Shown: piece by piece, positions 1 to 64,000 of the stretch
Layout: each line of letters opens with the position of its first letter
Position numbering within the stretch: position 1 is the first letter of the stretch
DNA from: Planctomycetota bacterium
Lineage (GTDB): Bacteria; Planctomycetota; UBA1135; UBA2386
Length of the DNA: 64,000 nucleotides
Assembly: GCA_965228735.1 (NCBI GenBank)
Contig: OZ245838.1
Span: 1,344,001 to 1,408,000, forward strand
Direction: 5' to 3'
Translations under genes and position numbers: made by a program
The notes under the pieces: model-generated
What the model saw: only the letters and a program-made list of their open reading frames with translations
Databases searched by the model: none
What the model was told of the DNA's origin: nothing

Positions 1-792
1 GAGCTCTGCGGAGTACAGGTGTCGTCCCAGCAGGTCTCCCGGGCCGCCGCGGCACTCGACGACGAGCTGCAGCAGTGGCGGATGCGCGAGCTCGGCCGGT
101 GCCGCTACCTGGTCCTCGATGCCCGCTACGAAAAGGTCCGGCACGCCGGCTCCGTCATGAGCGCCGCCGTCCTGATCGCGACGGGCGTCGATGATGCAGG
201 CCATCGCTCGGTCCTCGGCGTCAGCGTGTCGCGCTCGGAAGCCGAGGTCCACTGGCGCGACTTCCTCGACAGCCTGCGTGAACGTGGCCTGCACGGGCTC
301 GGACTCATCGTCAGTGACGACCACTCTGGCCTCCGCCAAGCTTTGGCGGCGAGCTTTCCCGGAGTCGCTTGGCAACGCTGCCAGTTCCACCTGCAACGCA
401 ACGCCGCTCCACGAGTGCCGACCGTCTCGTTGCGCCCGTCGATCGCTCGTGGACTTCGTGCGGTCTTCAACGCTCCAGACCGACCTGAGGCCGAACGGCT
501 TCTTGATAGGCTTCTGGAGGATCACGCGGAAACCGCTCCCGACTTTGTCCGGTGGGCTCGCGACAACGTCCCCGACGGCTTCGCTGTCTTCGCGATCCCG
601 GCGACGCACCGTCGCTGCCTTCGCACGACCAACATGCTCGAGCGCCTCAACAAGGAGCTCCTGCGCCGCACCCGCGTTGCGACGCTCTTCCCCAACGACG
701 CCTCTCTTCTCCGGCTCGCCACCGCGGTCCTCATGGAGATCAGCGAGGACTGGGTGACTGGCCGTCGCTATCTCTCCATGGACGCTGAGTGA
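1..792 (+). CDS. IS256 (Mutator-like) DDE transposase, 5'-partial
   Basis: Frame open from base 1 (ELCG..VSSQQVSR); motifs YLVLDARYEKVR, IVSDDHSGL, WQRCQFHLQRN, RTTNMLERLNKELLRRTRV. Confidence 0.95.
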   Translation, partial: ELCGVQVSSQQVSRAAAALDDELQQWRMRELGRCRYLVLDARYEKVRHAGSVMSAAVLIATGVDDAGHRSVLGVSVSRSEAEVHWRDFLDSLRERGLHGLGLIVSDDHSGLRQALAASFPGVAWQRCQFHLQRNAAPRVPTVSLRPSIARGLRAVFNAPDRPEAERLLDRLLEDHAETAPDFVRWARDNVPDGFAVFAIPATHRRCLRTTNMLERLNKELLRRTRVATLFPNDASLLRLATAVLMEISEDWVTGRRYLSMDAE

Positions 793-843
793 AATGATTC
801 GCCGACTATGGGCTCGCTCTTACAGAACGAATGTTGCTTTGCC
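1..843 (+). mobile_element. IS256-family insertion sequence, right part (left end outside window)
   Basis: Transposase ORF followed by an IS256-like end TTACAGAACGAATGTTGCTTTGCC (~820-843), after which unrelated coding sequence starts mid-domain. Confidence 0.85.
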
Positions 844-2262
844 GTGCCGACTCCGGGGAACCCATTCGGCACATGGTATCAGATGGCGGATATGGAGGCG
901 GTGCGCTGGTATCCGACGGTGCGCCACGACACGACGACGGCCCATCGCGCGATCATCATCGGCGGGACGAACTACAGCGGTCCGACCAACGATCGGATGG
1001 AGGCGGTCAACAGCTACGAGGTGGCGCGGCCGGTCTTCAACTCGCAGCCCATTCCCTCACTCCGGCCGGTGCCGCAGGACTTCGACCGCAAGCCGAACCC
1101 CACGTCGCCGACGTGGCCGACCTGGACGAACTGGCTATCGGCGTTTCCAGCCGCGTCAGACCGGCTCTACTGGGGGCCGGAGGTGCCGTTTCCTGCGCCC
1201 GTCCCCGCATTCAGCGACTACCCGCGCCTCCACGCGCTCGGATTCCTCGATCCGATCACAGGGGGCACAGCGCCGCGGCTGTTCGTCTCCGGCTTCGCGA
1301 GCTGGGGGATGCGCTGGGCGCATGATCAGGCGACTGATCCGGCCTTCGGCAACAACCTGCTAACCGGGCAGGGCTACGACCTGGGTCAATACCCGGCCTT
1401 CGGCGACTTCGCGGTTCTATACCCGACCTCGCTGCTGCTGCCGGGCACGATCGGCGGCATCAGCACCCAGGTCGCACGGATCGGCGGCTACCGACTCAGT
1501 GTCAGCAACCAGGCGAGCGACCTCGTCGAGACCGCCAGCGTCAACAGCGGTCCGTCGTCGTGGCAGTCGGGAGCCGGTGGCTCGATCCCTCCGATGGCCA
1601 GCCGGCGCCATCTGGCGAACGTGGTCATGCTGCCCACGGGAGACCTGTTCGCGATCGGCGGTGAGAACGCGCCGGGTAGCTTCAACCTGATACCTGAACT
1701 CCTCACGGGAGGCACTTGGGCACCAATGGCGGCGCACGTCGGCGCCCGGGACTACCATTCGACGGCGATCCTCTTGCCCGATGCCAGGGTGTTCGTCTGC
1801 GGTGGTGAGGCGCGGAAGCAGGCGCCATCGGTCGGCACGGACTACATCATCTGGGAGCCGCCCTACTTCCATCTCGACTACGGCAGCCTACCGCCGACGG
1901 GGATCACGGTCCGCGACGCGACAACCGGCGCAATCGTGCTACAGGATGCCCTCGGCCCCCCGTCGGGCATGCAATACGGACGGACCTACTGGGCGAACTG
2001 GACGAATACTCTCGAGGACGGTATCACCGTGAACAGCGTCGTTCTGATGCGGCCACCAGCCCTGACCCACCACGACGACGGCGGCCAACGGCTGGTGCGG
2101 CTCGTAGCTTGGGACGACAGCGATCAGACCCAGGGACCGCCGACGAGCATCAAGTTCCTGAGCCCAGCCTCCACGCGTCACGCCGCGCCGGGCTGGTGGA
2201 TGCTCTTCCTCGTCAACAGCGGCGGACGTCCTTCGCAGGCCTACTGGGTCCACCTGTCGTAG
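844..2262 (+). pseudogene. Galactose/glyoxal oxidase-like (AA5) copper radical oxidase, Kelch propeller plus DUF1929-like C-domain, N-terminally truncated by IS256
   Basis: RWYPT, RDYHSTAILLPDARV and ALTHH ligand motifs; PGWWMLFLV tail. ORF 808-2262 borrows its ATG from inside the IS end; no signal peptide or first blades. Confidence 0.8.
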
Positions 2263-2265
2263 CTC

Positions 2266-3945
2266 ATGATTCGCTACTGCACACGTCTGGCGTTGGTCGG
2301 CCTCTTCGGATTCCCCATCGCAGCGCAGGATCTGCTGTGGCGCGTCGAAGGGGTCAGTGGCCTGATTGCGCGCGGCGGTGACTTCCACAGGCTCGGCGAT
2401 TTCGACGGGGACGGGTGGGACGATCTTCTGGAACGCGGTGCGGCATGGAACGGCCAGTCGGCGTTCATGACGATCTGGTTCGTGTCGGGTCGGGACGGCA
2501 GTATCCTGTCCGTCGGGACACCCCTGCCCCACCAGTATTGGACGTTCAGCAACATCGCACCGCTCGGCGACATGACCGGCGACGGCGTTCCTGACTACGG
2601 CGGGCACGCCTACGACGCGTTCATCCCGTGGGCCACGCAGACCCTCGCGGTCGTCAATGGCGCCTCCCATTCGATCCACTGGAGCGCGACAATCCCCAAC
2701 GCCTGGGGCACGGATTTCGGCAAGGTCTTGTGCGGCGACCTCGACACCGACAACGATGGTCTCAACGATGTCGTGACCTCGGCGTTCAGTCTGTCGCCGG
2801 GCGGAACGATTATCGTCTACGACAACTCCGGCGCGGAGCGCTACCGCATCATCGATCCGATCCCGAACGTGCAGGTCGGCCTCGACGTCGCGTCGCTGCA
2901 GGGTGACCTCGACGGCGACGGCTGCGACGACTTCGTCAGCACTGGCATCGAGCCGGGCAACCGCGGCGCGGTCGTCGTGTTCTCGGGCCTTACCGGCGCG
3001 GTGCTGCGCTACTCCGTCGGCGAGCAGCCGGGCGACAAACTCGTCAACGCCGGCGCCTGCGGCGACATCGATCGCGACGGCGCACTCGATTACTGCGGCG
3101 GCGGCTCGTTCGGCGCGGGAGTCGTGACCGCGTTCTCGGGCGCCACGGGTCAGATCATCCACTCGTGGCGCGATCCCAACAATAACGGCATGGGGGTCAA
3201 CGTCACCGGCGGCATGGACCTTGACCAGGATGGCGTGCCCGATCTGGTGACGGGACAGGAGTCCACTTCACCAGCGCCGAACGACCGTATCGTCAGCGCG
3301 CTGTCGGGGCGCGACGGCACGTTCCTGGCGCGGTGGTATCGATCCGCCAACGCGTTCACCTGCATGGCCGAGTCCGTGGCGATCCTCGGGCCGGGGCCGG
3401 GCCACCAATACCCATCGATCGTCTACGCCGAGCGCTGCTGGGGTGGGATCGGCAATCCCTGCCCCAGCAACGGCCTGTGCCCCGGCGTGGTCTGGTGCTA
3501 TCGCGGCAGCCCGGCTGGAGTGCGCGCCTACGGGTTGCCCGACGCCAGTTCCGGGCAACCGTTGGTGCGTAGCGGGATGCGCAGCCCGACTCCCGCCGCG
3601 ATCCCAACCGTGAGGTTCACGATGTCCGAAGCACCGCCCGGTGCCGTGGCGGTGCTCATGCTCGGCGCCTCGAACGCGGCCTACCAGGGCATCGCGTTGC
3701 CGCTGCCGCTCGACCCGTTCGGCTTCGGCGGCATCACGCTCTGGACTTCGGCCGACATCACGTTGCTCACGGTTGCCGGCACCAGTGGCGTAGATGCTGG
3801 ATACGCCGAACTCAACGTGTCCCTGCCGCCGGGCCGAATCATCGACTACTCGGGAACGCCGTTCTATGCGCAGTGGCTCTGGTTCGACCCGACCAACTTC
3901 GGCAACCATGGGTCGACGGCGGGCCAGCGCTTTCGGCTGCAGTAG
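2266..3945 (+). CDS. Secreted FG-GAP (integrin-alpha-like) repeat protein with shared C-terminal domain
   Basis: Signal peptide ending PIAA-Q; repeated GDFDGDGWDD / GDMTGDGVPD / DLDQDGVPD Ca-binding motifs; FYAQWLWFDP tail. Confidence 0.85.
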   Translation: MIRYCTRLALVGLFGFPIAAQDLLWRVEGVSGLIARGGDFHRLGDFDGDGWDDLLERGAAWNGQSAFMTIWFVSGRDGSILSVGTPLPHQYWTFSNIAPLGDMTGDGVPDYGGHAYDAFIPWATQTLAVVNGASHSIHWSATIPNAWGTDFGKVLCGDLDTDNDGLNDVVTSAFSLSPGGTIIVYDNSGAERYRIIDPIPNVQVGLDVASLQGDLDGDGCDDFVSTGIEPGNRGAVVVFSGLTGAVLRYSVGEQPGDKLVNAGACGDIDRDGALDYCGGGSFGAGVVTAFSGATGQIIHSWRDPNNNGMGVNVTGGMDLDQDGVPDLVTGQESTSPAPNDRIVSALSGRDGTFLARWYRSANAFTCMAESVAILGPGPGHQYPSIVYAERCWGGIGNPCPSNGLCPGVVWCYRGSPAGVRAYGLPDASSGQPLVRSGMRSPTPAAIPTVRFTMSEAPPGAVAVLMLGASNAAYQGIALPLPLDPFGFGGITLWTSADITLLTVAGTSGVDAGYAELNVSLPPGRIIDYSGTPFYAQWLWFDPTNFGNHGSTAGQRFRLQ

Positions 3946-4022
3946 CCGCAAGAGTCGCTTGCCCGGGCCTGATCTCCTGAACTCTCCGCCCGTGGGCTCA
4001 CCTATCCGCGGGCTCCGCTGAG

Positions 4023-4796
4023 CTAGACACGTCGCCTCGGGTGTCGCCGCCACCGCTGCAGCCGAAGATCGATCGGCCGAATGAACCGGCGGCGGAACTC
4101 GCGCCGCGACCGGATCGTGTTGCCAACCATCGTCGTGCCGGCCAGGGAGTTGGCAGCCTCCAGATACTGCTCCGCGATCGCCATCTCGCCGAACTCGCGC
4201 GCGCTCCGGAATCGACGAGCGAACTCGGGGTCCTTCGCGATCCAGTTGTAGATCGTGCGGGTGCTCGGCGTGCCCGGCAGCCGACAGTAGTCGCGCAGGT
4301 AGTTGCCTTCGCTGACCCAGTCGAGAACCTGTTCGGCCATGTCCTTCGGGACGGGCTTGAGGCGGCGCCGAGGGCGTCGGCCGCCCTCAGGCGGCATCAG
4401 GCCAGCACGGCGGAGATCGGCCAGCGTGGGCGATCGTCGCGGCTTCTCACGGCGAGCGCGCGCCGGGCGGGCCCTCGCCGCCGCGATCGCGTCCCTGGCT
4501 GCCGCGACCGCGGACGATCCCGGGTAGAGCAGGCGCCAGACCTCGCGCGGGCGACCACCGCGTGGTCCGCTCGGCATGACCGTGCGGGAGATCAGGCCCG
4601 TCGCCTGCAACTCGGCGAGGGCGGCGCGCAGGTCCGCACCTGCAACAACGCGGCCCGTCGCTGCATGGAGTTCGCGCATCGACCTCGACGCCTGGTGCAG
4701 CGCCAGCAGCACGCGGTGGCCGAGGAGCGATCGTTTCCCCATGCCGTGCGGGCGCGGCACGTCGACACCCATCGCCACGAGCCAGGACTGCACCAT
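4023..4796 (-). CDS. Winged-HTH plus terminase-small-subunit-like (Sf6 gp1-type HTH) protein; start uncertain (4796, 4772 or 4742)
   Basis: C-half EQVLDWVSEGNYLRDYCRLPGTPSTRTIYNWIAKDPEFARRFRSARE fits the TerS HTH pattern; N-half wHTH ending GGRPREVW. Confidence 0.65.
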   Translation of the reverse strand: MVQSWLVAMGVDVPRPHGMGKRSLLGHRVLLALHQASRSMRELHAATGRVVAGADLRAALAELQATGLISRTVMPSGPRGGRPREVWRLLYPGSSAVAAARDAIAAARARPARARREKPRRSPTLADLRRAGLMPPEGGRRPRRRLKPVPKDMAEQVLDWVSEGNYLRDYCRLPGTPSTRTIYNWIAKDPEFARRFRSAREFGEMAIAEQYLEAANSLAGTTMVGNTIRSRREFRRRFIRPIDLRLQRWRRHPRRRV

Positions 4797-4902
4797 CGCC
4801 GGATTGTAGTTGCGGATGTCGTGTAGTTTGTTCGATCCGCAGCGATCGAGCCAAAGCTGCGCACTTCGTGTGCGCGCGCGAGAGCGCCGACCACCGACCG
4901 CG

Positions 4903-7281
4903 TCAGGCCGACCGCTTCTTCCGACCGCGCTTCGACCGCGACCGCCCCCGCCGGCCGCCCGGCTTCTCGGGCATGCCGTCGTCCTCGGAAGCCGTCTCAT
5001 CCGTCCGTTCCGTCTGATCCGTCTCGGACGCATCGGACGAACTGGAGGCGGACGGAGAATCCGTCCGCCGTCCAGAGGGGGGATCGGGGGGACTCTGCTC
5101 CCCCTCCTTCGGCTTCTTCGCGGGACGGGCGGCGCGCTCGGCTTCGAGTTCCTGGCGGACGCGCTCGGCGTCCTCGGCCAGCACGAGGACAGGGCGCTTG
5201 CTGCGCCCGACATCGAGGATCACCTTGCGGGACAGCGCGATGTCCAGGAAGGCGCGACCCTGCTGCATGTTGAGGCCGGCGGACAGGACGATCGCGTCGC
5301 GGGAGCTGAACCGCCCCTCCCGGTGGAGAGCCTCGACGAGGCGCTGGACGCCGGCGTTCTCGCGCTCGCGCTGCTTCTCGTCGGGGGTCTTGTCCGACGC
5401 CACGCCGACCTTGCTGGCGGCGGCGGGGACCAGGATGCACGAGGACTCGGGTTCGCCGTCCTCGTCTTCGCGACCCGTCGGGGCAACGACCCGCTGGAAT
5501 CGGATGGGCTCGGCGATGCCGCCGTCCTTCTGCTTCAGGGTGATCAGCTCGAACACGTGCCGGTCGTCCCACGCCGTCTGTACGCCGAGCACCGTGTCGA
5601 TGTTGCGCGTGATCGCGCCGCTGCCGCGCACCTGGTTCAGGGTGATCGGGAACCACTTCTCGTTGCCGTTGCGGTCGAAGGCCTGCTTCTGATCGCGCTT
5701 GACCGTGTGGTGGATGATCAGGACCGAGCAGCCGAACTCGTCGCGCAGGCGGGCCAGCGCGCGCAGGACCGGCGCGGTGACCGCGGCGTCGTTCTCGTCG
5801 CCTTCGAGCGCCTGGGACAGCGTGTCGACGACCACGAGGCCGGGGGCGTGGCCCTTCTCCTCGACGACCGCGGCGATCAACTCCCGCATGAGCTTGACCG
5901 AACGCGGGCTGAGTTCGGGGATGCGGTTGCTGATCAGGCAGAACCGGTCCTCGGCGTCCGCCTCGGTGACGTTGTGCTGGTCGCGCCAGAGCCGGAGACG
6001 AGCAGCGAGCCCCTGCTGCCCCTCGCCGCACAGGTAGACCACCGAGCACGGCTTGAGCTTGCGCTCGAAGAACGGCTTGCCGTGGACCAGCCGCATGGCC
6101 AGGTCGATCGCCACAAACGACTTGCCCATCATGGTGTCGCCGGCGAGCAGGATCATGCTGCGCTCCGGCAGCAGGCGGCGAACCTGCCATCGGACCATCG
6201 GCAGCTCTGCCACGTCGGTCCAGTCCTGCAGGCGGATCGCGTCGGGGTTGGGGGTGGTCTTCGCGGGGTCGTCGTCCGCAGCCTCGTCGTGCTGGGACGG
6301 CCCCGCGTCGTCGCCGGGGTCGGGGCCGAACTTGATGTCCGGGTCCGTGCCCTGCGGTTCCCACTTCCAGCCCCGGTCGGTCGCGAACCTGAAGAGCGTC
6401 GCCGCGGTCACGGTCGCGCGCGTGGACCGTCCGAACACGCGCTGCGCGACCGACGCAGCGGACGCGTAGATGCGGTAGGCCTCGCCCTCGCGGTGCTGGC
6501 CTGCGCCACTCCGCAGCTCGTAGGCCTCGGCCTGCGCGGACCACTCCTCGACCAGGTCTGCACCGCGCTCGTCGCCCTGCAGGGCGTCGTGGGCCGCGAA
6601 AATGCACTTGAGCCAGTCGGTCCGCCCAACCGTCGCCTCGATGGCGAACAGCGCGCTACGGACCTCCTCGAACCGCTCGTCGGTCGCCGCACCGGCCGCC
6701 GACATCTTGCCGTAGGCCCTGGGCTCGCCCTGCTCGCGCGCCGGCCCGACCGTCACGTCGAGCCACTCGGTGAGCCACTGCGGTGCGGCGCCGGCGGAGT
6801 CCTCGAAGGGGTCGTCCTCGGTCCACTCGCGACCCGGCCGATCGTCCGGCAGGATCACGTAGCCGCCGAAGCCGCGCACGTCGATGCCTAGCCGCTTCAG
6901 GTTGGCCATGCCGTAGCGGCGGCCCGCCGGCATCTCGTAGACGAGGTGCTGCCCACCGCTCGGCGTCGTCGCGACCAGCGAGGTGCCGATCGGATCCGGA
7001 CCGGCGATCTGGCCCAAGGCCTCGCGACCGTCACCGCCGCCGTTCTTCGGCACGTCGAGGTCGATGACGACGTGCTGCGAGAGCCCGGGCACCCAGCCGA
7101 TCTCGGCGTCCGGCCAGGCGCTCCACCACTCGGTGATCTGGGCGTGGTCGGTCGTCGCGGCAGGAAAGCCGTTGCTGGTCAGCGGTCGCTTGTCGCGGCA
7201 CGGGAACACGTGCCAGCCGAGCGCCGCGTAGGCCAGAGCGTGGTCCATCGGCGAGCGGGACTCGTCGGCCGGAATGGTCAC
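4903..7281 (-). CDS. Bifunctional primase/polymerase (Prim-Pol) + PriCT-like + AAA_25/RepA helicase
   Basis: ALAYAALGWHVFPC..KRP, VVIDLD, TPSGGQHL, IDVRGFGGYVILP; Walker A GDTMMGKS, YLCGEG, VVVDTL, IIHHT, RGSGA. GTG start overlaps the upstream stop (GTGA), GGAGG RBS. Confidence 0.92.
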   Translation of the reverse strand: MTIPADESRSPMDHALAYAALGWHVFPCRDKRPLTSNGFPAATTDHAQITEWWSAWPDAEIGWVPGLSQHVVIDLDVPKNGGGDGREALGQIAGPDPIGTSLVATTPSGGQHLVYEMPAGRRYGMANLKRLGIDVRGFGGYVILPDDRPGREWTEDDPFEDSAGAAPQWLTEWLDVTVGPAREQGEPRAYGKMSAAGAATDERFEEVRSALFAIEATVGRTDWLKCIFAAHDALQGDERGADLVEEWSAQAEAYELRSGAGQHREGEAYRIYASAASVAQRVFGRSTRATVTAATLFRFATDRGWKWEPQGTDPDIKFGPDPGDDAGPSQHDEAADDDPAKTTPNPDAIRLQDWTDVAELPMVRWQVRRLLPERSMILLAGDTMMGKSFVAIDLAMRLVHGKPFFERKLKPCSVVYLCGEGQQGLAARLRLWRDQHNVTEADAEDRFCLISNRIPELSPRSVKLMRELIAAVVEEKGHAPGLVVVDTLSQALEGDENDAAVTAPVLRALARLRDEFGCSVLIIHHTVKRDQKQAFDRNGNEKWFPITLNQVRGSGAITRNIDTVLGVQTAWDDRHVFELITLKQKDGGIAEPIRFQRVVAPTGREDEDGEPESSCILVPAAASKVGVASDKTPDEKQRERENAGVQRLVEALHREGRFSSRDAIVLSAGLNMQQGRAFLDIALSRKVILDVGRSKRPVLVLAEDAERVRQELEAERAARPAKKPKEGEQSPPDPPSGRRTDSPSASSSSDASETDQTERTDETASEDDGMPEKPGGRRGRSRSKRGRKKRSA
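4992..5073. repeat. CCGTC/GACGG iteron-like cluster with a perfect 10-bp hairpin
   Basis: CCGTC at 4992, 5001, 5010, 5019 (9-bp period); GGACG at 5026, 5035, 5050; GGCGGACGGA-GAA-TCCGTCCGCC at 5047-5069. Confidence 0.6.
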
Positions 7282-7529
7282 GGCGCCTCCCCCGCCAGTG
7301 CCGTAAGCGCGGCCAGCAGTCGCTGGAGTTCCTCGACGGTCGTGCACCACCCCCGCCCGCCACCGCGGAAGCGGCGCAGGCGAACCCCGCTCACGCCGGC
7401 CGTGGTCCAGCGGTAGACGGTGGCGACCGAGACCAGGCGGCCGTCGCCGCGTTGCGGCAGGTGTTGCGGCGCGAGCGCCAGCGGGACGGCCTGCTCGCCA
7501 GCCCACCAGCAGTTCGTAATCTTGCTCAT
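7278..7529 (-). CDS. DUF1580-like small HTH (excisionase/AlpA-like) protein
   Basis: LPQRGDGRLVSVATVYRWTTAGVSGVRLRRFRGGGRGWCTTVEELQRLL; coupled to the primase. Confidence 0.75.
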   Translation of the reverse strand: MSKITNCWWAGEQAVPLALAPQHLPQRGDGRLVSVATVYRWTTAGVSGVRLRRFRGGGRGWCTTVEELQRLLAALTALAGEAP

Positions 7530-7681
7530 CGGATGCTGTCCTGCCTGCCGGGGCACATCCCCGTGCAGGTGGACTCATCCTTGGGCAGCGAGCGGCGACG
7601 AGCGGCGGCCGTTCGTGCGCCGCTCGTTGGCAGATGGACGTGGCGCAGCCGCATCAGGCAGAGTTCAATCGCACCCAGGAA

Positions 7682-7846
7682 ATGGCAGTCTCGAACTACG
7701 ATCGCCTTCCAAGAGTCGTAGCCCTCTTGGCCCTGTCCCTCCCCCTCGCCGCGCAGACCAGCGGAGGCGTCATCGGCTCAGGCTGCGTGCTCGCCCCATC
7801 CGCTCGCCCGGGACGCCGGGCGGTGTCACGAACGCCTCGACGTTGA
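7682..7846 (+). pseudogene. 5' fragment of a secreted protein (signal peptide + GSGC), truncated
   Basis: MAVSNYDRLPRVVALLALSLPLAA-Q-TSGGVIGSGC, then runs into an opposite-strand fragment. Confidence 0.45.
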
Positions 7847-9110
7847 ACACGACCGTGCCGGCCGGCAACGGCGTGCCGAGTACGAGCGCGCCGAGCGCGC
7901 CGACAGGTGCATCGTGCGTCGCGACCGCGAACTCGGGGTTGGGCGCGATCGGCGCGCTGTTCGGCTGCAGGAACGTCGGCGGGCCGCAGGGGCTCGTGGC
8001 CTGGCCGAAGCGCGCCATCGTGGCCGGCAGCGTGCGGTGCACGGCGATCCAACCTTCGCGATTGCCGGCGAACGTCGGATCGAACGCGTTGCCGGTGATC
8101 GGGAAGTCGGTCGACCTGGTCTGGCCCGCCACCCGCACGCCGCCCTGGCCATCGGGCTCGATGGTCGTGACGATCTGGGCCGTGCTGCCGCCGAACCACG
8201 TCGAGTACTGCACCGTGGTCGCGGTCGATCCGGGCTGCAACCGCAGCAGGAACGCCGCCGCGAGGTTCTGGGCGGCCAGCCGCTGCGGCTGGGGAGCACC
8301 GGCGGTGATCGGCCAGTTCGGCGAGAACGAGTGCCCCGCCAGCACGTAGGAGCCGCTCGACTCCCGGTAGGCCGAGAGCACGTAGTCATTGTCCGTGCCG
8401 TCCACGCCGGTCGCGTAGAGGATCTGGTCCTGCACCGTGTCGAGGTGCACGACCAGCCCGCCGTTGCCGCCCGCGCCGAACGGCAGGGCGTTCGCGGTGA
8501 ACGGGAAGTCCGTCGAAGCGGTGTTGCTCACGATCACGATCCGGTCGGCGCCGTCGCCGCGCAGCTCATGGCAGAGCTCGTCCTGCGAGCCGCCGAGAAC
8601 CGCGGAGTACGTCAGGCCGGCGCCGGCCAGATCGAAGCGGCTGACTGCCAGATCGCGTGCTCCGCGCGGGCCATGGACGCGCGCGTTGGGGTTGGGGTAG
8701 TCGGCCGATGCCGTGTGGCACGCGACGGTGATCGTGCCGGCGGCGTTGCTGATCACCTGCACGTTGCGCGGGCCGAGCGCGCCGCCGGACCAGAAGAAAT
8801 CGGGCCCCTCGTCGGCGGAGCCGCCGAGATTCTCCGCCCGCAGCGCGATCGCGAGGTTCGGCTCCATGCAGCGGAGCCGAGCAACGCCTGCCAGCGTTTG
8901 GTGGAGAGCTCGCAGCTCCTTGGCGAAGTGCGCGAGTTCACCGAGATGAAGGATCGGACCCGTCGCGTGCACCTCGGCGCCCGAGACTCGAACCCGCGCC
9001 TCCACGACGAGCCAGTTGCCGTCCCAGTGGTCCTGAGCCTCATCACACTGGCGGGAGTGCACCCACACCCCGAGGGGCCCAACTTCGATGTCGGCTGACC
9101 GCTCGTCCAT
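7770..9110 (-). pseudogene. Chimeric ORF: WapI-like immunity protein N-part fused to SBBP-type propeller blades and a truncated shared C-terminal domain
   Basis: DHWDGNWLVVEARV..GPILHLGELAHF..MEPNL then YSAVLGGSQDE, SNTASTDFP, YSTWFGGS, AGQTRSTDFP; no signal peptide. Confidence 0.6.
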
Positions 9111-9396
9111 GACCGACGAGCAGAGCGACGGACTCCTCCGTCGGCAACCGAAGTTGCTGGCCGCAGCACGCCGAGGTCACTCGTCGATACTCCACAACAC
9201 TCCGCGTCAACGGAATCCCGGACCCGATCGGGCCCGAGTAGGCCATTCAGGCCGTTGTTGGCACTCCCGGCCCTGTCGCCCAGCTATGCTCCCGCACCGA
9301 CCCGCTTCGGCTCTGCCGTTGCAGGCCGTGCCATTGAGACGTAGCTCGCTGTCGAGCAGCGCGCTTTGCGCGGAATCGATGCCTGGAGGTCGCGAC

Positions 9397-11742
9397 ATGG
9401 ACATGCCCGAGAGGATCGGTCACTACAGCATCCGAGGCCGTCTCGGCGACGGCGCGATGGGCGTCGTGTTCGAGGCGCGGCAGGAGAATCCGAGCCGCGA
9501 CGTGGCGCTCAAGGTCCTGCGGGGCGGGGCGTTCGTCGACGACGCCCGGCTGAAGATGTTCCAGCGCGAGGCCGAGACGCTCGCTCGGCTCCGACACCCG
9601 TGCATCGCTGCCATCTACGAGTCGGGGCACACCGACGACGGGCAGCACTTCTTCGCGATGGAACGCGTCCACGGCGAGCAGCTCGACGACTACCTGCAGC
9701 GGCGCCCGCAGCGTCCCGACAACGACGAGCTCCGGTTCCGCCTGGGCCTGTTTCGCAAGATCGTGGACGCCGTGCACTACGCGCACATGCGTGGCGTCAT
9801 CCATCGCGATCTCAAACCGTCCAACATCATGGTCGGCGATGGCGTCGACCAGCAGGGCCTGCCGGAGATCAAGGTGCTCGACTTCGGTCTGGCCCGGATC
9901 ACCGAGACCGACATGCCAGCAGCGACGGTCACGACCGAGGTCGGCGTGATCAAGGGGACGCTGCCCTACATGTCGCCCGAACAGACGCGGGGCAACCCGG
10001 ACGAGATCGATGTTCGCACCGACGTCTACGCGTTGGGCGTGATCCTCTACGAACTGCTGACCGGGCAGCGCCCCTACGAGGTGAGCAGTGGCGACATCCT
10101 CGACGCGATGCGGGTGATCTGCGACGCCCCGCCGGCGCCGGTTTCCCGGCACTGGACCGGCGTGCGCCGGCTGGATGCCGACATCGAGACCATCGTCGCC
10201 GAGGCGCTCGAGAAGGATCCCGAGCGCCGCTACGGCAGCGCCCAGGCGCTCGCCGACGACGTCGGCCGCTTCCTCAACAACGAGGCGATCAACGCCCGCC
10301 CGGCGACCGCGATCTACCAGCTCAAGAAGCTGGTCTCGCGCCACAAGGTGCCGTTCGCGTTCGTGGTGCTGTTGTTCGTGACGGTGAGCGCATTCGGCGT
10401 CTGGATGAGCGTGCTGTACGCCCGGGCCGAGGGGCTCCGCGTGGAGACCGAGGCAGCTCGCAGCTCGCTGCAGACGACCACGCAGTTCCAGCAGTCCATG
10501 CTCAGTGACATCGACGCGGAGGAGATGGGGCGCGGGATCCTCGCGGCAGAACGGGCGAGCATTCGCGAGGCCATGGCACGCGAGGGCCGCCCCCCGGACG
10601 AGATCGCACCGGCGCTGGCGTCGTTCGACGAGCTCGTGACCGGCGTCAACGCCACCGACCTGGCTCTCCAGGTCGTCGAGGACCACGTGCTCGCCCGCGC
10701 CGTCGAGACGCTCGAGCGGGACTTCGCCGACGAGCCGGTCACCCGCGCCGCGCTGCAGTACACGATCGCGATCACCTACAAGGGCCTCGGCATGTACGAA
10801 CTCGCCGTGCCCTTGCAGCAGGCCGCCCTCGCGACGCAACGCGAGGCGCTCGGCGCGGACCACGCAGCGACGCTGTCCTCGTTGAACAACATGGGCAGCC
10901 TGCTCCGACGCCAGGGCAAGCTGGAGCAGGCCATGCCCTACTACGCCGACTCGCTGGCCCGCAAGCGGCGCACCCTGGGCAACGACCATCGGGAGACCCT
11001 GCTCTCGATCAACAACATGGCGCTTCTGCTCGACTTGATGGGCCGCCCCGACGACGCCGAGCGCTACTACCGCGAGGCGCTCGCGGGCAACCGCCGGGCC
11101 CTGGGCAACGACGACCCGGAGACGATCAACACCATCAACAACCTGTGCGTGTTGCATCAACGTCATGGCCAGTCCGAGAAGGCGCTCCCCTACGCCCGCG
11201 AGGCGGTGGCGGGCCTCCGCCGCGTCGTGGGCGACGACGACCCCAGGACGCTGACCGCGATGGGCAACCTGGGGCCCATCCTGTTCACATTGGGCAAGAC
11301 GGCGGAGGCCGAGCCCTACCACCGGGACTCCCTTGCGGCCAGCCGCCGCATCCAGGGCGACAACCACCCGGAGACCATGAGGCTGCTCCACAACATGGGG
11401 CGCCTGCTCAACGCCCTCGGCGAGCACGACGAAGCCGCGAGGATCCTCGCGGACGGCGAAGCGACAGCGCGACGCACGTGGACCGGCACCCTCGCAAAGT
11501 GGCTCGGCAGCTATCTCCACCACCTCGGCGCGGCGAGGCTCGGCCTCGGCAGGCTCGCCGAGTCCGAGGCGACCCTGCTCGAAGCCCACGCCCTGCTGGT
11601 CGCGGGCTTTGGCGACGAACACCCGCGCACGCAGTTGACGGTCGAGCAGTTGAGCCAGCTGTACGACACCTGGCATCGCGCCGAACCGGGCAAGGGCTAC
11701 GACGCGACAGCCACCGAATGGCGGGCGAAGTTGGTCAGGTAG
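9397..11742 (+). CDS. Ser/Thr protein kinase, one TM helix, TPR repeats
   Basis: LGDGAMGVV, VALK, IHRDLKPSN, DFGLA, GTLPYMSPEQ, DVYALG; TPRs of LGNDHRETLLSINNMA type; GGAGG before 9397. Confidence 0.95.
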   Translation: MDMPERIGHYSIRGRLGDGAMGVVFEARQENPSRDVALKVLRGGAFVDDARLKMFQREAETLARLRHPCIAAIYESGHTDDGQHFFAMERVHGEQLDDYLQRRPQRPDNDELRFRLGLFRKIVDAVHYAHMRGVIHRDLKPSNIMVGDGVDQQGLPEIKVLDFGLARITETDMPAATVTTEVGVIKGTLPYMSPEQTRGNPDEIDVRTDVYALGVILYELLTGQRPYEVSSGDILDAMRVICDAPPAPVSRHWTGVRRLDADIETIVAEALEKDPERRYGSAQALADDVGRFLNNEAINARPATAIYQLKKLVSRHKVPFAFVVLLFVTVSAFGVWMSVLYARAEGLRVETEAARSSLQTTTQFQQSMLSDIDAEEMGRGILAAERASIREAMAREGRPPDEIAPALASFDELVTGVNATDLALQVVEDHVLARAVETLERDFADEPVTRAALQYTIAITYKGLGMYELAVPLQQAALATQREALGADHAATLSSLNNMGSLLRRQGKLEQAMPYYADSLARKRRTLGNDHRETLLSINNMALLLDLMGRPDDAERYYREALAGNRRALGNDDPETINTINNLCVLHQRHGQSEKALPYAREAVAGLRRVVGDDDPRTLTAMGNLGPILFTLGKTAEAEPYHRDSLAASRRIQGDNHPETMRLLHNMGRLLNALGEHDEAARILADGEATARRTWTGTLAKWLGSYLHHLGAARLGLGRLAESEATLLEAHALLVAGFGDEHPRTQLTVEQLSQLYDTWHRAEPGKGYDATATEWRAKLVR

Positions 11743-11979
11743 GGGGCAGGGCCGCGCAACGGGGGGCGCGCAACCGGGGTCCGCGCCCCGCGGACAGCCG
11801 CTTCCGCTTCGGCAACCAACGCCTGCAGAGTGACGTTGGCACTGTCGGTGAATCGTTCCGGGCTCGATCGCGAGCGGTTCGACGTGCTGCCATCCGGGAC
11901 CACGCCGCGGTCGACCGCCGCGGCGTCGGATACTTGGGGAGGCACATTCGGGACACCGATCCGCTGCCGCAACGCACGG

Positions 11980-11995
11980 TGGCACTCCTGGTGCA
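11980..11995 (+). promoter_or_regulatory. Candidate sigma54 -24/-12 promoter
   Basis: TGGCAC-TCCTG-GTGCA (GG-N10-GC), 90 bp upstream of the Kelch gene. Confidence 0.4.
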
Positions 11996-12084
11996 CGCTG
12001 AACTGGTAGTCTCTCGTCGGAGAACCCGACCAGAGGGCGGAGCCTGGCATGACAGAGCGAGGCCCTGCAGTCGACTACGAAGCC

Positions 12085-13440
12085 ATGCATCCATCGCTCA
12101 TCAACGCCTGCGTCATTGTCGCAATCACCGCCCCGGTCGCCTCACAAGCAACGTGGACGCAGCTCTATCCCAGTTCCTCGCCAGGGCCGCGATCGGGCGC
12201 CATGATGGCGTGCCACGAGGCCTCGAACACGATGCTCATGCTCTTTGGCAGCGGGCAATCGGACGCCTGGCAGTTCGCCGGGAACGCTTGGCTCCAGCTG
12301 ACCGGTCCGCTGCCGCCGCAGCGCGGCAGCGCCAAACTGGTATACGACTCCGCTCGGGAACGACTCGTGCTGTTCGGGGGTCGCAGCCAAGGCAACGCAT
12401 TCGATGATACCTGGGTTTGGGATGGGACGAGCTGGAGCGGGCCGCTGCTGGCGGTTCATCCGGCCGCCCGCTGGGGCCACGCCATGGCGTTCGATCGCGA
12501 CCGTGAAGTCGTGGTTCTCTACGGCGGCTTCGTGTCCACCAGCAGCTACCGCGAGGATCTCTGGGAATGGGATGGCGTGGCCTGGCAGCTGATCGCGACA
12601 ACCAACGCTCCCGGCGGCCGCTTCGACAGCAAGATGGCGTTCGACCCGAACAGTCGGAACGTGCTGCTCCATGGCGGCAGCGTGGTTGTCCAAGGTAGCG
12701 AGATTCCGGTGAACGACACGTGGACCTGGGACGGTGCGGCCTGGCAGCAGCATCAGCCAGTAACGCCTCCCACGATTCGTTTCGGTGGCGACATGGTCTG
12801 CGACCTGGACCGACGTCGGGTCTTGTTGTTCGGTGGTTCGACAGGCAACCACTTCGCGTGGGAGTGGGACGGATCTGAGTGGAGCATCGTCTTGCAGGCA
12901 TCGCCGAGCGAGCGCAGCGGGCACGCGATGGCCTACGACAGCGCGAACCGCCGGACGGTGCTCCATGGGGGCAATTGGCTGGGCAGTTCGAGCTGGACTC
13001 TCAGCGACACTTGGGTGTTCGAATCGGCGCATCCGGCGACCGTCACCCCATACGGTTCCGGTTGCGCGGGCGTTGCCGGAGCACCGGACCTGGCGGCCGA
13101 TGCCTACGCGCTACCCTGGCTCGGCGACACAGCTCGCAACCGCGTCACGAACCTGGACCCGGCCGGCAGCGCCGTCTTCTTCGCGACCGGGCTCGATCCG
13201 TCAGCCCCGGTTTCGCTGGCGCCGTTCGGGATGCCGGGTTGCGACCAACTCGTGACCCCTGCGGCCGTCGAGCTGGCCGCCGCCAGCAACGGCGAAGCGA
13301 CATGGTCCCTGATGATCCCAACGTCGACGTCCTTCGCTGGCGTACAGTTGTTCCAGCAGGTGGCGGCGCTCGATCCCGCTGCCAACGCCGCCGGGCTGAC
13401 GGTCAGCAACGGCGTCGAGATGACGATCGGGATTCGCTGA
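12085..13440 (+). CDS. Secreted Kelch-repeat propeller with shared C-terminal domain
   Basis: Signal peptide ending PVAS-Q; repeats YD..R..VLFGG..DTW.WDG..W; YGSGC...PGC...QQVAALDP..SN. Confidence 0.9.
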   Translation: MHPSLINACVIVAITAPVASQATWTQLYPSSSPGPRSGAMMACHEASNTMLMLFGSGQSDAWQFAGNAWLQLTGPLPPQRGSAKLVYDSARERLVLFGGRSQGNAFDDTWVWDGTSWSGPLLAVHPAARWGHAMAFDRDREVVVLYGGFVSTSSYREDLWEWDGVAWQLIATTNAPGGRFDSKMAFDPNSRNVLLHGGSVVVQGSEIPVNDTWTWDGAAWQQHQPVTPPTIRFGGDMVCDLDRRRVLLFGGSTGNHFAWEWDGSEWSIVLQASPSERSGHAMAYDSANRRTVLHGGNWLGSSSWTLSDTWVFESAHPATVTPYGSGCAGVAGAPDLAADAYALPWLGDTARNRVTNLDPAGSAVFFATGLDPSAPVSLAPFGMPGCDQLVTPAAVELAAASNGEATWSLMIPTSTSFAGVQLFQQVAALDPAANAAGLTVSNGVEMTIGIR

Positions 13441-13590
13441 TCGCGACTGGCGGCATTTCGACTGCGGCCGTGGTCAGGACACGGTCACCGGCCGCGGCCC
13501 GAAGGGCAGCAGCGGCACGCCCCCGGCACCCGACCACGCGGGGGAGCCGATACCCATTCGCGTTCTGCGCGCCCGCCACGTATCACCGCA

Positions 13591-15618
13591 GTGCTGAAGC
13601 CTGCCCGTTCCCCACTCTTCGTTACGAACGCCCTGCGGTTCACCGGCCCGTTGGCGATCACTGCCGCGTTCGCCGCCACTCTTTCCGCCCAAACCGATTG
13701 GCCCCGAACCGATTGGCCCCAGTATCGGGGCGTCCACGGCGACGGGGTGGCCGCACCGCAGCAGATCCTGCAGGCCTGGGGCCCCGAAGGCCCGCCCGAG
13801 CTCTGGCGGCGGGAGTTCGGCACGGGATTCTCCACCGTGGCGTCGGTCGGCGACCGGCTCTACACGATGGGCGCACCGGCCGAACTCGAGGAAGCGTTCT
13901 GCCTCGACGCACGAACGGGCGAGACCATCTGGCGCGTTCCGCTCGGACCGCGCTTTGCCGATCAGTTCGGCGACGGTCCGCGCGCGACCCCCACCGTCGA
14001 CGGCGACACGGTCTTTGCGGTGTCGTCGACCATGCAACTCGCCGCGATCACCGCGACGGACGGCGAAGTCCGATGGCAGAAGGACCTGCTGACGGAGTTC
14101 GCCCTCGAGCAGCCGCGCTTCGGATTCTCGGCCTCGGTGGTCGTGGTCGGGGACCGGGCCGTGCTCGAGGTCGGCGCCGGCGAGGGCAAGGCCGTCATCG
14201 CGTTCGCGCGCGCGACCGGCGACATCGTGTGGACCGCGCTCGACGGCAAGCCGAGCAAGTCGACCCCGCTGCTGGCGGAGCTCGACGGCGTGCCACAGCT
14301 GATCTTCAACCGCCCGTCGGAGATGGCAGCGCTGTCGCTCGACGGCGAGGTGCTGTGGACGCACGAGGCGGGGCGGGACACCATCGCGATGGCCCACATC
14401 GTGCCACCCGACGTCGTTCTCACGTCGTCGGCCTACATGGGCAAGGGCACCGAAGCGGTACGAGTGAGCCGCACGGGCGAGGAATTCACGACCGAGCGCG
14501 CCTGGGTGAACCGGCGCTTTCGCAACCACTTCAACAACTCGGTCCTCGTCGGCGGTCACCTGTACGGGTTCGACAACTCGACGCTCCGCTGCCTCGATGC
14601 CGTGACCGGCGAGCTCGCGTGGTCGAAGCGAGGTTTCGGCAAGGGCTCGCTGATCGCGTGCAGCGACCTGTTGTTCGTGCTCGGCGATCAGGGCGTCCTG
14701 GCGCTCGTTGCCGCCGATCCCGAGCGCTTCCGCGAGCTCGGGCGCGTGCAGGCAATGCAGGACGGTGCCGGACGCTGCTGGACCTCACCGACCCTCGCCT
14801 CGGGGCGGCTGTTCGTTCGCAACCTCGAGGAGATCGTGGCCTACGACGTGCGCGCGGCGGCGACGACGGTGACGCCGACGCCGCCAACCGCGATCGCGAT
14901 GCCGGACGGCGACACCACGAAGCCGACGTCGGCAGCGAACGCCGAGTTGCAGCTGCCCGAGATTCTCCGACGCTACGCCGAGGCTCGTGGCGGCCTCGAC
15001 CGGTGGCGCGAGGTCCGCACCCTCGAGATGCAGGGCACGTTCCGGGCCTTCAGCGAGAGCGGCCCGTTCACGCTGCAGCGCCGCCGCGAGGACCTGTACC
15101 GGTTCGAGTACGCCATGGGCGACAACATGGACGCCCGTGGTCGCGACCGTGAGGGCCTGTGGTGGCGCTACCACCTGTTCCAGGTCACGGAGCCCGCCAG
15201 GGTCGAGGCCGCCCCCTACCATCGCCAGATGAAGCGCGAGTCGATGTTCGAACCCGCACTGCTCGGCGCCGCGGAGAAGGGGATCCAGGTCAAACGCGTC
15301 GGCCGCGGCAACGTCGACGGTCAACCGACGATCGAACTCGAGCTGACGTTTCCCGACGAGTCGAAGGAAACGTGGCACCTGCACCCCGAGACGTTCCTCG
15401 CGGTCGCGATCGATTCGACGGTCGTCGACATGACCCAGACTCGCGAGCCGATGTCGATGCGAACGTTCTGCTCCGACTTCCGCACCGTCGACGGCCTCGT
15501 GCTGCCGTTCCGGACCGCGATGGAGTTCGGGGCCCGACTCGAGGAGATCGAGGTCGATCGCGTGACCGTGAATCCGGAGCTCGATGCGGCGGCGTTCGAC
15601 ATGGCGCGCAAGAAGTAG
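13591..15618 (+). CDS. PQQ-like (BamB-type) beta-propeller fused to a LolA-like C-terminal domain
   Basis: DWPQYRG, GPRATP, CLDA.TGE..W, CWTSPTLASGRLFVRN; second domain EILRRYAEARGG...FCSDFRTVDGLVLPF. Confidence 0.85.
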   Translation: MLKPARSPLFVTNALRFTGPLAITAAFAATLSAQTDWPRTDWPQYRGVHGDGVAAPQQILQAWGPEGPPELWRREFGTGFSTVASVGDRLYTMGAPAELEEAFCLDARTGETIWRVPLGPRFADQFGDGPRATPTVDGDTVFAVSSTMQLAAITATDGEVRWQKDLLTEFALEQPRFGFSASVVVVGDRAVLEVGAGEGKAVIAFARATGDIVWTALDGKPSKSTPLLAELDGVPQLIFNRPSEMAALSLDGEVLWTHEAGRDTIAMAHIVPPDVVLTSSAYMGKGTEAVRVSRTGEEFTTERAWVNRRFRNHFNNSVLVGGHLYGFDNSTLRCLDAVTGELAWSKRGFGKGSLIACSDLLFVLGDQGVLALVAADPERFRELGRVQAMQDGAGRCWTSPTLASGRLFVRNLEEIVAYDVRAAATTVTPTPPTAIAMPDGDTTKPTSAANAELQLPEILRRYAEARGGLDRWREVRTLEMQGTFRAFSESGPFTLQRRREDLYRFEYAMGDNMDARGRDREGLWWRYHLFQVTEPARVEAAPYHRQMKRESMFEPALLGAAEKGIQVKRVGRGNVDGQPTIELELTFPDESKETWHLHPETFLAVAIDSTVVDMTQTREPMSMRTFCSDFRTVDGLVLPFRTAMEFGARLEEIEVDRVTVNPELDAAAFDMARKK

Positions 15619-15711
15619 GCGAACGCGCGGCGCCGCGCGGTGCCACCCTGGGCCCCACGACGACGGAAGCGGCTTGCTGCCGTGGCCGCCAACCGGCACC
15701 GTGTCCGGGCG

Positions 15712-16059
15712 ATGAAGACACCGGCAACCTCGATCGTGCTGTTCGTGCTCGCGGCCCTGTTCGGCGCCGTCGGCCAGTACCTCTACAAGAGCGGCGCCGA
15801 CAAGGCGACGGGATCGGTGGCCTCGTACCTGCTCAACCCCCGCCTGCTCGGCGGCGTGGTCTGCTACGTCGCCGTGATGGTGCTGTTCGTCGCGGCGTTC
15901 AAGCGCGGCGGCTCGCTGAGCGTGCTGTATCCGGTCTACGCCAGCACGTTCATCTTCGCGGCGATCCTGGCGTGGTTCGCCTACGGGGAGCCGATCAAGC
16001 TGGTCAACGTCGTCGGGATGGCTACTCTCGTTCTCGGGATGTACCTGATGGGCCGCTGA
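15712..16059 (+). CDS. Small 4-TM EamA/SMR-like (ArnE/F-like) transporter
   Basis: GQYLYK, GSLSVLYP, YGEPI..VGM; four hydrophobic segments. Confidence 0.8.
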   Translation: MKTPATSIVLFVLAALFGAVGQYLYKSGADKATGSVASYLLNPRLLGGVVCYVAVMVLFVAAFKRGGSLSVLYPVYASTFIFAAILAWFAYGEPIKLVNVVGMATLVLGMYLMGR

Positions 16060-16072
16060 GCCGAGAGCCACT

Positions 16073-16750
16073 GTGGGTGAGCGCCGACCGATCGCGACAC
16101 GAGAGCTGAAGATCAGCAAGCGGCTGGCCGCGAGCCTGGCGGCGGCCGGCTGCACGCCGAACGGCATCTCGGTGGCCGGCATGATCGCGGGCGTGCTCGC
16201 CGGAGCGGCGTTCTGGGCGACCGATGCCTCCTCCGGCGCTGCGTCGTCCGGCGCTGACTGGTCCGATTGGGGGCGGCTGTGGTTCGTCCTCGGGGCCGTG
16301 CTCGTGCAACTGCGGCTGCTGGCGAACATGCTCGACGGCATGGTCGCGGTGGAGAACGACCTCACCTCGCCGGTGGGCGAGCTCTACAACGAGGTCCCGG
16401 ACCGCGTCGCGGACGTCGCGATCCTCGTCGGCTTCGGCCACGCCGCGGGCGGCTGGCCGGTGATGGGCTACCTCGCAGCGATCGCGGCGATGATGACGGC
16501 CTACGTGCGCGCGCAGATCGTCGTCGCCGGCGGCCCGCAGGACTTCTGCGGGCCGATGGCCAAGCCTCAGCGCATGTTCGCAGTGACCGTCGCGGCGCTC
16601 TGGTGTGGGCTGTTGCCGACGTCCTGGCAACCCGCCATCGCGGGCCTCGCCCTGCCGGCGCTGATGCTCACCCTGGTCGCCGCTGGCGCGGCCGTGACCG
16701 CCGGACGGCGGCTCGTCCGCGGCGCCCGCGTTCTGAGGAACACGCGATGA
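16073..16750 (+). CDS. CDP-alcohol phosphatidyltransferase family protein
   Basis: TPNGIS; NMLDGMVA..SPVGELYNEVPDRVAD signature; GPMAKPQR. Confidence 0.92.
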   Translation: MGERRPIATRELKISKRLAASLAAAGCTPNGISVAGMIAGVLAGAAFWATDASSGAASSGADWSDWGRLWFVLGAVLVQLRLLANMLDGMVAVENDLTSPVGELYNEVPDRVADVAILVGFGHAAGGWPVMGYLAAIAAMMTAYVRAQIVVAGGPQDFCGPMAKPQRMFAVTVAALWCGLLPTSWQPAIAGLALPALMLTLVAAGAAVTAGRRLVRGARVLRNTR

Positions 16751-17736
16751 ACGAGCGCCTGTTCGGGTGGAGCCATGCCTTCGACCACCCGGTCACGGTC
16801 TGGATCACCGGCGTGATCACCGGCCTGCTGCTGCTCGCGCCGGTGCTCATCCGCATCGCCTCCGGTCGCGCGTCGATGACGCCCGAGGCGCGGCGGGAAC
16901 TCTGGAGCCGCTACCGCTCGTGGCTGGTGCTCGCACCGCTCATGGTCGCGCCGATCCTGCTCGGCGCGTTCTGGACGATGTTCGTCGCCGCCCTGCTCGC
17001 GTTGCTGTGCTACCGGGAGTTCGCGCGCATGACCGGAGCGTTTCGCGACCGACTGGTCAGCCTGGTCGTCGTGCTCGGCATCCTGCTGGTGTTCTTCGCC
17101 ACGCTCGATCACTGGTACGGCCTGTTCGTCGCGGCCTTTCCGTTGGCCGTCGTCGCGATCTGCATCGCCGGCCTGCTGACCGATGCGCCGAAGGGCTACC
17201 TGCAGCGGGTCGCCCTCGGTGTCCTCGCGTTCATGATGTGCGGCGCCGGCTTCGGCCACTTCGCCTACTTCGCCAACGACCCCGACTACCGCCCGGTGAT
17301 GCTCATGCTCGTCGTCGGCATCCAGCTCAACGACGTCTTCGCGTTCTGCGCCGGCAAGCTGTTCGGCCGCACGAAGTTCGTGCCCAACACCAGCCCGAAC
17401 AAGACGCTCGGCGGCGCCGTCGGTGCGGCGCTGCTGACGATGCCGATGGTCGCCGGCATCGCGCACTTCACGTTCCGTGGCACGGGGGTCGACGAGCTCC
17501 ACCTGCTCCTGCTCCTCGGCCTGATCGTCAGCGTCCTCGGCCAGCTCGGCGACCTGATGCTGTCGGCGATCAAACGCGACGTCGGCATCAAGGACACCGG
17601 CTCACTGATCCCGGGCCACGGCGGCCTGCTCGACCGCTTCGACAGCACGTTGCTCGTCGCCCCGGCCGCGTTTCACTACGTCGGCTACCACGTCGGCATC
17701 GGGCTCGACGAGCCGGTGCGCATCCTCACGGGATGA
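16747..17736 (+). CDS. Phosphatidate cytidylyltransferase (CdsA/YnbB family)
   Basis: NDVFAF..GKLFG, SPNKTLGG, GDLMLSAIKRDVGIKD..IPGHGGLLDRFDS; ATGA overlap. Confidence 0.95.
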   Translation: MNERLFGWSHAFDHPVTVWITGVITGLLLLAPVLIRIASGRASMTPEARRELWSRYRSWLVLAPLMVAPILLGAFWTMFVAALLALLCYREFARMTGAFRDRLVSLVVVLGILLVFFATLDHWYGLFVAAFPLAVVAICIAGLLTDAPKGYLQRVALGVLAFMMCGAGFGHFAYFANDPDYRPVMLMLVVGIQLNDVFAFCAGKLFGRTKFVPNTSPNKTLGGAVGAALLTMPMVAGIAHFTFRGTGVDELHLLLLLGLIVSVLGQLGDLMLSAIKRDVGIKDTGSLIPGHGGLLDRFDSTLLVAPAAFHYVGYHVGIGLDEPVRILTG

Positions 17737-18491
17737 GCGAGGACCAGGAACGCAACGACTGGAAACTGAAGCCGGCGGCCGATCTCGGCATGGCGGCCGG
17801 CGAGCGTGTGCGCAGCCTGCGCCGCGAGCGCGGACTGATCGATACCGCGATGGGCTTCGCCTGGTGGGGCGCGATGCGGTCCTACCTGCGGCTCTACCAT
17901 CGGCTGCGCATCGTCGGCGCCGAGCACCTGCCGACGAGGCCGCCGTTCGTGCTCGTCGCCAATCACTCGAGCCACCTCGACGCGATGACGCTCGCGAGCG
18001 TTCTGACCCGCCGCGTGCGGCACTGCGTCTACCCGATCGCCGCCGGCGACCACTTCTTCGAATCGCCCGCGCTCGCGACGTTCGCCGCGTTCGTGCTGAA
18101 CGCGCTGCCGATGTGGCGGCGCAGCGCCGGTCGCTACGCGCTGCAGCAGCTGCGCGAACGGCTGGTCACCGAACCGTGCGGCTACGTGCTCTTCCCCGAA
18201 GGAACGCGGAGCCGGTCCGGCGAGATCGGGCGGTTCAAGCCGGGCATCGGCATGCTGCTCGCGGGTGTGCAGGTGCCACTCACGCCGTGCTACCTGCACG
18301 GCGCCTTTGATGCGTTGCCGCACGACCGCCGGTTGCCGCGCCCGCGCCGCCTCGAGCTGCGGGTCGGAGCACCGCTCTCGTTCGAAAGCGTGGCCAACGA
18401 TCGTGAAGGTTGGAGCGCGGTCGCCCGCGCCGCCGAGGACGCGGTCCGAGAACTCGCGAGCCCGGTTGGTCGCAACAACGTCGCGCGCTGA
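17733..18491 (+). CDS. Lysophospholipid (PlsC-like) acyltransferase
   Basis: ANHSSHLD (HX4D), LFPEGTRS, FKPG; ATGA overlap. Confidence 0.93.
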   Translation: MSEDQERNDWKLKPAADLGMAAGERVRSLRRERGLIDTAMGFAWWGAMRSYLRLYHRLRIVGAEHLPTRPPFVLVANHSSHLDAMTLASVLTRRVRHCVYPIAAGDHFFESPALATFAAFVLNALPMWRRSAGRYALQQLRERLVTEPCGYVLFPEGTRSRSGEIGRFKPGIGMLLAGVQVPLTPCYLHGAFDALPHDRRLPRPRRLELRVGAPLSFESVANDREGWSAVARAAEDAVRELASPVGRNNVAR

Positions 18492-18533
18492 TCGCCCCCC
18501 CACATGCCCGCGCGATAGGATCACGGCGACCTG

Positions 18534-19247
18534 ATGAGCACCCGAGCGACAGCGACAGCGACATCGAACCGAGCGCGCGCTCACGGCGGCACCCCGGCCG
18601 AGCCGAGCCGGCCGCGACGATCGCTCCTCCGCCACCTGCCGGCCGCGGGCGTCCTCGTCGCTCTCGCCACCTTCGCGGCGGCGGCAGCGCGCTACCCCGG
18701 GGGCACCCACCTCGCACGGGACACCGTCGGGTTTCGGCTGGCCGAGAACTTCGTCTGCTCGCTGTTCGCGCCGCAGGCGCTGAATGGCGCCACGAACGAA
18801 GCCCGGCCGCTGGCGATCGTCGCGCTGCTCATCGTCTGCGTGAGCCTGGGCGTCACGTTCTTCCTCATCTCACGCAGCACCGCGTCCCGCGCCCACAGGA
18901 AGACGATCGAGATCGCGGGCATCGCCACGGCGGTCTACACGGGCTTCGTCGCGACACCGATGCACGACCTCGTGGTCAGCATCGGGCTCGCTTTCGCCGT
19001 CGCCGCGTTCCTCGCGATCACCCACCTGATGCGGCGTGAGGGCCGCGCCCTGCTGATGTGGTTCGGCATCGCCGTGCTCGCGCTGAAGGCGATGAGCGCG
19101 GTGAGCTACTACGGAAACGTGTGCTACGACTGGCTGCCCATGCTGCAGAAGGTCGGCATCGCAGCAGGCCTGCTGTGGCTGTTCGGCGTCTACTACCGCG
19201 ACGCGCGCCGATCCGGCGGACCGCCTTCGACCGACTCGACACTCTGA
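18534..19247 (+). CDS. Polytopic membrane protein (DUF998-like)
   Basis: YPGG..F..NF, TPMHD, about six TM segments. Confidence 0.65.
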   Translation: MSTRATATATSNRARAHGGTPAEPSRPRRSLLRHLPAAGVLVALATFAAAAARYPGGTHLARDTVGFRLAENFVCSLFAPQALNGATNEARPLAIVALLIVCVSLGVTFFLISRSTASRAHRKTIEIAGIATAVYTGFVATPMHDLVVSIGLAFAVAAFLAITHLMRREGRALLMWFGIAVLALKAMSAVSYYGNVCYDWLPMLQKVGIAAGLLWLFGVYYRDARRSGGPPSTDSTL

Positions 19248-19298
19248 AGTCGCCGGGTCGGAACGGCATCGCCAACGGGAACCCCGTTCGTTTCGCGT

Positions 19299-20327
19299 TC
19301 ACCGCACCATCGACCGCACCCCCGCGCTGAACGCGACGCCGGCGGGCGCGAGCGGGTCGAGCACGAGCGCCTGGGCGTAGATGTCGAGCAGCGTGATGCC
19401 GGGCGGGATCGCGATCGGCATCGTGGCGAAGCCGACTCCCGGTTGCTGCTGACCCGGCAGCGCAACGACCAAGGTCGTGAGCGGCGAGACGAGCAAGGTG
19501 CCGCCGAGGATCGGGGTGTTGTCCGGCGCGAAACCGACGGCGAGCGCGGCCAACGAACCACCCAGGGCGCGCGAGAGCCGCAGGCTCATCGTGAATCCGG
19601 CCTCGGGGCAACACAGACCATCCAGATCGGGCGTGAGGCCGCCGCTGCCGGCGACGCCGTTGCCGTAGGAGCTGTGACCGCCCGGGCAGGTCGAAGGCCC
19701 CGGCGTCACCGTGAGCCGGATGTAGTCGACGATCGTGTCATCGCCGACGAACACGTCGAGGAAGCCGCGCTGTTCGAGTTCGGGCAACACATTGCAGGTT
19801 CCGCCATCAGCGAGCGGCAGCCGTTCGAGGTCGAGCGTCAACGTCGCCGTCTGGTTGAAGGTCCAGCCCCCGAGCAACCCGTTCGGTTCCGCGAAGAACA
19901 CGCAACCGCTGCTGGTGAGCGGACCGAACGTCCGGCGGTAGACGACGGCATCGGCCAGCTCCACGGTCGTCGCATCCGCGAACATCAGCAGGATCCCGTC
20001 CGTCTGCGGGTTCCCGGTCGCCGAGGCCCGCATGGGAATCTCGAGGCGGGCCGCCGCGATACTCGACGGCAGTCCCGTGAAGGTGTGCGCCACGGAGGTG
20101 TTGTTGGCGCCCCCACAGAACCCGGCGCCGACGTCGAACCCCTGCAGGCCAACCCCGACCGAGCCGCACTGCAGCGTGGCGACGGCGGCCGGGCTCGGCG
20201 ATGCAGGGTCCGGCGGACACGCGAAGTTGTCCGCGTTGCCGGCCATGAAGATCTGGCCGGGAACCGGGGATGCGACGGCGAGCACAAACAGCAGGCCGAC
20301 CGCACGACGCGTGACGTCGAGAAGCAT
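19299..20327 (-). CDS. Secreted protein, beta-sandwich-like passenger plus shared C-terminal domain
   Basis: Signal peptide ending PVPG-Q; SYGNGVAGSGGLTPDL...IYAQALVLDP..FSAG. Confidence 0.8.
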   Translation of the reverse strand: MLLDVTRRAVGLLFVLAVASPVPGQIFMAGNADNFACPPDPASPSPAAVATLQCGSVGVGLQGFDVGAGFCGGANNTSVAHTFTGLPSSIAAARLEIPMRASATGNPQTDGILLMFADATTVELADAVVYRRTFGPLTSSGCVFFAEPNGLLGGWTFNQTATLTLDLERLPLADGGTCNVLPELEQRGFLDVFVGDDTIVDYIRLTVTPGPSTCPGGHSSYGNGVAGSGGLTPDLDGLCCPEAGFTMSLRLSRALGGSLAALAVGFAPDNTPILGGTLLVSPLTTLVVALPGQQQPGVGFATMPIAIPPGITLLDIYAQALVLDPLAPAGVAFSAGVRSMVR

Positions 20328-20487
20328 GGTCCTGCAGTGTCCGCCCGCCCACGGATCGGACCGATCCCTACCCGATATTTCGAACGCTGCCATACCGACG
20401 GAACCGGGGCGCCGACTCGAGTCGAGCCCCGAGGACCGTCGACTCCTGCAACAGCCGGCCACCGAGGGCCCGTGAAGGGCGCACGGC

Positions 20488-21864
20488 CTACCGCACGTTC
20501 ATCTCGGCCGCGTTCGACGTCGCCCCCGGCAACGGCCGCGTGACCGCCGGGTCGATCGACAGCGCCTGCAGGAAGATCACGAGGCCGCTGAGCGACGGGT
20601 TCGCCGGGATCGGCAGCGACCAGCTGGCCGTGCCGGACGGGTGCGTCACGAGCACGGACACGGCCGTCGACGTGTAGCCGCGGCAGCCCGTGAGACCGAT
20701 GCCGGTCAGATCGATCGGCAAGGGCGCGCCACCCGACACGGTGTCACTGAAGCCAGCCGTGACGAAGGCGGCGCCGCCGGTGCTCGGCAGGTCCACGATC
20801 GTGACATCCGTCGTCGTGCCAACCGCCGGCATCGCGCCGGGCACGATCCGCGGCGGCAGCAGGTTGCTGCCGTCACAGCCCGTGCCGAACGTGCGATACG
20901 TCGCCGCGTTGCCGCCGAGCTCCCAGGTGTCGCCGATCGCGCCCGCGCCGTCGAAGCCACCGAAGACGACGGTCTGACCCCGAACGAGGTCGTACGCCAT
21001 CGCCATCGCCGAGTTGCCCTGCGGGCGAGCGGCGGTCACCAGCTGCCGCCACCCGCGGCCGTCGTACTCCCAGGTCTCGTCGAGATCGGCCACGCCATCC
21101 GAACCACCGAACAGCACGCAACGCGCGCGCTGCACGTCGAACACCATGAACGAGTCGGTCCGCGGCGACGGGGCGCCATCGGTCGTGACCTGCCTCCAGC
21201 TGCCGCCGTCGTACTCCCAGGTCTCCCCGAGCAACGCCGGCTCGCGCCCGCCGAACAGCACGGTCGTGGCGCGCGCGGCGTCGTAGGCCATCGAATGCCC
21301 CTCGCGCGGCCCCGGCGCCGTGGCGGGCGACACCTGGGTCCAGTCGATGCCGTCGTACTCCCAGGTGTCCCCCAAGAAGTTGGCCTGGTCGCTGCCGCCG
21401 AACAGCACGATCACGTTGCGCGCGCTGTCGAACGTCATCGCACTGAGCAGCCGCGCGCTCGGCGCGTTCGCCGGCTGGCGATTGCTCCAGTCCGTGCCGT
21501 CCCACTCCCAGGTCTCCCCGAGCAGGTTGAAGTTGAAGTCCCAGCCACCGAACATCACGGTCCGTGCCCGCACGCTGTCATAGGCCATGACGTGACTGTC
21601 ACGCTCGGTCGGCACGGTCGCCGGCGAGCGCAAGAACCAGTTGGTGCCGTCGTATTCCCAGGTGTCCTGGAACACGATCGACCCGGTCGGCGCGTTCCAG
21701 CCGCCGAACACGACGGTCCGGGCGCGAGCCACGTCGAACGCCGAGCGCGGGAACGTGGCGCCCGCGGGGCTCGCAGCGGGGTTGGGCTGCACCCAGTTCT
21801 GGGCGTCGAGCGCGTTGATGATCAGGGAAGCAGAGCAGGCGAGATAGGTGGCGGCGTGCCGCAT
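20488..21864 (-). CDS. Secreted Kelch-repeat propeller with shared C-terminal domain
   Basis: Six repeats YD..RA.TVLFGG..ETWEYDG..W; FGTGC...GC...LQALSIDP..SNA. Confidence 0.92.
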   Translation of the reverse strand: MRHAATYLACSASLIINALDAQNWVQPNPAASPAGATFPRSAFDVARARTVVFGGWNAPTGSIVFQDTWEYDGTNWFLRSPATVPTERDSHVMAYDSVRARTVMFGGWDFNFNLLGETWEWDGTDWSNRQPANAPSARLLSAMTFDSARNVIVLFGGSDQANFLGDTWEYDGIDWTQVSPATAPGPREGHSMAYDAARATTVLFGGREPALLGETWEYDGGSWRQVTTDGAPSPRTDSFMVFDVQRARCVLFGGSDGVADLDETWEYDGRGWRQLVTAARPQGNSAMAMAYDLVRGQTVVFGGFDGAGAIGDTWELGGNAATYRTFGTGCDGSNLLPPRIVPGAMPAVGTTTDVTIVDLPSTGGAAFVTAGFSDTVSGGAPLPIDLTGIGLTGCRGYTSTAVSVLVTHPSGTASWSLPIPANPSLSGLVIFLQALSIDPAVTRPLPGATSNAAEMNVR

Positions 21865-22194
21865 GTGGTCTCCGAAGTGCAAAGGGTTGTCAGGCGACCG
21901 CGCACCTCTAGTCCGCGACCCGGACCCGGGAACACGGAAGTCGCCGCGCACAGTGGTGAAAAAGGCCCTGGTTCGGCCCACGACGCCGGCGCGGCGGCGC
22001 GGCTGTTCTCCCGCCCCGGACGGCCCGTACCAGTCCCCGGAATTCTTACACCTCGCGCCCGGTTCTGGCCGACGCAGGAAGCGGGGAACGCCGGGCCCGC
22101 AGCCCATGGAAGAAGTTGCAGAACGACGCCCGTTCCACTTCGATCTCGGCGCCCTGGAGGAATTCCACGCACCGCATCTGCCAGCCCGAACGAC

Positions 22195-23754
22195 ATGATC
22201 CACCTCGTCCATCAGTGGTTCTCGCGCGCTGCAGCCCTGACCCCCGACAAGCTGGCGGTCTGCTGTCAGGACGACGCGTTGACCTTCCGGGACGTCGACG
22301 AGTTCACCAACGGCCTCGCACGCGAGCTGCAGCGCCAGGGCGTCGAGCGCGGCAGCCTGGTGCCGTTCTTCATGCAGAAGGGGGTGCGGTCGATCCTCTC
22401 GATCCTCGCCATCCTCAAGGCCGACGCCGCATACGTCCCGGTCGACGCGGCCTCACCGGCGCAGCGGCTGCGCTCGATCCTCGAGGCCGCGGGCGGCCGG
22501 GTCGTGATCGTCGACGCCGACAGTCGAGAAGACTTCCTGCGACTCATGGACGAGGCGGACTATCCGCAGGACCGGCGACCGCGAGTCCTGAACATCTCCG
22601 ACTACCCGACGGACGGGTTCGCCGCGAACGACCGCACGGCACTCGACCACCGCAACCTGTCCATCGACATCGCCTACGTCCTGTTCACGTCGGGCTCCAC
22701 GGGAACCCCCAAGGGGGTGATGATCCCGCACCGCGCGATCATCGACTACATCGACTGGTGCGTCGATGAGTACGCGCTCACGGAGAGCGACGTGATCGCG
22801 AATCACGCCCCGCTCTACTTCGACAACTCGACGTTCGACCTCTACACGGCGTTCCGGACCGGCGCGACCCTGCACCTCGTGCACGAGGAGCTCAACGCCA
22901 TCATCCCCGCGCTCGTGCCGTGGATCCGCGATCGCGGCATCACGACGTTCTTCTGCGTGCCATCGGTGATGCGCATGCTGCTGCGGTCGCGGCGCCTGAA
23001 ACCCGACTCGTTCCCGGCGCTCCGTCACGTCATCGCCGCGGGCGAAGTGCTGCCGCCGGACGTCGTGGCGTCCTGGATGGACATCTACCCGCACATCCAG
23101 TTCACCAACATGTACGGGCCCACCGAGATCACGGTGGACTGCAGCTTCCACGTGATCCACGAGCGCCCGGACCCGACCGTGCCGGTGCCCATCGGGAAGG
23201 CGCGCCAGAACATGGAGCTGTTCGTTCGACTCCAGGATGGCACGCTGACCCAGGAAGCGGGAACGGAAGGCGAGCTGCTCGTGCGCGGAACGTCCGTCGC
23301 CTACGGCTATCTCGGCGATGCCGAGCGAACCGACAAGGTGTTCATCCAGAACCCGGAGAACCCACGGTTCCACGACCCCCTCTACTGCACCGGCGACCTC
23401 GTCCGGCTCGAGGAGCACGGCGTGTTCCAGTTCCTCGGCCGGGCCGACGACCAGGTCAAGTTCATGGGCTATCGCATCGAGCTCGGCGAGATCGAAGCGG
23501 CGCTGAGCGGTCTCGACGGCGTCGACGAGGGCGTCGTCGTGTTCCGGAGCGAAGAACCGCGAGAGATCGGCGCGCTCGTCGTCCTGACCGATGGCGTCGC
23601 CATCGAGCAGGTGCGCGAGCAGCTGCAGAGCAAGCTCCCGTCCTACATGGTGCCGACCGCCCTGGTCGAGCATCGCGGCGAGGTCCCGAGCACGCCGAAC
23701 GGCAAGTACGACCGCAAGGCGGCGACCAGGATCGTGTTCGGGCAACCGGCCTGA
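22195..23754 (+). CDS. Stand-alone amino acid adenylation enzyme (DltA-like)
   Basis: YVLFTSGSTGTPKG, FDNS, NMYGPTE, YCTGD, GRADDQVK..GYRIELGEIE, NGKYDRK; the 20641 ORF extension is spurious. Confidence 0.92.
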   Translation: MIHLVHQWFSRAAALTPDKLAVCCQDDALTFRDVDEFTNGLARELQRQGVERGSLVPFFMQKGVRSILSILAILKADAAYVPVDAASPAQRLRSILEAAGGRVVIVDADSREDFLRLMDEADYPQDRRPRVLNISDYPTDGFAANDRTALDHRNLSIDIAYVLFTSGSTGTPKGVMIPHRAIIDYIDWCVDEYALTESDVIANHAPLYFDNSTFDLYTAFRTGATLHLVHEELNAIIPALVPWIRDRGITTFFCVPSVMRMLLRSRRLKPDSFPALRHVIAAGEVLPPDVVASWMDIYPHIQFTNMYGPTEITVDCSFHVIHERPDPTVPVPIGKARQNMELFVRLQDGTLTQEAGTEGELLVRGTSVAYGYLGDAERTDKVFIQNPENPRFHDPLYCTGDLVRLEEHGVFQFLGRADDQVKFMGYRIELGEIEAALSGLDGVDEGVVVFRSEEPREIGALVVLTDGVAIEQVREQLQSKLPSYMVPTALVEHRGEVPSTPNGKYDRKAATRIVFGQPA

Positions 23755-23875
23755 GTCGTTCGCGCCGGGGCCTCGCGCTCTGGCCTTCGCGCCGTGGCCT
23801 TCACGCCGTGGCCGCGGCGCACGGAACCGTAGCGCCCCCGTGTCCACCGACGCTCGACCCGCCTACGATGGCGCG

Positions 23876-23995
23876 ATGTCGAGGATGCCCGCCGCCCTCT
23901 TCGTCTGGTGCGCCGCGACGTCGCTCGTGGCTGCGGCCCCGGGTCCGCACTACGCCGCGATCGGCAACGCGCTCGTGGTGCGCATCGGCGACTGA
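23876..23995 (+). pseudogene. 39-aa micro-ORF: signal peptide joined to the last strand of the shared C-terminal domain
   Basis: MSRMPAALFVWCAATSLVAAAPGPHYAAIGNALVVRIGD*; TACGAT box 6 nt before the ATG. Confidence 0.4.
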
Positions 23996-24165
23996 GACGG
24001 ACTCCCGCCGTTTTCGCAGCGCCGACACCGCGATCGCTGCGGCTGGTTCGGTCCGGCAAGTGCGCGGGCAGTCGTCTCGCCCGGTCCACGCGTCGTGTTA
24101 TCGTCGGCGGCCGGCGCCGCTACCGCTGCGTTCGCCCATCCCCTGTCCGCGCTCGACCGACGACC

Positions 24166-25584
24166 ATGTCGCACACCACCATCAACCTCGCTGTCATCAC
24201 CATCCTCACGGCCGGCGCCTGCGCCCAGATCGTGCCGTGGACCCAGCAGTCGCCGGCCAGTTCCCCGTCCGTTCGTGAACGCACCTTCACGGCGACGGAC
24301 GGCAACGTCTTCTACATGTATGGCGGCCAAATCGGCGCCTCGACGACGGGCCGCGACGACCTCTGGTCGTGGGACGGCTCGGCGTGGACGCAGCTCTCGA
24401 CCGGCACCGGACCCGGCACCCGCTGCGGCGGCGTCATGGCCTACGATCAGGCGACCGGCAAGCTCGTCCTGTTCTCGGGCAAGGGCACCGGCGGCAACTG
24501 GAACAACTACGACAACCAGACGTGGGAGTGGGATGCCGGCAACGGCTGGGTCCAGATGAGCCCCGGCACGTCGCCGGACCCGCGCTGGCTCATGGGTGAC
24601 TCGGCCGTCTACACCCCGGCCTACGGCGTGCTGTTCCACGGCGGCAAGGCCTGGGACTCGACCGGGACCGCCTACGACTCGAACGAGACCTGGGCCTGGC
24701 TCGGCGGCACCTGGGTCAACCTGCCCACGGCCAACGGGCCCACGGTCTTCAACCACTCGATGGTCTACCGGCCGGCTCCGCACGACGACGTGATCCTGTT
24801 CGGCGGCAAGCTGAACGGCGCTGACAGCGCCGCCACCTACCGCCTCGATCTCAGCACGCTGACCTGGTCGCAGGTGACGACCGCGGTGTCGTACCCCGCG
24901 ACGGGCACGTTCGCCCACCTGTCGTACTACAACCCGATCACCGACAAGGTCGTCGTGCACGGCGGCACCGGCGGCAGCTCGATCAGCGTGACCTACGAGT
25001 TCGACGGCGTCGATTGGACGGACGTCTCGAGCGCCGGCGCACCGTCGTGCCGCAACGGCGGCGCAGAGTGGGTGAACGCGCTCAGTGTGGCCGTCGCGGG
25101 TCCGATGAGCGAGAACAACGGTGCACGCGACCGGGTCTGGCACCATGGCCCGAGCACCTGGGGCACGTTCACGATCATGGGCACGGACTGCCCGTCGAGC
25201 ACGGCGCAGACCGCCACGATCTCGTCGCCGGACATGCCGTCGATCGACGCGACGCTCGACCTCGACTTCGACAACCTGACGGCCGGCACGTTGACGTTCG
25301 GTGTGCTGGGCTTCTCGGACACGATGCTCGGCGGCGCCGCCCTGCCGATCCCACTCGCGCAATTCCTGCCGGGCACCGATCCGGCCTGCAGCGTGCAGGT
25401 GAGCAACGACGTCAGCCTGTTCCTCGCGACCGCGGGCACGAGCACGACCCTCGCGCTGTCGTTCCCGAACAACCCGGTCCTCGTCGGCACCCGATTCTTC
25501 GCGCAGGGCGTGCAGATCGAGCTCGGCGCCCCGATCACCGCGGCGAACACGAAGTACGCCGAGATCGTCCTCGGGGAGCTGTAG
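24166..25584 (+). CDS. Secreted Kelch-repeat propeller with shared C-terminal domain
   Basis: Signal peptide ending GACA-Q; YGG/FHGG/FGG..W blades; MGTDC...GFSDT..LPIPL..C...FFAQG. Confidence 0.9.
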   Translation: MSHTTINLAVITILTAGACAQIVPWTQQSPASSPSVRERTFTATDGNVFYMYGGQIGASTTGRDDLWSWDGSAWTQLSTGTGPGTRCGGVMAYDQATGKLVLFSGKGTGGNWNNYDNQTWEWDAGNGWVQMSPGTSPDPRWLMGDSAVYTPAYGVLFHGGKAWDSTGTAYDSNETWAWLGGTWVNLPTANGPTVFNHSMVYRPAPHDDVILFGGKLNGADSAATYRLDLSTLTWSQVTTAVSYPATGTFAHLSYYNPITDKVVVHGGTGGSSISVTYEFDGVDWTDVSSAGAPSCRNGGAEWVNALSVAVAGPMSENNGARDRVWHHGPSTWGTFTIMGTDCPSSTAQTATISSPDMPSIDATLDLDFDNLTAGTLTFGVLGFSDTMLGGAALPIPLAQFLPGTDPACSVQVSNDVSLFLATAGTSTTLALSFPNNPVLVGTRFFAQGVQIELGAPITAANTKYAEIVLGEL

Positions 25585-25728
25585 CCCGCTTCGCCAACCG
25601 GCGGGGTTTTCGGGCGGTGTCTTCGCGCATCCCGAGTTCGCCCGCCGCGTCGCGGCGCAGCGCTGACCCGGACCGATCGGCGTTCCGCGGGTAGACTACC
25701 GGGGCTGCCGCCCCACGACTTCTCGCCA

Positions 25729-27258
25729 ATGCACTCTCGCCACCTCCCTCGGTTCGCGCTCGTCGCGGGCGTCGCCGCGTTCCTGGCCGTTCCGGTCGTT
25801 CGGGCGCAGGTTCAACCGATCCCGGTCCTCACGCGCTCCGTCACGCTCGACTCGGGCTACGTCCAAAACCCCACGAGCACGACCGCGATCGTGTTCCGCC
25901 AGGACCTCGTGGTCCCGGACGCCCTCTGGCTGCGGCTGCGGTTCGGCACCACGAATCTGCCCGCGGGCGGTCGGTTGCGGCTCACCTCGCTGCACGACGG
26001 CGCGGTCCAGTGGTTCGACGCCGGCAGTCTGCGTGACTACGGCAACGGCTCGGCCTACTTCAACGGCGCGGGGGTCACGATCGAACTGTTCGCCGCCGGG
26101 GGCAGCACCGGCAATCGCGTCGCGGTGACCGCGGTCGAGCTCGAGTCGCGCGACACCCCACGCGTCGATTCGATCTGCGGCAACACCGACGACCGGGTGC
26201 TCGCGACCGACCCGCGCATCGGGCGCGCCGTCACCGGCGCCTCGGCCTGCACGTGGTGGCTCATCAGCGAATGCGTGATCGTCACGGCCGGCCACTGCGC
26301 GGACAACGCGACGACGCCGACGATCATCGGGTTCAACCTGCCGCTGTCGACGACGGGCGGGACGATGGTCCATCCGCCGCCGGACGACCAGTACCCGGCG
26401 ATCGTGCCGACACTGCAGTTCCAGGATGCGGGCATCGGCCGCGACTGGGCCGTCATGCGCATGGGGCGCAACAGCAACCATGGCGAGTACCCCGGTGAGC
26501 GCCAGGGGGCGTGGTTCGAGCTCGGCCCGGTGCCGAATGGCATCGCTGGCGTCGACATCCGGATCACGGGCAACGGGCGGGTCTCGGCGCCGGTATCGCT
26601 GACGTGGAACTCCGTGACGAAGACCCACGTCGGACCGCGGGTCACCACGGGCACCGCCGATGCGCTGCGGTACGCGACCGACACGACCGGCGGCAACTCC
26701 GGTTCACCCGTCATCCACGAACAGACCGGGCGTGCCATCGGCGTGCACACGCACGGCGGGTGCAACTCGTCGGGCGGCGGCAACTACGGCACGCGAATCG
26801 ACAAACCGGCGTTCGCCGCGGCAGTCAACAGCGCACTCGCGCTCGCGTGCGGCACGTTCGCGTCGTTCGGCCAGGGCTGCGGCGGCGCGCTCGGGCCGCC
26901 GGACCTGTCGATGAGCGGCCTGCCCGACATCGGCACGACGGCCAACGTCGACCTCGGCAACCTGCCGGCGCAGCAGTTCGGGCTCGTCGCCTACGGCTTC
27001 TCCGACACGGTCTACCAGGGCACGACGTTGCCGTTCGATCTCGGCGCCGCCGGGCTCCCGGGCTGCACGCTCTACGCCGCGCCGGACCTCAGCGTCTTCG
27101 TGCCGACCGCGAACGGCAGCACCAGCTACCCGCTCGTGATCCCCAACGCGCCCGCGTTCGTCGGCGTCGACCTGTTCGTCCAGTATTTCGTCACCGATCC
27201 GACGTCCGCCGGCGGCGCCGCCGTTTCGAACGCGGCGCGGATCCACATCGGCGCGTGA
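25729..27258 (+). CDS. Secreted trypsin-like (S1) serine protease with shared C-terminal domain
   Basis: TAGHC (His), RDWAV (Asp), GGNSGSP (Ser); FGQGC...PGC...VQYFVTDP..SNA. Confidence 0.92.
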   Translation: MHSRHLPRFALVAGVAAFLAVPVVRAQVQPIPVLTRSVTLDSGYVQNPTSTTAIVFRQDLVVPDALWLRLRFGTTNLPAGGRLRLTSLHDGAVQWFDAGSLRDYGNGSAYFNGAGVTIELFAAGGSTGNRVAVTAVELESRDTPRVDSICGNTDDRVLATDPRIGRAVTGASACTWWLISECVIVTAGHCADNATTPTIIGFNLPLSTTGGTMVHPPPDDQYPAIVPTLQFQDAGIGRDWAVMRMGRNSNHGEYPGERQGAWFELGPVPNGIAGVDIRITGNGRVSAPVSLTWNSVTKTHVGPRVTTGTADALRYATDTTGGNSGSPVIHEQTGRAIGVHTHGGCNSSGGGNYGTRIDKPAFAAAVNSALALACGTFASFGQGCGGALGPPDLSMSGLPDIGTTANVDLGNLPAQQFGLVAYGFSDTVYQGTTLPFDLGAAGLPGCTLYAAPDLSVFVPTANGSTSYPLVIPNAPAFVGVDLFVQYFVTDPTSAGGAAVSNAARIHIGA

Positions 27259-27351
27259 GCGCGCACTTCGCGCCGGCATTCGCGGTCCGCCTGGACGACC
27301 CCAGGCGGCCAGGTACAGTGACGGATCCCACCACTCCCTGGAGGATCCGCC

Positions 27352-28308
27352 ATGCTTCGCACCGTCGCTCTGTCTGCTCTTCTCGCCGCCACCGTTCCGG
27401 CCCAGTCCCCACCGTGCCTGGCCGAGAACGACCAGACCACCAGCGCGAGCAACGCGATCACCGCGTTCGGGTTCGGCGGTCAGAACTCCTTCGCGTGGCA
27501 GATCACGCCGACGAGCACGCTCGTCGTGCTGGCTGCGCGCGTGTTCACGGAGAACACGACGCTGACCGGTGACCGGTTCATGGCGGTCGAGATCTGGGAC
27601 GACCAGAACGCGGCGCCGGGAACGCGGCTCGCGGGCGGCGGATGGCGCATCGACAACAACCGCCCGGAGTCGTGGCAAGGCGCCAACCTCGATCAGCCCA
27701 TCGTGCTGACGCAGGGCGTGCCGGTGTGGCTGGTCTGGGTCGAGCCCGGGTTCAGTCAACCGATGACCGAGCCCGGCGGCGCCACGCAGTTGCCGCACCA
27801 GACGCGTTCGGGCACCGGCGCGTGGACACCCCGCTCGGCGTCCGCGCCGAAGTTCCGCCTGTTCTGCAACTACCTCGACGACGTCAACTCGGCGCCGGCC
27901 GGCTCCGGCTGTCCCCTGTCGACCAACCGGATTCCGACGGCCTACACCAACGAAGCGCCGCAGATCGGCAACGGCGACTTCCTCTTCGAATCGAGCGGCA
28001 CCCCGGCCGGCGGCGCGGTCTTCGCGGTCATCGGCGTCAACCCGAACTTCCCGGCCACGCCCGTCCTCGGCCTGCCCGCCGGTTGCGACCAGCTGACCGA
28101 CGCGGTCGCGTCGCTGTTGCTGTTCGCGGGCAACGGTGACACGCGTGGTCCCGACTTCGCGGGCCACGCGGAGCTCGATTTCCCGATCCCGAACAACCCG
28201 GGGCTCGTGGGCGCATTCTTCGCGGTGCAGTTCGCGCCGATCGATCCCGGCGCGACCGCGCCCCTGCCGTTCGGCACGAGCAACGCGCATCGCATCACGC
28301 TCTTCTGA
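27352..28308 (+). CDS. Secreted protein with shared C-terminal domain
   Basis: GGAGG RBS; signal peptide ending VPA-Q; AGSGC...AGC...VQFAPIDP..SNA. Confidence 0.85.
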   Translation: MLRTVALSALLAATVPAQSPPCLAENDQTTSASNAITAFGFGGQNSFAWQITPTSTLVVLAARVFTENTTLTGDRFMAVEIWDDQNAAPGTRLAGGGWRIDNNRPESWQGANLDQPIVLTQGVPVWLVWVEPGFSQPMTEPGGATQLPHQTRSGTGAWTPRSASAPKFRLFCNYLDDVNSAPAGSGCPLSTNRIPTAYTNEAPQIGNGDFLFESSGTPAGGAVFAVIGVNPNFPATPVLGLPAGCDQLTDAVASLLLFAGNGDTRGPDFAGHAELDFPIPNNPGLVGAFFAVQFAPIDPGATAPLPFGTSNAHRITLF

Positions 28309-28793
28309 CGTCAACGTCCGGGCCGCGACGCCGTCGGATCGAAGGGCTCGAAGCGGGAGTTCCGGTACACGAACGCGCCGTGCTCGAGGGTGCCGACCCA
28401 CAGTTCCGGCAGCCGAACTCCCACATCCGAGGTCTGCTGCGGGCGAGCCGTGGACGACGAGCACCCTTAGGCCGACGGGAACAAGGGTTGCCACTGCGGC
28501 ACGCCCGCTTCCGCGCCCGCCGCCTCGAGCCGCATACCGACGGTTCTGCTTAAGGCCCGAACGTAGAGAGAGTGGAGCGGCGTCGAACGTGTCGGCGGCG
28601 CGCCGCCCTCACCATGCTGATCGCCGCCGCGCTGCTCGTCTGGTTCGCCCTGGCCTTCGTGTTCGGCTCGGCGCTCGGCCGTCTGCTCAAGCACGCGTCG
28701 CCGCCCGCGCCCGGGCCCTTGGGCTGCAAGCTGTCGGGCCCGGGTTCGTGCTGCACGCAGCGCCGCGTCCGCGACGCGGCGTGAACGTTACGA

Positions 28794-28937
28794 CTACTTG
28801 ACGACCTGCACCTCGAGGCGCTGACTGCCCTCGAAGGCGTTGCCGTCGAACGTCCAGTCCTCGAAGTAGAACGTCACCGGCCCGAGGAACTCCGGCAACG
28901 CGACGTCAGATGGATCGGAGAGTCGGAGAATGGTCAT
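28794..28937 (-). pseudogene. Orphan fragment resembling the end of the shared C-terminal domain
   Basis: FLGPVTFYFEDWTFDGNAFEGSQRLEVQVVK*; coding-like codon use, no upstream domain. Confidence 0.35.
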
Positions 28938-29199
28938 GATTCGGTTCTGGGGCTGAGAATGGATGGCGTCGAGGGACCGCCATTCCGGGCCTCGACGGCG
29001 CGCCCGGGACCGCACCGGTTGTCCTCGGACTCCTCCGGGCGGCCACGCGGACCGGGGTTCGCCGCTGGCCTATCTTTCTGCGGATGAACCTGACATTGCG
29101 GTGACAACGAGGTCTGTACGGCAACCCACGCCTCTCCGATTCAGCGCCCGGCCATCCTCTCCCGGGCGCCGGTTCGCGTTACCCGTTCGCTCCCCGCGC

Positions 29200-30927
29200 A
29201 TGAAGTCCATCCCGACCGGCACTCCCGCACTCCTGACGTTCTTCCTCGCGCTCGGCCTCGCGCCGGCTCAGGACGCGGCCGGCCCGCCCCGCATGCGGCT
29301 GTACGACGTCCGCGACATCGTTCGGCTCGAGCCGAACTACCTGCCCGCGGCGGCCGTCGACGCGTCGCTCGTGCCGGCGGGACTGCACGAGAGCGACGAT
29401 CCACACGTCGCGCTCGAGCTCGGCGACCTCGTCAACTTCCTGTACATGAGCACGGACCCCATGTATTGGGACCGGGAAGGCGTCGAACTCCGCGGTGACG
29501 ACAGCGGCTACCTCGCGATCTGGTGCGACGAAGGGATGCACGCGCAAACGCGCAGCGTGCTCAGCAAGATTCGCCGGGTGCTGTTCGAACCCGTGCTCGT
29601 CGAGCTGCACGAACTCCCCGGCTCCGTGTTGCAGGATCGCAGCGCCGTCCTTTCCGCGAACGCGGTGACCGACCTCCTCGCCGAGGCGGAAGAGCACGGG
29701 GTGCTCGCCGGCCGCGCCAATCCACGGCGGCCGCTGCTGCTCGAGTCGAAGCGGATCCAGAACCGGGTCGCGAGCTTCTCGATGGTCGTCGCGCAGGACG
29801 CCGCGACGCCCGACCTCGGGCTCGCCGCGGAGAACTACGGTTCGACCTGGAGCGTGCGCGTCCGCCGTACGCTCGACGAACGTATCCTCGTCACCCTGTC
29901 CGGCAGCGACCGCACCCTGACCCGTGGTCCGGTCTGCGAACTGCCGACCGCCGAACCCGGCAAGCTCGCGGCCGTCGAGCTGCCCGTGACGGCGATCGCG
30001 ACGGCACACGCGAGCGCCTACCTGCGACCTGGCGAAGGGTTGCTCATTGGCAGCGACGCCCCGGGCGGCGGCGCGCTCTGCCTGCGCATTCGGCGCACGC
30101 CGGCGGCCGACCTCACCGTCGGCGCAACGACGATCTACCCGGTGAGCAACCTCACCCGCGGCGCCGCGCGCCCGGCACCGATCCGCATCCCGTACTCCGA
30201 TGGCCATCTGCTCCCCGAGAGCGACGAAGAGCCGATGCCCGCGGTGTTCGACGATGGCCGCCTGCAGGAGTGGCTCACCGCCCAGGTCCAGCCCGACACC
30301 TGGGACGGTTCGCCCAACACGATGCACAGCCTCAACGGCCACCTGCTCGTGGCTGCCGACGACGACACCCAGAAGGGCGTCCGGGAAGCGCTGCAGCAGC
30401 TGCAGCTCATCGATGCACGCCAGTACACGCTCGAGGTCGCGTTCGGCGACGTGACGACCGAGCAGATCGCCGACCTCACGGACCTCGACCCGACGCAACT
30501 CGCCACCGCGTTGCCCCACCGCTGCGTGACGACGGTGTCCGCGAGCCGCGACACCAGCGTCAGCAGCACGTGGCACACGCCGTACGTCAAGGACTACCGG
30601 GCCGTGATCGCCACCGGCAGCTCCGCGGCATCGCCGCTCCTCGGCTCGATCGCGCGCGGCTTCCTCATGCAGGCGAGCGTCGGCCCGATGGACCAGGGGG
30701 CGACCCTGCTCGATCTGCGCATGACGCTGCTCACGCACGACGACAAGCCGGGCCAGTTGCAGGTCGCGCACCCTGGCTTCGCCCGACTCGCGAAGGTCGA
30801 CGTGCGCGAGAACACGCTGCGCGGGGCCACGTTGGTCACGCTCGGCGAATGGACGATCCTGCAGCTCGCGCCCCTCGCCGACGGCAGTGGCCATGTCGCG
30901 ATCGTGGCGCGACTGCGGTCCGCGTAG
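29200..30927 (+). CDS. Secreted protein with two tandem secretin-N/NolW-like plus secretin-like units
   Basis: RLYDVRDI / IYPVSNL, TDPMYWD / VQPDTWD, TPYVKDY..VIA...ASP; signal peptide ending APA-Q. Confidence 0.65.
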   Translation: MKSIPTGTPALLTFFLALGLAPAQDAAGPPRMRLYDVRDIVRLEPNYLPAAAVDASLVPAGLHESDDPHVALELGDLVNFLYMSTDPMYWDREGVELRGDDSGYLAIWCDEGMHAQTRSVLSKIRRVLFEPVLVELHELPGSVLQDRSAVLSANAVTDLLAEAEEHGVLAGRANPRRPLLLESKRIQNRVASFSMVVAQDAATPDLGLAAENYGSTWSVRVRRTLDERILVTLSGSDRTLTRGPVCELPTAEPGKLAAVELPVTAIATAHASAYLRPGEGLLIGSDAPGGGALCLRIRRTPAADLTVGATTIYPVSNLTRGAARPAPIRIPYSDGHLLPESDEEPMPAVFDDGRLQEWLTAQVQPDTWDGSPNTMHSLNGHLLVAADDDTQKGVREALQQLQLIDARQYTLEVAFGDVTTEQIADLTDLDPTQLATALPHRCVTTVSASRDTSVSSTWHTPYVKDYRAVIATGSSAASPLLGSIARGFLMQASVGPMDQGATLLDLRMTLLTHDDKPGQLQVAHPGFARLAKVDVRENTLRGATLVTLGEWTILQLAPLADGSGHVAIVARLRSA

Positions 30928-31186
30928 CGACACTGTCAGGGACAGCAGCCGCAGCGCCTCTGCTGCCGCGCCGTGGGACCGACGCAACCAGCCTGACCCC
31001 GCGCACATGGCGCGTGGCAGCGTGAGCGGCGTCACGCGATGCCCCGGCGCAGATCCTGTGACACTCTGCGGACCGAAACCACCTCACGGTGCGGACGGTC
31101 GCACTTGCGGGCAGCCGCCGGCGATGGCCGCTACACTGCGCGTCTCGCCCTGCCCGTTCTTGCCTCCCAACCACCGATACCAACGC

Positions 31187-32341
31187 ATGCACACGCTCCC
31201 CTCGCGGCTCGCTCTCGCGACGCTGCTCGGCGCCACGGCGCTGCCCGCCCAGAACTTCATGGGCTTCTCCTACAACACGATCGCCAGCACCAACTCGCGC
31301 GGCCAGCTCGACGTCGCGGCCGGCGAGATCATGACGCGCATCGACGGCGACGAGTACGCCGGCTGGGGCACCGACACTCCCGGCATGCGCACGATCGCGA
31401 GCATCTTCCTGCTCGTGCAGGACCAGGACGCCGTCGCGACGCCGAACGAGCCGTTCGGCATCTACCTCTACCCCGAGGATCCGACCAACCCCGGCTTCCC
31501 GGACCTCGCGCAGCGCACGCCATTCGTCGTCGGCCTCGCCGGCCCGGGGGCGCCGCCGAGCGGCACGATCAACGGCGCGGTCATCGTCGCGACGCCGGCC
31601 GCGCCGGTCGCGGTTCCCATCCAGGGCGGCGGTGACGTGTTCGTCGCGCTCGATCTGCCGGCGGCGCCGAACTGGCCGAACGACGGACTGTCGACGCTCG
31701 TCATCCTCGGCTACCAGCCGGCCGGCGTGACGTTCTTCGACGCACCCGGGCAGGCCCAACAGACCGGCACGCCGCCGGGGCCCGAGAACTCGCACATGCT
31801 GACGAACGACGCCGGCGCGCTGACCTACGACGAACGCAGCCAGTTCGTCTTCGACATCGCGCACAGCACCGCGGCCGGCGTCGCGCTCGGCATCACGAAT
31901 CAGGCGTCGTTCCCGGCGAGCGCCAATCCGCCGCCGACCGGCTTCGGCCCGGCACCCGGCACCGGGTCGTTCTTCTCGGGCACGGCGCCGGACGTCTCGC
32001 AGTTCGACCCGACGCGCGCGGACGACGTGACGTTCGACTACTTCCGCGCGGGCTCCGGCCCCAACCCGCTCGTGTTCTTCCTCGTCGACATCGGCGGTTT
32101 CGCGCCCGAGGTCCCACTGAGTAGCTTCGTGCCCGGCAGCACCGGCGTGCTCTGCGTCAGCAACAACGCGATCACGCTCGGCATCGGCGCGAGCATCGGC
32201 GACGAAGCCTGGTTCACGCAGACGTTCCCGGCCGGGGCCCGCGCGTCGGCCGTCGGCCTGCCGATGGTACAGCAGGCCGTCGAGTTCGACCCGAACGCGG
32301 TCGTCGGGCACGCCAGCCCGTGCGCGCGCCAGGTCTTCTAG
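31187..32341 (+). CDS. Secreted protein with a divergent shared C-terminal domain
   Basis: Signal peptide ending LPA-Q; tail VPLSSFVPGSTGVLC...GLPMVQQAVEFDP..HASP. Confidence 0.8.
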   Translation: MHTLPSRLALATLLGATALPAQNFMGFSYNTIASTNSRGQLDVAAGEIMTRIDGDEYAGWGTDTPGMRTIASIFLLVQDQDAVATPNEPFGIYLYPEDPTNPGFPDLAQRTPFVVGLAGPGAPPSGTINGAVIVATPAAPVAVPIQGGGDVFVALDLPAAPNWPNDGLSTLVILGYQPAGVTFFDAPGQAQQTGTPPGPENSHMLTNDAGALTYDERSQFVFDIAHSTAAGVALGITNQASFPASANPPPTGFGPAPGTGSFFSGTAPDVSQFDPTRADDVTFDYFRAGSGPNPLVFFLVDIGGFAPEVPLSSFVPGSTGVLCVSNNAITLGIGASIGDEAWFTQTFPAGARASAVGLPMVQQAVEFDPNAVVGHASPCARQVF

Positions 32342-32494
32342 GCGCCCCCCCGGCTACCGGCCGCCCTGCCCGATCGGGCACGCCGGGTGGGCTCGGTGGC
32401 CGGCCGCATACCCCAACCACCGACCGCACCGGCCATTCGACATGACCGCCGACTCGCGCTGGACAGGCCAGGGCCGCGCGCTAGATTTCCTGGC

Positions 32495-32737
32495 ATGACC
32501 CACGTGATCGCCGAACCCTGCGTCAATGTGAAAGACAAGGCCTGCGTCGACGTCTGCCCCGTGGACTGCATCCACGGCAAGGACGATGACCCGCAGCTCT
32601 ACATCAACCCGGACGACTGCATCGACTGCACGCTCTGCGTCGACGCGTGCCCGGTGACGGCGATCTTCGCGGAAGAGGATCTACCCGAGGAATGGAAGAA
32701 CTTCACCGCGGTCAACAAGGACTACTTCGGGAGCTGA
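32495..32737 (+). CDS. fdxA: 7Fe-type ferredoxin
   Basis: MTHVIAEPCVNVKDKACVDVCPVDCI...CIDCTLCVDACP. Confidence 0.93.
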   Translation: MTHVIAEPCVNVKDKACVDVCPVDCIHGKDDDPQLYINPDDCIDCTLCVDACPVTAIFAEEDLPEEWKNFTAVNKDYFGS

Positions 32738-33774
32738 GCGCGCCCCGAGAACCCCACGCGCGGTTCAGCCGCCAGGTGCGCGTCGCCGGGATCGGGGACG
32801 CGGGCCAGGAGCGGATCGCGAACGCGACCGTTCTGATCGTCGGGATCGGTGCCCTTGGCACCCACACGGCCGAGGCGCTCTGTCGCGCCGGTGTCGGCCG
32901 CCTGCTGCTCGTCGACCGCGACATCGTCGAGCTCAGCAACCTGCAGCGCCAGACGCTGTTCGACGAACGCGACGCCGAGGACGGCACGCCGAAGGCAACG
33001 GCGGCCGCCGCCCGCCTGCGCACCGTGCACTCCGGCTGCGCGATCGAGGCGATCGTCGACGACTGCTCGGCCGAGCTCCTACAGCACCTGTCAGCGCGGC
33101 CGGACCTCGTGCTCGACGGGACCGACAACTTCCCGACCCGCTACCTGCTCAACGACTGGTGCGCCGAGCAGGGGATCCCGTGGATCTACGCGGGCGCCGT
33201 CGGCACCGAGGGCGCCGCGATGGTCGTGCAACCGGCCGGCCCGTGCCTGCGCTGCCTGTGGCCCGACCCGCCGCAGGGCAGCGACGTCGGCAACTGCGAG
33301 ACGGCGGGCATCCTCGCGCCCGCGATCGCCGCGGTCACGGCGTTCCAGGTTGCCGAGGCGATCAAGTTGCTGTCCGGCAACAAGGACGCGGTGAGCAGCG
33401 GCGTGTTCACGTGTGACGTGTGGCGCGGCAGCTACCAACGCCAGGAGCTCGCGGCCGGACCTGCACCCGACTGTCCGGTGTGTTCACGCCGCGAGTTCCC
33501 CGCCCTCACGGCCGCGCCGAACACCGCCGTCACGCTCTGCGGTCGCGACGCCGTGCAGGTCGATCCGCCGCGCGCCGTGCCCGTCGATCTCGGCAAGCTC
33601 GCGGTGCGACTCGGCGACGCGGTCTCCGGCCTGCAGCGCACCACGCACCTGCTGCGCTTCGAGGTCGACGGCTGCCGGTTCAGCGTCTTCCCGGGCGGTC
33701 GCGCGCTGCTCTTCGGCGTGCGCGATCCGCTGCGGGCCCGCGCGCTGTACGATCGCTGGGTCGGCGTCTCATGA
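32734..33774 (+). CDS. ThiF/MoeB-family adenylyltransferase (probable CTG start)
   Basis: RFSRQ, GIGALG, DRDIVELSNLQRQ, DGTDNF, CLRC, CETAG, CPVC, LCGRDAVQ. Confidence 0.92.
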   Translation: MSAPREPHARFSRQVRVAGIGDAGQERIANATVLIVGIGALGTHTAEALCRAGVGRLLLVDRDIVELSNLQRQTLFDERDAEDGTPKATAAAARLRTVHSGCAIEAIVDDCSAELLQHLSARPDLVLDGTDNFPTRYLLNDWCAEQGIPWIYAGAVGTEGAAMVVQPAGPCLRCLWPDPPQGSDVGNCETAGILAPAIAAVTAFQVAEAIKLLSGNKDAVSSGVFTCDVWRGSYQRQELAAGPAPDCPVCSRREFPALTAAPNTAVTLCGRDAVQVDPPRAVPVDLGKLAVRLGDAVSGLQRTTHLLRFEVDGCRFSVFPGGRALLFGVRDPLRARALYDRWVGVS

Positions 33775-33815
33775 ACCCGGCGACCGCTCACCCTGGCGAA
33801 GGATCGACCTCTTGA

Positions 33816-34937
33816 ATGATCTATCTGGATAGCGCGGCCACGAGCTACCCGAAGCCGCCCGCGGTGCGAGCGGCCGTTCTCGAGTGGTACGACGACTACG
33901 GTGTGAGCGCCGACCGCGGCGACTCGACCCGTTCGATCGAGGTCGGCATGCGCGTCGCGATGGCGCGCCGCGTGCTCGGTGATCACTGCGGCGTGCCGCG
34001 GGCGAACGTCGCGTTCACGTCGGGCGCGACCGAGTCGCTCAACCTCGCGTTGCGCGCGCTGCTGCGGCCCGGCCAGCGCGTGCTCACGACGGCGTTCGAA
34101 CACAGCTCCGTCGTGCGGCCGCTGCGGGCCCTCGCCGGCGAACGCGGCCTGCAGGTCGATGTCGTCCCACCGGACGGGGACCTGGGACTCGACCCGGCGG
34201 CGATCGATGCCGCGCTGGCCGAGGCCCGGCCCGACGTCTTCGTCTTCACCCACGCGAGCAACGTCACCGGCGCGCTGTTCGACGCTGCCGCGTTCTGCGA
34301 GTCCGCCCGCAAGCACGGCGCTGTCTCGGTGATCGACGTGTCCCAGACCGCTGGCCTGTTCGCGATCGACGTCGGCGCGGATCTGGTGGCGGGCAGTTGT
34401 CACAAGGGACTGCACGGCCCACCGGGGCTCGGGTTCCTCGCGCTCCGGGCGGCGAGCGGACTCGCGCTCGCACCCCAGAAGCAGGGCGGCACCGGCAGCT
34501 CCGTCGCGCTGGCCGAGCATCCGACGGCGTGGCCGAGCGCGTTCGAGGCCGGCACGCCGAACACGCCCGCAATCTTCGGCCTGCTCGCAGCGCTCGAGTG
34601 GCTCTCGATCGAGGGCCGCGACCACCTCGCGGAGCTCGCGCTCGCCCGCACGCGCGAACTCGAGGACCAGCTTGCCGAGGTCCGCGGGTTGTCGATCGTT
34701 CCCCGCCCCGCCGGCCCGCGCACGCCGGTCGTCAGCGTCGTGCACGAAGCGCTCGACCCGGCGGAGCTCGGCGCGATCCTCGCCGCGCAGGACGTCCACG
34801 CTCGCTCGGGCCACCACTGCGCGCCATGGATCCACGAGCACCTCGGGACCGCGGCCGCGGGCACCCTGCGACTCTCACCCGGCCCCGACGTCAGCGCAGC
34901 CGATATTGCGGCGGTAGTGGCAGCCTTGGCGTGCTGA
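33816..34937 (+). CDS. Cysteine desulfurase-like PLP enzyme (aminotransferase class V)
   Basis: IYLDSAATSYPKP, EHSSV, HASNVTG, SCHKGL.GP.G, EAGTPN, RSGHHCAP. Confidence 0.93.
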   Translation: MIYLDSAATSYPKPPAVRAAVLEWYDDYGVSADRGDSTRSIEVGMRVAMARRVLGDHCGVPRANVAFTSGATESLNLALRALLRPGQRVLTTAFEHSSVVRPLRALAGERGLQVDVVPPDGDLGLDPAAIDAALAEARPDVFVFTHASNVTGALFDAAAFCESARKHGAVSVIDVSQTAGLFAIDVGADLVAGSCHKGLHGPPGLGFLALRAASGLALAPQKQGGTGSSVALAEHPTAWPSAFEAGTPNTPAIFGLLAALEWLSIEGRDHLAELALARTRELEDQLAEVRGLSIVPRPAGPRTPVVSVVHEALDPAELGAILAAQDVHARSGHHCAPWIHEHLGTAAAGTLRLSPGPDVSAADIAAVVAALAC

Positions 34938-36447
34938 AGTGCTCGTAGAGCGCGATCGCCACGAGGTAGAACTTGCTCGACGGCCCGATGCCGGTCGGCC
35001 GGTAGCGATTCTCGTAGTCGATCTCGGCGACGAACTTGGTGCCCTCGTTCCCGCCGACGAGCAGCATGTCGCGCACGAGCAGCCGCTCCGCTTCGTAGAG
35101 CCCGAGACCGGGGTGGCTCCCCCAGCGCCAGAGCGCTTCTTCGAGCGCCTGCTTCGCCGCCGCGCGCGGCAACCGGCCATCCGCGGCCAGCGTCGCCATC
35201 GCGGCAAGCGTGAGGTCCGCGCAGAGCATCGGCGTCGCTTCGAGTCCGGCAGCCCAACGGACGAAGAACCACTCGGGCAGCTCGCGGATCTGCACATCGG
35301 GGATCGCTGTCACGTCGTCGTGGAGCAGGCGCCATGCGAGGGCGATCGCGATCTCCCGGTTGACGCGGGAGTCCGTGGCCCAGATCGCGTGGTCGTCGAC
35401 GATCCGCCGCGGATCACCGCGCGACAGCACGTAGGAGACGGCGAGTCGCTGCGGGCGCTGGTCACGCGGGTGCGGCGCGGGCTCCAGCCACTTCCTGACC
35501 TTGACGGCCGACCGGCGGTTGCTCGCGAGCAGTTCGAGCAACTCGTACTGCGGCCGAGGGCCGCTGTCGCTCACGTCGTCCCGCGCCGACCGCAACAACG
35601 CCGCCGCCTGCCGTGCGGCCGCATACTTCACGCCACTGAGGCCGGCCACCTGCTGCGCCTTCGCGAGCAGCTGAGGCGCGATCTTGCGGCTGTCCTCGGT
35701 GAGGCGCGCGCCGTACAGCATGGCCCCGCGCCAGAACAGGTCGTCGTGGTCCTTCGGATCGCGCAGGTTGAAGCGCCGATTCCAGATCGACTGCGGCACG
35801 GGCAATCCCGCATACGCCGTCGCGCCCGCGAGCCCCGGATCGTCGTCGGTGAGCACGGGCGCGCCGGGCGCCGACGCGCTGCCGGGAATCCGGGCAGCCG
35901 CGAGCCGAGCAGCGATGTCGAGTATCTGGACAGGTGACCTCGTCGGGCCGATGCTGCGGGACCAGAAGTTGGCCACCCCGCGCTGCCGCGGCGGCCCGAG
36001 CGCCAACGCCAACGCGGCCATCGTGCGTTCTTCCTTGATCGCCTTCTGCTGGCCGAGCCACGCGAACAACCGCTCGTCCTCGGCCTCCCCGCCCGCGAGG
36101 ATCGCGGCGCCGAGCAGAGCATTGCGGCGCCGCACGTTCGACTGCTCGGCAGCCAGCATGTCCCACAGCATCGGCGTTGCGGCTCGCCCGAGATCCGCGG
36201 CGAGCCCGAAGCCGGCCGCGTAGTCGAACTCCGCCGACGTCAGCCAGAGGCGCAACCGACCGTCGAACGGAGCGCTCGCCGGCCTCAGCCAACCCGGCCC
36301 CGCGATGCCATCGGCGCCCTGAACCTGAGCTCGAACGAGTTGAGGCCAGGCGAGACAACAGCCGATACACCAGATCGCGGGGAACGGGAGCCGCGCAGCC
36401 TTCCTGCGCCTGACTCGTTGGTCCGATCGATACGCGTGCCGTCGCAT
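34891..36447 (-). CDS. Hypothetical helical (HEAT-like) exported protein; start uncertain
   Basis: Long ORF with typical codon use; possible signal peptide ending LVRA-Q. Confidence 0.65.
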   Translation of the reverse strand: MRRHAYRSDQRVRRRKAARLPFPAIWCIGCCLAWPQLVRAQVQGADGIAGPGWLRPASAPFDGRLRLWLTSAEFDYAAGFGLAADLGRAATPMLWDMLAAEQSNVRRRNALLGAAILAGGEAEDERLFAWLGQQKAIKEERTMAALALALGPPRQRGVANFWSRSIGPTRSPVQILDIAARLAAARIPGSASAPGAPVLTDDDPGLAGATAYAGLPVPQSIWNRRFNLRDPKDHDDLFWRGAMLYGARLTEDSRKIAPQLLAKAQQVAGLSGVKYAAARQAAALLRSARDDVSDSGPRPQYELLELLASNRRSAVKVRKWLEPAPHPRDQRPQRLAVSYVLSRGDPRRIVDDHAIWATDSRVNREIAIALAWRLLHDDVTAIPDVQIRELPEWFFVRWAAGLEATPMLCADLTLAAMATLAADGRLPRAAAKQALEEALWRWGSHPGLGLYEAERLLVRDMLLVGGNEGTKFVAEIDYENRYRPTGIGPSSKFYLVAIALYEHFSTPRLPLPPQYRLR

Positions 36448-39400
36448 GAGTGAATCTGGCAACATCCTGGACAACGAGGAAGTCGACTTCCTGCTCGAGG
36501 GGGAAGAGCAGAACAAGCACGACGCCTCGCCGCAGCCGTCAGAAGGAACGGAACAGGCCGTCACGATGCGTGGCGACCTCGACCAGATCAACCTGTCGGA
36601 CATCTTCCAGACGCTGTCGATGACCAAGATGGAGGGGGTCCTCCGCATCCACAACCCCCTCGAGCAGCGCCAGGTCTACTGCAAGGACGGCTTCCTCCGG
36701 ATCCTGACCCCGCCGCGGGTCATCCAGCGTCGCATCGGCCAACGCCTCGTCGCCGCCAACCTGATCACGACCGAGCAGTTGCGCTCCGCGCTCATGCGCC
36801 AGCGCAAGGAACGGCTCCCGATCGGCCAGATCCTCGTCGCCGACGGCATCATCACGAATGACCAGATCGAAGATGTCGCGAGCGTGCAGGTCGCCGAAGA
36901 CCTGTTCGCGATCTTCACCTGGAATCATGGCGCGTTCGAGTTCTACCGCGGGCCGGTCGAGGATCCGGAACTGCGGGAGAACTTCCGCGACTGCCCCGAA
37001 TTCGAGATCAGCAGTCTGCTGCTCGAAGTGGCGCGTCGCTCCGACGAGTGGGAGACGATCCTCGAATCGATCGGCAACCTCGATGAGCTCCCGATCGCCA
37101 CGACCGATGAGCCGCCGCGCGAACTGGGCGAACTCGAGTTCGTCCTGTTCCGCAACGCGGACGGTCGCCGGAGATATCGTCATCTGGCGGAGCAGTCGAC
37201 CCAGAGTCTGTTCGAGGCCGCTCGGGTCGCCCGCGACCTCGTTCGAGAAGGCCTGATCGTCAACCTCTCCGACGAGCAGATGATCGAGGCGGCGGCCGCC
37301 TTCACCGACGAGGGCACCACGAAACAGGCCGTCATCGTGCTGCAGACGCTGCGCGATCGTGACCACGACCTGGATATCGAGATCGTCCGCGGCATGGCGC
37401 ACGTTCTCGAACGCGCCGGCGAGAGGAAGCTCGCCGGCCTGACCTTGCTCGAGGTCGCCGAACGCCAGACCAACCCCGAGGCGACGCTCGAGTTCGCGCG
37501 CGAAGCAGCGGACTTCGCCCCGCACGACCCGGCGACGCTGCGGTTCCTGCGGCAATCCCTGCTGCAGCTCGAACCGCACGACAACCCCGAGGTCGAGGAG
37601 GTCACGGGCAAGCTCATCGACTCGATGCTCGCCGACGACCTGATCGACGAGGCGCTCGCGATCATCGAAGAGGCCCGCTTCGAGACGACTCCGGGCCCAG
37701 CACTCTTGCTGCGGGAGGCGCGGGTCCAGCAGCGACTCGGCAACGCGGCCGGCGCGATCACCGCGTTCGAGGAGGTCGCCGAGCTCTTCCGCGAGCAAGG
37801 CGACGTGCCGCGCGTTCGCGAGGCGCTCGAGCAGATCCTCCGGCTCGACCGTCGCCGCAAGGACGTCGCGCGCCAGCTCAAGCGCCTCAGTCGCTCGAAG
37901 ACCACGCAGGCCATCCGGATTGCGGCGATCACGATCGTGCTGGTGCTCGCGGGTTCGATGGGTCTGGTGATCTGGCAGCAGGACCGCTTCGAATCCGCGG
38001 TCCGCGAGGCCGGCAACGAGATCAGCGCCCTGATCGCGGCGGGTGATCGCAACAAGGCGCGCGAGCGCCTCGTGCACTGGGCTCATCAGCTCGGCGAATG
38101 CCCGGAAGCCGACGACCTCCGCCGCCAGGTCGAGTTCGCCGACGCCGCCGAGCTGCAGCGCCAGGCCCGCGCGGAGCGCGAACGGACGAACGAGCGACTC
38201 GTCACGGCCGCCGAGATGCTCGACAAGGGGCAGCTGCGTTCCGCGCTCGTCGTCTACGACGACCTCCGGAGCAAGGAGGCCAACCAGGCGGAGATCGAAT
38301 CCGTCGTGAACACGCGCCTCAAGGCCCTGCTCGCGGACATCGACTCGGCAGCGAAGATCATGGCGACGCGCCTGCCCGAGGAGCCCAACCGGCTCATGCA
38401 TCGACGCCAGCTCGTCGACAATCTGGCCGACATCAAGACGGTATGCCAGCCGGCGCTCTACGTGCTCGTGGACGACCTGCTCAACCTGCACGACGGCAAG
38501 GAGCTGCCGGCCTACCTCGCGCCCGATCTCCGCGCCGACGTCGACACCCTGATCGAACGGCACCGCGCGACGTTCGAGCGCGCCCGCGACCTGCTCGCCG
38601 CCTACACGCGCGCCGTGGAGAAGAGCGACCGGCAACGCGAGTACGATCCGGTGTTCAAGAAGGCCCTCGACTGCGAGGAAGCCCACGATTTCGCGGGAGC
38701 ACTGGAGCTGTTCCAGGAGCTGCAGAAGTCCGAGGTCGACGATCCGGCGCTGCGCGCGCTCTTCCGCGACCACGTCACGCGGAACGCGACGATCGTCAAG
38801 CTCATGGGCGAGCTCGGCAACGCGACGGGCAGCGGCAACTACGCCACGGCGCTCCAGCAGCTCAAGGCGCTGAAGCTCGCCTTCGAGGACGTCCCGTTCG
38901 AGAAGCTCGTCCGGCTGCCGCTCAAGATCGAATCCGACCCGGTCGGCGCGGCAGTGCACTGCAACGGCGCGGAGATCGGCAAGACCCCGTGCATCGTCGC
39001 GTTCATCCCGGCCGAGGAGAACCGCTTCCGGATCGCGCTCGATGGCTTCGAGGCCCGCGACTTCGAGCTCGTGGACCACGAGTCCCTGGCCGGCCAGCTC
39101 GGCGTGCAGCTCGTGTTCGCACCGGCGCACTCGATGGCGCACGGCAATTCGGTCGACAAGCCGCCGCTCACGTTGAACGACGGCACGCTGGTCTTCACGG
39201 ACCGCGGCGGCAACGCGTTCGCCATGAAGCCGGGCGCGACCGAACCGCACTGGACCTTCAAGTCGGGCGACCTCTCGGGCCTGCTGTCGCGGCCCTTCGG
39301 CATCGGCGGGAACGTCGTGTTCGCGTCGCTCGACGGCAAGCTGCGCTGCGTCGATGGCAAGACCGGGGTCGAGATCTGGTCGTTGCCCGACCTGCCCACG

Positions 39401-40075
39401 GAGGTCGAGCCCGTGCAGTTCGACACCTACCTCGTCGCGGCTACCACCACGGGCCGCCTCGTCGTGACCGACCTGGAGCAGCAGGAGCAACGCTACATCG
39501 ACCTGCCGGACAGCGATCGCGTTCGCCTGCTGCGCGCCGGTTCTCGACTCGTGGTCGTGACCAGGACGTCGATCTCGGCACACAAGATGCCGAGCCTCAA
39601 GCTGCAGTGGAGTGCGCCGTTCGACAACCTGACCGATCTGCACGTCGCCGCGGCCGACGACGTCATCATCGCGGTCGACAGCGGCGACACGATCCGCGCG
39701 CTCGCGCCGCTGACCGGCGACGAACTCTGGCGCGGCGTGGCCGACTCGCCACCGATCGCGTCGCCGATGATCGCCGGGCGGCGCGCGCTGTTCGTGTCCG
39801 AACGCGAGGTCCTGAGCGTCGCGGCGCTCGACGGCAGCCAACGCCGGGTCATGAAGGCCGAGCACGACGGCTGGAAGGGCATCCCCGGCCTGGCCGGCGA
39901 CCGCCTGCTGCTGCGCACCATCCGGGGCGACATCGAGGCCTACGCCCTCGGCAGCGGCCGCCGGCAGTACGTCCTGGACGGCGACGAGCGCGGCACCTGC
40001 ATCCTGCCGTGGCGGACGGGGATCATCGTCGCGGTCGGCGGCCGTGATCTGCGGTTCTTCCCCAAGCTCCGCTGA
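36446..40075 (+). CDS. DUF4388 + MshEN + TPR + TM + PEGA + PQQ-propeller signalling protein
   Basis: MRGDLDQINLSDIFQTL; RIGQRLV..LITTEQL..AL..Q; FTWNHGAFEF; ESDPVGA.V..NG..IGKTP; W-ending propeller blades. Confidence 0.88.
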   Translation: MSESGNILDNEEVDFLLEGEEQNKHDASPQPSEGTEQAVTMRGDLDQINLSDIFQTLSMTKMEGVLRIHNPLEQRQVYCKDGFLRILTPPRVIQRRIGQRLVAANLITTEQLRSALMRQRKERLPIGQILVADGIITNDQIEDVASVQVAEDLFAIFTWNHGAFEFYRGPVEDPELRENFRDCPEFEISSLLLEVARRSDEWETILESIGNLDELPIATTDEPPRELGELEFVLFRNADGRRRYRHLAEQSTQSLFEAARVARDLVREGLIVNLSDEQMIEAAAAFTDEGTTKQAVIVLQTLRDRDHDLDIEIVRGMAHVLERAGERKLAGLTLLEVAERQTNPEATLEFAREAADFAPHDPATLRFLRQSLLQLEPHDNPEVEEVTGKLIDSMLADDLIDEALAIIEEARFETTPGPALLLREARVQQRLGNAAGAITAFEEVAELFREQGDVPRVREALEQILRLDRRRKDVARQLKRLSRSKTTQAIRIAAITIVLVLAGSMGLVIWQQDRFESAVREAGNEISALIAAGDRNKARERLVHWAHQLGECPEADDLRRQVEFADAAELQRQARAERERTNERLVTAAEMLDKGQLRSALVVYDDLRSKEANQAEIESVVNTRLKALLADIDSAAKIMATRLPEEPNRLMHRRQLVDNLADIKTVCQPALYVLVDDLLNLHDGKELPAYLAPDLRADVDTLIERHRATFERARDLLAAYTRAVEKSDRQREYDPVFKKALDCEEAHDFAGALELFQELQKSEVDDPALRALFRDHVTRNATIVKLMGELGNATGSGNYATALQQLKALKLAFEDVPFEKLVRLPLKIESDPVGAAVHCNGAEIGKTPCIVAFIPAEENRFRIALDGFEARDFELVDHESLAGQLGVQLVFAPAHSMAHGNSVDKPPLTLNDGTLVFTDRGGNAFAMKPGATEPHWTFKSGDLSGLLSRPFGIGGNVVFASLDGKLRCVDGKTGVEIWSLPDLPTEVEPVQFDTYLVAATTTGRLVVTDLEQQEQRYIDLPDSDRVRLLRAGSRLVVVTRTSISAHKMPSLKLQWSAPFDNLTDLHVAAADDVIIAVDSGDTIRALAPLTGDELWRGVADSPPIASPMIAGRRALFVSEREVLSVAALDGSQRRVMKAEHDGWKGIPGLAGDRLLLRTIRGDIEAYALGSGRRQYVLDGDERGTCILPWRTGIIVAVGGRDLRFFPKLR

Positions 40076-40400
40076 GCCACCCGACCGTCGTCGGACCGAC
40101 AGGACGGGTGTCGGATTCACGCCACCCGTCGCCGTGCGATGCCATGCACCGAAACATCGCCATGGCAGCGGCGTAACGCGCGACGAGCGCGCCGATGGCA
40201 CCGCCGCGTCGCCGACGAACCGTCGGATCCGACGCACCGCGGGCTCCTTGCAGGCCGGGCGCAGACCGCCGTTCCGGGCCGGTCTCATTCCGGGACCGCA
40301 GCGTCGCCCAACGCCGTGTCGGCGATGCCAACGCCCGATCGAGGACACCGCGCGCACTCGGATCCGAATCGCAGAGTTTCGCGATTTCCCCTGCAACAAA

Positions 40401-40416
40401 CGGCATGCGCCTTGCT
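40401..40416 (+). promoter_or_regulatory. sigma54 -24/-12 promoter of the PEP-CTERM gene
   Basis: CGGCAT-GCGCC-TTGCT (GG-N10-GC), 41 bp before the ATG. Confidence 0.65.
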
Positions 40417-40456
40417 TGTAGAGTTTCGTGGCTCGCCTGAGCCCGACTTCGTGACC

Positions 40457-40876
40457 ATGCACAAGAAACTATTGCTACCCCTGTTGTTGATCCTGCCGAT
40501 CGCGGCCTGCGCGAAGAGCAACGGCACCCTCGCCGCTGTCGACGATGGCCCTGCGGCACCGATCAATGATCCGGATACGCGCGTGATCGAGCCGTCCGGC
40601 GGCAACCCGATCGAGCCGGGTTCGAACGAGACCCCGGGCGGCGTTCCGGGTTCGAACAACGGCAGCACTGGCGGCGCGTCGACGAGCACGAGCTCCCCGG
40701 GCGGACCGGGCAGCCCCGGCGGCAACGGTTCGCAACCCGGCAACAACGACCCGGGCGGCAACAGCGGCTCGAACGCCGGCTCGCCGGTGCCCGAACCCGG
40801 CACTCTGATCCTGTTCGGCAGCGGCATCGCCGGCCTCGCCGGCTTCTCGATGCGCCGCCGTCGCCGCGAAGACTGA
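40457..40876 (+). CDS. PEP-CTERM protein with an N-terminal lipoprotein signal
   Basis: MHKKLLLPLLLILPIAA-C lipobox; G/S/P/N-rich body; VPEPGTLILFGSGIAGLAGFSMRRRRRED. Confidence 0.9.
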   Translation: MHKKLLLPLLLILPIAACAKSNGTLAAVDDGPAAPINDPDTRVIEPSGGNPIEPGSNETPGGVPGSNNGSTGGASTSTSSPGGPGSPGGNGSQPGNNDPGGNSGSNAGSPVPEPGTLILFGSGIAGLAGFSMRRRRRED

Positions 40877-41014
40877 AACCGCGGCGGCCGGTCCGCCGCC
40901 CCCGGTCCAACGCGACCGACACCGCCGGCCGCGCCATGGGCGGCTGCTCCATCAGGGCGCGACTCTCCCCCGCTCCGACTGGTGGCGACGTCGATTTCCG
41001 GGTTTGATCGCGCC

Positions 41015-42007
41015 ATGCGGTCCCCCGGTCGAGCCGACGTGCCTGACGAGCCGAACGTGCTCGAGCTGCGCTCGCGCGTCCCCGGCAAGTCCGCGGGCCA
41101 GCCGCTCGGCGACTACCTCGCGGGCCGGTTCCGATACCACGACCGCGACGCGTGGGCCGCGCACGTCACCGCCGGCCGCGTGCTCGTCGACGGCAGATCG
41201 GCGCACGCGGACGACCCCGTGCGGGCCGGTGCCGAGGTGCTCTACCGCAAGGTGCATCGTGAGCCCTGGGTGGACGACCGCATCCGAGTGCTGCACACCG
41301 ACCCCGATCTCGTCGTGGTCGACAAGCCGGCCCACCTGCCGATGCACGCGGACGGCCCGTTCGTGCGCCACACGCTGATCCACCTGCTGCGCACGGCACA
41401 CGACTTCCCCGACGCCCGCGTCGTCCACCGGCTCGACCGCGAGACCAGCGGCGTCGTCGTGCTGCCGCGCACGCGACGCGCCAGTCGCGCGGTGCAGGAG
41501 CAGTTCCGCGCCGGAACGGTCGAGAAGCTCTACCTCACCGTCGTCGCCGGCCGCGTCGAGGAGCACTTCCACTGCGATCGCCCGATCGGGCACTCGGCGA
41601 CGAGCCGGATCGCGCTGCGCCGGTCCGCGGCGCCGGATGCCGTCGAGCCCCGGCCGGCGTTCACGCGTTTCGCCGTCGTCGAGCACGGCCCGGCCGCGAC
41701 GCTGCTGCGGTGCCAGCCGACCACGGGGCGAACCCACCAGATCCGCGTCCACCTCGAGAACTGCGGCCACCCCGTGCTCGGCGACAAGCTCTACGGGCGT
41801 CCCGACGACGACTACCTCGCGTTCGTGCATCGGATGAAGGCCGGCGGCGATCCGCGCGCGGGTCCGGACGACGCACCCGACCGCCAGCTGCTGCACGCAT
41901 GCAGCCTCGAGTTCGACCATCCGGCGACCGGCGAGCGGGTGCGCTACGAGGCCGGCGCGCCGCCATCGTTCCGCGACTGGCTGCGACGCGCGGACCGGCC
42001 GTCGTGA
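41015..42007 (+). CDS. RluA-family pseudouridine synthase
   Basis: VDKPAHLPMH, VHRLDRETSG, TGRTHQIRVH, GDKLYG, LLHA. Confidence 0.95.
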   Translation: MRSPGRADVPDEPNVLELRSRVPGKSAGQPLGDYLAGRFRYHDRDAWAAHVTAGRVLVDGRSAHADDPVRAGAEVLYRKVHREPWVDDRIRVLHTDPDLVVVDKPAHLPMHADGPFVRHTLIHLLRTAHDFPDARVVHRLDRETSGVVVLPRTRRASRAVQEQFRAGTVEKLYLTVVAGRVEEHFHCDRPIGHSATSRIALRRSAAPDAVEPRPAFTRFAVVEHGPAATLLRCQPTTGRTHQIRVHLENCGHPVLGDKLYGRPDDDYLAFVHRMKAGGDPRAGPDDAPDRQLLHACSLEFDHPATGERVRYEAGAPPSFRDWLRRADRPS

Positions 42008-42050
42008 TGCCGCGACTCCCCACTCGCGTCGGGCGCCGGAACCCGCGACG

Positions 42051-42824
42051 ATGACGCCAATGAAGCACGCGCTGCTTTTCGCCCGCCGCACGCGGCGGCT
42101 CGGGGTCCTGCTCGCTCTCGCCGGCGCGGCGTGCAACTCGTCCCCGCCCGTCGACCCCGGGAACGGCGGGGCTGCGGCGAACGGCGGCGAGCCCGCCGCG
42201 GCCGACCTCGACACCGCTGCCCGGGACCTCGTCGCGGCCGCCCCGGCCAACTGGTCCGCGCAACTCGTCGAGGTCGCCGCCCATGGTGCGGCCGCTGGCC
42301 CCGCGCTCGTCGCCGCGATCGATCGCAACCGCGCCGGCCCCGGCGCGCCGCCCGCGGTCGCGCTGCTGGGCCGCATCGGTGACGACGAGGCCGGCGCGTT
42401 CCTCCTGGGGCTCGTCGCGGACCGCGGGGCGCTCGCGCTCGAGGCGGCGCTGGCGCTCGGCCACCTCACGGCGACCGCAGACCTCACGGCGACGAGGCAG
42501 AAGGCGCTCGTCACGGTCGCGAACGACCGCTTCGCCGACCCTGGCCTGCGCACCGCCGCGGCGTGTTCGGCGATCCGGCTCGGCGCGCGCGCCGAGGTCG
42601 CGGCGCTCGTCCGCGGCGTTCTGCTCGCCGGCACGCCGACCGGCCGCGAACTGCAGCAGGTGCTCGGCCTGCCGTTGCGGCCGCGCTGGGCCTACGAGCG
42701 GTACCTGATCCAGCGCATGCTGCGAGACGTGAACCCCGAGCTGCCGGGCTTCGACACCGACGCGCCGTGGGCCGACCTGCAGGCCGCCGCCGACCGCGCC
42801 ACGGCGTGGCTGCGCGGCTCCTGA
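42051..42824 (+). CDS. Lipoprotein with HEAT-like repeats
   Basis: LAGAA-C lipobox; Ala/Leu-rich helical repeats. Confidence 0.7.
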   Translation: MTPMKHALLFARRTRRLGVLLALAGAACNSSPPVDPGNGGAAANGGEPAAADLDTAARDLVAAAPANWSAQLVEVAAHGAAAGPALVAAIDRNRAGPGAPPAVALLGRIGDDEAGAFLLGLVADRGALALEAALALGHLTATADLTATRQKALVTVANDRFADPGLRTAAACSAIRLGARAEVAALVRGVLLAGTPTGRELQQVLGLPLRPRWAYERYLIQRMLRDVNPELPGFDTDAPWADLQAAADRATAWLRGS

Positions 42825-42830
42825 CGCTCG

Positions 42831-43385
42831 CTAGGGAAACATCGGCGCGACGCTCTGCACGGCGACGTCGCGGATCCCGAAGTTGCGGACCTGCACGCGG
42901 CCCTTCATCGCCATGCCGCCGTCCTCGCACTCGACCAGCACGTCGGCGTCCCCGTTCTCCGTCGCGTTGGCGAGGTCGCTCAACACCTCGATGTTGCGGT
43001 AGCCGAGCTGCAGCAGCCGGGTCTCGACGAGGGCGAGCACGCGCGCGGCGGTCGATTGTGGGGAGCTCTGGAGCGCGGGCTCGACGTCTTCGACGGGCGC
43101 GACCACGCGCGGCTCGGGCGTGGGAATCTGCACGATCGCCTCACGCACGGTGCCCGTCGCCTCCCGCAGGTCCTCGAGGTCCTCGTGCAGCCGATCCAGC
43201 TGCTGCTCGACGCGCTCGAACTTGAGCTTGGAGAGCGCCTCCGCCAGCGCCTCGAGCCGGTTGTCGAGGGACTCGATCCCGCGCAGTCGCTGCAGGTGCT
43301 CCTCGAACTTCATGAGCCGCAGATGCACGAGGACGTAGCCCACGAGCAACGCGATGAAGAACAGGCTGAACTGCAAAACGCTCAT
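42831..43385 (-). CDS. Membrane-anchored coiled-coil hypothetical protein
   Basis: N-terminal TM, heptad region, small alpha/beta C-domain. Confidence 0.75.
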   Translation of the reverse strand: MSVLQFSLFFIALLVGYVLVHLRLMKFEEHLQRLRGIESLDNRLEALAEALSKLKFERVEQQLDRLHEDLEDLREATGTVREAIVQIPTPEPRVVAPVEDVEPALQSSPQSTAARVLALVETRLLQLGYRNIEVLSDLANATENGDADVLVECEDGGMAMKGRVQVRNFGIRDVAVQSVAPMFP

Positions 43386-43478
43386 GCAGGCCGAACTCTA
43401 CGGCCGCACCGCCGAACTTCCTACTCCCTGAGCTTCGCCCAGGGTGACGGAACGGGCGCACCGGCACCCGCCGGGCGG

Positions 43479-45008
43479 CTACCGCTCGGCACCGTCATCG
43501 GTCGTCGGCGGGTCGATGAGGGCATCCGCCTCGTCGCCACCGACTCCCGTCTCCGCGCTCGCATCGGCAGTTGCGCCGTCCTCGGCGGGGTCCGCCGTCG
43601 CCACCGCGCCCGCCGTCGCTGCGGACCCGGCCCCTCGACCGACCGCCCAGCCGAAGTAGTAGAGGACGCCCGTCCCGAGGATGCCGAGGCCGTAGAGCGC
43701 GTTTCGCTGCTCCGCCGGATCGAGCAACAGCGCCACGACGAACGCGACCGACACGAGCACGAAGAGCGCCGGCGTGATCGGGTAGCCAGTGCAGCGGTAT
43801 GGCCGCACGATGTCGGGCTGGCGCGCCCGCAGCACGTAGATCCCGGCCACGGTCATCGCGTAGAAGAGGAACCCCGCGAACACGACGAACGCGGTGATGT
43901 CGTCGAACTTCTGCAGGTAGATGACGACGAGGATCGCCCAGACCGCCTGCACCCAGATCGACACGACCGGCGTCTTCCATCGCGGACTGACCTGGCTCAG
44001 GACCTTCGGCACCATGCCGTCCTGCGCCATCGCATAGAACGCCCGCGGCGAGGACAGGAAGTTCGGGTTCGCCGCGCCCATGACCGAGATCGCGATCGCG
44101 ACGGTCAGATACCCCGCCACCTCCGGGCTGAAGATGCGCGCGACGGTGCGGTAGGCGACCTGCTGCTTGTCACTGTCCGGCAGCGACCGCATCTCCTCGA
44201 ACGGCACCATCTCGAGGTAGATCCAGTTCATCGCGGCGTACACCACGATGAGGATGAACATGCCGAGGATGAGGCCGGCCGGGACGTTGCGGCCCGGGCG
44301 TTTGATCTCGGCCGCGTTGAACGGCATCTGGTACCAACCCTCGTAGGCCCAGAAGATGCCGATGAACGCCGCGACGAGGCCGGCCATCGTCAGACTGGTC
44401 TGGGCGCCCTCGACCGGCGTGAACGTGCTCGGATCCGGCACGACCTCGGCGGCAGCCGCGCCGCCGTCTCCGAGTACGAGCATGCCGCCGCCGACGACGA
44501 CCGTGCCGAGCGCGCCGACCTTCGCCAGCGTCGACACGTTCTGCAGCAGCGCGCCGAGCACGACCCCGAAGTGGTTGACGAGCGCGAGGAACACGATCAT
44601 TACCGCTGCGAGCGCGGTCTTGGTGACCGGGTTCGTCGTGTCGAGCCCGAATGCCGGCAACAAGAACTCGGCGAACGCGACGGCCAACGCGGCGACCGTG
44701 CCGCTGTTGATGACCCAGAAGAACACCCAGCCATAGGTGAACGCGACGCCGCGCCCCCAGGCCTCGCGGAGGAATGCGTACTGCCCGCCGGCCTCGGGAT
44801 ACATCGCCCCGAGCTCGCCGTAGGCAAACGCGCCGAACAGACAGATCACGCCGAGCCCGAGCCACAGCGCGAAGATCCACGTCACGCTCGGCAGGCTCTG
44901 CGATACGGCCAGTGGCTTGAGGAAGATGCCGGAGCCGATCACGGCCCCGACGGTGATCGACGTCGCGCTGATCAGCCCGAGACGTCGTTGCAGCTGGCCG
45001 GACTCCAT
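43479..45008 (-). CDS. APC-family amino acid permease
   Basis: GAVIGSGIF, YGELGAMYPEAGGQY, FWAYEGW, EIKRPGRNVP, PRAFYAMA. Confidence 0.95.
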   Translation of the reverse strand: MESGQLQRRLGLISATSITVGAVIGSGIFLKPLAVSQSLPSVTWIFALWLGLGVICLFGAFAYGELGAMYPEAGGQYAFLREAWGRGVAFTYGWVFFWVINSGTVAALAVAFAEFLLPAFGLDTTNPVTKTALAAVMIVFLALVNHFGVVLGALLQNVSTLAKVGALGTVVVGGGMLVLGDGGAAAAEVVPDPSTFTPVEGAQTSLTMAGLVAAFIGIFWAYEGWYQMPFNAAEIKRPGRNVPAGLILGMFILIVVYAAMNWIYLEMVPFEEMRSLPDSDKQQVAYRTVARIFSPEVAGYLTVAIAISVMGAANPNFLSSPRAFYAMAQDGMVPKVLSQVSPRWKTPVVSIWVQAVWAILVVIYLQKFDDITAFVVFAGFLFYAMTVAGIYVLRARQPDIVRPYRCTGYPITPALFVLVSVAFVVALLLDPAEQRNALYGLGILGTGVLYYFGWAVGRGAGSAATAGAVATADPAEDGATADASAETGVGGDEADALIDPPTTDDGAER

Positions 45009-45070
45009 TGCACGAAAGGGTACGCCGACGGCAAACCCCGCGCTACAACCTCACGAACTCACGCTCTGCG

Positions 45071-47056
45071 ATGCGCGGCCGCTTCCGATACCTCCTGGCG
45101 CTCTCCTTCCTCCTGCTCTTCGCGCTGCTGCCAGCACCCGACGCGGAGAACGGCCGGCCGTACCTCGGGTATCTGCAGGTGCGCGCGTGGTTGCTCGACG
45201 AAGGTGACTCACCGCTGAACGCCTGGCTCCAGGCCGGTGAATTGCCCGACCTCGCGGTCGACCTGCGCACGAGTCCGCCGATCGTCGACGCCGAAGAACG
45301 CGCAGCTGCCGCGAACGAGTATCGCCGGCTCGTGCAGGAGTTCGCGGTCATCAAGTCGGCGACGGTCGCCGCCCGGACGCGCGGCGCGCTGCCCTTGCTC
45401 GTGCGGGTCGGTGAGTACGGCGTCCACGCCACGATGCCGGGCACCGATGGGCGGGAGATCGTGCACGGCGCGATGTTCCCGAACCGCCTGAGCCTCGTGC
45501 CCGCGGCGCTCACGATCACGATCGCGCTGCTGCTGCGGCGCGTCATCCTCGCGCTGCTGCTCGGCGGCCTCGCGGGTGCGATCGTCCACTGCGACTGGAA
45601 CGTGTTCGACGGCGCGTGGCACTTCGCCTGGGACGCGCTGATCCGCCGGTCACTGCTCGACGACTTCTACCTGCGCATCACGCTGTTCGTCGTCTTCCTG
45701 TTCATGACGGTCGGCATCGTCACCAAGAACGGCGGCATCCACGGCCTCGTGGACTGGCTGCAACGTCGCGTGCGCGGCCCTGTCGGCGCGCAGATGGCCG
45801 CGTGGCTCACGGGCCTGTCGATCTTCTTCGACGACTACACCAACTGCATGGTGACGGGCACGGCGATGCGGCCGCTCTGTGATGCCGAGGGGGTCTCGCG
45901 CGAGAAGCTCGCCTACGTGGTCGACTCCACCGCCGCGCCGGTCGCCGGCGTATCGCTGTTCTCGACCTGGGTGACCTACGAGATCTCGCAGTTCCGCAAC
46001 CCGCTGACGCTCGTCACCGATCGCGAAGGGCAGCCGTTCACGGCCGACGACGCCTACGGCGTGTTCGTCTCGACGATGCCGTTCCGGTTCTACTGCTTCC
46101 TCGCGCTGCTGCTCGTGCCGATCGTGATCCTCACGCGCCGCGACTTCGGGCCGATGCTGACCGCCGAACGCCGGGCCCGCGCCGGCCTGCCGCCCGAGGA
46201 CGCCGACAACCCGGGGCTCATGCGCGACGCGAGCGCCGAGCAGCCGGATCCCGGCACGCCGCGGCGCGCGCGCAACGCGATCCTGCCGATCGCGACCCTC
46301 GTCGTCGGCGCGGCGACCGCGATGCTCGGGTTCGGCATCCTGAGCGACGTCGCCTTGTTCGGCGCCTCGGCCGCCGCCTGGGTGCTCGCCGTCCTCCTGA
46401 CGCGCGTCCAGGGCCTGCTCGACTGGCGCCAGATCCTGCGCACGTCGATCGGTGCCACGCGCGCGCTCACGACCGCGTTCGGCATCCTCTTTCTCGCGTG
46501 GACGCTCGGTCACATCAGCGGCGACCTCGGAACCCGCGACTTCCTCGCCGCGGGCGCCCGCGAGGCGATGGCGCCCTGGCTGCTGCCCATCGCGCTGTTC
46601 CTGCTCTCCGCGGTGATCGCGTTCGCGACCGGCACGAGCTTCGGCACGATGGCGATCCTGCTGCCGAACGTCGTGCTGCTGAGTCACCAGCTCGGCACCG
46701 ACGCCGCGTTCCTCGGCGATCCGACGACCGGCGGGCCGCTGCTGATGATGCTCAGCATCGGCGCCGTTCTCGAAGGCGCGATCTTCGGCGATCACTGTTC
46801 CCCGATCAGCGACACGACCGTGCTCAGTTCGCTCGGCACCCGCTGCGATCACCTTGCCCACGTCGGCACCCAGCTCCCCTACGCGCTGCTGACCGCGGGC
46901 ACCGCGCTGCTTTGCGGCTACCTGCCGATGGTGACCCTCGGGCCCGATTGGTGGCCGCTGTCGTACGTGCTCGCGGTGGTCGTCTTCGTCGCGTTCCTGC
47001 GCATCGTCGGGCGCGACGCCGGTCCGCGAGCGGCACCGATTACGTCCACTCCTTGA
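45071..47056 (+). CDS. NhaC-family Na+/H+ antiporter-like transporter
   Basis: FFDDYTN, SREKLAYVVDSTAAP, FATGTSFGT, GAIFGDHCSPISDTT. Confidence 0.95.
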   Translation: MRGRFRYLLALSFLLLFALLPAPDAENGRPYLGYLQVRAWLLDEGDSPLNAWLQAGELPDLAVDLRTSPPIVDAEERAAAANEYRRLVQEFAVIKSATVAARTRGALPLLVRVGEYGVHATMPGTDGREIVHGAMFPNRLSLVPAALTITIALLLRRVILALLLGGLAGAIVHCDWNVFDGAWHFAWDALIRRSLLDDFYLRITLFVVFLFMTVGIVTKNGGIHGLVDWLQRRVRGPVGAQMAAWLTGLSIFFDDYTNCMVTGTAMRPLCDAEGVSREKLAYVVDSTAAPVAGVSLFSTWVTYEISQFRNPLTLVTDREGQPFTADDAYGVFVSTMPFRFYCFLALLLVPIVILTRRDFGPMLTAERRARAGLPPEDADNPGLMRDASAEQPDPGTPRRARNAILPIATLVVGAATAMLGFGILSDVALFGASAAAWVLAVLLTRVQGLLDWRQILRTSIGATRALTTAFGILFLAWTLGHISGDLGTRDFLAAGAREAMAPWLLPIALFLLSAVIAFATGTSFGTMAILLPNVVLLSHQLGTDAAFLGDPTTGGPLLMMLSIGAVLEGAIFGDHCSPISDTTVLSSLGTRCDHLAHVGTQLPYALLTAGTALLCGYLPMVTLGPDWWPLSYVLAVVVFVAFLRIVGRDAGPRAAPITSTP

Positions 47057-47519
47057 TCAGGCGACCATCGCCGTCACGGAACGCGCCGCACGCGATGAGG
47101 ATCCAATCGACCGTCGCCCAGATCCCGGTGACGATCAGGCCGACGACCGTGATCGAGAGCACGAGCATGGCGATGCCCGACCCGGTGCGCCCGGCATAGA
47201 ACCGGTGAATGCCCAACGGCCCGATGAAGAACGCGAGCAGGAACGCCGGCAGCGCAAGTTTGTCCGAAACATCGCCGCCACTCTGCGGGCGCGGACTGCG
47301 GTAGCTGCCGCCCGCATCGTCGTCGAAGTCGGTGTCCAGCACGGCCGGCATCACCCCCGGCACCGTATGCAGGCGCCGCCACTCCGGCTCCCCCTCGACC
47401 CAGGCGTAGGCGTCCGACTGCACGCGGCCCGACTCGAGCATCGCGTTGAGCTCGGAGACCGTGTAGGGACCGTAGTTGTCGTTGCCGTGACGAACGAGGA
47501 CCTTGCGGGCAGTGGACAT
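47040..47519 (-). CDS. GYF_2 (DUF4339) + TM2 domain protein
   Basis: YGPY..ELN..W.EG..EW; LAFFIGPLGIHRFYAG..G. Confidence 0.9.
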   Translation of the reverse strand: MSTARKVLVRHGNDNYGPYTVSELNAMLESGRVQSDAYAWVEGEPEWRRLHTVPGVMPAVLDTDFDDDAGGSYRSPRPQSGGDVSDKLALPAFLLAFFIGPLGIHRFYAGRTGSGIAMLVLSITVVGLIVTGIWATVDWILIACGAFRDGDGRLIKEWT

Positions 47520-47626
47520 GCGGGGATCTTACGGGCGCGGCGCCGAGTACACGGAAATCCTCCTGTCGGCCACCCGGTCGGGCAAAACCACGGTCCAGTT
47601 GCCGACCAACGGGCTCGGGGCGGCCT

Positions 47627-48919
47627 TCAGCGCAGCAGCTCGGCGAGCCGGGCCGCCCGTTCGGTCGACGCTTTATCCGCCCGGCCGGGGGCCCCGGCGG
47701 CGGCAGCCTGGGCGGCCAGCAGCCACAGCCGGGCGAGCAGGGGCCGGCCGGCGTGCAGGGCCGCAAAGCCGAGGTCCGCGGCCTCCGCCGGCGTCGCGGT
47801 GACCGGCTCGCAGTCCACGAGCGCGACGGTCGGGAACCGCAGACCGCGGTCGGTCGCGATCCGCAACGTCACCCGGCGGGCGCCGGCGTCGGCGACCCGA
47901 CCGAGGAGGCGTTCGTCCCCCACGCCGGCCCGCACCTCGCGGTTCCCGGTGAGCGGCTTCGGCGTGGGCACGGCGGTCAGGTCCACGGCCGAATCGCCCG
48001 GATCCGCGAGCGGCGCGACCCCGAGCGCCGCGAACCGGGTGTTGACCGCGGCGCGGAACTGCCCGGCGCCGTCGCGCCACGCATCCTCGATCCGACGCGC
48101 TGCCGCCAGGACGTCGCCGTTCTGCGCGGCGGCGAACACCTCGTCGCAGACGGTGCGCATGCGCTGCCGCAGCGCGACGTTGGCCTGCAGAACGACCGCC
48201 TGCTGCGGCTCCGACAGGGCGAACCCGGCGAGGTCGTGCAGACAACTCTCCGCGGCCGCGAACCGATCCGTCGTCATGCGGTTGGCGGCGAGCGCGAGCA
48301 GGCTCGCGAAGCGGTCCGGGTCGAACTCGGAGCCCGGCGCGGCCCCGACAGGCGCCGCGCCGGCCCCCGGCCGGCCGATCCCGGGAACGCCGTTCGCGGG
48401 GGCGCCGTTCGAGTCCGGGCCAGGCGAAGGCGTGCCGCCCGCGAGAACGGGCTCGGCACCGGACTGGGAACCGGGCTCGGCGACTGGCTCGGCACTGGGC
48501 TCGGCACTGGGCTCGCCACTGGGCTCGCCACTGGGCTCAGCACCAGGCCCGCCCGGCGGGTTCCCGGCAAGCGCCGCGGTCGCGGCGCTCTCCGCCACGG
48601 ACGCCGCTCCGCCGGCCGGAGCGGGGCCGGGGTCGTTGGGGTTGGTGGGCCCGCCCGCCACGACCCCGCCGTCGTTGCTGGCTACATCGCCGTCCCGCCG
48701 ACTGCCGCGCTCGCCCTGAGCCGCGGGGCCGGCCGCGTCGGGCGGACCAGCGCCCGCGGTCGTGCCGTCGTCGCCGCTGCCGAACCAACCGGCACCGGCA
48801 CCAGCGAGCAGCGCGACGATGCCGACCGCGATCCACGCGCGGCGGCGCCAGCGGCGCCGGCGCGGGGTGGCTGGCGGGGCAGCGCGCGGCGACGGGCTCG
48901 GGTCACGCGGCTCGGACAT
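47627..48919 (-). CDS. Membrane-anchored hypothetical protein with a Pro/Gly/Ala-rich linker
   Basis: Arg-rich N-terminus plus TM, low-complexity spacer, globular C-part. Confidence 0.6.
   Translation of the reverse strand: MSEPRDPSPSPRAAPPATPRRRRWRRRAWIAVGIVALLAGAGAGWFGSGDDGTTAGAGPPDAAGPAAQGERGSRRDGDVASNDGGVVAGGPTNPNDPGPAPAGGAASVAESAATAALAGNPPGGPGAEPSGEPSGEPSAEPSAEPVAEPGSQSGAEPVLAGGTPSPGPDSNGAPANGVPGIGRPGAGAAPVGAAPGSEFDPDRFASLLALAANRMTTDRFAAAESCLHDLAGFALSEPQQAVVLQANVALRQRMRTVCDEVFAAAQNGDVLAAARRIEDAWRDGAGQFRAAVNTRFAALGVAPLADPGDSAVDLTAVPTPKPLTGNREVRAGVGDERLLGRVADAGARRVTLRIATDRGLRFPTVALVDCEPVTATPAEAADLGFAALHAGRPLLARLWLLAAQAAAAGAPGRADKASTERAARLAELLR
48471..48542. repeat. 12-bp tandem repeat, six units, encoding (A/G)EPS
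   Basis: CTGGGCTCG(G/C)CA-type units. Confidence 0.85.
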
Positions 48920-49035
48920 GGCGTGCCATTGTCGCCGATCCGCGGGCGAAGTCGTCACCGACAATGCCGCGACGAGGCCTTATTCCCGCAGCCCGGATAC
49001 CAGTCGAGGACCGGGCAACCGCGCGACTCCGCGAC

Positions 49036-49635
49036 TCACGCGCCACGATCCGCCGCGGACAGCCCGAGCAGCGCAGCCGCCTTGCGCTGCAGCCGCAGCA
49101 CGCTCTCCTCGGTCGTCGCGCTCGCGAGTTCGGCGAACGCGAACCAACGCAGGTCGTTCGACTCGTCCGACATCGAGAGCTCCTGGCCCGTGCCCGCGCG
49201 CAGCAGGAAGCGGACGTCCCAGTGATCGTGCCGCGGTTCGCTGCCGCGCGCCGGGATCGGGTGGACGTCGAGATCGAGCGGCACGAGCCGGCCCGCGCGG
49301 CCAGCGTTCTCCCACCACGGCACGAAGGCGAACTCCGCCATGCCGCTCTCCTCCTGCGCCTCGCGCAGCGCGGCGCGTTCGACCTCCGCCTCGCCGTCGA
49401 CGTGCCCGCCGAGCTGCAGCCACCGGTCGAGCTTGCGATGGTGCGTGAGCAGCACCCGCCGCCCCTCGGGATCGAGGATCCAGCACGACGCCGTGATGTG
49501 GCCCGGGCCGCAGCTGCGCAGCAGACAGTCAGCGTGCGTGTTCACGAACGCGCGGAAGCGGTCGACGAGCTCACGCTCGCCGGGCCACGCCGCGAGGTAG
49601 CGGGCCAGCAGATCGATCAGCGGTCGTCGGTGCAC
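49036..49635 (-). CDS. NUDIX hydrolase
   Basis: GHITAS, HHRKLDRWLQLGGHVDGE..AALREAQEESG, HWDVRF. Confidence 0.93.
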   Translation of the reverse strand: MHRRPLIDLLARYLAAWPGERELVDRFRAFVNTHADCLLRSCGPGHITASCWILDPEGRRVLLTHHRKLDRWLQLGGHVDGEAEVERAALREAQEESGMAEFAFVPWWENAGRAGRLVPLDLDVHPIPARGSEPRHDHWDVRFLLRAGTGQELSMSDESNDLRWFAFAELASATTEESVLRLQRKAAALLGLSAADRGA

Positions 49636-51227
49636 GGCTCGATCATCCGGCGCAACGCGCCCTCGTCCACCTTGCCGTTGGGATTGGTCGGCATCGTCTC
49701 GACGACGTGCACGACGGTCGGCTGCATGTAGCCCGGCAATCGCGATCGCGCGTGCTGGCGCAACCGCCGAACGAGATCGGCATCGCGCGCATCCCCGGCT
49801 GCGACGAGCACGATCTCCTGACCCGCTGCGCCGCAGTCCCGTCCGAACGCGACGACCGCCGGTGTCCCCGGCGCATCGGCGAACGCGGCCGCGATCTCGT
49901 CCGGCGATATGCGGTAGCCCTGCACCTTGATCATCCGATCACGCCGCGCGACGAACGTGTGCCGGCCGGCCGCGTCCCGCCGCACGAGGTCACCCGAATA
50001 CACGACCCGCTCACCCGCACGCCCGGGGCGCGGATCCGGCCGAAACCGCGCGGCCGTCTGCTCGGGCCGTTCCCAGTAACCGGCGGCCACGAGCGCGCCC
50101 GCGTGGACCAGCTCACCGACGCCCTCGCCCTCGATCAGATCGCCGGTGTCCGGATCGACGAGCAGCAGCTCGACGCCCGGGATCGCGCGGCCGAAGGACT
50201 CCGGGTGTCGATCGAACTCGGCCGGGTCGAGGCAGGCGCTGCGGAACGCCTCGGTCAGCCCGTACATCGAGTAGATCGCGACGTTCGGCCAGCGCGCCCG
50301 CAGCAGCGCGGAGTCCTCGCGCCGCAGCACGCCGCCGGTGCTGGTCACGTAGCGCAGCGACGCACCGTGATTCGCCGTGAGCACGCCCGATTCGAGCGCG
50401 CGCGCGACTTCGTGCCAGAGCCATGGCACGCCCGCGAGCCCCGTCGGGCGCACGCGTTGGAGCAGGTGGCTGAGCTCGCCGACGCCGAGGTGATCCGCGC
50501 CCGTGAAGCGGCAGCCGACGAACAGCGCCGACAACAGCTGGTTGAGCCCGTAGTCGAAGCTCAGCGGCAGCACCGTGAGCAGGTGATCGGCCGGCGTGAG
50601 CGCCAGGTAGTCGGCGACGACGGCGGCGCCGTACGCGAGGTTGCCGTGCGTCTGGATCACGCCCTTGCTGAGCCCCGTGCTGCCGCTCGTGTAGAGCAAC
50701 ACGGCCGGCGCGTCCCCGAGCGGTGATTCGAACGCAGAGGGCCCGGCCGGATCCGGCTGCACGTCGGCCGCGGTCGCGGTCAGTCGCGCACTCGCGAGCC
50801 CGCTCCCGAGTTCGTCCGCGTGACATCGCAGCAACCGCGACCCGGTGAGCGTGCCGGCGGGATCGCGCAGTGCCAGCAGCCGCACGTGACTCGTCACGAC
50901 GACGGTCGGCCGGCAGTCCTGGATCACGTGCCGGATCTGGGCGTCCTTGAGCTTGCCGTTGATCGGCACCGCGATCGCGCCGGCGACCGTCGCGCCGAGG
51001 ATCGCGATCGCCTCCTCCGCCGACCGTTCGACGAGGACCGCCACGCGCTCGCCGGCCTGCACTCCCACGCCCTGCAGCTCGGCCGCCATCGCCGCGACCC
51101 GCGCCGCGAACTCGGCCCCGGGCAGGGCCCGCTCCGCGACGGTGAAGAACGGCGCTGCGCCACGCGCCGCGGCTCCGCGAACGAGCGCGACGAGGTCGTT
51201 CGGCGCATCGATGCGAGCGTTGCTCAC
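49617..51227 (-). CDS. AMP-dependent acyl-CoA ligase, resembling the exosortase A-associated subfamily
   Basis: YTSGSTGLSKG, LPLSFDYGLNQL, MYGLTEAFRS, VYSGD, NGKVD. Confidence 0.88.
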   Translation of the reverse strand: MSNARIDAPNDLVALVRGAAARGAAPFFTVAERALPGAEFAARVAAMAAELQGVGVQAGERVAVLVERSAEEAIAILGATVAGAIAVPINGKLKDAQIRHVIQDCRPTVVVTSHVRLLALRDPAGTLTGSRLLRCHADELGSGLASARLTATAADVQPDPAGPSAFESPLGDAPAVLLYTSGSTGLSKGVIQTHGNLAYGAAVVADYLALTPADHLLTVLPLSFDYGLNQLLSALFVGCRFTGADHLGVGELSHLLQRVRPTGLAGVPWLWHEVARALESGVLTANHGASLRYVTSTGGVLRREDSALLRARWPNVAIYSMYGLTEAFRSACLDPAEFDRHPESFGRAIPGVELLLVDPDTGDLIEGEGVGELVHAGALVAAGYWERPEQTAARFRPDPRPGRAGERVVYSGDLVRRDAAGRHTFVARRDRMIKVQGYRISPDEIAAAFADAPGTPAVVAFGRDCGAAGQEIVLVAAGDARDADLVRRLRQHARSRLPGYMQPTVVHVVETMPTNPNGKVDEGALRRMIEPCTDDR

Positions 51228-51313
51228 CAGAGCGCCTCCCGATCCGCCGGGCTCGCGTCCGCCACCCTCACCTCTGCCACTCTCGCGGCCGCCACTCTCG
51301 CCGCCGGACGGGC

Positions 51314-51350
51314 AAGAAAAACGGCACCTGCCGCGGAGCGACAGGTGCCG
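51314..51350 (-). terminator. Rho-independent terminator after tRNA-Glu
   Basis: CGGCACCTG/CAGGTGCCG stem followed by TTTTTCTT on the minus strand. Confidence 0.85.
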
Positions 51351-51354
51351 AGCT

Positions 51355-51432
51355 TGGTATCCCGTAGGGGATTTGAACCCCTGTTACCAGAATGAAAATC
51401 TGGGGTCCTAGGCCTGGCTAGACGAACGGGAC
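51355..51432 (-). tRNA. trnE: tRNA-Glu (TTC)
   Basis: GTCCCGT/ACGGGAT acceptor stem, CCAGA-TTTTCAT-TCTGG anticodon arm, AGGGG-TTCAAAT-CCCCT T arm, encoded CCA. Confidence 0.97.
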
Positions 51433-51518
51433 CGGTTGTTGGGGCGAGGAGCTTATCGCGGGTCCGCGGCGATGCAACCCCGGCTTCGGCCGTGCAGTCG
51501 TCGACGCGGATCACCGGC

Positions 51519-52502
51519 TCAGCCGAGGTTCTTCCACTCCTTGATGCTCGGCAGCTCTTGCAGCGAGGCCAGGCCGAAGCGCTCGAGGAAGTGCTTGGTC
51601 GTGCCGTACTGCAGCGGGCGCCCCGGGACATCGGCGCGGCCCGTGACCTGCACGAGCTTGTGCTGCAGCAGACTGCGCAGCATCGGGCCGGCCTTCACGC
51701 CGCGGATCGCCTCGATCTCGCTGCGCATCACCGGCTGCCGGTAGGCCACGACCGCGAGCGTCTCGAGCGCGGCGGGCGACAGCTTCTCGAGCTTCTTCAC
51801 GCCGCGCAGACGCTGCAGGTACGGGAACGTCGTGTCCTTCGCGAGCCACTTGACCGTGTCGCCGTTGCGCGCGAGCTCGATCGGCATCCCGTGTTCCGTG
51901 ATGCGTTCCCGCAGCAGTTCGAGTGCGGCCTCGACGAGCTTCTGGGTCGTGTTGCACGCCTGCGCGAGCCGGAACACCGTGAGCCCTTCGCGCGACGTCA
52001 GCATCAGGACGAACACGACGTCCGCGACGGCGGCCGCGTCCGCGAGTTCGGGCACCTCGGGCAGGCCCTCGTCCTCGGCCGGCAGCTCTTCTTCGAGCTC
52101 GGCCGTCGAGGCTTCGTCCGCGATCGCCTGCGCGAGCGTCTCGGGATCGATCGGCGGCTCGTCCCTATCCGCCTCGTCCCTATCCGCCTCGTCGCTTCCG
52201 GTCTCGTCGTGGCTCGCCGCGGTGGGCTCGCCCGCATCGTCCGCGAGCCCGTGGAGGGAACGCTCGCTGTCCGCGTCCGGGTCGCCGTCGCCGGCATCGG
52301 TCCGCGAGCTCAGCATCGCGTCCTCGCCGACGTCGACATCCGGGAGTTCACGGTCCGCAACGACGAGGTCCTCGGCGAGCTCCGCGCGCTCGTGCGCGAG
52401 CAGCTCCGCCGGTCCACGCGCGTGGCCCGCTTTCCGTTCGGCCCCCCCGGGCCCCAACCGTTCGTCCGAGTCCGGCAGCGGCTCGCGCGAAATGTCGTCC
52501 AT
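51519..52502 (-). CDS. scpB: SMC-Scp complex subunit ScpB with an acidic N-terminal extension
   Basis: LSPAALETLAVVAYRQPVMRSEIEAIRGV, GRADVPGRPLQYGTT..FL..FGL.SL.ELP. Confidence 0.95.
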   Translation of the reverse strand: MDDISREPLPDSDERLGPGGAERKAGHARGPAELLAHERAELAEDLVVADRELPDVDVGEDAMLSSRTDAGDGDPDADSERSLHGLADDAGEPTAASHDETGSDEADRDEADRDEPPIDPETLAQAIADEASTAELEEELPAEDEGLPEVPELADAAAVADVVFVLMLTSREGLTVFRLAQACNTTQKLVEAALELLRERITEHGMPIELARNGDTVKWLAKDTTFPYLQRLRGVKKLEKLSPAALETLAVVAYRQPVMRSEIEAIRGVKAGPMLRSLLQHKLVQVTGRADVPGRPLQYGTTKHFLERFGLASLQELPSIKEWKNLG

Positions 52503-52536
52503 GGCTCGCCACTTCTAACCGACCGAACGCGCGTTG

Positions 52537-53586
52537 TCATCGACCGTTCTGTTCCTTGACCGGGGCGCCGTCCCCGAGCTCCGCGACCGTCCCGCGCCAG
52601 CGCAGCGTGTAGGCCGAGGTCTCGAGCTGCGTCAGCGGGCGGTCCTCGAGGTCCTTGTCGAGCTCCTCGCGCACCTCTTCGAACGACACCTCCCGGCCCG
52701 CGAATCGATCGAGGCAGTACACCACGAACCAGCGCGATTCGTCGCCGACGGCCTTCTCGAACGGCTCGCTGACCTCGCCGCGCTCGAGCTCGAACGCGCG
52801 TTCGGCCACCGGGTGCGGGAAGCCGCGGCCGAACGCGGGCAGCAGGCCACCATCGCGGCGCCCGTCCTCCGACCAACGCACGGCAAGGGTCGCGAAGTCC
52901 GCGCCCGCCCGGGCCTTCTCGCACACCTCGCGCGCGATCGCCTCGTCGCGATGCATCATGAACCGCACGCGCACCCGGTCCTCCCGCAGCGCGAGGTAGC
53001 GGATCACGTAGCCCTGGTAGAGCCGCTTGGCCGTGCGCAGCCGCAGGGTCCGCCGCCACGCCTCGAGCCGCATGCCGAACATCGCGAAGACGTAGCCCGG
53101 AAAGTCGAGCTCACCCTCGAGCTCGCGTTTCACCTGATCCTGCAGGCGCGCCTCCTCGGAAGCGGCGAGGCGCTCTACGCGGTCGGGGTCGACTCGGATG
53201 CCGTGCTGCTCCGCGTGGCGCGCGACGAGCACGTCGAACACGAGCAGGTCGATCGCGAGCAGCGCGAGCTTGGGGTCCGCGACCATGAGCCGCGAGAACG
53301 CCTGACTCTGCCGCAGCTCGCGCTCCCCGATGCGCGCGACGACCTGGTCCGCCGCGTCGTCGGGCGGCAGGAGGATCTCGGGCCCGAGCCCGGGCGCCGA
53401 CACCGGCTCCTGCGGCGCGAGCTGCACGCTCGGCTCGTTGCCCTCACCCGGCGTGGCAACGGGGGCCACGCCAGGACGCTCCCCCCCGCCGCCCGTGCGA
53501 CCGGTCTGCCGCGGCCCGAGCGCGCACGCGGCGAGCCCGAGGCCAAAGGCCAACAGCGCGACTGCGTTGCGCGAACGGGCCCTCAG
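52537..53586 (-). CDS. SurA/PrsA-like parvulin peptidyl-prolyl isomerase lipoprotein (probable CTG start)
   Basis: GLAA-C lipobox; GADFATLAVRWSED..GGLL, AFELERGEVSEP. Confidence 0.8.
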   Translation of the reverse strand: MRARSRNAVALLAFGLGLAACALGPRQTGRTGGGGERPGVAPVATPGEGNEPSVQLAPQEPVSAPGLGPEILLPPDDAADQVVARIGERELRQSQAFSRLMVADPKLALLAIDLLVFDVLVARHAEQHGIRVDPDRVERLAASEEARLQDQVKRELEGELDFPGYVFAMFGMRLEAWRRTLRLRTAKRLYQGYVIRYLALREDRVRVRFMMHRDEAIAREVCEKARAGADFATLAVRWSEDGRRDGGLLPAFGRGFPHPVAERAFELERGEVSEPFEKAVGDESRWFVVYCLDRFAGREVSFEEVREELDKDLEDRPLTQLETSAYTLRWRGTVAELGDGAPVKEQNGR

Positions 53587-55070
53587 TAGGCCTTGAAGCT
53601 GCGCATCCACTTGGTGTTCTGACACAGGAAGCACGGGGTCCGGATCACCTTGCCGTCGGGCCCCATGTCCGGGGTCGTGCCCTGACCGTAACACGAGACG
53701 CACTGCGCGACCGAGGCGTAGGTGACCTTCAGCTGGCCGCCGTACTCGGCGTAGTAGGCCCGCAGCCAGCCGGCCTTCTCCTTCCGCTTGGCGGTGCGCC
53801 ACCAGTCCTCGTCGGTCTGCTGCTGCTGCTGACCGGCACCGCCCGAACTGGCCGCCCGCCGGCGTTCGAGCGCCTGCTTGAGCGCCCGCGCGACGCGTTC
53901 GATCTCGCGGCTGTTCTGCTGCGCGGCGCGCTGCGACTTCTGCTGGCCCTGGGCCTTCTCGACGTTGGTGCCCTTGAGGATGTTCTGCTCGCCGAGCACC
54001 CACGAGCCGATGCCGTAGCCGAAGTGCTCGGTGCGCTTGCCGCCGGGGTAGTTCTCACGGTTGCCCCACAGCGTCTGCACTTCCTCGACCTCGAGGTCGT
54101 ACTGCTGCGCGACGCGGGCGAAGAGGTCGTCCGTCATCTGGTTCTCGGCGTAGTCGCGGGCGGCCTGCAGCGTCAGACCCTGCTCGATGACCTTGCGTTC
54201 GGCGATCGACCGGATCGACCGGCGGAAGTTGTCGGCGATCTGCCGCGCGAGGTAGCGCTCGCGCGCCTTGACGAAGCGGTCCTTCTCGACGTCGAACTCG
54301 GCCTGCAGCCGCGCTTCGGGGAACTCCGACTCGAACTGGGCGATGAGCTCGAGGCCCTTCTTGAACTGGCTCGCCGTGCCGCGGCTGCGGCACGCCTGGA
54401 TCGAATCGAGCAGCTCGCGCTCCTTGGCCGCGAGGCGGTAGCGCTCGAGCTTGGTGAACAGGCTGTCGAGCCGGCCCGGATCCTTGCTGTTGTCGAGCTC
54501 GCGCGCCTTGTCGAGATGCAGCTTGGCGTGCTCGTAGTCGCGAACCTTGATCAGGTCCTCGGCCATGAGCATGTGCTCGTCGGCGTTGCTCGGGTCCTCG
54601 ATCTTCGCGAGGCGGACCGCATACCACTCGTCCGCGGTGTAGACCTCAGCGACGGGCACGTCGATCTGACGCACCTGCACGTTGTCGATCGGGATCCGGT
54701 ACGGGGTGCCGCGCTTCTGCACGACGATCGCATTGCCCGACCGTTCGACGATCTTGCCGATGATCGTCTGCTTGCGGCCGGCGAGCTCGTACTCGACTTC
54801 CTCGGCGCGCACGAGGATCTCGTCCTCGACGTCGCTGATGAGGTTGTTCTGCCGCTTGATCGCGTTCGCGGTCGCCGGGGCCAGCTGGTCCCAGCGCAGC
54901 TCGAGCGTGCCGCCGTTGTCGATCCGCTTGACGACGCAGCCTTCGCCGGTAGCGGATTCGACGGTCGCGAGCAGCAGCCGCCCCTCGGCGAGCTGCACCG
55001 TCTGCGCCGACGCAGTGCCCAGCAAAGCCAGGCAAGAGAGCAGAGACAGGACGTCGATCGTTCGCTTCAT
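53583..55070 (-). CDS. Secreted hypothetical protein with a C-terminal CxxC...CxxC zinc ribbon
   Basis: Signal peptide ending ASA-Q; CVSCYGQG...CFLC. Confidence 0.8.
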   Translation of the reverse strand: MKRTIDVLSLLSCLALLGTASAQTVQLAEGRLLLATVESATGEGCVVKRIDNGGTLELRWDQLAPATANAIKRQNNLISDVEDEILVRAEEVEYELAGRKQTIIGKIVERSGNAIVVQKRGTPYRIPIDNVQVRQIDVPVAEVYTADEWYAVRLAKIEDPSNADEHMLMAEDLIKVRDYEHAKLHLDKARELDNSKDPGRLDSLFTKLERYRLAAKERELLDSIQACRSRGTASQFKKGLELIAQFESEFPEARLQAEFDVEKDRFVKARERYLARQIADNFRRSIRSIAERKVIEQGLTLQAARDYAENQMTDDLFARVAQQYDLEVEEVQTLWGNRENYPGGKRTEHFGYGIGSWVLGEQNILKGTNVEKAQGQQKSQRAAQQNSREIERVARALKQALERRRAASSGGAGQQQQQTDEDWWRTAKRKEKAGWLRAYYAEYGGQLKVTYASVAQCVSCYGQGTTPDMGPDGKVIRTPCFLCQNTKWMRSFKAY

Positions 55071-55118
55071 GATTCGGCCTTCGGTCGAAGGGACAGGGGG
55101 GTCGTTGTGTTGCGTTGC

Positions 55119-55589
55119 TCAGCCGCCCGTTCGGGCGTCCTTGAAGCGTCGCACCCGCTGCCCGAGCGGCAGCGTGCGCGGCAGGATGCGGTAGAAGACT
55201 TCGCTGCTGTCCTCGCCCTCGTCGAGCCAGCGGATCTCGAGGCGGATGAGCCAGATGTCGGGGCGCAGTTCGTCGGTGATCGCCTCGGCGCTCCACGACA
55301 TGCCGGGGAAACCGGGCACGGTCTGGTCCGTGAGCGCCGCGACCTCGAGGTCGAGGTCGGAGTCGCCGCCCTGCGCGCGCTGGATCGCCTCGTAGCGGAT
55401 GCGGTGCATCGCGACGTCGGCGAACTTGGACGCCGCGAGGCGCGCGTCCGTCGTGCGCCGCTGGCCGACGCTCGAGCCGAGCGCGCCGAGCAACGCCGTG
55501 ATCCCGACCAGCAGGATCCCGAGCGCCGCCAGCATCTCGGCCAGCGTGAAGCCGCCGTCCTTGCCATGCAGTGCTTTGGGCTCAGCCAT
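55119..55589 (-). CDS. Prepilin-type minor pseudopilin (GspI/PilV-like)
   Basis: GG-FTLAEMLAALGIL N-methylation motif. Confidence 0.88.
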   Translation of the reverse strand: MAEPKALHGKDGGFTLAEMLAALGILLVGITALLGALGSSVGQRRTTDARLAASKFADVAMHRIRYEAIQRAQGGDSDLDLEVAALTDQTVPGFPGMSWSAEAITDELRPDIWLIRLEIRWLDEGEDSSEVFYRILPRTLPLGQRVRRFKDARTGG

Positions 55590-56805
55590 TCCAGTCGTCC
55601 TTGCGGTGCGGGATCGGGATCGCGAAGTCGACCTCGCGACCGACATGAACGCGGACGCCGGCCGGATGTGCCGTCGCCTTGGTCCAGCGGACACCGCGGC
55701 GCAGGCCGGTGAGCCGGTCGCCCTCGATGCGATTGTAGCGGATCCACTCGCCGCGGACCTTGACGTAGCCGCCGTCCTCACTGCCCGGGAAGCGGTCGGG
55801 ATTCACGAGCCGCAGCCCCTGATCGTCGGGCCCGATCGGCCCGGCGAGCAGGCCCTCGGCCGGCAGGTCGCTCGGCATCGCGACGACGCAGTAGACCCGG
55901 ATCGCGTGCGGGTGGATGTCGTCCGCCGGATCGGTCAGGCTCGCCGACCCGCGATCGAACGCGAACTCACCGCCGAGGGCGGCGTCGACGAGCAGCCCGC
56001 CGCGGGCGCTGTCCCAGATCACCTCCGGCGCCGCGCTGCCGCTCTGCCCCCAGCTCGCGCCGTCGCGCAGCTGCCAGCTTTGGGTGTTCTGCGACCAGAA
56101 CCGGAACTCGCAGTGCAGCAGGTCTTGCAGGATCGGCTGCGTGTTCTGCAGGATCGTCAACGCCGGCAGCGCGGGCGAACCGGGCAGTTCGACGAGGAAC
56201 GGGTCGACGTCGACGTCACGCACGCGCACCGTCTGCCCCGGCAGGAACCACGCGGCGCGCAGCTCGAGGAACGCGTCGTCCGCGCCCTCCTGACGCCACG
56301 GCAGCAGCAGCAGGTTGCCGATGCCGCGCAGCGGCTCCTGCTTCCGCAGTCGGGCGACCTCCTGCGCGATCTCGCCGTCCGAGAAGTCGGGGTTCTCCTC
56401 CTGCACGCGCACCGCGAGTTCGCCCTCGACGAGCGGCAGCTCGCGCGCCGGCGGCAGCGACACCGCGGCGCGCACGACCTGGACCAGCGTGGCGTCGGGT
56501 TCGGCGGCCGGCGGCAGCCCGATCGGCAGCAGCTGCACGAGCAGGCGATCATCGGCCTGGCGGCGGTCGCGACCGGCCGCGCTGCCGCGCAGGAGCGAGA
56601 GCTCGTCGTTGATGACGCGCTCGGCGCGGTTGCCGCGGTCGGCGAGCACCTGACCGATCTCGCCCTCGGCGAAGAGGTCGAGGCCGAGCCCGACGAGCTG
56701 CACGAGCATCACGAGGAAGCCGCTGAGGATGCCCATGACGATCACGAGCTCGAGCAGCGTGAAGCCGCCGCTCCGATTCGCCGAGCTGTCACGACGGTGC
56801 TTCAT
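55582..56805 (-). CDS. Prepilin-type minor pseudopilin (GspJ/PilW-like)
   Basis: GG-FTLLELVIVMGIL; ATGA overlap with upstream gene. Confidence 0.88.
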   Translation of the reverse strand: MKHRRDSSANRSGGFTLLELVIVMGILSGFLVMLVQLVGLGLDLFAEGEIGQVLADRGNRAERVINDELSLLRGSAAGRDRRQADDRLLVQLLPIGLPPAAEPDATLVQVVRAAVSLPPARELPLVEGELAVRVQEENPDFSDGEIAQEVARLRKQEPLRGIGNLLLLPWRQEGADDAFLELRAAWFLPGQTVRVRDVDVDPFLVELPGSPALPALTILQNTQPILQDLLHCEFRFWSQNTQSWQLRDGASWGQSGSAAPEVIWDSARGGLLVDAALGGEFAFDRGSASLTDPADDIHPHAIRVYCVVAMPSDLPAEGLLAGPIGPDDQGLRLVNPDRFPGSEDGGYVKVRGEWIRYNRIEGDRLTGLRRGVRWTKATAHPAGVRVHVGREVDFAIPIPHRKDDWNG

Positions 56806-59800
56806 CGCGTCGTCACCCGTTCGTCGAAGATGCGGGTCTGGCCCTCGTACTCGACCCGCACGCGCGAAACGCGCGCCGAGGTCTTCCAGCCGTGCGCCTG
56901 CTGCCCGATGAGGTCGAGCGCGCCGGGCTGATACATCGTCGAGAACCGCACCTCGATGCGGCTGCTCTGCGCGCCGATGATCCGCGGCTCGTCGTCCTCG
57001 CCGTTGCGCGTGAACTCGAACAGCCCCGGCGTCGTCGTCGGGTCCGCGGTCCACGGCGCGCGGCCGTTGGTCCGCACGTGACAGACGACGTCGACCGTGC
57101 TGTCGCGCACCTCTTCGCGCCACGAAATCGAGCGGAAGAACGCGGGCGCCGACGTGTGCGTGAGCTGCGCGTAGGCGAGCTCGGGATCATCCGAGCGGTC
57201 GGCGTGGCGATCCCAGTACCGGAACGGCCACTCGATCAGAGGTTGCCCCGAACTGGCGGAGTTCGGCGCGGTGCCGAAGCGCCCGCGGAACAGCCCGCGC
57301 GCGAGCGAGCTCGTGCCGGCCTGCCCCTCGGGATACCAGCGCGGCATCTCGAGCGTCACGTTGTCACCCTGCACGCGCATCCACGTGTAGTGCGCGAGCT
57401 CGTTGCCGAGGCGGAACGTGCCCATGCTCGGCATGGCGCCGCGACCCTGGACGCGGAACACGTTGTCCCGCGCCGCGGCCTGGCCGCTGAGGATCGCGAC
57501 GGGCCGGTTCGTCAGGAGCCGCACGCGCGCGCCGCGGTCGTGGTCGCGCTGTTCGGTGCCGAGCAGCCCGCGGCCGTTGGTCGCGATCGTGAACTGCCCG
57601 TTCACGAGGTCGCTGTAGGCCAGGATCTCGCCGTCGATCTCGAGCAGACCGCCCTGCCGCGGATAGTCCGCAGTCTGGTCGTTGGTCCAGGTGACCATCC
57701 CGGTCGTCGTGTGCGAGCTGTAGACCCGCACGAGGAACGTCTGCGCGTTCGCGGTGAACGCTTCGTCGACGACGAGCTGCGGCAGCCGGTGCTGCACCAC
57801 CTCGATCTCGTCGACGAAGCCCGCGATCGGCGAGTCGTTGCCGATGCCGGCACCGACCGGGACCTGCGCACAGTAGGCCGCGGGCAGCTCGCCACTCGGG
57901 AACTTGACCATCCGGTCGAAGCTGCGCGGGTCGGTGATCTGGTTGCGGTTCTGCGGCGGCCCGGTGAACAGGCCCCGCACGCCCTGCTTGAACGCCACGA
58001 GCTGGAACGGCCAGGGGCCGAGCAGTTCGCTCGGGGTGCGGTTGTTCGAGAGGTTGTCGGAGCGGTATCGGCGCGCGGCCCAGTTGACCGTGTGCCACTC
58101 GACGGTTGGCCGGCTGTCGCCAGACGCCGCGGAACCCTGGATCAACGCGACGCGATCGTGCCGGCCGGGCCGGCCGTTGAAGGCCCCGAAGTTGCCCCAG
58201 CTGCGCATGTCGAGCCGCTGGCACTGCATCACGATGGAGTTGCTGTGCGGGTGCGACGACGTGCGGTGGCTTCCACCGGTGCGGAAGTCGAGCATCATGT
58301 CGCCACGGAACGCGAGTCGAGCACGCGCACGATGGATCTGCGGAAAGTTGGCCTCGAGCTGCGGAACGTATCCGATGTAATCCGAAGTCGCCTGCACGTT
58401 GGGCCACGGCGGCGTCGTGGCGCCGGCCGGCGTTGCGCTCGGCCCTAGCGGCCCGACTTCGACGTTGGTCACGCCAACGACGTCCACGAGACCGTTGTAG
58501 GTCCAGTTCCACGCCGCGCGGTTGACGCGTGCGATGTGCTGGTTGCCGAGGATCGCGTCGTAACGCACCCACTCGGTGTCGTCGACATCGCCGCCGTCGG
58601 GCAACAACTGCACCCATTCGGTCAGCTGAGTGACCTGCGGATCCCATAGCGACCGCGGGTCCTGCACGGGCAGGGAGATCGGGATGACCCAGAGGATGAT
58701 GCCCGGGACGTTGTTCCAGTAGATCACCGGGTCCGCATTGCGGTCCCACGCCCAGTCGATGTTGTACTCGGTGATGAACTTGCGAGCGGTGCCGTCGTAG
58801 ATGTCGGAGTTGATCCGGCTGTCGTCGCCAGGCACGCTCTGCGCGCGTTGGACATCGACCAGCCTGGACCCATTCCGCGAGCCGTAGCGAATGACCTCGA
58901 TGCCCCCGGCCGGCTCACTGACGGCGATCTGCCCTTGGACGTTGGCCCGGAACTGCCAACGGCGTTGGAGCAGGAGTGCGTAGCCGCCGGTCTCCGGGAA
59001 TCCGTTGAAGATGTCCTCCTGCGCCGCGTTGGTCGGCATGCGGCGTTCGCCCTGCTGCGCCGGTTCGGGGTTCGCCAACTCGAGATCGCCCGCCCAATTC
59101 TCATCGAGGCCGCTGCCGATGTTGATCGGCCCCATGCCCTGGATCTGCAGCTGAATCGGTCGCGGACTGGTCAGGAACCCGCGCGCCACGGCAAACCCAC
59201 CGACTGCCGAACCGAGGCGCGTCTCACCCACCATCATCGGCGAGTCCGGCGACAGGAGGTTGCAGTAGCCGTAGAGCTCGACGCGCGCACCAACGGGGTG
59301 GGACGGGTACACGTCGAGGTTGACGCCCTGCAGCTGATCGATGTCGATCGACGGATTGCCCTCGGCATCCAGCGGGATATCCGGTCGATGCTCGCTCGCG
59401 ATCTGCCGCGCGCCGCGCCCCCCGAACGAGTCGAGCCACTGGCACTGGAACGTGTTGCCGCTCACCGCGGTGTACTCGAACAGCTCGGTGCCGATCCGCA
59501 GCACCCCCTGCGGCGGGAACCCATCCGCGTCCTCGACGTCGATGTTGAGGTAGCGCTGGTTGCCGGCACCCGGCGGGAACGTGTTCTGCGTGATCTGCGC
59601 CTGCGGATCGAACGCGTCGATCGGCGACGTGAGATACGTCACGAACTGCTGCTTGCCGCGCGGCACGCCGTCGACGTGCAGCGACAGGTCGTGCGGCCGG
59701 CCGCTCTGCGCCGAGACCGCGAGGTGTACGGGCGTGTCCGCCGGCAGGTTGATCTCCGCGAGCGGCACCTCGACGCGCAGCGACGTGCGCTCGACACCCG

Positions 59801-62009
59801 CCGGCGAATCAGCCGGGTTGGGATCGAGCCCCGCCTCGTCGAGCATCTCGAGCACGAGGTTGCCGTCGCGCCCGAGCAGCGCGAGCCGGTTGCGTTCGAG
59901 GTCGCCGTCGCCGTGATCGAGCAGCGTCACGCTGTCGAGCGTCTGCGGCTCCGCCCAGAACTTGACCGCGAACGGGTGCATGAACCCCATGTCCGCGCTG
60001 AACGGGAAGTTGATCTGGTGGCGGTTGCCGCCCTGCTGGGCGCCGCCGCTCCGGTTGGCCGGGCCGGTGTTCTGCATCAGGTACGGCCCGTCCTTGCTGA
60101 CGTCCTGCCCGCGCGGATCGAGCCCGAGCGCGAAGCTCTCGTAGCCGCGGATCGTGCGGGCCCACGTCACGGCGGGCGTCGACGCCGGCCCCGGACGCAT
60201 GCCCGCATCGACGTCGTCCTTCGACGCATAGCGCGGCGCGCCGAGCCCAATGCCCGGGAACGCGTGCGCGATCAGGTGCGGGTTGTGACGGCCCGCGGGA
60301 TCGACGCCGGCCTCGTTGGGCGGCACCGAACCGAGGTTGACCGGCGTCGTGAGCCAGAACGGCGCGCGCCGATCGAGGCGGAACGCATTTTCGAACTGTT
60401 CCTGCGTGCGCCAGTCGAGGTCGAGCTGGAAGCCCGGCACGGCGGCCGCGATGCCGACGCGCTCGTGGCGCGCCGCGATGTCGGCCGACAGCCGGCTGCG
60501 CTTGAGACTCGCCGCCGCGCGGAACCGGATCCACGGGCCGCTGTCGAAGCAGACCGGCGCGCTCCCCATCTCGAGGATCGCATCGCGCCCGGTGCGCAGG
60601 TTGCGATAGAGCAGCACCCACTGCATCTTCGACGCGAAGCCGTTCGCCGCATCGAGCCGCGGCACGAACAGGCGCTCGCAGAGATCCTGCCAGCTCCGGT
60701 ACGGCCCGTCGTTCTCGCGGCTGCTCACGATCTCGTCGACGAGCGCTTTCGCCGTGCGCCGGGTGATCGGCATCGGCGGCTGGGTCTGCTGGCGGCCACC
60801 CGCGTGCACCCGGATGTCGCTCGCGCGCCGGTTGTCCTCGAACACCGCCATGAGCACGTTGGCGGGCGCCGTGTTGATGTTGACGGGCGGCGGCACGAGC
60901 GGCTCGACGACGGTCGTGTCCGCGGCGAACGTCCGCGCCACCGGCATGAGCAGCTCGAGCCGGAAGATCGACGGCAGCACGAGGTCGCGCTGCGTGCGCT
61001 CCTGCATGTTCGTCGAGCGCATCACGACGTTGTACTCGACCGCGCCGCTCTCCATGTCGCGCAGCCGAACGGTGCTGCCCGCACCGACGTGGATCGCGTT
61101 CTTCACGCGCAGGCTGCGCGACAGCCCCGCCTGCATCGTGTCGAACACGCGCACGGGCCGCCCCCAGGTCGCCGACCGATGCGCCATCGTCGTGACGTGC
61201 AGCGCGGCTTCGAACTTGTCGATCTCCGGTTGCGAGAACTGGCCGATGCCGAACTCACCGACCTCGGCAAGCTCCGACACGGCAGCGTAGGGCCGGCGAT
61301 CGGCCACGGACGACGCGCGGCCGAGGTGCGGCCACGCGGCCGCGATCACGCAGCGGAAGTCGAGCGCGAGCAGCCGCACGGGATACGGCTCGGTCGGCTT
61401 GGCGAAGCCCTGGTCCTGGAACAACGCCCGTTCGAGCTCGAGGAGGCGATTGCCCTCCTTGCTGCCGTAGCGGATGACCTCGTGCCCGATCCAGAGGAAG
61501 CCCTCGTCGGGCAGCGATTCGGCCTGGTCGACGACCATCGCGCCCGCATCGGGCTCGAGCGGCTCGGCCAGGCGCACGGCCGTGCCGAGGACGTTCGCGA
61601 GCACGAGCGGCGAGGCCGCGTCGAGCGCCAGGTAGCGCTGCAGGTCCTCGACGCTGCCGCCGAGCGTGGTCCGCCCGTTGCTCTGCATCTGGGTCATCGC
61701 CTCGGGCAACACGACCCGGTCGGGCAGCTCCGCGAGCCCGTCGAACTCCGGATCCTCGTCGAACGGCGGATGCGACAGCACGGCATCGGCGATCAGCAGG
61801 TCGCGCACGCTCGCGGACGCCTGCTCGGCGCGCGCGGAGTCGACCTCACGCGCCGCGGCGTCGGCGCCCGCAGTCATGGACACGCTGAACGGCAGCGCCA
61901 GCAGCATCAGCAGCGTGAGCGCGAACAGCACCGCGAGCAGCGCAACGCCGCGCTCACCGCGCTCGAACCGACCGCGCGACTCGACTCGCGACATCAAGAC
62001 CGTCGTCAT
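56802..62009 (-). CDS. Giant GspK/PilX-like pseudopilin with LamG-like and repeated beta modules
   Basis: ERG-VALLAVL (no Glu5, as in GspK/PilX); VNINTAP GspK motif; split LamG-like strands (VKFWAEP, LHVDG, GFVDEIEV). Confidence 0.85.
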   Translation of the reverse strand: MTTVLMSRVESRGRFERGERGVALLAVLFALTLLMLLALPFSVSMTAGADAAAREVDSARAEQASASVRDLLIADAVLSHPPFDEDPEFDGLAELPDRVVLPEAMTQMQSNGRTTLGGSVEDLQRYLALDAASPLVLANVLGTAVRLAEPLEPDAGAMVVDQAESLPDEGFLWIGHEVIRYGSKEGNRLLELERALFQDQGFAKPTEPYPVRLLALDFRCVIAAAWPHLGRASSVADRRPYAAVSELAEVGEFGIGQFSQPEIDKFEAALHVTTMAHRSATWGRPVRVFDTMQAGLSRSLRVKNAIHVGAGSTVRLRDMESGAVEYNVVMRSTNMQERTQRDLVLPSIFRLELLMPVARTFAADTTVVEPLVPPPVNINTAPANVLMAVFEDNRRASDIRVHAGGRQQTQPPMPITRRTAKALVDEIVSSRENDGPYRSWQDLCERLFVPRLDAANGFASKMQWVLLYRNLRTGRDAILEMGSAPVCFDSGPWIRFRAAASLKRSRLSADIAARHERVGIAAAVPGFQLDLDWRTQEQFENAFRLDRRAPFWLTTPVNLGSVPPNEAGVDPAGRHNPHLIAHAFPGIGLGAPRYASKDDVDAGMRPGPASTPAVTWARTIRGYESFALGLDPRGQDVSKDGPYLMQNTGPANRSGGAQQGGNRHQINFPFSADMGFMHPFAVKFWAEPQTLDSVTLLDHGDGDLERNRLALLGRDGNLVLEMLDEAGLDPNPADSPAGVERTSLRVEVPLAEINLPADTPVHLAVSAQSGRPHDLSLHVDGVPRGKQQFVTYLTSPIDAFDPQAQITQNTFPPGAGNQRYLNIDVEDADGFPPQGVLRIGTELFEYTAVSGNTFQCQWLDSFGGRGARQIASEHRPDIPLDAEGNPSIDIDQLQGVNLDVYPSHPVGARVELYGYCNLLSPDSPMMVGETRLGSAVGGFAVARGFLTSPRPIQLQIQGMGPINIGSGLDENWAGDLELANPEPAQQGERRMPTNAAQEDIFNGFPETGGYALLLQRRWQFRANVQGQIAVSEPAGGIEVIRYGSRNGSRLVDVQRAQSVPGDDSRINSDIYDGTARKFITEYNIDWAWDRNADPVIYWNNVPGIILWVIPISLPVQDPRSLWDPQVTQLTEWVQLLPDGGDVDDTEWVRYDAILGNQHIARVNRAAWNWTYNGLVDVVGVTNVEVGPLGPSATPAGATTPPWPNVQATSDYIGYVPQLEANFPQIHRARARLAFRGDMMLDFRTGGSHRTSSHPHSNSIVMQCQRLDMRSWGNFGAFNGRPGRHDRVALIQGSAASGDSRPTVEWHTVNWAARRYRSDNLSNNRTPSELLGPWPFQLVAFKQGVRGLFTGPPQNRNQITDPRSFDRMVKFPSGELPAAYCAQVPVGAGIGNDSPIAGFVDEIEVVQHRLPQLVVDEAFTANAQTFLVRVYSSHTTTGMVTWTNDQTADYPRQGGLLEIDGEILAYSDLVNGQFTIATNGRGLLGTEQRDHDRGARVRLLTNRPVAILSGQAAARDNVFRVQGRGAMPSMGTFRLGNELAHYTWMRVQGDNVTLEMPRWYPEGQAGTSSLARGLFRGRFGTAPNSASSGQPLIEWPFRYWDRHADRSDDPELAYAQLTHTSAPAFFRSISWREEVRDSTVDVVCHVRTNGRAPWTADPTTTPGLFEFTRNGEDDEPRIIGAQSSRIEVRFSTMYQPGALDLIGQQAHGWKTSARVSRVRVEYEGQTRIFDERVTTR

Positions 62010-62962
62010 TGCTGTTCCTCCAGCGTCAGCAGCTTGACCTCGGTCGAACCGAGCGGCTCGCCCGTGGCGCTGAACTCGATGCGGTAGGGTCGGTCCGGCT
62101 GCAGTTGCGTGGGCAGGTACTGGGTCGGGCCGAAGCCGTAGGCGAACACCCGCAGCTCGTCGACCATGCCGGCGATCGCATCGTCGCCCGGCGAGACGAC
62201 GAGCTCGTCGCCGTCGTCCTGCAGCGGCCGACCGTCCGCGATCTCGCGGTCGACCTCACGGCCGTCGATCGTGAGCCAGCATTCGCGGCCGTCGCACGCG
62301 AATTCGACGGTGCTCCAGCGTCGCAGCGGCAGCGCCAGGTCGCTCTGCACGTTGGCGACGTTGCTCGCCTGCGCGGACCCACCGGTGAGCCTGAGCCGCG
62401 CCCACGGCCGGCTGTCGGCATCGAGCCGGAGGTCGACGACGCCGCCCCAGCTCAGCAGCGTCGCGTCACCGCGCGCCTCGAGGTAGACGTCGCAGCGGAT
62501 CGCGAAGCCGTCCGACAGATCCGCCACCGTCGGCGGCGCGGCCCAGCGCAGGATCGGCACCTCACGCTCGGGATCGTTGCGGCGCGCGTGCCCGAACCGA
62601 CCGTTCTCGACGTCGCGCCCGGCGATGACCGGCCGCAGCGTCTCGTCGGCGACCGGCTCGTCCGGTTCGAAGTGGAACGACACGACGGGCTCGAGCAGGC
62701 GTGAGCGCACGGTCGCCGGCTGACCGTCCACGCCCGGCACAACGATGACCTCGGTCGGCAGACCGCCGGCCCGCGCCGTCCACTGCGCCGCCCGCAGTTC
62801 GCCGCCGAGCACCGCGTCCGCGACCTGATACGGGTCCGTCCGCCCGAGATACCCGACCGCGAGTCCGAACAGCACGGCGAGCACACCGCAGACGACCATG
62901 AGTTCGAGCAGCGTGAAGCCCGCTGCCATCCGGTCCGCTCGGTTCGTCGTCGCTGCTGTCAT
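62006..62962 (-). CDS. GspH/FimT-like pseudopilin with a LamG-like domain
   Basis: AG-FTLLELMVV; RWSTVEF..DG..LTIDG, GMVDELRV; IEFSATG. Confidence 0.85.
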   Translation of the reverse strand: MTAATTNRADRMAAGFTLLELMVVCGVLAVLFGLAVGYLGRTDPYQVADAVLGGELRAAQWTARAGGLPTEVIVVPGVDGQPATVRSRLLEPVVSFHFEPDEPVADETLRPVIAGRDVENGRFGHARRNDPEREVPILRWAAPPTVADLSDGFAIRCDVYLEARGDATLLSWGGVVDLRLDADSRPWARLRLTGGSAQASNVANVQSDLALPLRRWSTVEFACDGRECWLTIDGREVDREIADGRPLQDDGDELVVSPGDDAIAGMVDELRVFAYGFGPTQYLPTQLQPDRPYRIEFSATGEPLGSTEVKLLTLEEQQ

Positions 62963-62984
62963 TCGGCGCTCGCGCTGGTTCTGG

Positions 62985-63629
62985 TCAGTTCCTGGGCCAC
63001 ACGATGTCGTCGTCCGTGCCGAACGTCCGGTCCTTGCCGGCGCTCACGAACTGGTATTTCCGCGCGCCGACGAAGTCACCGCCAGCGGTGCGCGCAGCCT
63101 GAACGTCCTGGCTCTGACCGTCGATGCCGACGATCGCCTGGGACTGCTTCATCGTGAACTTGGTGAAGTACGCGATCGGCGTGCCCCAGGCGTCCGCGAT
63201 CTCGATCCGGTCCGACCGCCCGCCGAGCAGCCGATGTTCGGCCCCGTGCTGGTCCTCGTCCGTGTTCACGATGTTCTGGTCGAGCCCGCCGAGATCCGTG
63301 CCGCCGCGCCGCGAATGGCTCACGAACGCGACGAGCGATTCGATGCCGGTGTTGCGACCGTTGTCGCGCTTCCAGCCGGCAGCGGCCTTCTCGAGCTCGT
63401 GCCCCTTCTCGGGGAATGTCATGTCCGCCGGCGGGTAGACCCCGTGCGACCGTTCGAACGACGAACACGCGCTGTCGAGCTGCACGAAGATCGCCTCCGT
63501 CTCGGCCGCGGCCGCCTCGTCGTTCGCGCCCATGATGTTGGGCAACAGCGCGGCGGCGAGCAGGCCGAGGATCGCGATGACGATCATGAGCTCGACGAGG
63601 GTGAATCCGGCGGTCTTGTAGTTCTGCAT
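62985..63629 (-). CDS. GspG-like major pseudopilin
   Basis: AG-FTLVELMIVIAILGLL; G.YP, DAWGTPI.Y, SAGKDRTFGTDDDI. Confidence 0.92.
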   Translation of the reverse strand: MQNYKTAGFTLVELMIVIAILGLLAAALLPNIMGANDEAAAAETEAIFVQLDSACSSFERSHGVYPPADMTFPEKGHELEKAAAGWKRDNGRNTGIESLVAFVSHSRRGGTDLGGLDQNIVNTDEDQHGAEHRLLGGRSDRIEIADAWGTPIAYFTKFTMKQSQAIVGIDGQSQDVQAARTAGGDFVGARKYQFVSAGKDRTFGTDDDIVWPRN

Positions 63630-63670
63630 CTCGATAGTTCTCAGCGGTACCAAACTCAACGCTCCCAAAC

Positions 63671-64000
63671 TCAACGTTCCTTATTGCGCTCCAGCACGTA
63701 GTCGTCGAACACCACGTCGCACTGCGCGCCAGGCTGCCCCTCGACGAACAGAACCGTATCGAGCGTGGTCTGGGTCGATCCGCTGAGCCGCTTGAGCTCG
63801 CGCTGGTGGATGACCTGACCGTCCCAGCTGACCATCAGCACGAACGTGTTGCCGGCCTGCTTGCCCTGCGGCAGCACGCGCAGTTCGAGGCGGTGCTTGC
63901 CCGAGCGCGTGAAGTTGCCGACGCCGAGGTCGGCCGCCTTGAAGCGCTCGACCTCCTTGTCGTCGATCACGAAGTAGGGTTCGCCGTCCCGGACGCCGAG
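63671..64000 (-). CDS. Hypothetical protein, C-terminal part (lectin/jelly-roll-like), 5'-partial
   Basis: Frame open to the window edge; HRLEL..VSWDG..VVFDDYVL. Confidence 0.7.
   Translation of the reverse strand, partial: LGVRDGEPYFVIDDKEVERFKAADLGVGNFTRSGKHRLELRVLPQGKQAGNTFVLMVSWDGQVIHQRELKRLSGSTQTTLDTVLFVEGQPGAQCDVVFDDYVLERNKER

Follow-up and report, generated by a model that had tools for sequence, protein, structure and literature searches.

An unnamed Ig-like terminal domain on exported proteins of Planctomycetota and its possible part in surface docking

The window analysed here is a 64,000-nucleotide stretch of the genome of a Planctomycetota bacterium (the source genome, G000). It contains eight genes that end alike in one domain of ~135 aa, and a probable ninth copy that is broken. 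The carriers were read as ORFs, and none of the eight genes has an internal stop. The genes and their tails are as follows.

2266..3945, + strand: FG-GAP propeller protein with a signal peptide; tail ~3526-3942, no Cys pair; HMM E 2e-17.
7770..8024, - strand: probable ninth copy, broken; a half tail (first half) that ends ORF 7770-9110, identified by eye.
12085..13440, + strand: Kelch propeller protein with a signal peptide; tail ~13033-13437; HMM E 1e-38.
19299..20327, - strand: unnamed passenger with a signal peptide; tail ~19302-19688; HMM E 6e-20.
20488..21864, - strand: Kelch propeller protein with a signal peptide; tail ~20491-20898; HMM E 2e-31.
24166..25584, + strand: Kelch propeller protein with a signal peptide; tail ~25162-25581; HMM E 2e-23.
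25729..27258, + strand: S1 (trypsin-like) protease with a signal peptide; tail 26851-27255 (used for structure prediction); HMM E 2e-34.
27352..28308, + strand: short unnamed passenger with a signal peptide; tail ~27898-28305; HMM E 1e-20.
31187..32341, + strand: signal-peptide protein with a divergent tail, the weakest member; tail ~31940-32338; extended tail model E 1e-5.

The initial annotation had proposed a shared C-terminal domain on these eight genes. The domain is real: all of the ORFs are present, and their tails align by BLASTP and HMM. The listed coordinates were correct; strands had been left unstated, and two of the genes, 19299-20327 and 20488-21864, lie on the minus strand. The passengers differ, as had been claimed. 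Pfam identifies FG-GAP, Kelch (three genes) and S1 protease passengers, and the other three have no Pfam match. BLASTP between the five core tails gave E values down to 2e-19, and the FG-GAP, 19299 and 31187 tails were weaker. A domain HMM was iterated over the 61,526 six-frame ORFs of the source genome. It matched seven of the eight window tails at E 1e-38 to 2e-17 and no reversed ORFs. It missed 31187-32341, which was matched with a tail-only extended model (E 1e-5; no matches to reversed tails). The copy at 7770..8024 was also absent from the matches of the iterated HMM; by eye, it stops short of the conserved Gln/Asp-Pro/Ser-Asn strands. An Rfam search retrieved one tRNA and nothing else. 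A related-loci search retrieved two loci with uninformative labels.

The domain is present on 349 of the 4,868 called genes of the source genome (~7%, about one in fourteen). The family contains 23,187 clusters at 50% identity and was found in 70 of 301 sampled Planctomycetota genomes. Small genomes have ~2 to 12 detectable copies each. Copies are 21 to 42% identical to each other. Each protein has a single copy (275/275), and the domain ends within 10 aa of the stop in 252 of 275. It had been described as always last. This is correct in the window and incorrect for the family: among 232 proteins of the source genome scored whole, the domain was C-terminal in 209, N-terminal in 9, alone in 14 and internal in none. 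N-terminal copies were also seen in further genomes, and 11 copies have 27 to 36 more residues downstream of the domain.

Signal peptides were called with our own heuristic, which has a high background: 249 of 266 carriers (94%) were positive versus 2,276 of 4,602 other genes (49%). A signal peptide followed by Gln was found in 90% of carriers versus 24% of other genes. Gln at +1 is not specific to carriers, because 12 of 22 sulfatases have it too. Glutaminyl cyclase (PF05096) was found in one of five genomes searched and not in G000. Membrane helices occur in 1.5% of carriers versus 17% of other genes. Lipoprotein signals are present in 3% of carriers and Tat signals in none. BLAST placed 243 passengers in 84 components. 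They include Kelch, FG-GAP, PKD, RCC1, lectin, S1 and S8 types, which suggest a surface location, and a choice-of-anchor B passenger that scores above the family cut-off. In eight carriers at least two c-haem motifs are present as well. None of the 22 sulfatase-like proteins found by motif in the source genome carries the domain; one sulfatase-like passenger, missed by the motif, does.

The AlphaFold2 model of the tail at 26851-27255 is an Ig-like sandwich (pLDDT 96). Its fold matches are generic, of Ig/Fn3 type. The top structural matches, including the macroglobulin domain of alpha-2-macroglobulin and complement, are 6 to 18% identical and score barely above many unrelated Ig domains, so that function is not inferable from them. 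A PDB sequence search gave a weak match to complement C3 (E 0.01, 47 columns). ML lipid-binding domains (GM2 activator, NPC2) were Foldseek's top rows (E of at least 0.003, TM 0.3 to 0.43, rmsd mostly >9); with these values, and absent from the VIA lists, they were dropped. The self-dimer prediction, run without controls, scored 0.05 against a mark of 0.42 and carries no weight here.

Conservation is highest in the last two strands, which contain an invariant Gln, a conserved Asp and a conserved Ser-Asn. The strands are hydrophobic on both faces, and the tails contain 3.0% Lys/Arg and 5.8% Asp/Glu. A Cys pair had been reported in most copies. It is present in five of the eight window tails as read from their sequences, and 218 of 323 genome tails have at least two Cys. 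It is not universal, since each Cys of the pair occurs in only 51% of a broad alignment.

A Pfam/NCBIfam scan of 64 tails gave best E values of 0.039 (Pfam) and 0.023 (NCBIfam), for single members only. No PDB sequence family names the domain, its Atlas neighbours are unnamed, and we found no description of it in the literature. The earlier statement that it is not a named family therefore stands for Pfam, NCBIfam and PDB sequence families. The tails align, match no known carbohydrate-binding or Ig family, and showed no internal or cytoplasmic placement. The proposal of a lineage-specific export or anchoring domain survives in part: this is an unnamed, lineage-restricted, Ig-like terminal module at the usual anchoring or sorting position, and it is not always C-terminal.

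Three known systems resemble it. PEP-CTERM is a short motif followed by a membrane helix and a basic tail. Like the domain, the PEP-CTERM/exosortase system (TIGR02595, PF09721) puts a tag at one end of exported proteins from large paralogous sets. In contrast, the tails here are globular, without a helix and poor in Lys/Arg, and have no PEP-CTERM match. A co-inherited exosortase would be expected; in four domain-positive genomes it was present in G000 and G040 and not found in G047 and G229. The T9SS type A CTD of Bacteroidota (TIGR04183/PF18962) is likewise an Ig-like sandwich of seven strands that follows a Sec signal, and has similar cargo. Its signal lies in the last two strands (PMC4804311). 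The type A model has 72 positions, whereas the domain here has ~135 aa with a disulfide-capable insertion, and none of the 64 tails matched TIGR04183/PF18962 at E<=1. No solved T9SS CTD was among the top fold matches listed. The type A CTD is strictly C-terminal, unlike this domain. PorV is part of the T9SS machinery; it was not found in G000 (93% complete), with a positive control in Bacteroides. SprA gave no match in five genomes, but no control genome responded, which makes this search uninformative; the genome search with TIGR04183, in which no control responded either, is equally so. The sole C25 peptidase of the genome lacks the tail.

Dockerin type I has duplicated calcium-binding motifs. 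In other Planctomycetota, dockerin type I (PF00404) is likewise a lone module at one end of varied passengers with signal peptides, of the same families and in the same position. It is a 57-position Pfam family, whereas the domain here is a predicted beta-sandwich of ~135 aa. PF00404 matched none of the 64 tails and nothing in G000, and the tail model is all-beta. Dockerin-tailed exported proteins of Planctomycetota have been linked to a hypothetical 'planctosome' (PMC6461901).

The two modules appear to replace each other. In 100 of 120 window-protease homologues the tail is this domain; in 12 it is dockerin-like. G015, of the same order as the source genome and 91% complete, is the only domain-free genome of that order in the relatives sample; it has no copies, also with a broader model. 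It has 39 dockerin matches versus 0 to 3 in each of 27 domain-positive genomes tested (0 in G000). We examined 26 dockerin-tailed ORFs of G015. Eight have a G000 homologue, and seven of the eight best matches carry the domain. Homologous passengers thus seem, from their sequences, to exchange the domain for dockerin; within the order, the swap is based on this one genome. It is no strict either/or, because 17 of 21 domain-negative genomes have two or fewer dockerin matches. Cohesin (PF00963) had no match in G000, G026, G015 or G168 and six in G176; G015 therefore has no cohesin match to pair with its own dockerins, and this profile would overlook a receptor of a new kind. A choice-of-anchor B search retrieved near relatives only, 118 of 120 with this tail and two truncated, and no swap to a T9SS tail was seen.

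Secretin-like and pseudopilin genes of the window had been suggested as machinery. The first suggestion is not supported. Gene 29200-30927 matches no Pfam or NCBIfam family, secretin families included, although its sequence is similar to the N-terminal portions of two secretins of G000. It was rejected as general machinery: a single query found it in 6 of the 25 domain-positive genomes and in 1 of the 21 negative ones. The giant pilin-like gene 56802-62009, of the pseudopilin operon, is present in 24 of 25 positive genomes and also in 3 of 21 negative ones (G015 and 2 of 20 others). The operon is a clade marker and a possible but non-specific exporter. The twin-secretin/ExbB-ExbD locus was rejected as specific machinery: it is in 25/25 positive genomes but also in 18/21 negative ones. 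In G000 it contains a stand-alone domain gene; in 20 of 20 other genomes the locus lacks that gene. The CBM9/DUF5916 protein G000:5086000-5088201 lies between two domain genes and is a crude barrel candidate. It lies close to the core domain gene in four small relatives (relatives' neighbourhoods were read at 5 of 13 loci). It was rejected as an obligate partner; full-length copies occur in 17 of the 28 positive genomes and in none of the 21 negative ones, and it was not found in 11 positive genomes, several of them domain-rich. All four candidates fail as specific co-inherited machinery, and none of those examined emerged as a receptor. Recurrent neighbours include FGE/sulfatase-type and sigma-factor-like families (labels partly our own reading). 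No transporter, chaperone/usher or dominant conserved stand-alone subunit stood out among neighbours or copies.

We consider it an even chance that the domain is an uncleaved surface-docking module, working like dockerin and not as a cleaved type IX tag. It shares the dockerin-type trait of sitting alone at one end of exported proteins of many kinds and being exchangeable on a given passenger. N-terminal and stand-alone copies are more readily explained by a binding module than by a tag that is cleaved from the C-terminus. The peak of conservation in the last two strands and the 90% of copies that are C-terminal also fit an export tag and count against docking.

The domain could instead be an outer-membrane export signal similar to the type IX CTD, exported by an undescribed translocon or a secretin and perhaps cleaved; we think this unlikely. 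The Ig-like fold, the ~90% of copies flush with the stop, the conserved residues placed like the T9SS signal (PMC4804311), the Sec-type rather than lipoprotein or Tat signals and the choice-of-anchor B passenger are consistent with it, and folded haem-bearing passengers require a two-step route. It is harder to square with the N-terminal and stand-alone copies here and the N-terminal ones elsewhere, the residues beyond the domain in 11 copies, the missing PorV, the tail-free C25 peptidase, the patchy exosortase and the exchange with dockerin, a binding module. An ordinary accessory Ig-like module, ligand-binding or stabilising, expanded in the lineage and without a sorting role, is improbable. 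Its target would be a polysaccharide outside the cell or some component of the periplasm. Binding modules often come in tandem or lie inside proteins, whereas this one is single and never internal; the alignment has no conserved aromatic platform, and the passengers are too diverse for one common substrate. Ig-like folds build S-layers and pili, but a self-assembling tile of an S-layer-like lattice or fibre, with stand-alone copies as blank tiles and passengers decorating the outside, is about as improbable: the very many genes, the stand-alone copies and the two hydrophobic faces suit it, but 21 to 42% identity and free loss of the Cys pair are hard to reconcile with a single lattice, no dominant subunit or chaperone/usher neighbour emerged, and small genomes have few copies.

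As a docking module, the domain would bind one common outer-envelope component and in this way present proteases, oxidases and adhesin-like propellers at the cell surface. Carriers would be exported by Sec and cleaved by signal peptidase I, usually before Gln; the signal peptides are seen, and the cleavage is presumed. They would then fold in the periplasm, where copies that have both conserved Cys probably form a disulfide; the c-haem motifs of eight carriers, which are matured there, are in keeping with this. Passage of the outer membrane would most plausibly use one of the genome's secretin systems, which occur in domain-free relatives too. Docking is predicted to be non-covalent and to use either the C/F/G sheet, which is uncharged and hydrophobic, or the insertion loop rich in Pro and Leu; the invariant Gln would take part, as would the conserved Asp and Ser-Asn. 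The partner could be a protein resembling cohesin, or a lipid or glycan of the outer leaflet. More tentatively, the domain may tag cargo for a surface-display system of deep-branching Planctomycetota that has yet to be described. As much as 7% of the proteome would then pass through a secretin channel, for which the twin-secretin/ExbB-ExbD locus and the giant-pilin operon are candidates, and be docked on an envelope receptor of its own. Such a system would do the work of type IX secretion with different parts, and dockerin could stand in for its tag.

The domain marks exported proteins across one large branch of Planctomycetota and likely docks them on the surface. It has more than 23,000 sequence clusters and occupies about one gene in fourteen, yet it is nameless in the libraries searched. 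A profile of it would likely reveal the surface proteome of this large, mostly uncultured branch. As a pull-down bait or in reporter fusions, it is a handle on how folded proteins are placed beyond the outer membrane in bacteria with no recognisable type IX or PEP-CTERM system behind such placement. The exchange with dockerin bears on the role of non-cellulosomal dockerins in planctomycetes. If the domain functions at either terminus and is uncleaved, it would be usable as a display tag.

All eight window ORFs that the initial annotation described as sharing a C-terminal domain were intact. They lie at 2266-3945 (FG-GAP), 12085-13440, 20488-21864, and 24166-25584 (Kelch), 25729-27258 (S1 protease), 19299-20327, 27352-28308, and 31187-32341, with 19299-20327 and 20488-21864 on the minus strand. 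Read from sequence, each protein starts with a hydrophobic, signal-like segment and then Ala/Gly-Gln. Pfam identified FG-GAP, Kelch, and trypsin passengers (the remainder of each protein); three passengers had no match. The last 140 residues of the eight proteins matched nothing in Pfam or NCBIfam. The tail domain is predicted to fold as an Ig-like sandwich (AlphaFold2).

The eight tails seeded an HMM, which was iterated over 61,526 six-frame ORFs of the source genome (G000; 7.19 Mb). It converged at 275 proteins with a single domain in each, within 10 residues of the stop in 252. Reversed ORFs gave 0 matches. Seven window tails scored E values of 1e-38 to 2e-17. A second model searched the last 190 residues of 4,868 G000 genes, called with a simple purpose-made finder. 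At E<0.01 it retrieved 339 tails, 316 of them at <1e-4, with 0 reversed tails and 4 matches in upstream slices, and recovered the divergent 31187-32341 tail at E 1e-5. The union of both models places the domain on 349 of the 4,868 genes (7%).

The domain had been described as always last. A census of 232 whole G000 proteins contained 209 C-terminal copies, 9 N-terminal copies just after the signal, 14 stand-alone copies, and none internal. N-terminal copies recur in other genomes. Kelch or galactose-oxidase-like proteins account for several of the N-terminal carriers. A heuristic found a signal peptide in 249 of 266 carriers versus 49% of other G000 genes, and a signal peptide plus Gln in 90% versus 24%. 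Membrane helices occur in 1.5% of carriers versus 17% of other genes, and no Tat signals were found among carriers. Across G000, exported proteins very commonly have Gln at +1, following the signal peptide. This resembles the Q-rule of Bacteroidota. Glutaminyl cyclase PF05096 was not found in G000.

Passengers were varied: 243 fell into 84 BLAST components. They include Kelch, FG-GAP, PKD, RCC1, lectin, S1 and S8 proteases, dihaem peroxidase-like, and Vps10 proteins, and also choice-of-anchor B, which elsewhere is paired with different sorting signals. None of the 22 motif-defined sulfatases carries the domain; one sulfatase-like passenger outside that set does.

Other features of the window are as follows.

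19-792, plus strand, Mutator/IS256-type transposase, directly 5' of the next gene
808-2262, plus strand, galactose-oxidase-like gene without a signal peptide
4903-7578, minus strand, Prim-Pol/PriCT-2/AAA_25 primase-helicase of a type typical of integrated mobile elements, adjoining the broken tail at 7770
7770-9110, minus strand, composite frame: WapI-like immunity domain, partial propeller-like region, half tail domain
9397-11742, plus strand, Ser/Thr kinase containing TPR repeats, closely followed by a tail-bearing Kelch gene
51358-51432, minus strand, the one tRNA gene

The gene at 808-2262 may have been cut by the transposase insertion, because a related gene (G000:537832-539928) opens with a signal and then an N-terminal tail-domain copy. 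The frame at 7770-9110 looks like rearranged debris.

The names attached to close relatives put G000 in Planctomycetota. Profile A1 (64 sequences) matched 23,187 clusters at 50% identity (E<=0.001). It hit 20 of the 21 relatives sampled; at class level 147 of 151 genomes had matches, and at phylum level 70 of 301. Family by family, presence in the phylum was near all-or-none for those listed. Broader models raised per-genome counts from at least 16 to at least 57 (G130) and from at least 2 to at least 12 (G137). GC content suggests that the carrier side of the phylum may be the high-GC 'Saltatorellus'/OM190 clade, for which 10.64898/2026.10.26.761892 gives about 70%.

The tail domain exchanges with dockerin on the same passengers. 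Among 120 homologues of the window protease, including the query, 100 have the tail domain, 12 a dockerin-like tail (recognised by motif in 11, PF00404 recorded for 3), and 6 another domain; 2 are truncated. A third, unrelated beta-rich tail of ~100 residues was seen in six homologues (P0185-P0187, P0193, P0197, and P0207). G015, a relative of the same order (91% complete), had no tail-domain copy by either profile and 39 dockerin matches. Dockerin matches numbered 0-3 in each of 27 tested carrier genomes; of 21 non-carriers, 4 had 12-92 and 17 had 0-2. From 20 G015 stretches picked among the dockerin matches listed, 26 dockerin-tailed ORFs were read. Eight have a G000 homologue, and the best match bears the tail domain in 7 (one covering only 50 residues), against a background of 7% of all G000 genes and more among exported ones. 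PEP-CTERM matches in carrier genomes were few and weak (0-4). PMC6461901 puts forward surface complexes of cohesin and dockerin in other planctomycetes, a proposal made without experiments.

PorV was absent from G000 in a search whose positive control was detected; in the SprA and TIGR04183 searches no positive control was. G000 encodes seven secretins, a GspD/E/F cluster, and the following candidates.

Window 55119-64000, continuing to G000:1414788, minus strand, PilM-plus-pseudopilin operon with an FHA protein, PilM-like and TPR proteins, four N-methyl pilins, and a 1,735-aa pilin-like protein
G000:6769699-6784599 (L197), ExbB/ExbD/TPR locus in which two secretins flank TPR proteins, ExbB, and two ExbD
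G000:5086000-5088201 (L142:8001-10199), CBM9 plus DUF5916 protein between two tail-domain genes, possibly an outer-membrane barrel

Four candidates failed as specific partners, and the secretin and pilin genes were not carrier-specific. The tallies are descriptive because kin are not independent. The local secretin-like gene (29200-30927), put forward initially as possible machinery, occurs in 6 of 25 carriers. It has no family match, resembles the N-terminal parts of two G000 secretins, and is patchy among relatives. It lies on the plus strand with a signal peptide and, by eye, two tandem degenerate secretin-like units. The pseudopilin operon was proposed as possible machinery too; its gene for the 1,735-aa protein is in 24 of 25 carriers but also in 3 of 21 non-carriers. 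That protein has no Pfam match and is apparently encoded once per genome through the carrier clade and G015. The twin secretins are in 25 of 25 carriers yet 18 of 21 non-carriers. Their gene order is kept in most of the Planctomycetota tested, genes for actin-like and ParA-like proteins adjoin the locus in G000 and G026, no tail-domain gene lies inside it in 20 of 20 genomes other than G000, and a literature search found no co-mention of its components. The CBM9/DUF5916 protein is full length in 17 of 28 carriers, so it is not obligate, and in none of the non-carriers tested. An exporter common to dockerin- and domain-tagged cargo would yield the pilin-operon and secretin pattern; a plain clade marker would do so too.

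The tail domain would resemble dockerins and T9SS tails in its way of working, yet by membership tests belongs to neither. No description of it was found in the full-text literature searched, which covers a minority of subscription journals, or in the accessible parts of 10.1101/817700, 10.64898/2026.10.26.761892, PMC4804311, and PMC6461901. A type IX-like export tag would fit the C-terminal bias and the conserved last two strands, the part to which PMC4804311 assigns the T9SS signal. It appears unlikely given the N-terminal and stand-alone copies, the copies with short extensions, and the exchange with dockerin, a binding module. A generic ligand-binding module and a lattice-building unit are both improbable. 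Copy position, short extensions, and the dockerin exchange lead us to prefer an uncleaved docking module to the export tag; the chances that the domain is one are about even. Its carriers would fold in the periplasm, use a secretin to cross the outer membrane, and dock non-covalently onto a common envelope component.

Follow-up and report, generated by a model that had tools for sequence, protein, structure and literature searches.

Three co-oriented genes on the minus strand of the window (the whole stretch of 64,000 nucleotides analysed here) were recovered where the initial annotation had placed them. The first (7529-7278) encodes an 83-aa protein that matches DUF1580 (PF07618; E 2e-6, 27.7 bits against a cut-off of 24.4). 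Its TGA overlaps the GTG of the second gene at 7281-7278, and the GTGA coupling claimed for the pair can thus be read directly from the sequence. The second gene (7281-4903) is an open frame of 792 aa for a primase-helicase with Prim-Pol (E 8e-31), PriCT_2 (E 9e-8) and AAA_25 (E 1e-35) domains, which also matches phrog_906 (E 3e-41). The third (4796-4023) encodes a 257-aa protein in which a winged helix is fused to a TerS-type domain; our gene caller, a home-made hexamer model that misses genes in low-GC loci, picked only a shorter start for it, at 4340. Capsid, portal and TerL genes had been reported as absent, and no such family was found among the ORFs scanned from the tRNA gene described below to 7.8 kb, two of which have no Pfam family. 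Structural and lysis genes were likewise not found in the scanned island ORFs or the ORF list, nor was a capsid-morphogenesis gene among the same scanned ORFs. A sigma-70 scan returned 0 promoters, and an Rfam search of the island returned only the tRNA and chance hairpin matches.

Neither the DUF1580 protein nor any other scanned ORF matches the AlpA family. The predicted structure of the DUF1580 protein has fold matches exclusively of the MerR/Xis type, with Z at most 6.8. The top match is 6hn7 (Z 6.8, rmsd 2.1, 62 aligned), a structure deposited with the Rpp paper that we take to be RppC, and its score lies within 1 Z unit of two excisionases. Additionally, 2 of 11 DUF1580 members match the phrog_66 excisionase weakly (E 0.01). 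The modelled fold suggests a plausible role for this protein, which is likely a counterpart of AlpA or of an excisionase.

The third gene had been described as TerS-like, and this holds for its C-terminal half only; the N-terminal half is a primase-type winged helix of about 90 aa (residues ~24-90), so that the protein is no plain TerS. A basic linker of 55 aa leads to an Sf6-type TerS helix-turn-helix and helical hairpin (residues 151-249). TerS homology is evident from profile searches (PF20901 Sf6_terminase, E 5e-14; phrog_1482 TerS, E 4e-14) and from alignment with residues 15-95 of Sf6 gp1, its HTH and first helix (E 1e-13); the top Foldseek row is 4dzp (E 1.4e-3), and the structural model of the HTH and hairpin has a pLDDT of 71-94. 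The two-domain architecture is kept in frame in 15 homologs, and dN/dS of 0.13-0.47 for both halves in 7 comparisons, some with dS near saturation, indicates that both are under purifying selection. The protein lacks a C-terminal tail: it ends ~25-60 residues before 6 ordinary TerS proteins in the locus alignment and covers positions 3-71 of the 106 in PF20901, compared with about 3-105 for ordinary TerS. According to the available text of PMC9611059, the TerS C-terminus has been reported to bind TerL in P22 and lambda, and Sf6 TerS binds DNA through K33, R48 and K59. Only K59 has a basic counterpart in the alignment with the fusion, which we count against a packaging role. In a quick tree the TerS halves of the fusions form one clade (SH-aLRT 95, stem 0.71), set apart from TerS in phage contexts and with no close relative in the TerS of the resident prophage. 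The fusion occurs in 4 of 339 genomes of the class (G000, G001, G303 and G316) and, besides G000, in none of a 400-genome phylum sample, both sets being samples with many incomplete genomes. A survey of 7,984 candidates revealed no longer fused form, a negative of little weight, and the ESM Atlas gave no usable match.

The initial annotation supposed that an integrase might lie left of the window or have been deleted at a junction near 7.8 kb. It was not deleted: a PF00589 integrase lies left of the window, behind a tRNA-Leu(TAG) gene ~11 kb left of the triad, and the same tRNA-Leu site is empty in both same-genus genomes (G001, G002). The island reaches ~8.2 kb left of the window, where it also includes orf2 (the ORF behind the integrase), broken hsdR/hsdS genes and another IS256 element. 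Within the window, all on the plus strand, lie the right part of an IS256-family element (1-843; it starts 583 bp left of the window and has a 9-bp target duplication), the 3' part of a galactose-oxidase-like cargo gene split by it (808-2262), and a second cargo gene for an FG-GAP repeat exported protein (2266-3945). The IS256 element has 8 further copies in the genome, and two copies are inserted in the island, which spans 16.0 kb, or 13.2 kb without them. The locus itself is a damaged copy of the island. orf2 is truncated at a break at -5.9 kb, its lost 3' end was found nowhere in the genome, and the triad is oriented opposite to the integrase and orf2. A clean inversion was considered and rejected; when the stretch upstream of DUF1580 was searched for the missing part of orf2, the apparent resemblance scored like 40-49% of random segments. 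The 7.8 kb junction proved real, the neighbouring gene (9110-7770) being truncated ~50 residues short of its own C-terminal domain. Contigs of three of the four sequencing runs span the triad and the junction with identical letters (the fourth is fragmentary), and the junction is therefore no assembly artefact.

Direct repeats had been expected along with the integrase, and in this respect the expectation failed: k-mer and BLAST searches within 60 kb and genome-wide gave no full attR, and the 3' half of the tRNA has no second copy in the genome. A degenerate direct copy of the tRNA end (14/17; 7790-7806, plus strand) may be an eroded attR, a secondary site or a chance match; the 7.19 Mb genome holds 6 plus-strand sites of 14/17 or better, the tRNA included. 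The att repeats of related islands are 45-55 bp long and start in the anticodon arm; five other islands of the same genome have such a repeat, which is absent here.

Three putative control regions accompany the triad. A 25-bp site upstream of the fusion gene (4858-4882, minus strand), a candidate binding or pac-like site, is conserved at 25/25 positions in the related locus L020, at 23/25 but inverted in L025, and at 19/25 in L021. Its pattern has 3 matches in 91 genomes, one of them by chance inside a coding gene (G291), and no copy in the resident prophage. An iteron-like array with no assigned strand (4976-5072), probably the origin, lies in the 3' end of the primase gene. Its pentamers recur with a 9-bp period at 4992, 5001, 5010 and 5019, with opposite-sense copies at 5051 and 5061; these two opposed sets lie inside the gene end with no AT-rich spacer, and the density of 8-9 copies in 150 nt is reached by 1e-5 of genome windows. 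Finally, DUF1580 is preceded by a hairpin-forming leader (7585-7626, minus strand), likely an operator; the integrase left of the window has a leader that, read in the opposite sense, agrees with it at 36/42 nt. A leader shared by integrase and DUF1580 was seen in only 2 of 17 islands and is therefore not a family rule; its score is 54, against at most 33 in 272 cross-island pairs. The pair is direct in L070, where the genes are co-oriented, and inverted at the present locus. That the two 42-bp inverted copies serve as the arms of attP, or as terminal repeats, was rejected as the main reading, because the L070 pair is direct and internal.

A search of other genomes for the same triad, which had been suggested, was successful: relatives have the order tRNA, integrase, ORF, DUF1580, primase and fusion, all co-oriented, and no head genes were seen in their islands. 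The closest integrases with DUF1580 on their contig (L062, L063, L070 and L071) are co-oriented with it, as are the fusion loci L020 and L025, and L021 has DUF1580, primase and fusion without the left end. While the fusion is constant, the replicase varies: it is of the AAA_25 type in L020, DUF3987 in L025 and Prim-Pol/DUF5906 in L021. DUF1580 occurs in 41 of 91 genomes of the family, often only a few kb from an integrase anchored at a tRNA, and PF20901 in 11 of 91. The genome of the present locus also carries a 44.2-kb prophage with 28-bp att repeats, an Sf6-type TerS at genome positions 1897621-1898289, TerL, a portal-type connector, capsid and tail genes, which is a candidate helper.

On balance these observations make it somewhat probable that the triad is the replication and likely packaging module of an island anchored at tRNA-Leu, likely a PICI-type satellite, of which this copy is likely stranded. 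The suggestion of a satellite or its remnant is borne out insofar as the element is tRNA-anchored and has a PICI-like gene set, and the word remnant suits this copy better. We consider it probable that the island family spreads in phage particles, whereas the chances that the fusion acts on helper packaging are evenly poised. A more specific proposal, which we advance tentatively, is that the fusion may be a packaging adaptor: a winged helix borrowed from the C-terminal end of a primase of the island's own type, joined to a tail-less TerS, would co-assemble in the TerS ring of a helper and be tethered at the 25-bp site beside the origin, and site and gene would form a cassette that moves between islands with four replicases.

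A rather unlikely alternative keeps the same island and takes the TerS-derived domain for an ordinary DNA-binding regulator or a pure packaging blocker, the island having no packaging function of its own with which to spread, or scarcely spreading. The missing tail and the long stem of the fusion clade fit this explanation, as does the fact that PF20901-type domains occur as 3-5 tandem copies in other proteins; because of this reuse, TerS homology is no proof of packaging. Moreover, Sf6-type TerS is absent from most islands with an integrase and DUF1580, and the conserved 25-bp site directly upstream could be an autoregulatory operator. However, the ring-building helical hairpin of TerS is retained and was modelled, the inversion of the site in L025 suits an orientation-free site better than a promoter, and the gene stands behind pri-rep-ori, the place of terS in PICIs as described in the accessible text of PMC6092414. 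In addition, an ordinary full-length TerS occupies the equivalent place in L053, an island of 8.7 kb that has 55-bp att repeats and in which no TerL was called.

That the triad and the integrase belong to one integrative element is very probable. Their opposite orientation across an 11-kb gap, the breaks at -5.9 kb and 7.8 kb and the loss of the orf2 remainder from the genome could also be explained by a head-to-head collision of two elements, one with the integrase and orf2, the other with the triad and an integrase lost at 7.8 kb. Such a collision is improbable given the island-specific leader common to the integrase and DUF1580, the direct att-like copy just outside the triad, and the finding that close homologs of orf2 (P0166, 87%) and of the fusion (P0002, 81%) lie on contigs of equal length, 37,342 bp, that are probably a single contig.

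The present copy is quite probably immobile. Among contigs of the 4 runs, which drop rare forms, there was no raised depth and no attL-attR joint, contrary to what the suggested check of coverage and circular junctions might have revealed, and no particle, circle or induction was observed. These results, the lack of a 45-55-bp att repeat and the truncation of orf2 point to a copy that was stranded, presumably after inversion and deletions. It is very improbable that the island is still active, with the 14/17 site at 7790 as attR, a functional convergent layout and the leaders as arms around attP. The integrase, DUF1580, primase and fusion genes have uninterrupted frames, in a circle the leaders would flank the core at distances of 179 and 164 nt, and the span is PICI-sized with or without the IS copies; but, besides the missing repeat, joint and depth, the direct, internal L070 pair argues against arms, and the 17-mer may belong to the original reading frame of the truncated neighbouring gene.

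A decayed ordinary prophage that lost its head and tail genes, as the deletion-rich region and the usual place of Sf6-type TerS as a phage head gene before TerL (L052, L054 and the resident prophage) might suggest, is largely refuted: the compact order without head genes recurs in further genomes and, at another tRNA, in L025 and L050, neither TerL nor portal or capsid genes were seen downstream of the fusion over 10 kb of L025 (4 ORFs scanned) or 6.3 kb of L050 (2 ORFs scanned, the rest by eye), the fusion clade is separate from phage-context TerS, and, contrary to an occurrence in complete prophages or plasmids, the full-length fusion was found in 0 of 50,697 GenBank phage records, 0 of 72,556 plasmid records and nowhere in IMG/VR, where one locus matched by its TerS half only and scans with the primase, the integrase and the 25-bp site gave nothing.

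Based on the stranded-satellite reading, the following cycle can be proposed for an intact member. The orf2 product would repress the DUF1580 leader until induction of a helper phage lifts this repression; DUF1580, with its predicted Xis/AlpA fold, and the integrase would then excise the island, and the primase-helicase would replicate it, starting at the iterons in the 3' part of the primase gene. The TerS half of the fusion would join the helper TerS ring, in which helper subunits would supply the missing TerL-binding tails, and the winged helix would anchor this ring on the DNA of the island, either at the 25-bp site or at the origin. By analogy with Rpp, such a mixed ring would divert packaging.

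In open full text we found no phage satellite described in Planctomycetota, and the novelty of the locus is the fusion protein together with its 25-bp site. If the adaptor proposal is true, a mixed ring both redirects packaging and poisons the helper, a third route beside the complete TerS of SaPI and Rpp. This bears on how pac-type TerS acquires sequence specificity, an open question according to the review PMC9611059 in its available part. The system is small enough to be tested in E. coli, comprising the 257-aa protein and its 25-bp site, to which the genome adds the TerS and TerL of a candidate helper.

Among known systems, cf-PICIs and prophages differ from the island, which has no TerL, portal or capsid near TerS here; none was seen behind the fusion in L025 and L050 either. 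P4-like satellites carry the capsid-control genes Psu, Delta and Sid. No Pfam match to these was found among the scanned island ORFs. Sf6 gp1 and other ring-forming TerS proteins share the HTH, first helix and helical hairpin with the fusion, which differs in its N-terminal winged helix and 55-aa basic linker and in a stalk or C-terminal moiety that is short or absent. VEIMEs (PMC9618062) and PICMIs (PMC10803314) are, in the portions of these papers available, likewise small integrative elements with a tyrosine integrase, a primase and AlpA-like genes. TerS is present in some VEIMEs. A difference is that VEIMEs have been seen in particles; the main text of PMC9618062, as far as it was accessible, mentions neither Planctomycetes nor DUF1580.

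The closest comparison is with PICIs that have their own TerS (the SaPI type and the Gram-negative EcCI/PmCI type). In the available text of 10.1101/2022.09.14.508007 and PMC6092414, type B PICIs have no capsid-morphogenesis gene, the origin lies 3' of rep as two iteron sets around an AT-rich stretch, and the genes of Gram-negative PICIs are transcribed in one direction from int. The island resembles them in its tyrosine integrase, small regulator of predicted AlpA/MerR fold, cargo, size of ~13-16 kb and lack of structural genes, in a primase-replicase with iterons at its 3' end and a terS homolog behind it, and, in the relatives L020, L025, L062 and L063, in a single direction of transcription. 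It differs in having DUF1580 as its regulator, a tail-less TerS joined to a winged helix, iterons that are placed within the primase gene and have no AT-rich stretch between them, and no capsid-morphogenesis gene; in the present copy, furthermore, the triad is inverted and a full attR is missing. Rpp of E. coli PICIs (PMC6739421, in its accessible part) showed no homology to the fusion in the searches run, the latter combining an Sf6-type TerS with a winged helix; the proposed likeness lies in the mode of action, in which an island protein would join the helper TerS and change its DNA specificity.

The locus is a damaged member of a common planctomycete island family, apparently undescribed so far. 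Coordinates and family matches agree with the three minus-strand genes claimed in the initial annotation: a DUF1580 gene (7529-7278), which overlaps the next gene by GTGA, a Prim-Pol/PriCT-2/AAA_25 primase-helicase of 792 amino acids (7281-4903), and a gene with an Sf6-type TerS domain that ends at 4023. The source genome is one contig of 7.19 Mb, and contigs from three of four public sequencing runs (the fourth is fragmentary) span the triad and the suspected junction near 7.8 kb without differences. At this junction the neighboring gene (9110-7770) does end short, about 50 residues before its C-terminal domain would be complete. At the right flank of the island, this minus-strand gene (7770-9110) reads as a mosaic, in which a WapI-like immunity domain (PF24716) is in frame with part of a repeat protein and with an export-type C-terminal domain that is cut short. 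A 54-codon plus-strand ORF (7682-7846) with an exported-protein-like start runs into the junction; it has no homolog in the genome and may be a fragment or spurious.

An integrase had been suspected to the left of the window, and one of the tyrosine type is present there (negative coordinates are genome positions minus 1,344,000). Behind a plus-strand tRNA-Leu(TAG) (-8293..-8205) with the attL-side 17-bp stretch (-8213..-8197) lie a palindrome (-8133..-8089), where relatives carry a palindrome or short repeat, the integrase leader (-8018..-7977), and an open plus-strand frame of 393 amino acids (-7960..-6779; PF00589, E 4e-10), whose candidate catalytic residues are R229, K264, H343, R346, H368 and Y377. 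Such palindromes are island-specific and occupy a fixed place before the integrase, 70-115 nt behind the tRNA (here, in L020, L022, L025 and L050, and in the 5178-kb island); two other islands carry there a 21-nt repeat, which recurs about 190 nt inward of the right att repeat. The next plus-strand gene, orf2 (-6677 to about -5910), likely encodes a repressor, and in its homologs the end that is lost here reads as a winged helix. It breaks off near residue 257 of 301, where it meets, head-on, an hsdR that lacks its 3' end. This hsdR and an hsdS-like fragment, the latter read from sequence with no family match, occupy -5958..-1328 on the minus strand, and hsdR has a frameshift also found in contigs of other runs. 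One IS256 (-3212..-1846; 8-bp target duplication, nine further full copies in the genome) interrupts the hsdS-like fragment, and another (-583..843) splits a galactose-oxidase-like gene (-1270..2262). Neither of two same-genus genomes (G001, G002) has an integrase behind the same tRNA; G001 agrees with the island-side sequence for 8 nt past the tRNA end.

Gene order in relatives suggests that these two ends belong to one rearranged element. The integrase family was found in 34 and DUF1580 in 41 of 91 family genomes. Where the closest integrases have DUF1580 on the same contig (L062, L063, L070, L071), integrase, ORF and DUF1580 run in one direction, followed in L062 and L063 by the primase; DUF1580 was not detected in L069 and L072, also among the closest integrases, and a few less closely related pairs (G002:C691, G011:C138, G022:C1) are convergent. 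The DUF1580-primase-fusion order recurs in three loci with the full fusion protein: L020 and L025 read tRNA-int-...-DUF1580-primase-fusion, co-oriented, and L021 has the triad alone, its contig ending there. In G001, behind tRNA-Val, an integrase N-terminus is joined in frame to a TerS half (L050:6307-7365, P0014); as read from this joint, the island core between them is deleted, so the two must have been co-oriented. Here the integrase and DUF1580 have a common 42-nt leader in inverted sense (36/42 identical). Such a shared leader was seen in just two of the 17 islands tested, this one and L070, where the sense is direct; the score is 54 vs a maximum of 33 in 272 cross-island pairs. Both orf2 and the fusion have a close homolog (87% and 81%) on a 37,342-bp contig, probably the same one. 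In the simplest history the segment between the interior of orf2 and about 7.7 kb would have been inverted, with deletions at both ends; the inversion would not be a clean one, since the lost orf2 end is absent from the genome.

Near-perfect tRNA repeats of 45-55 bp flank five other islands of the same genome, and no copy for the triad's island was found anywhere in the genome. The direct repeat that the initial annotation proposed to look for is lacking in full form; a direct 14/17 copy of the tRNA-end stretch lies at the junction (7790-7806). Only six plus-strand sites genome-wide reach this level, the tRNA included, with the 17-bp length picked after the match was seen. These 17 bp could stem from the neighboring gene's own coding sequence; we give its being meaningful somewhat better than even chances. 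With 7790 as right end the island would measure 16.0 kb, or 13.2 kb minus IS copies. As for circular forms, none of 12 joints found in run contigs links the two ends, although contigs cannot show rare circles, and triad depth is like that of the tRNA end (9.6 vs 8.1, 19 vs 22 and 6.3 vs 3.1 in runs X3, X4 and X6).

The third gene (4796-4023) is TerS-like in part. Its Sf6-type domain matches residues 15-95 of Sf6 gp1 at E 1e-13 by sequence profile, but it is fused to a winged helix and ends early. In the structure model (mean pLDDT 79.6) a basic linker, modeled with low confidence, connects the winged helix to an HTH, which is followed by a helical hairpin. Foldseek ranks Sf6 gp1 and winged helices of the PadR/HxlR type highest, with no match below E 0.001. 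At their C-termini, primases of related islands (L062, E 3e-7; L022, E 5e-7) look similar to this winged helix. Of 18 matches in a protein search, 15 are two-domain homologs with 43-81% identity; the others are the query itself, the integrase fusion and a partial match. When 1.84 billion representatives were searched exhaustively by profile, five clusters covered both halves, so the family is small. Of 339 genomes of the class, four were found to contain it, and a 400-genome phylum sample yielded it only in the genome under study. Purifying selection acts on both halves (dN/dS 0.13-0.47, a rough estimate). In a quick tree the TerS halves form one clade with a long stem, separate from phage-context TerS (SH-aLRT 95). 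They cover only positions 3-71 of PF20901 and stop about 25-60 residues before six ordinary TerS taken from the loci; in P22 and lambda it is the TerS C-terminus that binds TerL (PMC9611059).

Many proteins of 250-400 amino acids (P0025, P0026 and similar) are built from 3-5 tandem Sf6-TerS-type HTH units, so homology by itself does not show packaging. PF20901 occurs at 15 places in 11 of the 91 family genomes: four are of the fusion type, five precede a TerL or TerL-like gene (three scan-confirmed, L055 and L095 from position and size only), two (L051, L059) have phage-like surroundings of another kind, two (L053, L056) lie in islands without a called TerL, and for two (L041, L096) the contig is too short for a judgement. 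The L053 island (5321-14066, G025) is 8.7 kb long, sits in tRNA-Phe between 55-bp repeats, and encodes an integrase, HTH, primase and ordinary full-length TerS, without TerL, directed towards the tRNA. In L020 a 96-aa ORF between integrase and DUF1580 (3712-4002) presumably resembles the C-terminus of lambda-type TerL; it has no PHROG match at 1e-6. Cargo behind the L025 fusion (11448-20762) comprises an HNH nuclease, an SNF2/SWIM helicase and a large DEAD-box helicase, and resembles a defence cluster.

A 25-bp site lies 62 nt upstream of the fusion and is identical in L020, whose fusion protein is 52% identical; L025 carries it at 23/25, inverted, and L021 at 19/25. Elsewhere in the genome the best match is at most 20/25, and the site is kept while the upstream replicase differs across all four islands. 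The best match of the DUF1580 model (pLDDT 88) is 6hn7, the structure deposited with the Rpp paper, followed by two excisionases (GIsul2, Pukovnik) and BldC, with Z falling from 6.8 to 5.5; Foldseek gives RdfS at E 0.3. These scores are modest, yet a single fold class appears throughout, and the modeled protein is likely an AlpA or excisionase counterpart.

The same genome harbors a 44.2-kb podovirus-like prophage in tmRNA, between 28-bp repeats (1861728-1905923 of the contig). Besides TerL, a connector of the portal type, the major capsid protein and tail genes, it has a TerS from the same PHROG family as the fusion (1482). This TerS is no close relative of the fusion clade and the 25-bp site is absent from the prophage, which is therefore only a candidate helper. 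In tandem behind it (together L082-L084) a 16.2-kb element (1905898-1922109; 30-bp repeat) carries integrases, two HTH genes, a primase-helicase, a protease and its own TerL, with no capsid match among the ORFs scanned. A 17.4-kb island in tRNA-Leu(CAA) (L086, 1280386-1297800; 55-bp repeats) encodes a DUF1580-like protein, a head-maturation protease (phrog_53) and a tape-measure protein; four ORFs scanned gave no capsid or TerL match. Near 71-78.5, 542-565, 5178-5223 and 6934-6943 kb lie four further integrase islands anchored at tRNAs (7.5, 23, 44.7 and 8.3 kb), each with near-perfect att repeats of 45-50 bp. Close to tRNA-Met, an integrase is followed by two identical copies of a 143-aa ORF, spaced 503 bp, as a tandem duplication (4706903-4707837), possibly an assembly artefact.

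In open full-text literature, which mostly excludes subscription papers, we found no description of DUF1580 or of phage satellites or PICIs of Planctomycetota; 'Planctomyc' is absent from the main text of the SatelliteFinder preprint (10.1101/2022.09.14.508007) and the VEIME paper (PMC9618062), whose supplements may list such hosts. The reading of the locus as a satellite or its remnant holds in that the island likely works like a type-B PICI; this copy lacks att repeats and one-way transcription and is not filed as a PICI member for these reasons. In such a scheme orf2 would act as repressor, the island would excise and depend on a helper phage, and replication could start at the primase 3' end. 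There a pentamer recurs with a 9-bp period and opposed copies, a density seen in 1e-5 of genome windows; L025, L062 and L063 also have short-repeat arrays at this place, but of other sequences. PICI origins have two iteron sets 3' of rep with an AT-rich spacer (PMC6092414); no such spacer is seen here. The fusion is one distinctive, testable part of the locus: by analogy with Rpp of E. coli PICIs (PMC6739421), it might enter a mixed TerS ring steered by its winged helix.
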